In this document: positions 1 to 15,996 of the stretch, one piece after another
How positions within the stretch are numbered: position 1 is the stretch's first letter
How the letters are laid out: each line of letters starts with the position of its first letter
Virus record (IMG/VR): IMGVR_UViG_3300045988_124588
DNA length: 15,996 nt
Source of the DNA: a virus
Direction: 5' to 3' (one strand)
The notes under the pieces: model-generated
The model's input: the letters and a program-made list of their open reading frames with translations, nothing else
What the model was told of the DNA's origin: nothing
Database searches by the model: none
Program-made: the position numbers and the translations under genes

Positions 1-246
1 ACCTTGTCGTAGTTCGCTCCTAGTTTCGCGCGGCGTTCCGCGCCGACGCCGTACTCGCCGCGAATCACGGCGTCGGCGAGGGCGTTGAGGTCCACGCCGT
101 TGGATGCGGCGGGTTTGGCTCCTAGTCGCTGGTTTACGATCTGCTGCACCTTGTCGTAGTTCGCTCCTAGTTTCGCGCGGCGTTCCGCGCCGACGCCGTA
201 CTCGCCGCGAATCACGGCGTCGGCGAGGGCGTTGAGGTCCACGCCG
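1..246. repeat. Tandem 147-bp-period repeat encoding CW_7 modules (49 aa per unit)
   Basis: The 99-bp cores 1..99 and 148..246 are identical base for base. A third copy at 15898..15996 is identical to 124..222. Confidence 0.95.
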
Positions 247-746
247 GCCGTTGACGGCTGGCTTGGCGTGGGCGTGTTCGACGCCGCGCCATGGCGTGCG
301 ATGCGGTCGAGCCTGTCAAGGTCGTAGGTGCCGGGGCATGACGTTGGCCTTGGGGAGAGGTCGCGGTGGCGTTTCAACGGTAGGTCGCCGTAGGTCTTGC
401 GGATGTTGCGGATGAGTTCGCCGATGGTCTGGTAGTCGCCGTCTGACTGGCGGGGGTTGCATTCGATGCTGATGCCCTTATCGTTGCCCATGCTGTTGCA
501 GCCCACTCCGTCGCCGGTGGCCCAGCTGCGGTTGTCGGGGTCTACGATGCAGGCGACGCGGCCGGCTTCGGCGACATAGTTCGCGGATGCGCCGCGTGAC
601 TTACTGCACAGGGTGGAGATAACACCGTTGAAGGTGGGATGCTTGGCGGGGTCGTCCCACCAGTGGATGACGATGCAAGCGATGCCGTATGGGCGGCCTG
701 GCGTGTAGTTGGGGCTGTTGTATTTGGTGATGTACTCGAAGGACAT
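1..746 (-). CDS. Endolysin: N-acetylmuramoyl-L-alanine amidase (Amidase_2/PGRP-like) with C-terminal CW_7 (Cpl-7-type) cell-wall-binding repeats. The 3' part runs off the window and resumes at 15996..15891.
   Basis: My own translation from ATG 746 gives MSFEYITKYNSPNYTPGRPYGIACIVIHWWDD...NDKGISIECNPRQSDGDYQTIGELIRNIRKTYGDLPLKRHRDLSPRPTSCPG. This is the typical Amidase_2 layout. It is followed by repeats VDLNALADAVIRGEYGVGAERRAKLGANYDKVQQIVNQRLG, which resemble the CW_7 consensus. An AAGGAA SD lies upstream. The ORF is absent from the ORF track because it has no in-window stop. Confidence 0.85.
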   Translation of the reverse strand, partial: MSFEYITKYNSPNYTPGRPYGIACIVIHWWDDPAKHPTFNGVISTLCSKSRGASANYVAEAGRVACIVDPDNRSWATGDGVGCNSMGNDKGISIECNPRQSDGDYQTIGELIRNIRKTYGDLPLKRHRDLSPRPTSCPGTYDLDRLDRIARHGAASNTPTPSQPSTAGVDLNALADAVIRGEYGVGAERRAKLGANYDKVQQIVNQRLGAKPAASNGVDLNALADAVIRGEYGVGAERRAKLGANYDK

Positions 747-757
747 GGTAGGTTCCT

Positions 758-1114
758 TTACTTGTTGGGGTTGGTTTTGTTGGTGTGGAAAAGGTCTAGT
801 ACAGGGCTGTCGGCCAGTTCGGGGTTGATTTCCACGAGGTTTTCGAGGATGCTGGTTATTTCGGTGAGGGATATCCAGATGCACGCGGCGGTGGCGATGG
901 GCACGCTGAAGCCGAGATCGATGTGCTGTTGCGCGAAGTCGATCAGGACGCCGAGGCTTACCGCGAAGATGTAGGTGGCTTTGTGCCATAGGCCGGTTCT
1001 CATTTTCTCGCTGTTGATGTCGTGCGCGGCGATGGCTTTGGCCACGCCTGTGATGTAGTCGCCCACGATGAGTGTGAGGGTGACGATCATTGCGATTGCC
1101 TGTGTTTTGTCCAT
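758..1114 (-). CDS. Holin (phage_holin_4 / LL-H-type family)
   Basis: 118 aa with hydrophobic segments and the motif LTEITSILENL, typical of this holin family. It lies directly upstream of the lysin, and GAAAGGAAA precedes the ATG. Confidence 0.8.
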   Translation of the reverse strand: MDKTQAIAMIVTLTLIVGDYITGVAKAIAAHDINSEKMRTGLWHKATYIFAVSLGVLIDFAQQHIDLGFSVPIATAACIWISLTEITSILENLVEINPELADSPVLDLFHTNKTNPNK

Positions 1115-1127
1115 TTGGTTTTCCTTT

Positions 1128-1979
1128 CTATTGTGCCTGCACTGCCAGCAGGTCGATGAGGGTTATGGCCACGGGTGACAGATAGGTGAGGTCTATCGGT
1201 ATTGAAACTGTCCTGGTGGAGGTCAGCCACAAATAGAGGGTATTGTCGACTGTTTGGGTCGTGAACATGAATTCGTCGGCGCTGTAGGTAAGCCCGTAGT
1301 CGAAACTGATTCGCGCGACGATCTGGCTTGCTTTGATTTCGGCTGAGCCGAGGTAGATGCTTTGCTGGTTGGCGAGGGCTCCGGTTTTGCCGTGCGTGAT
1401 GGTGATTCTGGTCAGGGGGAACGGTGAGAGGGTTAGAGGGTTGTCGGCGGCCCCGGTGCCCTTGATGCCCTGCCCGGTGGCGAACGTGGCGGGCGCGCCG
1501 TCGCGGCCGCGCGGCAGTGTGAGGTCCAGTGTCTGGTCGCCGTGTGCGTCGGTGGTGAGGCTGCCCGTCGCCGGTTGGGTGCTGTCCACGCTGGTGATCT
1601 TGCCGAGAGTGAGGCGGCGTTGACGGGGAAGGCCCAGACGAAGGCTGTAATCGCCGTGTTCGTCGGTGCCGGTTGCGGCGGTAGGGGACTGTGCCGGGTC
1701 GAGCTGTTCGCTGGTGACGCCCTTGATTCGCGGGGCGCGGGGGATTCCGAGATTCAGGGTTCTCGGCCCGTTGAACGTTTCGGAGGCGGTGTAGGCCGCC
1801 GTGGGCTGTTGGTTGGGGTCGAGTTGTTTGGCCACGGCGTAGGTGATCGGCGGCTTGTTGGCGATTTTCCCCACGGCCGTGTCGATGCTTTCGGCCATGG
1901 CCTGCATCTGCGCGGGCGCTTGGTTGATGCTGTCGCCTGAGTCCGGGTAGGTGATGCCCCAGGGTTGCGTCTTTTTCAT
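1128..1979 (-). CDS. Tail fibre / receptor-binding protein candidate (283 aa)
   Basis: ATG 1979 overlaps the upstream stop (ATGA). It is the last structural gene before the lysis cassette. It contains three ~33-aa internal repeats (QLDPxQxPTA...G...L.L.LPR). The track ORF start at 2162 is an Arg/His-rich out-of-context extension. Confidence 0.55.
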   Translation of the reverse strand: MKKTQPWGITYPDSGDSINQAPAQMQAMAESIDTAVGKIANKPPITYAVAKQLDPNQQPTAAYTASETFNGPRTLNLGIPRAPRIKGVTSEQLDPAQSPTAATGTDEHGDYSLRLGLPRQRRLTLGKITSVDSTQPATGSLTTDAHGDQTLDLTLPRGRDGAPATFATGQGIKGTGAADNPLTLSPFPLTRITITHGKTGALANQQSIYLGSAEIKASQIVARISFDYGLTYSADEFMFTTQTVDNTLYLWLTSTRTVSIPIDLTYLSPVAITLIDLLAVQAQ

Positions 1980-3451
1980 TGCTGCTCCTTTGTGGTGATC
2001 GGTATGAGGTTTGGTGTCTGCGTCCAGATTCCGCGGCCGTCGGCGACCTTGTACGCGAGTGTGCCGCCGATCATCCACCAGCACCCCTCGACGGGGTTTA
2101 TGCCGGTGTCGTCGGTCAGGGCGGAGTAAATGGTGTTGTGGATGCGGATGGGTTTGGCCCATGTGTCAAAAAGCTGCGAGTGGCTGGAATGGCTCATGTG
2201 GCGTGTGTCGAAGATGATGCCGTCCGGCATGAGCCTTCGGCATTGTTCGACGGTGCTTTGGTTGAGCTTTCTTCGTGTGGGTTCCGGGTCGAACACTTCC
2301 AGGTATCCGAAGGTTTCGGCGGTTTCCTTGGAGAGTGCGAAGATGAAGTCGGTTTCTATGGTTTCGCTTTTCTCGCCGGCCACGAGGGTGGCTGGCAAGA
2401 GGTCGCCTGCGGTTATAGTGCGTTCCGATTGCACGTATTCCGGTTCATAGATTCCGTCGTCGTTCAATTCGTGCTTGTCGAGGATCGCGCCGGTGATGGT
2501 GTACCGGTCGAATGGTTCCGGGATGTCGGCGGTCTGGTCTGATACGATCTCGCGGCCGGTGACGGTCAACGCCTGGTAGTCTTCGGCGTCGAGCAGCGGG
2601 TAGCCGCAGTAGGGGTCTGCCACGGTGAAGCCCGTGGCGGTCAGGGTCGCGGTGGCGTTCAATCGAACTGGGACAAGCTCATTGCCGTTTGAGTATGAGT
2701 TGCGTATGCGGTTCGTGAATCGGAGCAGCGTCCCGTCCTTCATCAGCGTGTAGCTTTTTGCCAGCAGCGTGGCCATTGATGGGTATGAGCCGAGTTTGAC
2801 GTGCTGGTGGTAGTCCGCGCCGTTGGCGAGCAGGTAGTTTTTCGTGTATGCCTGGAATATGGGCATGGCGGCCGAATTGGCGAGGTAGTCCGTTATGGCG
2901 TTGGTGCGTGAGAGCGAGTTCATGCCCCAGTTGTATCCGTCGCCGGTCGTCCGGTTATTGCCGAGGCGGGCGCGTTTGAGGTTGACCATGTCGCTCGTGA
3001 CGGTCGCGCCGATCACCCAACCGTTTTCGGTGCGCGTGACGGTGCCGCCCGCGTTCATGCGGCCTTTGAACAGCACGGGGCTGCTGTAATCGTAGTCTTT
3101 TTTGCCGTCCAGCACCCATTCGCCGAAATCGCCCCATGTGCCCGGCATGGTGCCCCATGTCTTTCCGACGCGGGAAAGGTCGCCCCATGTCGGCTCGCCG
3201 CCGAGCGTTACGGTCACGATGGTGCCGGCGAGTCTCGTGATGTCCTTCAGATACCAGCCGTGCCGGTCGAGTATTTCGAGTTTCATAACGTCGGGTTCCG
3301 GCGCTTCGAGTGGTTCTGATCCGCCCCATTCGATACGGAAACCGTTGATCGCCATGAGGGCGTCCAGCTGGTTCGCTTGTTGGTTGGTGGTGATTTCCTT
3401 CGGGCCGAATTCGTTGCCGTCCCAGTCGAGGTAGATGTGTGGTTTCCTCAT
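1976..3451 (-). CDS. Minor tail protein (distal tail / tail-tip, 491 aa)
   Basis: ATG 3451 overlaps the TMP stop (ATGA), and the gene lies immediately downstream of the tape measure. I recognise no enzymatic motif. The track ORF start at 3793 lies inside the TMP gene. Confidence 0.6.
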
Positions 3452-5373
3452 CGTCTGCTCTTTTCCCTGCGCTCTATGAGCCTGATGATCTGTTTGGCGG
3501 TCGCGTCCGGGTCGGTGACGATGCCGGAGACGGTTATCTCGTACTTGTTGACGACGGTGGAGCCGGAGACGCCGGCCATGCCGATGGCGAGGCTGGTTGA
3601 CGCCAGACGCCGGTTGACGGTGCCTATCGTGCCGCGCACGGTCGAGTCGAAGCCGGATTGCAGCCCCTGCGCGAAGCCCGTCATGATGGCATTGCCGGCC
3701 GGCACCAGCAGCCGCCGGTCGTAGCTGATCGGGCCCTTGTGGGCCTTGATCCAGTCGCCGATGCCGCCGATCCAGCCGGTCACTTTGTTCCAAGCGCTCT
3801 TAAGTCCTTTAAGGAAACCGTCAATGATGCTTTTCCCCGCGTCGGCCAGCAGATTCCCCACGTTTCCGATGGCGTCTAGGATGCGGCCGGGCAAGCCCTT
3901 GAACCAATCCACGACGCTGTTCCACGTGTTCCTCGCACCGTCAGCCGCGCTCTGGAAGAACGCGCCGATACGGCCCGGCAACGACTGGAAGAACGCGATT
4001 ATATTGTTCACGCAATTGCCCAGGAACGCGGTGAACCGGCTCCATATCTGCCGGCCCGTCTCGGTCTGGGTGAAGAACCACGCCAACGCCGACACAAGAG
4101 CGCCTATCGCGGTGACCACGATCATGATGGGGTTGGCGTTCATTGCGGCGTTCAACGCCCACTGGCCGATTGACGCGGCCTCAGCCGCCAGATTGAAGCC
4201 CTGCAACGCGGATACCACGGCGCTGATGACGCCGGCCACCTTGAACGCGGCGAAACCTCCGCCGATGGCGATAAGCGCGCCGCTGATGGGTTCCGCGTTG
4301 GCGCTTACCCAATCGCCGAACTGTGTGAGCTTGTCCGCTAGCGCTTGGATGATTCCGGCCGCGTCGTTGAACGCCTCGCCCACCGTGGTGCCGATGCCGC
4401 CAGCGTCGGATAAGCCTTGCAAGCCCGGCGCTATCGTCGTGGCGATGCTGGCGAACGCGCCGCCCAACGCGGATAGCGCGTTGCCAATGCTCGATACCAT
4501 GTCGGAAAACGCTTGGAGCGCTCCCGTGTCACTTATTCCCTGGATGAACTGTTGCAAGCCGTTGGTGGCGTTCTGGCTGAACTGGCTGATCTGATTGCCC
4601 GCTTCGGTCAACGCGCCAGTGACGGCCGGCTTTATGAGGTCGAAAGCGTCCGTAAGCCCGCCGGTGATAGCGGCCTCCAAGTTGCCTAGAGCTCCCTCCA
4701 TGGTCTTGGTGCTGCTGGCGGCTTCCTTGGCCACGTCGCTCATACCGAGCTGCATAATCGCTTGGTTGAACTCGGCGGCGCTGATTTCACCCTTTTCCAT
4801 CGCGTCGCGGAAATTGCCGGTGTACGCGCCGTTGGCCTTCATGGCCTTCTGGAGCTTGCCGGACGCGCCTGGGATGGCGTCGGCCATCTGGTTCCAGTTC
4901 TCGGTGGTGAGCTTGCCCGCGCCGGCGGTCTGGGTGAGCACCATGGCCACCGATCTGAACGTGTCGGCGTTGCCGCCGGCCACGGCGTTCAGGTTGCCGG
5001 CCGCTTCGGTCAGGCCGGTGTAATCGCCGATGCCGTTGGCGGCCAGCTGCGCCGTCGTGTTCTGGATGGTGGACAGATCGTATACGGTGCGGTCGGCGTA
5101 ATCGCGCGCCGCCTTGGATGCTTTTTCGACGTTGCTTGTGTCGATGCCGGCGAAGTTCATCGTGGAAACAAATTTGTCGGTGCTGTCGCTCATGTTCATC
5201 ACGGCGCTGCCGAACGAACTCACCTTGTCCCATAGGGCGGTGACTCCCTTGAGTGCCGCGCCGCCCATGAACGAGCCGAACGCCGCCGCCTTGCTGGTGG
5301 CTTTCTGGAACGCCTTCACGGCGTCGTCGCTGTTGCCCGTGATTCTCACGGACATTATCGCGCTATGAGCCAT
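3448..5373 (-). CDS. Tape measure protein (641 aa)
   Basis: Ala/Gly-rich helical protein with a hydrophobic central block. The C-terminal region ([53 protein letters not shown]) is typical of TMPs. The gene follows the G/G-T chaperone pair, and GGAGGAAG precedes the ATG. Confidence 0.9.
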
Positions 5374-5805
5374 TTTCAGCTTCCTCCAGTTCCTCGGCTT
5401 CCTGCATCAGGATTTCCACGCACGTGCCCCAATCAAGCTCGCTGGCCTCCTCTCGCCACTGCCATGGCGTGCCGCCGAAGTTGCGGGCGAGCACGCACGA
5501 GAGGCGGCCGAGCGAGTCGTCAGGCCATGCGGCTAGACGGTAGGGTTTCCGGTTTCCTCCTCTTCGTGCTTGAGAGGGGTCACGTTGTCCACGGTGTCCA
5601 GCCACTCTTCGTACTTCAGTTCGGTGAGCTGCTTCAATCGCACGGCGATGTAGGCCGCGTAGAACGTCATGCGAATCTGGCTCGCCTCGCCCGGCTTCCA
5701 GCCGGCCAGCTGCGCGTGCTCCTCCATTCTCGTCAGCACGGCCGGTGACTGGGTGCGCACCTCGTCCACATGCCCGTCGGTGTAGGTGATTTTCATATCG
5801 TTCAT
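5363..5805 (-). CDS. Tail assembly chaperone G-T fusion made by -1 programmed frameshift
   Basis: The -1 frame ORF (…[61 protein letters not shown]) has no credible own start. It overlaps the 3' end of G and ends 11 nt inside the TMP start. A slippery heptamer lies in the overlap. Confidence 0.65.
5533..5805 (-). CDS. Tail assembly chaperone (gpG-like, 90 aa)
   Basis: ATG 5805 is preceded by AAGGGAG. The small acidic-tailed protein lies directly upstream of the TMP, and an overlapping -1-frame ORF extends it. Confidence 0.7.
   Translation of the reverse strand: MNDMKITYTDGHVDEVRTQSPAVLTRMEEHAQLAGWKPGEASQIRMTFYAAYIAVRLKQLTELKYEEWLDTVDNVTPLKHEEEETGNPTV
5542..5548 (-). promoter_or_regulatory. 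-1 ribosomal frameshift slippery heptamer A_AAC_CCT
   Basis: The minus-strand sequence is GGA AAC CCT ACC GTC TAG in the G frame. A AAC CCT fits X_XXY_YYZ, and slipping gives AAA CCC TAC CGT in the T frame. It lies 3 codons before the G stop. Confidence 0.6.
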
Positions 5806-5807
5806 GG

Positions 5808-6191
5808 TTATGCTCCCTTGATCTGCTTCAATGTTTGTTCGATGAACCGCTTGTAGGGGCGTTGCCACATGCTCTCGCTTGAGGCGACGCCATTGTTGAC
5901 GAACAGGCGTGGTCTGATGCCGCGCGCGGGCCAACCGTAGTTGATGACGCCAGCGTAGGGCACCGTCTTTCGGCCGGCGCGTATCACGCCGGCCTTCATG
6001 GTCGCCCCGACGCGCACGCTCTGCTTGAGGTGTCCGGTATTGCCGACGGGCACGAGCGGCAGCACGCTACGCAAAGCGATGTCGGCGGCCTCACGGTTGA
6101 CGCCCTTCAACGCCTGCATGTCCGCGCCGGCCTTGCGCATGGTCTGCACGAACCGTTTCTGCCCGACCACATAGGCCGCCTTGTCCGTCAC
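5808..6191 (-). CDS. HK97 gp10-family head-tail joining / tail completion protein (127 aa)
   Basis: The motif LPLVPVGNTGHLKQSVRVG...VPYAGVINYGWPARGI matches the gp10-family pattern (P-x-TG-x-L-x-S ... Y-A-x-x-x-x-G). The GTG start overlaps the upstream stop (GTGA). Confidence 0.65.
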   Translation of the reverse strand: MTDKAAYVVGQKRFVQTMRKAGADMQALKGVNREAADIALRSVLPLVPVGNTGHLKQSVRVGATMKAGVIRAGRKTVPYAGVINYGWPARGIRPRLFVNNGVASSESMWQRPYKRFIEQTLKQIKGA

Positions 6192-6610
6192 TGGGAGACC
6201 GAATGGGTGTAAGGCTCGTGCTGGAGGTTGGTGACGGGGAAGCTGAAATCGTTCGTGTTCTTGCTCTTCACGTCACCGCCCATGCTCACGGGGCTGATTT
6301 CCACGTTTCCGGTCCACTTGATTCCGCCCTTGATGTTCGGGACGAACTCGAACGGCAGCGTCTCGCTCGCGTGGTCGAAGCACCACAGGCTCAGCGAGTT
6401 CGAGCCGAAGTCGTCGCCGATGGTGCCTTCGAGCGTCCAAGTGGTCGTCGTGCTGGTCTCCTGCGAACCGTCGAGGAAGTTCACCGGATCCTCGCTGCTG
6501 TTCGACGCGACCAGCTGCGCCTTGATGACGTCGCCGCTGAAGTCACGCGCGTTTGTCGTGTCGGTGATGTTCAGCTTGCCCGCGCCGAGAGTGCGGATCT
6601 TGGTTGCCAT
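6188..6610 (-). CDS. Major tail protein candidate (140 aa)
   Basis: A strong AGGAGGAA SD is present. The small Ser/Thr/Gly-rich beta-type protein is the only candidate between the connector genes and the chaperones. The call rests mainly on position and composition. Confidence 0.6.
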   Translation of the reverse strand: MATKIRTLGAGKLNITDTTNARDFSGDVIKAQLVASNSSEDPVNFLDGSQETSTTTTWTLEGTIGDDFGSNSLSLWCFDHASETLPFEFVPNIKGGIKWTGNVEISPVSMGGDVKSKNTNDFSFPVTNLQHEPYTHSVSQ

Positions 6611-6613
6611 GAT

Positions 6614-6997
6614 TTATTCCTCCTGTATGTCCAATGGGTTGAGTGTGATCTGGTAGCTCGCCAGCGTGCCCGCACCCGCAAGGGAAAACGTGACGGGGCG
6701 CGCGGTGGCGATGTTCAGGCCGGCTTCGGCCAAAAGGCCGATGGCCTTGGTGATGGGGTCGAACGCGCCGGCCTGCGTCGCGGGCGTGCCGGCCAAGAGG
6801 TCGAGACGCCATGTGCATTCGGGTCTGTCGCCCCACACGGGGTAATCGATGTCAGGGGGCTCGATGAACACGGCCACCATGCCAGGCAGCGGCCGGGCCT
6901 TGGCCACGTCGCCGGTGACGAACGAACCGATCTCGCCCAGCGCGGCCTCCACCATGCCGGCAAGCTCCTGGCGTTCCGTGGCTATCCGGTCGCTCAT
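6614..6997 (-). CDS. Head-tail joining protein (stopper or tail-terminator-like, 127 aa)
   Basis: ATG 6997 overlaps the upstream stop (ATGA). Size and position lie between the adaptor and the major tail protein. The track ORF start at 7168 is an Arg-rich extension overlapping the upstream gene. Confidence 0.45.
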   Translation of the reverse strand: MSDRIATERQELAGMVEAALGEIGSFVTGDVAKARPLPGMVAVFIEPPDIDYPVWGDRPECTWRLDLLAGTPATQAGAFDPITKAIGLLAEAGLNIATARPVTFSLAGAGTLASYQITLNPLDIQEE

Positions 6998-7326
6998 GCG
7001 ATCACCACGCTCCCTGTGAGCACGCCGGCGGCGTTGAGCTTCGGCCATACGCTGCGCAACGGGTCGGTGCTGACCCTGAACGGCTCCAAAGTGCCGTCGC
7101 CCACGCTCATGACGCCAAGTCTGGCGTCGCGGCTGTTGTAGAGGTCGGCGGCGCAGGAGGTCACGCAATCCGTCATGACCTCCTGCCCCACTGTTTGGCC
7201 TCCCAACGCGCCGTTGACGTAGCCGATGGCCGCTTGAATGGCGCGGCGCACGCGCTCGTCGTCGCCGGATGGCACGTTGATTTCGTCCCTCACCGGCTGC
7301 TCGTAGGCCGTCCAGTCGTCGGCCAT
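6994..7326 (-). CDS. Head-tail connector / adaptor (gp6-like, 110 aa)
   Basis: It starts 1 nt after the capsid gene stop. The N-terminal ...DDERVRRAIQAAIGYVNGALG pattern is typical of gp6-like head-tail connectors. Confidence 0.6.
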   Translation of the reverse strand: MADDWTAYEQPVRDEINVPSGDDERVRRAIQAAIGYVNGALGGQTVGQEVMTDCVTSCAADLYNSRDARLGVMSVGDGTLEPFRVSTDPLRSVWPKLNAAGVLTGSVVIA

Positions 7327-7327
7327 G

Positions 7328-8410
7328 TCACACGCTTTCCGACGTTGCGTCGAACTTGACGGGGATGAGTCCGAGCGGGTGCGTGGCCGCCACGGCCATG
7401 TAGCCGTAGACCGAATAGTTTTCGGTGAGTTTGGTCGGGTCGCCGTCTGAGAGTTGTGTCGGGCCGCCCGACTCCCACACGGTCACGGCCTCCGGGTCGA
7501 TGAAGCAAGCGGTGCCGGCCGGGGCCTTGGGCAGCATCTGCACCGGCACACGCAGGAACTTTCCCGCGATGCCCGTTAGGTCGAAGTCGCCCAGCGTGTC
7601 CGAGCCGTCGCCGGAGAGGTCGAAGAAACGGCTGCCGGTGTCCTTGAGCTTGATCAGTGCGGCCATGACGTCCTTGGATACGCCCAGGCGGGTCAGGCTC
7701 ACGTTGCGGTCGTCGGCCAGTTCGGCGGCGTCCATGATCAGCCCGGCCCACTGGTCGATGTTCATGGCCGTGAGCGCGGCGGGCGCGTCGATTTTGTTCG
7801 CATCCTTCGCCGCGTCGCGCTGCGCGGCGATGGTGTCGTAAAGATACTTGCGCACGGCGTTTTCGGTGGCCTTGGCGTATGCGTTTCGCAAAGCCGCAAG
7901 CGCGGTGTTGAGCATGGGCGTGGTGCTGCGCTCGATGGTCTGGCGGCTCAGGGTCGTGTAGCCGCCATAGGTGCTGATGGCCGCGCTCTTCGTTCCGAAC
8001 TTGACCTTGCCGAACTGGAGATCGCCGCCCTCCGCCGCCTGCTGGGCCACCGCTGTAGTGTCGTCCGCAACCACGTTGTATTCCATCGTCATGCCCTTGT
8101 CGGGTAGGGTGTCGTGGGTCAGGATGTTCGTGACCTTGCGGCGCTGCTCGATCAGCCGCAGATCATCCCTAATCCATGCGACCTTGTTCCCGGTGTCGCC
8201 GGTGGAGATCAGGTCGCGGCACTCGTGCATCAGCTGCACGGCCTCCTGGTCGCCACGGTAGAGCGCCTGGAGATAGTCGCCCGCCGTCCGGTACTCGCTT
8301 CCCATGATCTTGGCCGGCTCATGGTTGCCCGTCTTGGCGATTGCGGCCTTGAGACTGCGCTGCTCGTCCATGATGCCGTTCAGCTTCTCGGTGATTTCGT
8401 CATTGTCCAT
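7328..8410 (-). CDS. Possible nested in-frame product: capsid protein alone (delta region + MCP, 360 aa) from an internal start
   Basis: ATG 8410 (MDNDEITEKLNGIMDEQRSLKAAI...) is preceded by AGAAAGGAACCAGC. This is the same SD type used by the holin and lysin genes, and it lies exactly at the protease/capsid domain boundary. Confidence 0.35.
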   Translation of the reverse strand: MDNDEITEKLNGIMDEQRSLKAAIAKTGNHEPAKIMGSEYRTAGDYLQALYRGDQEAVQLMHECRDLISTGDTGNKVAWIRDDLRLIEQRRKVTNILTHDTLPDKGMTMEYNVVADDTTAVAQQAAEGGDLQFGKVKFGTKSAAISTYGGYTTLSRQTIERSTTPMLNTALAALRNAYAKATENAVRKYLYDTIAAQRDAAKDANKIDAPAALTAMNIDQWAGLIMDAAELADDRNVSLTRLGVSKDVMAALIKLKDTGSRFFDLSGDGSDTLGDFDLTGIAGKFLRVPVQMLPKAPAGTACFIDPEAVTVWESGGPTQLSDGDPTKLTENYSVYGYMAVAATHPLGLIPVKFDATSESV

Positions 8411-8914
8411 GCTGGTTCCTTTCTGGTTTCCGGTTTCGGACACTTTTCCGTGGGTTCCGTCGGCGGCGCGCTGCGAGGTGATCTTCGCGGCCTCGTAGGC
8501 GGGCCACGACACCACGGACACCTCCAAAAGGCGCACGCGCCTGCGGTGGGTGACGCCCTGCTTGTCGGTCTCGTCCTCGATGGGCACGAAGCCGACGCTG
8601 AGCGAGTCCAAAGCGCCGTCGCGCAACAGGGCCACCACGTCCCGGCCGCGCTGCGTGTCGCTGATATGCGCCGTGATGTGCAGGCCGTCTGTCTGCGGTT
8701 CCGCGTTTGTGATGCGGCCGATAAGCTCCCCGTGCTGGTAGCAGAGCTTGGCCGATTCCGATTCCTCGAAGACGCAATCGGGGTCGAACGTCTCGGCACC
8801 GTCCCATGTGCTGATAATGCTGTCGTAGGGCACGGCCACGCCCTCCAACGTGCGGCCATCGCCCTCCTCGGCGGCTCTCAGGCACACGCCCCTCAATCCG
8901 ATTTCATGCTTCAT
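7328..8914 (-). CDS. Fused HK97-family prohead protease (S78/U35, aa ~1-150) and HK97-fold major capsid protein with delta-like region (aa ~169-528)
   Basis: The N-terminus is LEGVAVPYDSIISTWDGAETFDPDCVF...CYQHGELIGR...DGLHITAHISDTQRGRDVVALLRDGALDSLSVGFV...LLEVSVVSWPAYEAAKI, which is the prohead protease pattern. The remainder has capsid-like length and composition. It is a single uninterrupted ORF with AGGAGG before the ATG. Confidence 0.85.
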   Translation of the reverse strand: MKHEIGLRGVCLRAAEEGDGRTLEGVAVPYDSIISTWDGAETFDPDCVFEESESAKLCYQHGELIGRITNAEPQTDGLHITAHISDTQRGRDVVALLRDGALDSLSVGFVPIEDETDKQGVTHRRRVRLLEVSVVSWPAYEAAKITSQRAADGTHGKVSETGNQKGTSMDNDEITEKLNGIMDEQRSLKAAIAKTGNHEPAKIMGSEYRTAGDYLQALYRGDQEAVQLMHECRDLISTGDTGNKVAWIRDDLRLIEQRRKVTNILTHDTLPDKGMTMEYNVVADDTTAVAQQAAEGGDLQFGKVKFGTKSAAISTYGGYTTLSRQTIERSTTPMLNTALAALRNAYAKATENAVRKYLYDTIAAQRDAAKDANKIDAPAALTAMNIDQWAGLIMDAAELADDRNVSLTRLGVSKDVMAALIKLKDTGSRFFDLSGDGSDTLGDFDLTGIAGKFLRVPVQMLPKAPAGTACFIDPEAVTVWESGGPTQLSDGDPTKLTENYSVYGYMAVAATHPLGLIPVKFDATSESV

Positions 8915-10034
8915 TCTGAGCCTCCTGTGTCTGTGGTTCCGGTTGCGGTGCCGGGATAAGCGGCGGCAGCGCCTCCCTTGCGCGCACCTCGTTGACGTCC
9001 ATCCACCCGGCCTCTATCGCCGTCTTGTAGGCGTTGAACCGATCGGCCATGTCCGCGCGCCGGCTGCTGTCCCAGTCGAACGCGGCCGTGCGGCCCCTCG
9101 GCAACAAACGGTTGAACAACTCCTCGATCTCGCCCGCATAAGCCGCCAACGTGTAATCGGCAAACTCAATCCACGACTGTTCTATGTTGCTGTAGGTGAG
9201 ATTGCTGCCGTCAACGGCCGCAAGCATGATGCTGGCCGGGATGCCGAGCAACCGGGCGATCTGCGTGGTATCGAATTTCTGCGTTTCGAGAAACTGCAAG
9301 TCGGCCGGTTTCATGTCCAGCGGCACGTATTTGAGTTTCGAGCCGAGCACCTTCACGTCGCCGGCCTCACCGGTGGCCTTCCACGCCTCCTTGGCGTCCT
9401 TGGCAATCTGGGGGGTCACCTTGTCCTCGGTCTGCAAATAGCCCTTGAGGTTGCTGCCGTCGCTGTAGAACTTGGCCTTGTAGGTTCGGGCCATCTGCGC
9501 GGCCTCCACCTCCTCACGCGCCGCCGAGATTGGGCCAAGCCCACGCAACCGGCCAGGCACGTTCAAAAACTTGCAATGCACGATCTGGTCAGACGTGTAA
9601 TCATGCCCAAGATAGGAATAGCGGAGTTTCGGAGAGGCGGGGTCGGTTCCATCGTCGCTCACGGTCACAAGCGACGGTGGCAGCACCTCGCACGACACCA
9701 CCTCGCCGCCGAACCACACAAGACGCACGAAAGCGTTGCCGTCCAGCACCATGCTTGCCACCATGTCCGCGAGGAAGTCACGGCGGCTACGGTTCACGTC
9801 CGGCTGAAGCACGATGGACGAAACCGTATCGAGCTTCACGCCACCCCTGATTTCATGGATAGGCAAACCCGTGATAGCGGTTTGCAGCACCTGCACGCCA
9901 CGGAACACGGTTGAGAGGCTCAACGGGTCGCAGTCAGCCAAGCGTGCCGGTGGTTTGATGCCGTCCGGCACGCCAGCGTCAGCGCCGCGCGTCAGCACGC
10001 GGCCCGCCATTCTCACACGCTCCCAAATGCTCAT
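8904..10034 (-). CDS. Portal protein (HK97-family-like, 376 aa)
   Basis: Its position between TerL and the protease-capsid gene, its length and its acidic C-terminus support the call. The start MSIWERVRMAG at ATG 10034 is the preferred one. In-frame upstream ATGs at 10094 and 10124 lie in a tandem repeat, so the start is uncertain. Confidence 0.8.
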   Translation of the reverse strand: MSIWERVRMAGRVLTRGADAGVPDGIKPPARLADCDPLSLSTVFRGVQVLQTAITGLPIHEIRGGVKLDTVSSIVLQPDVNRSRRDFLADMVASMVLDGNAFVRLVWFGGEVVSCEVLPPSLVTVSDDGTDPASPKLRYSYLGHDYTSDQIVHCKFLNVPGRLRGLGPISAAREEVEAAQMARTYKAKFYSDGSNLKGYLQTEDKVTPQIAKDAKEAWKATGEAGDVKVLGSKLKYVPLDMKPADLQFLETQKFDTTQIARLLGIPASIMLAAVDGSNLTYSNIEQSWIEFADYTLAAYAGEIEELFNRLLPRGRTAAFDWDSSRRADMADRFNAYKTAIEAGWMDVNEVRAREALPPLIPAPQPEPQTQEAQNEA

Positions 10035-10080
10035 GCGGCCAAGTATCACCGCCAAGCGCCAAACCCGCCACAAGCCCGCC

Positions 10081-10150
10081 GCCCAACGCCGCATAGTGGC
10101 GCCATGCAACGCCGAACGCCGCATAGTGCCGCCATGCAACGCCGAACGCC
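10081..10150. repeat. 30-bp tandem repeat, ~2.3 copies, between the TerL stop and the portal start
   Basis: 10087..10116 (cgccgcatagtggcgccatgcaacgccgaa) and 10117..10146 (cgccgcatagtgccgccatgcaacgccgaa) differ at one base. Partial copies flank them. Confidence 0.9.
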
Positions 10151-10155
10151 ACCGG

Positions 10156-11601
10156 CTAGTAGATTTGCAGCGGCCCCGTTTCCTCCGGCCTGTGGGCTGC
10201 TCCCCAGGCGGCCAACATGCAGCTTTCCAACGGTGATGTAAGGCCGGTGCTGCCACGGCGGCTCACCCGCCATGCGTCGCCGGCCCATTTGCGCGCCGAG
10301 TTCGCGGCGCTGGCGTCCAACTCAGCGTCGGCGGCGTGAGTAACCGCCTTATTCGCCAGACCGGCGACGAAACTCTGGCCGATGGTCAGGTAGTCGGCGG
10401 CGTCCATGTCCACGAACCGCAACAACGGGTCGCCAGCGTCGTCTGCCATATGGTGCAACCTGTCGGACAAATCGGCGGCGGTGCCGCGCGCGTCGATCAC
10501 CACCGGCGCGTCATATTTCTCACACAACCGGTTGAGTTCGGTGGGCGCGTACCCGGTGCCGTCCAAGATTCTCAACAGTTGCACCGTAATTGTGCCGTCA
10601 TTGTTGGCGATGCCAGCCGAAACGCTGGTATGGGTGCCGTCCACGTCCACCGCGACGCCGAACACCACCGGCCGGCCGTCCAAGTCGCCGGGCGTCACCG
10701 GTGCCGTTACCGTAGCCGCCCACAACGCCTCGTCTATCGCCCGGTCCGTTATGCCCTCGTCCCTGCGGTTGCCGAACGCGCGCGCCCAACCTGCCGGGTT
10801 GCCCTGGAACTGTTCTCGGAAGTCGGCCAGCTGCGCCTTGTCCCACAAGAGTCCGGCAGCTGGGTGATAGCGCATGATGCTGTCCAGATTCTCTGGATCT
10901 TCGTCGGCCGGCAAACCGAAGTCGAACCAACACGTTCGGCGCGATTGTTCGCCAGCCCTGCAAGCGTCAAGGCGGCGGTTGAAAAACGTCGATTCCGCCG
11001 TGCCTTCTGTACTGGTAATCCATAGTTGCGGTTGCACGCCGGTGGCCTTGAACCTTGTCGCCATGGTCGGCATGAAGCCGTCCAAAATGGTGTTGCCGGT
11101 TTCCTCGGACAACGAAAACGCCTCGTCCAACGTGATTTTGTCGCCTTGGACGCCGTGCCCCGCAACCTTGGTCACGCTCTTCGGCATTATCACGCTGCCA
11201 TTGGCGAACGGCTGGCGCAAGTCGCCCGCGCCGAGATACGGCCGTGTGGTTATTGCGGCAAGCGGCGAGCTGCCGAGCGTTTTCAGGTATTTCTTGAAGT
11301 GGTCGCCCGCGTCCTTGCCCGTCTGCGCCAGATAATAGATGAAACGATCTGGTCCCCACTGCGAGTTGCGCGTGTCCACCGCGTCCACAAGCGTACTTTT
11401 TCCACACTGTCGCGGTGTGCTCAATATGACCGTGTCATAGTAGTAAGTGCCTGTGTCCGGGTCTATTTCCCCCGCCACGTCGGCTACCAACCGTTGCCAT
11501 GGCAGAAGAGGCGTGCCAAGCAACCGGGCGAACTTGGCGACTATAGGCCCGTCGGTGCGGCGGTCCGGGTTTCGCTGGGTGCCGCCGCGCAATGGCGTCA
11601 T
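10156..11601 (-). CDS. terL: Terminase large subunit (481 aa)
   Basis: Walker A is STPRQCGKST and Walker B-like is KITLDEAF. A C-terminal nuclease-sized domain is present. ATG 11601 overlaps the upstream stop (ATGA). The track start at 11775 lies inside the upstream gene. Confidence 0.9.
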   Translation of the reverse strand: MTPLRGGTQRNPDRRTDGPIVAKFARLLGTPLLPWQRLVADVAGEIDPDTGTYYYDTVILSTPRQCGKSTLVDAVDTRNSQWGPDRFIYYLAQTGKDAGDHFKKYLKTLGSSPLAAITTRPYLGAGDLRQPFANGSVIMPKSVTKVAGHGVQGDKITLDEAFSLSEETGNTILDGFMPTMATRFKATGVQPQLWITSTEGTAESTFFNRRLDACRAGEQSRRTCWFDFGLPADEDPENLDSIMRYHPAAGLLWDKAQLADFREQFQGNPAGWARAFGNRRDEGITDRAIDEALWAATVTAPVTPGDLDGRPVVFGVAVDVDGTHTSVSAGIANNDGTITVQLLRILDGTGYAPTELNRLCEKYDAPVVIDARGTAADLSDRLHHMADDAGDPLLRFVDMDAADYLTIGQSFVAGLANKAVTHAADAELDASAANSARKWAGDAWRVSRRGSTGLTSPLESCMLAAWGAAHRPEETGPLQIY

Positions 11602-11903
11602 GCCCGTGCCTCTTCCAGCAGACCGGCAAGAGCGGGGTCGATTTCCTGCGTTGCCTGGAACTCGGTTTTCAATTCCTGGTACCACGCCAAGAGCTGGGCC
11701 ATGACACGGCTCGTGTCGCGTCCTTTGACGTTCAGCGCGTCGAAATTGCGGGCAATGTTGATCATGGTCTTGCACACGTACTTGGCGTTAGGGTCAAGCT
11801 GCCTATCGCCCACGAAACTCTCGATAAGCTCCTTGGTGGCGCGTTCCTGCAAGCCCTCGTTGGGGCCGTAATAATCATTGAAACCGTCCAAGGTCATTTG
11901 CAT
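11598..11903 (-). CDS. Terminase small subunit candidate (101 aa)
   Basis: It is translationally coupled to TerL, follows AAGGAGG, and is the first gene after the AT-rich gap. The call rests on position only. Confidence 0.45.
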   Translation of the reverse strand: MQMTLDGFNDYYGPNEGLQERATKELIESFVGDRQLDPNAKYVCKTMINIARNFDALNVKGRDTSRVMAQLLAWYQELKTEFQATQEIDPALAGLLEEARA

Positions 11904-12031
11904 TTTCCAACCTCCTTAATAGCTGGTTTTCATTGGTATTCCGCCGTTTTCCGATTTTTTTTTATCCGGTTCGAGAGAGTGAAAAAGTGGGCGCGGGGTC
12001 TTGGTCAAGGCCGATGGCTTAAAAAACAGGC
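11904..12031. other. AT-richer intergenic gap between HNH and TerS; candidate cos/packaging site and late promoter region
   Basis: This 128-bp gap lies at the start of the packaging-to-lysis gene run (11903 down to 746). It contains an A9/T9 run (gattttttttta) and an A6 run. HNH-TerS adjacency is typical of cos phages that need HNH for cos cleavage. Confidence 0.3.
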
Positions 12032-12754
12032 TCACCACTCCGGCCTTGACACGACTGTGACGCGATCACTGCGAAGCCCCAAGCGTACGAGCATGGCGCG
12101 GCGTTCCCGCTGTCGTGCGTCCACCAACGCCTGTGAGATGTGCAAGCCGTACCATTGACGCACCAACCGCTTGGCCTGCTCCGTCCCGGCCCGCTCCCAC
12201 TCCACGCTGAAGCCGGGGTCTATCACCCGCACGTCATAATCCAGGGCTATCCACTCGTCCAACATGCGCGGATGCCTCTTGCTGCTTGGCGTGGTTCGTG
12301 CAAGCCACACGTCGATAGGCTCCTGAGTTATGGCGAACTGGCGATAGGCAGCAGACCACGCCATAGCCACCGCCCGCCGCTGCGCCATGCTGGGCGACGC
12401 CGGTAGGCGCATGGCCTGAGCCAACGCCGACCACGACACAACAGGGTCGCCGTGCTGCCTGTGTGAGTCAATCCACTCCACTGCCTCACGGTCGCATGCA
12501 CCGGGTGGCGTGATGATGATATGCAAGCGCGCGCCATAGCCATACAGCACGCGGTCTTGGCGACTGGCGTTGCAATGCTTGCACGCACGCCTGATGTTCG
12601 CCACGGTATCCATGCCGCCATGCGAGTAAGGCACTATATGGTCGTCTTCCTCACCCACGCCGGTGCAACCGGGCAACCTGAGCCAACAAGCATTGCCCCA
12701 CGTCTCGATCACCTTTGCCCTCACAAGAGGGTCGATGGTCTGCCTACGCGCCAT
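12032..12754 (-). CDS. HNH endonuclease with a ~170-aa C-terminal extension (240 aa)
   Basis: The N-terminal sequence CWLRLPGCTGVGEEDDHIVPYSHGGMDTVANIRRACKHCNASR is an HNH motif. ATG 12754 is preceded by GGAGG. The C-terminal part has no motif I recognise with certainty. Confidence 0.8.
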   Translation of the reverse strand: MARRQTIDPLVRAKVIETWGNACWLRLPGCTGVGEEDDHIVPYSHGGMDTVANIRRACKHCNASRQDRVLYGYGARLHIIITPPGACDREAVEWIDSHRQHGDPVVSWSALAQAMRLPASPSMAQRRAVAMAWSAAYRQFAITQEPIDVWLARTTPSSKRHPRMLDEWIALDYDVRVIDPGFSVEWERAGTEQAKRLVRQWYGLHISQALVDARQRERRAMLVRLGLRSDRVTVVSRPEW

Positions 12755-12950
12755 GGCCCTGCCTCCGCTTCCTCGCGCGCACCCACATATCAAGATCAGC
12801 CAGCTCGTACAAGCAAGGCGAGTTGAAAGCGTCGCCGGCCTTGAACCATGACGGCCCACGGTTCTCCTCCCTCATGCGCTCCATCGTGCGCGCCGAGACG
12901 CCCAAGTAGATGGCCGCTTGCCTGGTGGTCAGTTTCGCGCGCGGGTTCAC
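12744..12950 (-). CDS. Excisionase-like / MerR-type HTH_17 DNA-binding protein (68 aa from GTG 12950)
   Basis: LTTRQAAIYLGVSARTMERMREENRGPSWFKAGDAFNSPCLYELADLDMWV fits the excisionase-family HTH pattern. GTG 12950 overlaps the upstream stop (GTGA). The alternative GTG at 12968 is possible. Confidence 0.6.
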   Translation of the reverse strand: MNPRAKLTTRQAAIYLGVSARTMERMREENRGPSWFKAGDAFNSPCLYELADLDMWVRARKRRQGHGA

Positions 12951-13288
12951 AGCACGCCCACCCAACACTTGAGCGATGTCAACAGATCGGCGCGGTCGAA
13001 CACCTGCACTCCAGATCGGGATACGGGCTTTCGCAAGACGCCCCTGCTGATAAGCTCCTGCAACACATGGTCGCCGGTCGGGTCGGCTTCCGGCGCGATC
13101 TTGTTCAGGCGAAGCAAGTTGATAACAAAGTAACGCCTAACCATATCGGTTCCGACGGTGTCATGCTCCAACCGTTCGATGTTCCACCTGATAACGTTCT
13201 TGATGTCCTTAGTACGCTGCGCTTTGTTCTTCGGCACCGCACGCTTGGCACGCTTCCTAGTCGGCCTGTAATCCACCGAATATCCCAT
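12947..13288 (-). CDS. Hypothetical protein, basic N-terminus, possible DNA-binding function (113 aa)
   Basis: ATG 13288 is preceded by GAGG with 6-nt spacing. The sequence MGYSVDYRPTRKRAKRAVPKNKAQRTK... is the first gene after the non-coding island. I recognise no family. Confidence 0.5.
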   Translation of the reverse strand: MGYSVDYRPTRKRAKRAVPKNKAQRTKDIKNVIRWNIERLEHDTVGTDMVRRYFVINLLRLNKIAPEADPTGDHVLQELISRGVLRKPVSRSGVQVFDRADLLTSLKCWVGVL

Positions 13289-13791
13289 AATTTGCCTCAC
13301 TTCCTAAAGCTTGAGTCGGTCTGTCGAGTTGGTCTGTAGAAGATTGATTCCGAAGCCGCAAGGCTCCGTTTCCATGTCTCTCAAATTGGTGAACAGTTAG
13401 AGCGAGGAACCTCAAAGCGAAACAATGGAAACCGGCGAAGCCGCAAGGCTCCGCCGTCCAAAGTTCCGTAAGGTTCGCACTGCAAAGCAAGCTCTCAAAT
13501 CGGAGCCACAGCCGTCGCAATGGTCAGCGGCACAATGGCCGCGCGCAAGGTCACGGCCTGAGACCCGCCACGCATGGCGGCAAAGCACCCTGTTGCGCCC
13601 TCCCAATGCGCCCCAAGCCGTTCAGTGAACCCGCATGGCAGACCCCGCCGCCGTCGTAACCACCGGCCCACAGCCGGTGTGTTTGTAACGCGCTGGGCAA
13701 GGCGCGGTAGGGTACTTTCAAAACACGCTGGGACTCACCTACGGTCGCAATCCGTCAAAGCGCATGAAATTATCGGAAAGAACGAGAACGA
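13289..13791. other. ~500-bp non-coding island (candidate origin, regulatory region or structured RNA)
   Basis: It contains no ORF with an SD or plausible composition. An 18-bp perfect direct repeat cgaagccgcaaggctccg lies at 13351..13368 and 13436..13453. Each copy folds as a hairpin with a GCAA loop on the plus strand. The repeat ggtctgt occurs at 13317 and 13331. GCAA-loop and short GC hairpins are frequent, for example ccgccaCGCAtggcgg at 13565..13580. Confidence 0.4.
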
Positions 13792-13983
13792 TCACGCCTG
13801 CCTGTATCTTCGCCTCACCGCATCGTCACGAGCCAACGAATCAGTCACGCACGAGCGCAACTGTTCCAACTGCGGGCGCGTCAACATCACCGCCGCGCGA
13901 ACATCACCGGAATCGAACGACACACGGAAGATACCCGGATATGCCTCGTAATTATCCACGCAGACCCTAGTAGCCGTACCCAT
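13792..13983 (-). CDS. Hypothetical protein (63 aa)
   Basis: ATG 13983 shares a base with the upstream TGA (TGATG coupling). The sequence is MGTATRVCVDNYEAYPGIFRVSFDSGDVRAAVMLTRPQLEQL... No family is recognised. Confidence 0.45.
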   Translation of the reverse strand: MGTATRVCVDNYEAYPGIFRVSFDSGDVRAAVMLTRPQLEQLRSCVTDSLARDDAVRRRYRQA

Positions 13984-14246
13984 CACACCACCTCGCCTTC
14001 GTCGGTTATCGTCATTTGCACTTCGTCGGGTATGGACTTGATGCAGCACACCAGCACGTAGCCGTCGTACTCCGGTATCTTGCCGGTGCGCAGCACGATG
14101 GCCGATTGGTCGTCGTCGTCGGTGAAGCAACGCACGATGCCGCACGTCCACTTGACGCCACCCTTCTGCGTCACCAGACGCAACACCACCAGATCACCCG
14201 GCGCAACTGTGCCGGGTTCCGTGGTGATCTCGAAACGAACGCTCAT
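13983..14246 (-). CDS. Hypothetical protein (87 aa)
   Basis: ATG 14246 is preceded by AAGGAGCAG. The sequence is MSVRFEITTEPGTVAPGDLVVLRLVTQKGG... No family is recognised. Confidence 0.5.
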   Translation of the reverse strand: MSVRFEITTEPGTVAPGDLVVLRLVTQKGGVKWTCGIVRCFTDDDDQSAIVLRTGKIPEYDGYVLVCCIKSIPDEVQMTITDEGEVV

Positions 14247-14247
14247 T

Positions 14248-14358
14248 TCACTGCTCCTTGGCCTTCCACTTGGCGTCGCCGGCGAGAGATTCAGCGTGCA
14301 AAGCGACGCCCAGCGCCACAATTGAAACAATCAAAGAAACAAGCCCAAGCACCGTCAC
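14248..14358 (-). CDS. Possible 36-aa single-pass membrane peptide
   Basis: My own translation gives VTVLGLVSLIVSIVALGVALHAESLAGDAKWKAKEQ. The GTG start overlaps the Cro-like stop (GTGA), and the stop lies 1 nt before the next ATG. It fills an otherwise unexplained 108-nt gap and is below the ORF-track size cutoff. Confidence 0.3.
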   Translation of the reverse strand: MTVLGLVSLIVSIVALGVALHAESLAGDAKWKAKEQ

Positions 14359-14591
14359 TTCACCTCCAATGGCTCACGGCCAAGAAGCACGTCTGAGGGA
14401 ATGCCGAAGTGTTCTGCAAGATTGGCGATTTCTTCAGATTTGAAGCTGATTCGTCCGGCGCATTTCTGAGATAAAGCAGACGGAGATATGCCGATGATGG
14501 CGGCAACTTGCTTCAAGGACTCACCTTTGAAGCCCGTTAAACGTTTTATCACCTGACCTGAATTTAGGCCATCTAATCTCAAAGTAGACAT
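14355..14591 (-). CDS. Cro-like XRE-family HTH regulator, first gene of the long minus-strand operon (78 aa)
   Basis: The HTH is SLKQVAAIIGISPSALSQKCAGR. It is divergent from the repressor-like gene across a 90-bp AT-richer switch region. Confidence 0.7.
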   Translation of the reverse strand: MSTLRLDGLNSGQVIKRLTGFKGESLKQVAAIIGISPSALSQKCAGRISFKSEEIANLAEHFGIPSDVLLGREPLEVK

Positions 14592-14599
14592 AGCCCATA

Positions 14600-14628
14600 T
14601 AGATACACCCAGCTAATTTAGATGTCAA
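14600..14628 (-). promoter_or_regulatory. Candidate leftward (lytic-operon) promoter
   Basis: The minus strand reads TTGACA (14628..14623), a 17-nt spacer, TATCTA (14605..14600), then 8 nt to ATG 14591. This implies a leaderless or near-leaderless transcript. The -10 element is weak. Confidence 0.35.
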
Positions 14629-14645
14629 ATCAAGGATGGCGATAG

Positions 14646-14674
14646 TTGCAATATGCGTTAGCTAGGCTTAATAT
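14646..14674 (+). promoter_or_regulatory. Candidate rightward promoter for the repressor-integrase operon
   Basis: TTGCAA (14646..14651), a 17-nt spacer, TAATAT (14669..14674), then 7 nt to ATG 14682. This predicts a leaderless mRNA, which is common in Actinomycetota. Confidence 0.45.
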
Positions 14675-14681
14675 TATGTGC

Positions 14682-15047
14682 ATGACAACAGCAACATTAA
14701 GCCCGCAAGCACAGGTAAAGTCCAATGAGGGCAAGGGCAATGGCCTTCAGTCGATTGTGACGCAAAATATGCGTATTGCCATGGCGATGCGCGGCGTATC
14801 GCAAAAGGACTTGGCGGCGGCGATGGGATTTAATCCATCTGCGATTTCGCAGAAGATGACTGGCCGCGTTTTGTGGAACCTTGAGGATATAGAAAAAGCC
14901 TCCGGTTTCTTCAATGTGAAACCGGAGGCATTGGTAGCGGGGCATGGATTTGAACCATGGACCTCTGGGTATCCCAGAGGTCCCAAGGTTCAAATCCATG
15001 CCCCGGAGCGCCTTCCGGCTGATTTTGGCTTCACTTTAGCCGCGTAG
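14682..15047 (+). CDS. Immunity repressor candidate, XRE-family HTH, circular (viral) form of 121 aa ending in ...TLAA; attP core embedded in its 3' end
   Basis: The HTH is SQKDLAAAMGFNPSAISQKMTGR, paralogous to the divergent 78-aa protein. It lies upstream of and co-oriented with int. The last ~27 codons read through the tRNA-like palindrome. The track start at 14646 is TTG, but ATG 14682 fits the promoter. Confidence 0.7.
   Translation: MTTATLSPQAQVKSNEGKGNGLQSIVTQNMRIAMAMRGVSQKDLAAAMGFNPSAISQKMTGRVLWNLEDIEKASGFFNVKPEALVAGHGFEPWTSGYPRGPKVQIHAPERLPADFGFTLAA
14893..14929 (-). terminator. Intrinsic terminator on the minus strand, immediately 3' of the tRNA-like fragment
   Basis: A perfect 12-bp stem (gcctccggtttc / gaaaccggaggc) with an 8-nt loop at 14898..14929 is followed on the minus strand by TTTTT (14897..14893). 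It begins 3 nt after the CCA of the tRNA mimic. Confidence 0.6.
14932..14970 (-). other. attP core candidate: mimic of a tRNA 3' portion (anticodon-stem 3' strand, variable loop, T-arm, acceptor 3' strand, discriminator A, CCA)
   Basis: The minus strand reads a-cccag-aggtc-catgg-ttcaaat-ccatg-ccccgct-a-cca. It has a perfect 5-bp T-stem and a TTCAAAT T-loop. No matching 5' acceptor strand or D-arm is present, so it is a fragment and not a gene. Confidence 0.7.
14939..15004. repeat. Near-perfect 66-bp palindrome made of the tRNA-like fragment and an inverted degenerate copy
   Basis: The left arm 14939..14969 and right arm 14973..15004 are complementary except ccat versus cccaa in the T-stem position. 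The centre is t-a-t at 14970..14972. Confidence 0.9.
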
Positions 15048-15066
15048 GTGGTCAAGATGGTGTGCC

Positions 15067-15894
15067 ATGACGAAAAACAGGGTAGCGCCCCCGTTATGGC
15101 GTGAGGATATTGATGGTTGGCTGGTTGCGCTGAAGGCGGGCGGTCGAAGCGAGCAGACGCTTTTGACCCGACGACGAAAGATGGCATATGCGGCCTGTTG
15201 CCTAGATGCCGGCCCCTATGACGTGACCTGCGAACGAATCACCGCTTGGTTCGCCGCACAGGAATGGAAACCGGAGACGCGCAAGGCTTACCGCAACACT
15301 TTGTCCAGCTTTTTCGGCTGGTTGCAACAGATGGGACGGCGCGCGGATAATCCCAGCGACGGTTTGCCGAAGGTCAAGCGTCCGCGCCCCCACCCGCGTC
15401 CTTGCCCGGACAAAGTGATTCTGGCCGCGTTGGCGCATGCCACACCCGAGGAGCGGCTTATGTTGCGGCTCGGTGCCGAGTGCGGCTTACGCCGTGGTGA
15501 GATAGGGCGCGTGTCCAGCGACGACGTGATGGACGATCTGGTTGGCCACAGCTTGGTGGTCAACGGCAAGGGTGACAAACAGCGCATAGTGCCCTTGCCC
15601 GATGATCTGGCCGATGAGATTGCCACACATGACGGCTACACGTTTCCCGGACGTTTCGGGGGCCACGTCGAGGAAAGCTATGTAGGTGACCGCCTATCGC
15701 GTTTGCTGGGCGATGGGTGGACGGCCCATAGTTTGCGGCACCGTTATGCGACGGTGACGTGGCAGGCCACGCACGATCTGCTATTGGTCTCCAAGCTGCT
15801 CGGCCATGCGAGCGTGGAGACCACGCAGGTGTACGTGGCGATGCCCGACGCGCGGTTGCGCGCCGGGCTTGACGCGGTGGTGTTGGCCGGTTAG
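15067..15894 (+). CDS. int: Tyrosine recombinase / integrase (275 aa, XerC/D-sized, SAM-like N-domain)
   Basis: Catalytic signature: LRLGAECGLRRGE (Arg), GKGDKQRIVPL (Lys), AHSLRHRYAT (His-x-x-Arg), LGHASVETTQVYV (His and Tyr). Its stop TAG at 15892..15894 overlaps the convergent lysin stop. Confidence 0.9.
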   Translation: MTKNRVAPPLWREDIDGWLVALKAGGRSEQTLLTRRRKMAYAACCLDAGPYDVTCERITAWFAAQEWKPETRKAYRNTLSSFFGWLQQMGRRADNPSDGLPKVKRPRPHPRPCPDKVILAALAHATPEERLMLRLGAECGLRRGEIGRVSSDDVMDDLVGHSLVVNGKGDKQRIVPLPDDLADEIATHDGYTFPGRFGGHVEESYVGDRLSRLLGDGWTAHSLRHRYATVTWQATHDLLLVSKLLGHASVETTQVYVAMPDARLRAGLDAVVLAG

Positions 15895-15996
15895 CCGAGT
15901 CGCTGGTTTACGATCTGCTGCACCTTGTCGTAGTTCGCTCCTAGTTTCGCGCGGCGTTCCGCGCCGACGCCGTACTCGCCGCGAATCACGGCGTCG
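15891..15996 (-). CDS. C-terminal end of the endolysin (last CW_7 repeat and stop), continuation of feature 1..746 across the circular junction
   Basis: The minus-strand translation is ...DAVIRGEYGVGAERRAKLGANYDKVQQIVNQRLG followed by TAA (15893..15891). It is in frame with 1..746 when 15921 is joined to 1 (777 nt, 258 aa). Confidence 0.8.
   Translation of the reverse strand, partial: DAVIRGEYGVGAERRAKLGANYDKVQQIVNQRLG
15898..15996. repeat. Third copy of the CW_7-encoding repeat
   Basis: 15898..15996 is identical to 124..222, and 15922..15996 is identical to 1..75. Confidence 0.95.

Follow-up and report, generated by a model that had tools for sequence, protein, structure and literature searches.

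How a temperate phage that encodes no recognisable enzyme for copying its own DNA is replicated is the question raised by virus record IMGVR_UViG_3300045988_124588 (IMG/VR), a sequence of 15,996 nucleotides analysed here over its whole length (the window; Table 1). The window most probably represents the full excised (attP-form) genome of a small temperate siphovirus of Bifidobacterium bifidum that is copied by the host replisome.

Circularity and completeness of the genome

Comparison of the window ends shows exact identity between positions 1..75 and 15922..15996, and the lysin open reading frame (ORF) reads in frame across the junction to give a 258-residue product, consistent with the original prediction that the sequence closes on itself. 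The closure is real but the terminal repeat is not unique, since a third copy of the 75-mer, overlooked in that prediction, lies at 148..222. Positions 148-246 copy 1-99 at 100% identity and 15895-15996 copy 121-222 at 99%; a tandem duplication of 147 nt within the lysin gene corresponds to its two CW_7 repeats, and the circle may thus measure 15,921 bp with two repeats or 15,774 bp with one. The lysin ORF is intact at either length, and its size varies among independent assemblies (209, 258 or 307 residues for one, two or three repeats), the 258-residue form being identical in loci L093-L097.

Integrated copies that are 99.9% identical to the window are present in chromosomes of B. bifidum, with tRNA-Met/metA on one side and a host gene on the other. 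Their bounds, the tRNA-Met and a 39-nt repeat, lie 16,525 bp apart and enclose the same genes with no extra replication genes, which shows that the contig is no collapsed piece of a larger prophage and bears out its proposed completeness. In five other Bifidobacterium genomes, the related elements are 16.4-17.3 kb long. The excised arrangement (cro, repressor-int, lysin) recurs at 99.9% identity in three independent contigs from other samples, making four samples with the window included, and the lysin/int junction is also present in L010, L011 and L091-L098. That the apparent circle is an assembly artefact of identical CW_7 repeats, hiding a larger element, is suggested by the internal recurrence of the 75-mer, but this highly improbable reading is effectively refuted by chromosomal contigs of up to 2.2 Mb that repeat the lysin/int junction and the entire gene order, and by prophage boundaries that enclose 16.5 kb; uncertainty is limited to the repeat number.

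Gene content and lysogeny

Pfam and PHROG matches confirm that packaging, head, tail, lysis and lysogeny modules are all present. A single long leftward operon accounts for ~80% of the DNA and comprises the small-terminase candidate, large terminase, portal, protease-capsid, tail, holin and lysin genes. More than 80 loci retain the two head-tail joining proteins encoded at 6614..7326; among the structural genes, conservation is lowest for that of the 283-residue tail or receptor-binding candidate, which is matched in only three related loci. Position and overlap suggest that the tail assembly chaperone pair may have a frameshift arrangement.

Table 1. Features of the window
Feature	Position	Strand	Evidence and remarks
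Endolysin, first 248 codons	1..746	-	Amidase_2 and two identical CW_7 repeats; gene continues into 15891..15921
Holin, 118 aa	758..1114	-	Pfam Phage_holin_4_1, E 7e-21
Minor tail protein / receptor-binding candidate, 283 aa	1128..1979	-	Position; no family match
Minor tail protein, 491 aa	1976..3451	-	Position after tape measure gene; gene calls; no Pfam match
Tape measure protein, 641 aa	3448..5373	-	PHROG 58, E 3.9e-61; TMP_3
Tail assembly chaperone pair	5363..5805	-	90-aa ORF 5533..5805 and overlapping downstream ORF 5363..5605; position, overlap; no family match in PHROG search
Tail completion / Neck1-type protein, 127 aa	5808..6191	-	PHROG 5, E 1.2e-8
Major tail protein, 140 aa	6188..6610	-	PHROG 4574, E 5.3e-32
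Head-tail joining protein, 127 aa	6614..6997	-	
Head-tail connector, 110 aa	6994..7326	-	PHROG 5938, E 1.4e-6
Prohead protease fused to major capsid protein, 528 aa	7328..8914	-	Peptidase_S78 and Phage_capsid_4 in a single ORF (Pfam); PHROG 2263, E 2.4e-74
Portal protein, 368 aa by gene calls	8904..10010	-	Pfam Phage_portal, E 2.4e-69
Large terminase subunit, 481 aa	10156..11601	-	PHROG 9, E 5.9e-30
Small-terminase candidate, 101 aa	11598..11903	-	Position only; overlaps terminase start; no match in Pfam, PHROGs, NCBIfam
A/T-tract-rich intergenic region, candidate cos site	11904..12031	-	Between HNH and terminase genes
HNH endonuclease with P-loop-kinase-like domain, 240 aa	12032..12754	-	Pfam HNH, E 1e-7
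Xis-like HTH protein	12744..12968	-	Pfam HTH_17, E 3.7e-6; PHROG 66 excisionase; TIGR01764, E 7e-5
Family-specific protein, 113 aa	12947..13288	-	Basic N-terminal tail and predicted winged-helix-like fold
Structured non-coding element, ~370 nt	13385..13779	-	5' motif CCGATAAYT, then at least eight helices, then block GGTTCCYCGCTCTAAC..CACCA
Three small variable early ORFs, 63, 87 and 36 aa	13792..14358	-	No family match in Pfam, PHROGs, NCBIfam
Cro-like HTH protein, 78 aa	14355..14591	-	Pfam HTH_3, BetR
Immunity repressor (cI), viral form, 123 aa	14676..15047	+	HTH_3, repressor PHROGs; ends ...FTLAA
attP common core, 39 nt	14932..14970	-	3' 39 nt of initiator-type tRNA-Met, inside repressor gene
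Tyrosine integrase, 275 aa	15067..15894	+	Pfam Phage_integrase, E 9.6e-17; PHROG 1, E 1.4e-37
Endolysin, last 9 codons and stop	15891..15921	-	3' end overlaps int 3' end by 4 nt

The small-terminase candidate is kept in 45 loci and occupies the position of Jeanie gp1. In the intergenic region next to it, blocks such as AAGACCCCGCGCCCAnTTTTT and GAAAACGGCGGAATACCAA are retained even in the most distant relatives; these conserved blocks, together with the Gordonia Cluster CW homologue of the HNH/P-loop gene being the last before the cohesive end, make this region a candidate cos site. The Walker A motif of the HNH/P-loop protein is degenerate in the window; the homologues P0207, P0186 and L006 retain an intact GPPEAGKT motif and match AAA_33.

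The predicted temperate lifestyle is supported. The attP core matches the tRNA-Met of L004, L005, L040 and L091-L098 exactly. Lysogeny probably operates through an integration-dependent immunity switch, in which integration into tRNA-Met strips 24 C-terminal residues from the repressor, the ssrA-like LAA tag among them; the prophage form (L095) has 99 residues and ends ...EPWTSGL. The repressor is expected to be stabilised by this loss.

Relationship to known phages

The placement among the smallest siphovirus genomes is supported, and small siphoviruses that carry a lysogeny system were already known from Bb423phi2 and 689b-1 (Mavrich 2018, PMC6109161) and from Gordonia clusters CW and DM (PMC5559632; bioRxiv 10.1101/2022.02.05.479200). 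The originally proposed capsid below T=7 and tail of about 95 nm are predictions from genome size and tape measure length. The closest known bifidobacterial prophages are Bb423phi2 and 689b-1 of B. breve and Bl-1 of B. longum (PMC6109161). Likened by features, Bb423phi2 and 689b-1 have an attR identical to the 39-nt att core of the window (TGGTAGCGGGGCATGGATTTGAACCATGGACCTCTGGGT), use the tRNA-Met beside metA as integration site, are small with mostly structural genes, carry int at one end of the prophage with the repressor at the other, and encode a viral repressor with an ssrA-like tail. They differ in size (18.2 kb, compared with 15.9-16.5 kb) and in host, the window being an excised form from B. 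bifidum. The same att core and integration-dependent immunity are reported for the ~18-kb tRNA-Met prophages of B. breve (Mavrich et al. 2018, PMC6109161). According to Broussard et al. 2013, as cited in PMC6109161, mycobacteriophages BPs and Brujita also have attP in the repressor 3' end, a tagged viral and a truncated prophage repressor, a divergent cro and an adjacent int. The integrase of the window has the C-terminus ...VVLAG, not a clear degradation tag.

Gordonia Cluster CW phages Jeanie and McGonagall are temperate, plaque-forming and 17.1 kb long (Pope et al. 2017, PMC5559632). They share with the window the order small-terminase candidate, large terminase, portal, protease-capsid, tail, leftward int and repressor, as well as small rightward ORFs that end in an HNH/PNK-like gene ahead of the cohesive end, and integration-dependent immunity at a tRNA. 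However, they attach at tRNA-Lys, and their gp27, annotated 'polynucleotide kinase' or 'terminase small subunit', is only 31% identical to the HNH/P-loop protein; in Jeanie, lysin A lies among the head genes and gp26 is annotated 'DNA polymerase III subunit', which is absent here. RRH1, Arthrobacter AN/AX/FE and Microbacterium EE phages similarly combine genomes under 20 kb, siphoviral tails, a protease-capsid fusion and few non-structural genes (PMC7302621), but are lytic, with neither integrase nor repressor, and DNA similarity of the window to the small lytic actinobacteriophages is confined to pieces of the tape measure gene.

Absence of recognisable replication genes

Pfam, PHROGs, NCBIfam, a profile search of 1.84 billion proteins and structure prediction agree with the original prediction in revealing no polymerase, primase, helicase, initiator or partition gene. 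Between cro and the HNH gene lie, as originally listed, ORFs of 36, 87, 63 and 113 residues, the Xis-like gene and an ORF-free stretch (~13300-13790). Domain searches of these ORFs detect no replication, partition or extra recombinase domains, and no replication domain emerges from any ORF of the window or from the early regions of relatives. The ten longest antisense ORFs give no credible domain match, the sole result being a sub-threshold TAF1C_HB match (E 0.0037, below the curated cut-off).

The three small early ORFs show patchy conservation among related loci. The 36-residue ORF is the remnant of a 61-residue one, with a ~605-bp deletion relative to integrated copies (indel at 14260), and the predicted structure of the 87-residue product is unusable (pLDDT 46.6). 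Profile searches of the small ORFs and the HNH protein and structure prediction for the 113-residue protein, checks of the kind originally proposed, detect no replication domain, the 113-residue protein being generically winged-helix-like: its AlphaFold model (pLDDT 82) has only winged-helix matches, all non-significant (best E 0.24). Its 127 homologues, all unnamed, derive from Bifidobacterium genomes or metagenomes, and it is represented by 30 clusters among the 1.84 billion proteins. From the lack of a replication enzyme we infer that the host replisome must copy the phage from a cis-acting site; against this, the small proteins without an assigned function could conceal a new kind of initiator.

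A conserved structured non-coding element

The ORF-free stretch had been described as a 500-bp non-coding island. It is indeed devoid of ORFs, but it is not empty spacer and holds a conserved structured element, which every family member searched contains, invariably placed after the early ORFs and before the 113-aa/Xis/HNH genes. In the element alignment, 94.9% of pair cells are paired, compared with 72% in shuffles and 36-43% with partners slid, and 36 of the 42 pairs show compensatory change on both sides. The 138 G-U cells against 8 A-C cells indicate folding in the sense strand only; minimum free energies are -171 kcal/mol (sense) and -143 kcal/mol (antisense). A long 3' hairpin occupies 13475..13409. 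The element has no match in Rfam, its covariance model finds nothing in Jeanie, and Mavrich et al. 2018 (PMC6109161) do not mention it; it appears to be so far undescribed. A consensus scan finds no sigma-70-type promoter, the only promoter-like feature being the conserved -10-like CCGATAAYT motif. Directly behind the element, nine relatives carry two to four tandem DnaA boxes (TTATCCACA, allowing a single mismatch), of which one to three are perfect matches.

A possible origin or late-gene switch

The structured element is the leading single candidate for a host-dependent origin, a role proposed here tentatively and about equally likely as that of a late-operon regulatory RNA. Read in the sense direction, the element would initiate replication by its transcription or by an RNA primer, in the manner of lactococcal phage c2 or ColE1, and host DnaA would assist in some relatives via the tandem boxes. 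There is a precedent in lactococcal Ceduovirus (phage c2 type): its origin is non-coding, initiates through the transcript PE1-T and supports plasmid replication with no phage protein supplied (PMC7150918). Compared for mechanism only, the c2 origin (PE1-T) and ColE1 RNA II are like the element non-coding, structured and sense-strand, in a replicon without its own initiator, but share no sequence or Rfam similarity with it, and the element's replication role is that of a candidate. ColE1-type plasmids have a DnaA box downstream, a feature shared by only some relatives, the cluster being absent from the window and its closest relatives.

Against an origin stand the lack of a DnaA-box cluster in the window and its closest relatives, the negative sigma-70-type promoter scan, and the location of the element just upstream of the late/packaging operon, where a regulatory leader fits equally well. 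It may instead be a cis-acting leader/antitermination RNA or a discrete ncRNA gating early-to-late read-through into the 113-aa/Xis/HNH/terminase operon. The element would then replace a protein late-gene activator, and another site would serve as origin, perhaps the AT-rich repressor/cro region (GC reaches its genome-wide minimum of 47% at 14501-15000). This possibility is consistent with a position exactly at the early/late boundary, directly 5' of the late operon, with sense-only folding, with a long terminal hairpin whose tip scored terminator-like, and with Pfam, PHROG and NCBIfam searches that turn up neither a late activator nor a sigma factor or antiterminator protein. However, ~370 nt and at least eight helices far exceed the size of known antitermination RNAs, HK022 put for example; the 'terminator' belongs to a long conserved hairpin that AACCU/AGGUU closes, not to a free stem with a U-tract behind it; and the adjoining DnaA boxes in relatives are more usual at origins.

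It is unlikely that the 113-residue protein, the Xis-like protein or the HNH/P-loop protein is a new type of initiator that would recruit the host helicase to the adjoining non-coding region. The 113-aa gene always comes next after the structured element and is preceded by two 12-13-nt direct repeats, ACAGACC(A/G)ACTC, at 13336..13311; its product combines a basic tail with a winged-helix-like fold whose weak matches include the ORC2 and Cdt1 winged helices, and the Walker A motif is intact in some HNH-fusion homologues. Yet MarR, ribosomal S25 and ROQ winged helices score equally, and searches connect none of these proteins by sequence to a Rep, DnaA or O-like family. An HNH gene beside terminase is the known cos-cutting arrangement; in Gordonia the homologue is the last gene ahead of the cohesive end.

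Still more doubtful is a defective or helper-dependent prophage that excises and perhaps packages, its copying left to a co-resident phage or to passive chromosomal replication. The related Bb423phi2 showed neither excision nor a rise in copy number after mitomycin C (PMC6109161), and L010 and L220 have unrelated prophages arranged in tandem at the attachment tRNA. Against this, phages with integration-dependent immunity are typically not mitomycin-inducible, every gene is intact and nearly identical over hundreds of assemblies (691 indexed blocks contain the exact capsid protein), the family is conserved in several species of Bifidobacterium, capsid identity falling as low as 40%, four samples yield contigs in the excised form, and Gordonia Cluster CW phages, which share the design, produce plaques unaided.

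The phage belongs to a group of tRNA-Met-integrating bifidobacterial prophages built like small-genome actinobacteriophages.

Gene content of the phage genome

Almost all genes of the window lie on the minus strand. Family searches identified a large terminase, a portal and a fusion of S78 protease and major capsid protein (Peptidase_S78 and Phage_capsid_4 within a single 528-aa ORF). They also identified a head-tail connector, a tape measure of 641 aa, and the proteins for the major tail and for tail completion. The same searches found a holin and a lysin, a tyrosine integrase, a repressor and a Cro as two divergent HTH proteins, an HTH_17 Xis-like protein and an HNH protein. Virion and assembly functions (1..11903 and 15891..15921) occupy 75% of the genome, or 80% with the HNH packaging gene, and the genome is smaller than 20 kb both as a circle (15,921 bp) and as a prophage (16,525 bp). 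Genes for a major tail protein and a tape measure were seen, with no sheath gene, and would predict a siphoviral particle with a small isometric head; genome size and tape measure length would point to a T=4-sized head and a tail of roughly 95 nm. The full structural and lysis set rules out a phage satellite of the PICI or P4 type, and the presence of int, repressor, cro and attP, together with contigs of the excised form, rules out a gene transfer agent.

The interval between cro and the HNH gene comprises ORFs of 36, 87, 63 and 113 aa and one ORF-free stretch. Searches of Pfam, PHROGs and NCBIfam with these ORFs returned no polymerase, primase, helicase, initiator, partition protein or second recombinase. 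Hidden plus-strand genes were considered and rejected as far as the ten longest antisense ORFs go: these have the wrong GC3 phase and match no credible family, the sole result being a sub-threshold TAF1C_HB hit (E 0.0037). Both the layout and the lack of any recognisable replication gene agree with the original prediction. The early regions of four complete relatives (L001, L004, L006 and L040) likewise contain no ORF big enough for a replication enzyme. There are no tRNA genes in the window, the attP core being a mere tRNA 3′ fragment.

Genome closure and integrated copies

The two ends of the window, which measures 15,996 nt and has a G+C content of 61%, are identical (1..75 and 15922..15996), and the minus-strand lysin ORF is continuous over the joined ends, giving a 258-aa product; the sequence closes on itself as predicted. 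A third copy of the terminal 75-mer, previously overlooked, lies at 148..222. Internal repeats pair 1-99 with 148-246 and 121-222 with 15895-15996, and a 147-nt tandem duplication codes for two identical CW_7 cell-wall-binding repeats after the Amidase_2 domain of the lysin. CW_7 copy number is one, two or three in otherwise near-identical prophages (loci L091-L098 and L214-L219 of other assemblies), with lysins of 209, 258 and 307 aa, so that the true length of the circle is uncertain by one repeat unit: it could be 15,774 bp (one repeat) or 15,921 bp (two), the lysin being intact in both.

In an index of public assemblies, 691 blocks contain a capsid protein identical to that of the window. 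A matching prophage is present in eight chromosomal contigs, the longest of them 2.2 Mb, with 99.7-99.9% identity to the window over 1..14260 (the matched span starting at 121 in L091 and at 43 in L098) and 99.7-100% over 14260..14970. The prophage site has metA/tRNA-Met on one side and a host gene on the other, tRNA-Met and HTS (metA) flanking L091-L098. The distance between the att cores of L095 is 16,525 bp, and they enclose the gene list of the window plus a ~605-bp segment at 14260. Because the integrated copies, the att spacing and the gene list match the window, the contig is not part of a larger prophage. The claim of completeness is therefore upheld, and the collapsed fragment of a larger prophage that was named as its alternative is contradicted by integrated copies enclosing the same genes.

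Proteins identical to the capsid, integrase and terminase of the window are annotated in B. bifidum genomes, and the 90% cluster of the capsid protein includes one member from B. breve. Among species-representative genomes, a capsid protein search found eight loci (six labelled as Bifidobacterium, one as Actinomyces and one as Leucobacter) and a further one, L005 (CAVAQZ010000025.1), from a bin labelled Dysosmobacter segnis, a label that is probably a binning error, the locus having a Bifidobacterium-type tRNA-Met; 195 viral contigs were also returned. In six loci, the prophage is bounded by tRNA-Met and a directly repeated tRNA 3′ end, with a spacing of 16,428-17,323 bp.

Beyond attR, B. bifidum lysogens contain a decayed older element (~19650-20800 in L091, L095 and L097; ~1990-2980 in L214-L219) with a different repressor allele of 136-144 aa, small ORFs and sometimes a BrnT-toxin gene. 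Joined to the int-side arm of the new phage, the old repressor regains a tagged C terminus (...FTLAA). In L011 and L091-L097, int and a repressor are contiguous at the right end, as in attP; tandem phage copies were considered as an explanation and rejected, since it is the repressor of the decayed element that abuts attR. A second, unrelated prophage does occur in tandem at the same tRNA-Met site in L010 (13999-14614) and L220 (1-2739); its integrase is a separate one, with ~66% DNA identity in L010, and the L220 prophage also encodes a CHAP lysin and an SPP1-type holin.

Attachment site, immunity and excised form

On the minus strand, the attP core matches an initiator-type tRNA-Met over its final 39 nt, as far as the CCA end, and it falls inside the repressor gene, at that gene's 3′ end. 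In its viral form, the repressor has 123 residues and the C terminus ...EPWTSGYPRGPKVQIHAPERLPADFGFTLAA (...FTLAA), whereas in lysogen L095 it has 99 and ends in ...EPWTSGL; integration thus removes 24 residues, including the ssrA-like LAA tail. As read from these two gene forms, the arrangement is one of integration-dependent immunity, with a putative tag-linked instability. As a candidate for a second degradation tag, the integrase C terminus (...DAVVLAG) is ambiguous.

Three contigs from other samples have the excised gene order, in which repressor-int separates cro and the early genes from the lysin: L221 (Human Microbiome Project), L222 (17,125 bp) and L223 (Logan). They are 99.9% identical to the window and encode the full-length tagged repressor, which indicates that excised or concatemeric phage DNA exists in several samples.

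Together with an inverted near-copy of the tRNA T-arm/acceptor, the attP core builds a 68-nt near-perfect palindrome (23-nt arms, 96% complementary) that perhaps allows symmetric integrase binding, a putative role. Rfam matches to mir-607 and mir-934 at this position, on both strands, are spurious and caused by the palindrome. A 12-bp hairpin followed by TTTTT comes immediately after the copied tRNA 3′ end, at a place where the opposite strand encodes the repressor; as a putative terminator, it could end the rebuilt tRNA-Met gene in the lysogen.

Relation to known phages

Mavrich et al. 2018 (PMC6109161) describe two B. breve prophages at tRNA-Met beside metA, Bb423phi2 (18,221 bp) and 689b-1 (18,260 bp), whose printed attR is the attP core of the window. 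They report the small size and dominant structural genes of these prophages, their integration-dependent immunity with an ssrA-like tag and their likeness to RRH1, Arthrobacter Cluster AN and the temperate Gordonia Cluster CW. They also state that Bb423phi2 showed neither excision nor a copy-number rise after mitomycin C, and that mitomycin usually fails to induce phages with integration-dependent immunity. The phages of Gordonia Cluster CW have genomes of 17.1-17.7 kb, are temperate and plaque-forming and devote >80% of their coding capacity to virion genes (PMC5559632). Jeanie, a member of this cluster, has the same gene order as the window, and its last gene, annotated as polynucleotide kinase or small terminase, is a homologue of the HNH gene of the window (31% protein identity). 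Small actinobacteriophages all have the protease-capsid fusion and lack most non-structural genes (PMC7302621; bioRxiv 10.1101/2022.02.05.479200).

A genome of <20 kb, the protease-capsid fusion and a 75-80% share of virion and packaging genes place the window among the small siphoviral actinobacteriophages, as proposed originally. The lysogeny system, named there as a point of difference, is no novelty, Bb423phi2, 689b-1 and Gordonia Cluster CW being already temperate. Deposited phage genomes include no close relative and match only pieces of the tape measure gene. The phage is ordinary for its group, the bifidobacterial tRNA-Met prophages described in 2018, and near-identical prophages occur in many B. 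bifidum genomes. Its value is that of a clean, excised, minimal genome from a common infant-gut bacterium. The present analysis adds to this in two ways: completeness and the excised form have been checked independently, and the non-coding island turns out to be a structured element present throughout the family, with no Rfam counterpart. Overall, the original observation is confirmed and its interpretation supported.

A conserved structured element in the early region

The non-coding island is indeed free of ORFs, but it is not empty. The stretch ~13370..13720 matches >35 relatives with 72-98% nucleotide identity, has a sharp edge at 13718 and contains no shared ORF. In alignments, the hairpins show compensatory changes, and blocks such as GCGCGCCTTGCCCAGCGCGTTACAAACAC are invariant; of the 52 pairs that RNAalifold predicts, 21 have double changes. 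Scored with a covariance model built on the central 193 positions, close relatives reach 145-226 bits and the most distant subfamilies 26-48 bits (E 1e-4 to 1e-10). All matches sit between the early ORFs and the 113-aa/Xis/HNH genes, and the model has no match outside this phage family.

Pair counts were taken on 33 distinct sequences, in an alignment that was fitted to the model and so somewhat favours structure: standard pairs fill 94.9% of pair cells, compared with 72.1% in shuffles and 36-43% when partners are slid, both-side changes occur in 36 of 42 pairs, and the covariation score is 0.539 as against 0.159 in shuffles and ~0.055 with slid partners. G-U cells number 138 and A-C cells 8, which argues that only the gene-sense strand folds; the sense strand folds 28 kcal/mol better than the antisense. 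The 3′ part consists of a long hairpin closed by AACCU/AGGUU, whose inner sequence is wholly different between subgroups with the hairpin kept. At a fixed distance upstream lies a -10-like motif, CCGATAAYT, even though the preceding ORFs are unrelated. A sigma-70 promoter scan of 11800-15100 gave no site and is uninformative for this host, as it missed even the repressor/cro promoters. Rfam 15, including HEARO/IscB omega RNA, ROOL, GOLLD and raiA, has no match in the element, with the whole window searched at E<=1 and 13280-13800 at E<=10. We consider the element a candidate for a new structured RNA.

Positions of the features discussed, in window coordinates unless a related contig is named
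Feature	Position	Strand	Remarks
Structured element	~13779..13385	minus (gene-sense)	whole span
Conserved intergenic region	11904..12031		between HNH and terminase genes; A/T-tract-rich; family-wide conservation
HNH gene	12032..12754	minus	
Adjacent direct repeats	13311-13336	minus	just upstream of 113-aa gene
Second hairpin copy	~13366-13351		upstream of 113-aa gene
Repressor gene	14676..15047	plus	contains attP core
Hairpin and TTTTT	14898-14929	minus	
attP core	14932..14970	minus	
Palindrome	14938-15005		
Integrase gene	15067..15894	plus	
DnaA-box tandem	L017 1669-1711; L040 3902-3944		between element and 113-aa gene

HNH protein and candidate cos region

The C-terminal domain of the HNH protein is P-loop-kinase-like. 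The P-loop GPPEAGKT is intact in distant relatives (L006 6157-6894; homologue P0207), and some relatives with this motif match AAA_33 above threshold; in the window lineage the motif is degenerate, ITPPGACD. This comparison suggests that nucleotide binding has been lost in the window lineage, the kinase-like domain itself being kept. The HNH gene is followed by the conserved intergenic region, a 101-aa gene and the large terminase gene. With its conserved blocks AAGACCCCGCGCCCAnTTTTT, an A-run and GAAAACGGCGGAATACCAA, the region is a likely candidate for the cos site, and its position beside the HNH gene would fit HNH-assisted cos cleavage of the HK97 type. An IscB-like RNA-guided nuclease, in which the HNH protein uses the structured RNA, is ruled out: there is neither a RuvC domain nor a HEARO match, the NCBIfam match is limited to the ~60-aa HNH core and reaches 26 bits where the cut-off is 175, and two genes separate the RNA from the HNH gene.

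Candidate replication site

The phage itself encodes the full set of functions for packaging, particle assembly, lysis, integration and immunity and has no recognisable replication enzyme; its copying would be left to the host replisome, acting from a cis-acting site. Our preferred site is the structured element. Apart from the cos-like region, no other large non-coding feature is conserved; the element is also strand-specific, is directly followed by a DnaA-box-like tandem in nine relatives and has a precedent in the ori of Ceduovirus (phage c2 type). In these lactococcal phages, a structured transcript of the non-coding ori region drives initiation, and the region replicates plasmids in the absence of phage proteins (PMC7150918). 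The nine relatives, which belong to one subgroup (L015, L017, L018, L020, L027, L030, L040, L046 and L054), have 2-4 DnaA-box-like sequences in tandem, 1-3 of them perfect TTATCCACA. Such a cluster is absent from the window and its closest relatives, the window having three unclustered one-mismatch matches against 1.5 expected by chance. A transcript-primed origin (ColE1 or c2 type) would have a structured, non-coding sense transcript; for the element, structure and strand are supported, and the -10-like motif is all that is seen of a promoter.

That the element is an origin is possible, if somewhat unlikely. The more specific proposal, a new class of large phage RNA serving as a protein-independent origin, RNA-primed or transcription-activated and DnaA-assisted in some lineages, we consider unlikely; if true, it would explain how the smallest temperate siphoviruses manage without any replication gene. 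The element also heads the late operon, a position that fits a regulatory leader equally well as an origin, and a regulatory RNA is about as probable or slightly more so, though still less likely than not.

An initiator hidden among the small proteins is rather unlikely. The 113-aa protein has 127 homologues, all unnamed and all from Bifidobacterium genomes or metagenomes, and its profile retrieved only 30 clusters, all of small proteins, from 1.84 billion representative proteins. Its AlphaFold model (pLDDT 82) has a basic tail and a winged-helix-like domain, for which the best PDB match has an E value of 0.24 and the winged helices of S25 (ribosomal), ROQ, ORC2, MarR and Cdt1 have similar scores; the sequence profile has no relative among solved structures. 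Judging from the model, the protein probably binds nucleic acid, and nothing more can be said. The model of the 87-aa protein (pLDDT 46.6) is too poor for a structure search, and the 87-, 63- and 36-aa ORFs are unlikely to be essential because their conservation across the phage family is patchy. The 36-aa ORF is a truncated form of a 61-aa one: the ~605-bp segment missing from the window at 14260 and present in integrated copies (L093 4051-4656) and in L223 holds an 80-aa reverse-strand gene and the remainder of the 61-aa ORF. Two adjacent 12-13-nt direct repeats, ACAGACCAACTCG and ACAGACCGACTCA, and a second copy of the hairpin GGAGCCTTGCGGCTTC precede the 113-aa gene; they could be protein-binding sites, and a two-copy repeat can be chance.

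The origin, regulatory-RNA and small-protein readings are not mutually exclusive. Term searches of PMC6109161, PMC5559632, PMC7302621 and bioRxiv 10.1101/2022.02.05.479200, which treat such phages, found no discussion of how 14-18-kb siphoviruses replicate without replication genes. The structured element makes this question testable, the phage family providing as a candidate a conserved, covarying and strand-specific element of ~370 nt with DnaA boxes beside it in some members. As an origin, the element would offer Bifidobacterium genetics a minimal replicon; as a late-gene switch, it would be an unusually large regulatory RNA.

What the first reader, a model, noticed from the sequence alone, without database searches (positions are those of the whole stretch)
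14682..15894. Integration-dependent immunity architecture: attP inside the repressor gene, and the viral-form repressor ends in an ssrA-like LAA
Seen in sequence:
- The plus-strand XRE gene (14682..15047) is followed 19 nt later by the integrase. It is divergent from a paralogous Cro-like gene that heads the whole lytic operon.
- The only tRNA-like attachment sequence in the element (14932..14970) lies inside the 3' quarter of this gene, just after the HTH domain ends (…NVKPEALVAG).
- The full-length product ends in D-F-G-F-T-L-A-A-stop.

Established knowledge:
- A C-terminal LAA is the ClpXP recognition end of ssrA tags.
- In mycobacteriophages BPs, Brujita and Charlie (Broussard et al. 2013), attP sits within the repressor gene. 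The viral-form repressor carries a C-terminal degradation tag. Integration truncates it to a stable, active form.

Inference:
- Recombination here would replace the last ~25 codons, including LAA.
- It would also sever int from the repressor promoter.
- In a lysogen the codons after GGG (14967..14969) would be antisense to the host anticodon loop (T-Y-N, N-N-A). Any target tRNA with anticodon C/U-A-N (Met, Leu, Val, Ile) would therefore give TGA or TAA two codons later, yielding a ~97-aa prophage form.
- As far as I know this logic has not been described outside a few mycobacteriophage clusters, nor in a genome this small.
Basis: partly seen in the sequence, partly recalled or inferred. Interest (0 to 1): 0.85.

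Follow-up and report, generated by a model that had tools for sequence, protein, structure and literature searches.

The report
Phage repressor split by integration
This small Bifidobacterium phage keeps its chromosome-insertion site inside its own repressor gene, so inserting into a host tRNA gene cuts a likely "destroy-me" tail off the repressor; the reading is correct, but the same design was already reported for sister Bifidobacterium prophages in 2018.

Summary
The window is a closed, roughly 15.9-kb circular form of a temperate Bifidobacterium bifidum phage. The repressor gene rep (14682..15047, 121 aa, ends FTLAA) contains 39 bp (14932..14970) identical to the 3' end of the host initiator tRNA-Met. 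The integrase gene starts 19 nt after rep.

Integrated copies in B. bifidum genomes show attR as cro-rep-tRNA-Met-metA. attL variants place the crossover within 14960..14968.

Across the family the 16-27 aa viral tail varies widely, yet 22 of 29 tail types end in LAA, with synonymous codon changes. That points to selection on the protein end. Degradation itself is untested.

The novelty claim fails. Mavrich et al. 2018 described this att core and proposed integration-dependent immunity for ~18-kb B. breve prophages. Small Gordonia phages also have it. The integrase belongs to the arm-less Brujita/BPs group.

Not previously reported, as far as I found:
- attP is a 68-nt quasi-palindrome: the tRNA half plus an inverted copy.
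- The palindrome is conserved as DNA in different reading frames.
- It is often "perfected" at attL.
- Integration next to a resident repressor fuses it in frame to the incoming tail.

Verdict: new member of a known kind.

The parts
14355..14591 (-). cro-like HTH gene (78 aa) heading the minus-strand lytic operon
   Evidence: Translation. Pfam HTH_3/BetR. 34% identical to Rep. The exact protein is found next to rep in prophages and viral contigs.
14592..14681 (.). cro-rep intergenic control region with back-to-back promoter-like hexamers. For rep: TTGCAA 14646-14651, 17 nt, TAATAT 14669-14674, then 7 nt to ATG 14682, consistent with a leaderless mRNA. For cro: TTGACA on the minus strand at 14628-14623.
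   Evidence: Read directly from the sequence. Both fall below the threshold of the consensus scan, so this is inference only.
14682..15047 (+). rep, viral form: 121-aa XRE-family repressor ending FTLAA-stop
   Evidence: PHROG transcriptional repressor. The exact protein occurs only on phage-sized contigs.
14898..14929 (-). intrinsic terminator for the reconstituted tRNA: a 12-bp stem followed by TTTTT. It lies on the antisense strand of rep codons for EKASGFFNVKPEA.
   Evidence: Terminator scan, fold. It sits directly 3' of the tRNA CCA end at attR.
14932..14970 (-). attP common core: 39 nt equal to the 3' part of host initiator tRNA-Met(CAT), from anticodon-stem 3' strand through variable loop, T arm and acceptor strand to CCA. 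Also the left arm of the palindrome.
   Evidence: Identical to attR in L010/L011 and to the att sequence in Mavrich et al. 2018.
14960..14968 (.). segment that must contain the strand-exchange (overlap) region, GACCTCTGG
   Evidence: Left limit: attL in L006/L101/L115 keeps a foreign T stem on both strands. Right limit: relatives L026 and L093 share tRNA identity only up to CTCTGG.
14938..15005 (.). 68-nt quasi-palindrome with a TAT loop at 14970-14972 and one mismatch plus one bulge
   Evidence: DNA fold -37.4 kcal/mol, z -13.7. RNA fold of 14885-15070 -108.7 kcal/mol, z -10.45.
14973..15005 (+). right arm: an inverted copy of the tRNA variable-loop, T-arm and acceptor segment. It encodes the middle of the Rep tail (RGPKVQIHAP).
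   Evidence: Conserved as DNA in relatives but translated in different frames, KVQIH versus RFKSM.
14970..15044 (+). 25 codons present only in the viral form (YPRGPKVQIHAPERLPADFGFTLAA). The LAA codons are 15036-15044.
   Evidence: Replaced by L-stop at attR. Conservation of the LAA end.
15067..15894 (+). int: 275-aa arm-less tyrosine integrase of the Brujita/BPs group
   Evidence: Pfam PF00589, residues 126-259 only. Best PDB match 5vfz Gp33, E 1.5e-27. 43-45% identical to integrases of Gordonia GMA5/Emperor and Mycobacterium cluster G phages.
12747..12968 (-). small HTH_17 protein, a candidate excisionase/RDF or early regulator
   Evidence: Pfam HTH_17, 3.7e-6. PHROG 66 'excisionase and transcriptional regulator', 2.2e-6.

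Best explanation
This is the rep-attP-int module of an integration-dependent immunity switch in a ~15.9-kb temperate siphophage of Bifidobacterium bifidum, captured in its excised circular form.

**Proposed mechanism, step by step**
1. In the free phage, Rep is made as a 121-aa protein. Its last 25 residues are encoded to the right of the crossover point and end in LAA, the ClpX-recognised end of ssrA tags. Viral Rep is therefore predicted to be unstable, which favours lytic growth.
2. The arm-less integrase recombines attP with the 3' half of the initiator tRNA-Met gene next to metA. Strand exchange occurs within GACCTCTGG (14960-14968).
3. The phage's own copy of the tRNA 3' half, plus a terminator on the antisense strand of rep, rebuilds the tRNA at attR.
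4. There rep now runs into the antisense of the anticodon loop and stops at TGA after one new codon. The product is a 97-aa untagged Rep, predicted to be stable and to repress cro and the lytic operon.
5. The tail codons and int move about 15 kb away to attL.

**Shown here:** the two DNA states, the two protein forms and where they occur, the crossover interval, conservation of the LAA end, and the kinship of the integrase.

**Inferred:** proteolysis of the long form, activity of the short form, and that integrase level sets the lysis-lysogeny decision.
For: - The viral junction is seen in three independent assemblies: the window, L008 and L009.
- attR reads cro-rep(97/99 aa)-tRNA-Met(CAT)-metA, and attL carries int, on the same chromosome contig (L002 and L010).
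- The 39-bp core is identical to the published att of Bb423phi2 and 689b-1, for which the same mechanism was proposed.
- 34 cluster representatives end ...EPWTSGL.
- Of 29 distinct viral tails of 16-27 aa, 22 end in LAA and 4 more in LTA, LVA or LAS. The rest of the tail varies and is even frame-shifted.
- The LAA codons and stop codons vary synonymously: TTA/CTA, GCC/GCG/GCT/GCA, TAG/TAA/TGA.
- The long form occurs only on contigs of 17.1 kb or less labelled Caudoviricetes. The short form occurs on 295 contigs of up to 2.19 Mb (the named records are B. bifidum).
- The integrase is homologous to the Brujita integrase (5vfz) and to cluster G (BPs-type) and Gordonia small-phage integrases.
- Gene order, with cro divergent from rep followed by int, is as defined for these switches.
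Against: - There is no experimental evidence here, nor in the 2018 paper, that the LAA form is degraded or that the 97-aa form confers immunity.
- I could not verify the Bifidobacterium ssrA tag sequence (one search failed).
- The integrase ends in VVLAG and its relatives end in TLQA, VRLI or IPGA, so the second tagged component of the BPs system is not evident.
- A candidate excisionase is present, unlike the RDF-free BPs model.
- One widespread lineage with the same integrase family ends in WALVD, with no LAA and no palindrome.
- In most B. bifidum lysogens seen here, int still lies downstream of a co-oriented relic repressor gene.
Confidence: 0.8

Rival explanations
1. The attP-in-rep layout is real, but the switch works mainly at the nucleic-acid level. 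The 68-nt hairpin, present only when both arms are joined on the rep transcript (the viral form), destabilises or truncates rep mRNA or attenuates int. The LAA end would be secondary.
For: - The palindrome is conserved as DNA across integrase lineages of 60-80% identity, with loops of 3-13 nt, and is read in different frames.
- It folds very strongly.
- Integration removes the right arm from the rep transcript.
- The palindrome and LAA are lost together in the WALVD lineage.
Against: - LAA is conserved at the protein level with synonymous codon changes, independently of the arm sequence.
- No T-run follows the hairpin, so it is not a classical terminator.
- The hairpin persists upstream of int at attL, so it cannot distinguish the two states for int.
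- No RNA data are available.
Confidence: 0.12
2. The overlap of attP with rep is genome compaction without regulatory meaning. Both Rep forms are active and immunity does not depend on integration. The LAA end would be a by-product of reading through att DNA.
For: - The genome is very small and tightly packed.
- A sister lineage functions, presumably, with a WALVD end.
- Per the BPs paper, both Rep forms bind DNA similarly.
Against: - 26 of 29 tail types keep L-[A/T/V]-[A/S] at the extreme end despite frameshifts and indels upstream.
- This arrangement with an homologous integrase is experimentally integration-dependent in BPs and Brujita.
- The long form is never seen on chromosomes.
Confidence: 0.06

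Closest known systems
Bifidobacterium breve prophages Bb423phi2 and 689b-1 (Mavrich et al. 2018, Sci Rep 8:12772, PMC6109161)
   Same: - The 39-bp att core is identical (TGGTAGCGGGGCATGGATTTGAACCATGGACCTCTGGGT).
- Same target: tRNA-Met next to metA.
- int lies at attL and rep at attR.
- Small genome (~18 kb).
- The in-silico viral Rep has an ssrA-like end, and integration-dependent immunity was explicitly proposed.
- An integrase about 81% identical, on loci whose Rep tail is 18 residues longer net than the prophage form, as reported for these prophages (my inference).
   Different: - Host is B. bifidum and the genome is 15.9 kb.
- The Rep DNA-binding part is only about 33-39% identical to Reps carrying that tail type (P0108-P0120), so a different immunity specificity is likely.
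- The tail is 25 residues rather than a net 18.
- Here the viral form is observed directly rather than reconstructed.
- The paper does not mention the palindrome, the crossover position, or the relic-repressor fusions.
Mycobacteriophage BPs / Brujita / Charlie integration-dependent immunity (Broussard et al. 2013; Broussard and Hatfull 2013, PMC3694055; Villanueva et al. 2015, PMC4557955)
   Same: - A three-gene cassette: cro divergent from rep, followed by int.
- attP lies inside the 3' end of rep, at a tRNA 3' half.
[quoted passage not shown]
- The integrase is an homologous arm-less enzyme: 43-45% identical to cluster G integrases and best PDB hit the Brujita integrase.
   Different: - Different host phylum branch, different tRNA, and a genome about one third the size.
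- No evident tag on the integrase.
- A candidate Xis is present.
- attP carries a long inverted copy of the tRNA half, which is absent from Liefie (cluster G) and Emperor.
- Nothing has been tested experimentally.
Small temperate Gordonia phages (GMA5, GRU3, EricDab, Emperor; 16.6-17.7 kb; cluster CW per Mavrich et al.)
   Same: Closest isolated-phage integrases (about 45% identity), similar genome size, and rep upstream of int. Emperor Rep contains a tRNA-antisense segment and ends in VAA. These phages are reported to use integration-dependent immunity.
   Different: No nucleotide similarity, different tRNA target, and no long palindrome at attP.
Quasipalindrome template-switch correction (established mutational mechanism; from my own knowledge, Ripley and Lovett laboratories)
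   Same: Imperfect inverted repeats are converted to perfect ones. Here the displaced left arm at attL repeatedly becomes the exact complement of the right arm of that particular phage.
   Different: This is inferred from natural variants only. Selection, for example un-tagging a relic repressor by a +1 frameshift, cannot be separated from mechanism.

Membership tests
Integration-dependent immunity system (Broussard et al. 2013) | Compact cassette in which rep and int are co-oriented and a cro-like gene is divergent | tested here: met
   cro 14355-14591 (-), rep 14682-15047 (+), int 15067-15894 (+). Definition taken.
Integration-dependent immunity system (Broussard et al. 2013) | attP lies inside the rep ORF, so viral and prophage genomes encode different Rep forms | tested here: met
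   attP core 14932-14970 lies inside rep. attR encodes 97 aa ending TSGL, versus 121 aa in the viral form. The two forms segregate by contig type.
Integration-dependent immunity system (Broussard et al. 2013) | Viral Rep carries a C-terminal ssrA-like degradation tag that integration removes | tested here: met
   At the sequence level only. The viral form ends in LAA, and 22/29 tail types in the family end in LAA with synonymous codon variation.
Integration-dependent immunity system (Broussard et al. 2013) | The long form is proteolysed and inactive, and the short form is stable and confers immunity | not testable with these tools
   Requires protein half-life and immunity assays.
Integration-dependent immunity system (Broussard et al. 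2013) | [quoted passage not shown] | tested here: inconclusive
   The integrase ends in VVLAG and its relatives end in TLQA, VRLI or IPGA. These are non-polar ends but not LAA-like, with no conserved motif.
Integration-dependent immunity system (Broussard et al. 2013) | No recombination directionality factor, cII or cIII | tested here: inconclusive
   A 74-aa HTH_17 / PHROG 66 'excisionase and transcriptional regulator' gene lies at 12747-12968 in the early operon. Its role is unknown.
Arm-less simple tyrosine integrases, Int-Brujita subgroup (Lunt and Hatfull 2016; Smyshlyaev et al. 2021) | Core-binding plus catalytic domains only, with no N-terminal arm-binding domain, and homology to the Brujita integrase | tested here: met
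   275 aa. Pfam catalytic domain at 126-259 only. PDB 5vfz Gp33, E 1.5e-27 over residues 18-269. RKHRH-Y residues read from the sequence (GLRRGE, GKGDKQR, HSLRHR, LLGH, QVYV). Subgroup described.
tRNA-gene attachment with restoration of the tRNA 3' end | The identity block runs from within the tRNA to its 3' end, and the tRNA is intact at one prophage junction | tested here: met
   ARAGORN finds tRNA-Met(CAT) at attR in L010 and L011, with the 3' 39 nt supplied by the phage. There is no complete tRNA in the window.
XRE / Cro-CI family HTH repressor | HTH_3-type DNA-binding domain | tested here: met
   Pfam HTH_3, 23.4 bits against a cutoff of 23, at residues 32-83. PHROG transcriptional repressor families, 9e-12.

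The most novel reading that the evidence does not exclude
Two linked ideas survive the evidence.

**(1) A second integration-split device.** The inverted copy of the tRNA half in attP may be functional. The long hairpin would exist on the rep transcript only in the free phage and be broken by integration, while a copy stays upstream of int at attL.

**(2) Re-tagging of a resident repressor.** Every family member reads the tRNA segment in the same frame (an invariant VAGHGFEPWTSG). A heteroimmune relative that integrates into the tRNA rebuilt at a resident prophage's attR would therefore fuse the resident repressor in frame to the incoming LAA tail. That re-tags the resident repressor and could lift its immunity, which would be a prophage-eviction or anti-immunity mechanism. 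The fused product is seen directly in L002. In other strains it is neutralised by a +1 change that also perfects the palindrome.
Probability: 0.25. Interest if true: 0.62.

Novelty: new member of a known kind. Interest (0 to 1): 0.3.

Why it matters
The switch logic is not new. This window and its relatives do add three things.

- **Direct sequence evidence for both states.** Both the free and integrated forms of the Bifidobacterium version exist in gut samples, so these small "cryptic" prophages do excise.
- **Evolutionary support for the degron.** The family-wide conservation of the LAA end, on a tail that is otherwise free to vary and even shift frame, is the best available evidence that the end is a working degron.
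- **Practical use.** The cassette is a compact, self-contained integration and immunity module for a genus that is hard to engineer.

The palindromic attP and the in-frame re-tagging of resident repressors are testable additions. They bear on how related phages compete for one attachment site.

Tried and rejected
- **Search for a complete tRNA in the window:** none found. Only a 3' half is present, as expected for an attP.
- **Nucleotide search of isolated phages:** only a tape-measure fragment matched, so no isolated close relative exists in that collection.
- **Rfam:** only spurious miRNA-precursor hits, driven by the hairpin.
- **Palindrome as the core-type inverted repeat around the crossover:** rejected. 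tRNA identity stops before the dyad centre, the loop varies from 3 to 13 nt, and attL variants put the crossover in the left arm.
- **T-loop crossover:** rejected. L006, L101 and L115 keep both foreign T-stem strands at attL.
- **Palindrome as an intrinsic terminator:** no T-run follows it. Only a weak 6-bp hairpin with a TTTT run lies at 15003-15028.
- **Host tmRNA tag:** I tried to fetch it with the published 26-nt tmRNA att sequence. The single genome-contig scan returned no Bifidobacterium locus, so the host ssrA tag was not verified.
- **Broussard 2013 Mol Cell paper:** not held. I used the authors' addendum and the 2015 paper instead.
- **Same palindrome in Liefie (cluster G) and Emperor:** absent.
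Full report
**What the window is.** The 15,996-nt window begins and ends with the same 75 nt. Joining the ends restores a 258-aa Amidase_2/CW_7 lysin of the same length as in integrated relatives. It is therefore a complete circular form, 15,921 bp and 61% G+C, of a small siphophage.
- Nearly all genes lie on the minus strand, from a cro-like gene at 14591 round to the lysin.
- Only rep and int are on the plus strand.
- The host is Bifidobacterium bifidum. The exact integrase and the short repressor form are on chromosomal contigs of up to 2.3 Mb, and the records that carry a name are B. bifidum.

**Check of the observation.** All the stated coordinates hold.
- rep 14682..15047 gives 121 aa ending DFGFTLAA.
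- int starts 19 nt later.
- cro is a paralogue of rep, 34% identical, E 2e-10.
- The HTH region covers residues 24-92.
- The segment 14932..14970 is, on the minus strand, ACCCAGAGGTC-CATGG-TTCAAAT-CCATG-CCCCGCT-A-CCA. That is the 3' strand of an anticodon stem, the variable loop, a perfect T arm, the acceptor strand, the discriminator base and CCA.
- No whole tRNA is present.
attP is therefore a 68-nt quasi-palindrome with one mismatch and one bulge.

**Integrated copies.** A look-up of the exact integrase protein returned seven chromosomal loci and two viral-form contigs. A look-up of the exact Cro returned the other prophage end.
- L002 and L010 lie on the same contig, about 16 kb apart.
- At attR the order is cro, rep, tRNA-Met(CAT), metA, ATP synthase genes.
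- The tRNA is of the initiator type: CGCGGGG at the 5' end and three G-C pairs closing the anticodon stem, read.
- rep there reads ...GGG TTA TGA, giving ...EPWTSGL-stop. That is 97 aa from ATG 14682. Gene callers use ATG 14676 and report 99 aa.
- The TGA is the complement of the T preceding the anticodon plus the CA of the CAT anticodon.
- The phage and host sequences are identical over 14932..14970 and differ from 14971 onwards.

**Where the crossover is.**
- In L006 and L101 (the same integrase) and in L115 (an integrase about 66% identical), the phage lies next to another element. That element's copy of the tRNA half has a different T stem, ACAGG...CCTGT.
- Both strands of this foreign stem are retained at attL. 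Exchange therefore occurs to the right of 14959.
- In relatives L026/L077 and L093, identity to the tRNA ends at CTCTGG, equivalent to 14968.
- If the homologous integrases cut at the same place, the overlap region lies within GACCTCTGG (14960..14968). This is not the centre of the palindrome.

**Is the LAA end meaningful?** A search with Rep found 125 relatives in Bifidobacteriaceae.
- 34 cluster representatives end ...EPWTSGL, the prophage form.
- 29 distinct tails of 16-27 aa follow TSG. Examples are YPRGPKVQIHAPERLPADFGFTLAA, DTRGPRFKSMGLPSLSKLSLAA, NMVAQRNMVQIHEARLSAFILAA, ATPRPMVQIHAGLSRLSLILAA and YPRGPRSKPMPRLILSLAA.
- 22 of these end in LAA, and four more end in LTA, LVA or LAS.
- At the DNA level the last codons vary synonymously (TTA/CTA; GCC/GCG/GCT/GCA) and all three stop codons occur.
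- The middle of the tail is the right arm of the palindrome read in different frames. AAG GTT CAA ATC CAT gives KVQIH, and AGG TTC AAA TCC ATG gives RFKSM.
- So the arm is conserved as nucleic acid and the extreme end as protein. This is good evolutionary evidence that the end is selected, and it fits a ClpX-type degron (established knowledge: Flynn et al. 2001, cited).
- Degradation itself is not shown.
- One lineage (P0011 and L029) has the same integrase family but ends in WALVD and has lost the palindrome.

**Comparison with what is known.** The literature search settles the novelty question.
- Mavrich et al. 2018 described B. breve prophages Bb423phi2 and 689b-1. They are ~18 kb and sit in tRNA-Met next to metA.
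- Their attR sequence is TGGTAGCGGGGCATGGATTTGAACCATGGACCTCTGGGT, identical to window 14932..14970.
- The authors reconstructed viral repressors carrying 18 extra residues "which include ssrA-like tags". They concluded that these prophages use integration-dependent immunity.
- The same system is reported for Gordonia, Streptomyces and M. abscessus phages.
- The integrase here is 43-45% identical to those of Gordonia GMA5, GRU3, EricDab and Emperor (16.6-17.7 kb) and of Mycobacterium cluster G, the BPs cluster.
- Its best solved relative is 5vfz Gp33, which I take to be the arm-less Brujita integrase (the entry names it only 'Gp33').
- On the defining features of the system, the cassette layout, attP within rep and the tagged long form are met.
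- The tag on the integrase and the absence of an RDF are inconclusive. The integrase ends in VVLAG, and an HTH_17/PHROG 66 gene is present.

**What is new in detail.**
1. The palindrome.
   - It is present in most family members with integrases down to about 60% identity. Loops range from 3 to 13 nt. In L117 the loop, TTATTAG, is nearly the anticodon loop.
   - It is absent from Liefie and Emperor and is not mentioned in the 2018 paper.
2. Conversion at attL.
   - The displaced, now useless tRNA half is repeatedly altered to the exact complement of that phage's right arm.
   - Examples: CCTTGGGACC with GGTCCCAAGG (L001 type, including the extra base), CCTTGG with CCAAGG (L109, L125), CCGTGG with CCACGG (L110, L114), and GGATTTGGACC with GGTCCAAATCC (L107, L108, L118).
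   - Every viral attP examined keeps a perfectly paired T stem in the left arm.
   - This is the pattern expected from quasipalindrome template-switch correction, held in check on the phage by selection for a working tRNA.
3. The embedded terminator. The minus strand of rep codons 73-83 is an intrinsic terminator placed directly after the tRNA CCA. The phage therefore supplies both the tRNA end and its terminator inside its repressor gene.
4. The relic repressor at attL.
   - In most B. bifidum lysogens seen here, attL is preceded by a relic repressor gene, which I call rep_B, with promoter-like hexamers (TTGAAA, 17 nt, TAATCT) upstream, read by eye.
   - The rep_B cluster (P0078, 266 members) normally ends TSGL next to the tRNA.
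   - After integration it is fused in frame to the incoming tail ...FTLAA in L002.
   - In L001-type strains the +1 base frameshifts it.
   - Because the tRNA-encoded VAGHGFEPWTSG is invariant, any family member integrating beside another would re-tag the resident repressor.
   - The same Rep N-terminus also occurs with two different tail/int modules (P0007 versus P0016). This shows reassortment at the core.

**Verdict.** The mechanism is very probably the BPs-type switch, but it is already described for sister prophages of the same genus with the identical att core. This is a new member of a known kind. The palindromic attP and its consequences are modest open side-questions.

Noticed in passing
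window 14938-15005; attL in L001, L109, L110, L114, L107/L108/L118: attP is a 68-nt quasi-palindrome: the tRNA 3' half plus an inverted copy. At attL the displaced left arm is repeatedly changed, by substitutions, a 1-nt insertion and a T-loop change, into the exact complement of that phage's right arm. All viral attPs examined keep a functional T stem.
   Followed up: partly
L001-L005 and L007, about 9546-9981; L099 5896-6534: A relic repressor gene (rep_B, cluster P0078 with 266 members) sits next to the tRNA-Met site in B. bifidum, beside BrnT/BrnA-like toxin-antitoxin genes. Integration of the window-type phage fuses it in frame to ...FTLAA in L002, or out of frame in L001-type strains.
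   Followed up: partly
window 14898-14929 (minus strand): A strong intrinsic terminator (12-bp stem plus TTTTT) for the rebuilt tRNA is encoded on the antisense strand of the repressor's coding sequence (EKASGFFNVKPEA). The stretch is therefore dual-purpose.
   Followed up: yes
window 15891-15996 and 1-746 (minus strand): The lysin gene spans the window ends and carries two 147-nt CW_7 repeats. Relatives have 209-, 258- and 307-aa lysins, corresponding to 1, 2 or 3 repeats. The contig break lies in this repeat, so the copy number in this genome is uncertain.
   Followed up: partly
window 12747-12968 (minus strand): A 74-aa HTH_17 protein matches PHROG 66 'excisionase and transcriptional regulator'. 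It is a candidate directionality factor in a switch type described as lacking one.
   Followed up: no
L029 2750-3079, L031, L061; proteins P0011, P0034, P0039, P0041, P0063: A sister lineage with the same integrase family has a Rep tail ending WALVD. It has no LAA and only a decayed trace of the right arm. L029 also carries a truncated second rep fragment upstream.
   Followed up: partly
L099 6492-6600; L025, L027, L043, L060, L070, L073, L074, L078, L080; L082, L086, L087: Other phage families use the same tRNA-Met but share identity further into the tRNA (GGGTTATGA|TCCCGA..., or GGGTTATGAGCCCA|CGTTTTC...). When they integrate beside a resident rep, its TGA stop is preserved. L074 joins a converted (damaged) left arm to such an att, which suggests excision can leave an altered tRNA.
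   Followed up: no
L006 8960-9739 and 9860-9900; L101; L115: Tandem occupancy of the site. A different prophage with its own integrase lies immediately left of the window-type prophage. Its tRNA copy has a compensated T stem (ACAGG/CCTGT). L071 carries another compensated variant (CAAGG/CCTTG) at attR.
   Followed up: partly
window 15048-15069; L102, L107, L112, L122 just upstream of int: A short palindrome overlapping the int start codon is conserved in form across relatives (GGCACGATGGTGTGCCATG; GACACATGATGTGTCATG). It could be a translational or operator element for int.
   Followed up: no
window 10080-10150: A 30-nt tandem repeat of 2.4 copies at 95% identity, where the minus-strand ORFs 8904-10256 (450 aa) and 10156-11775 (539 aa) overlap; I did not assign functions to these ORFs.
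   Followed up: no
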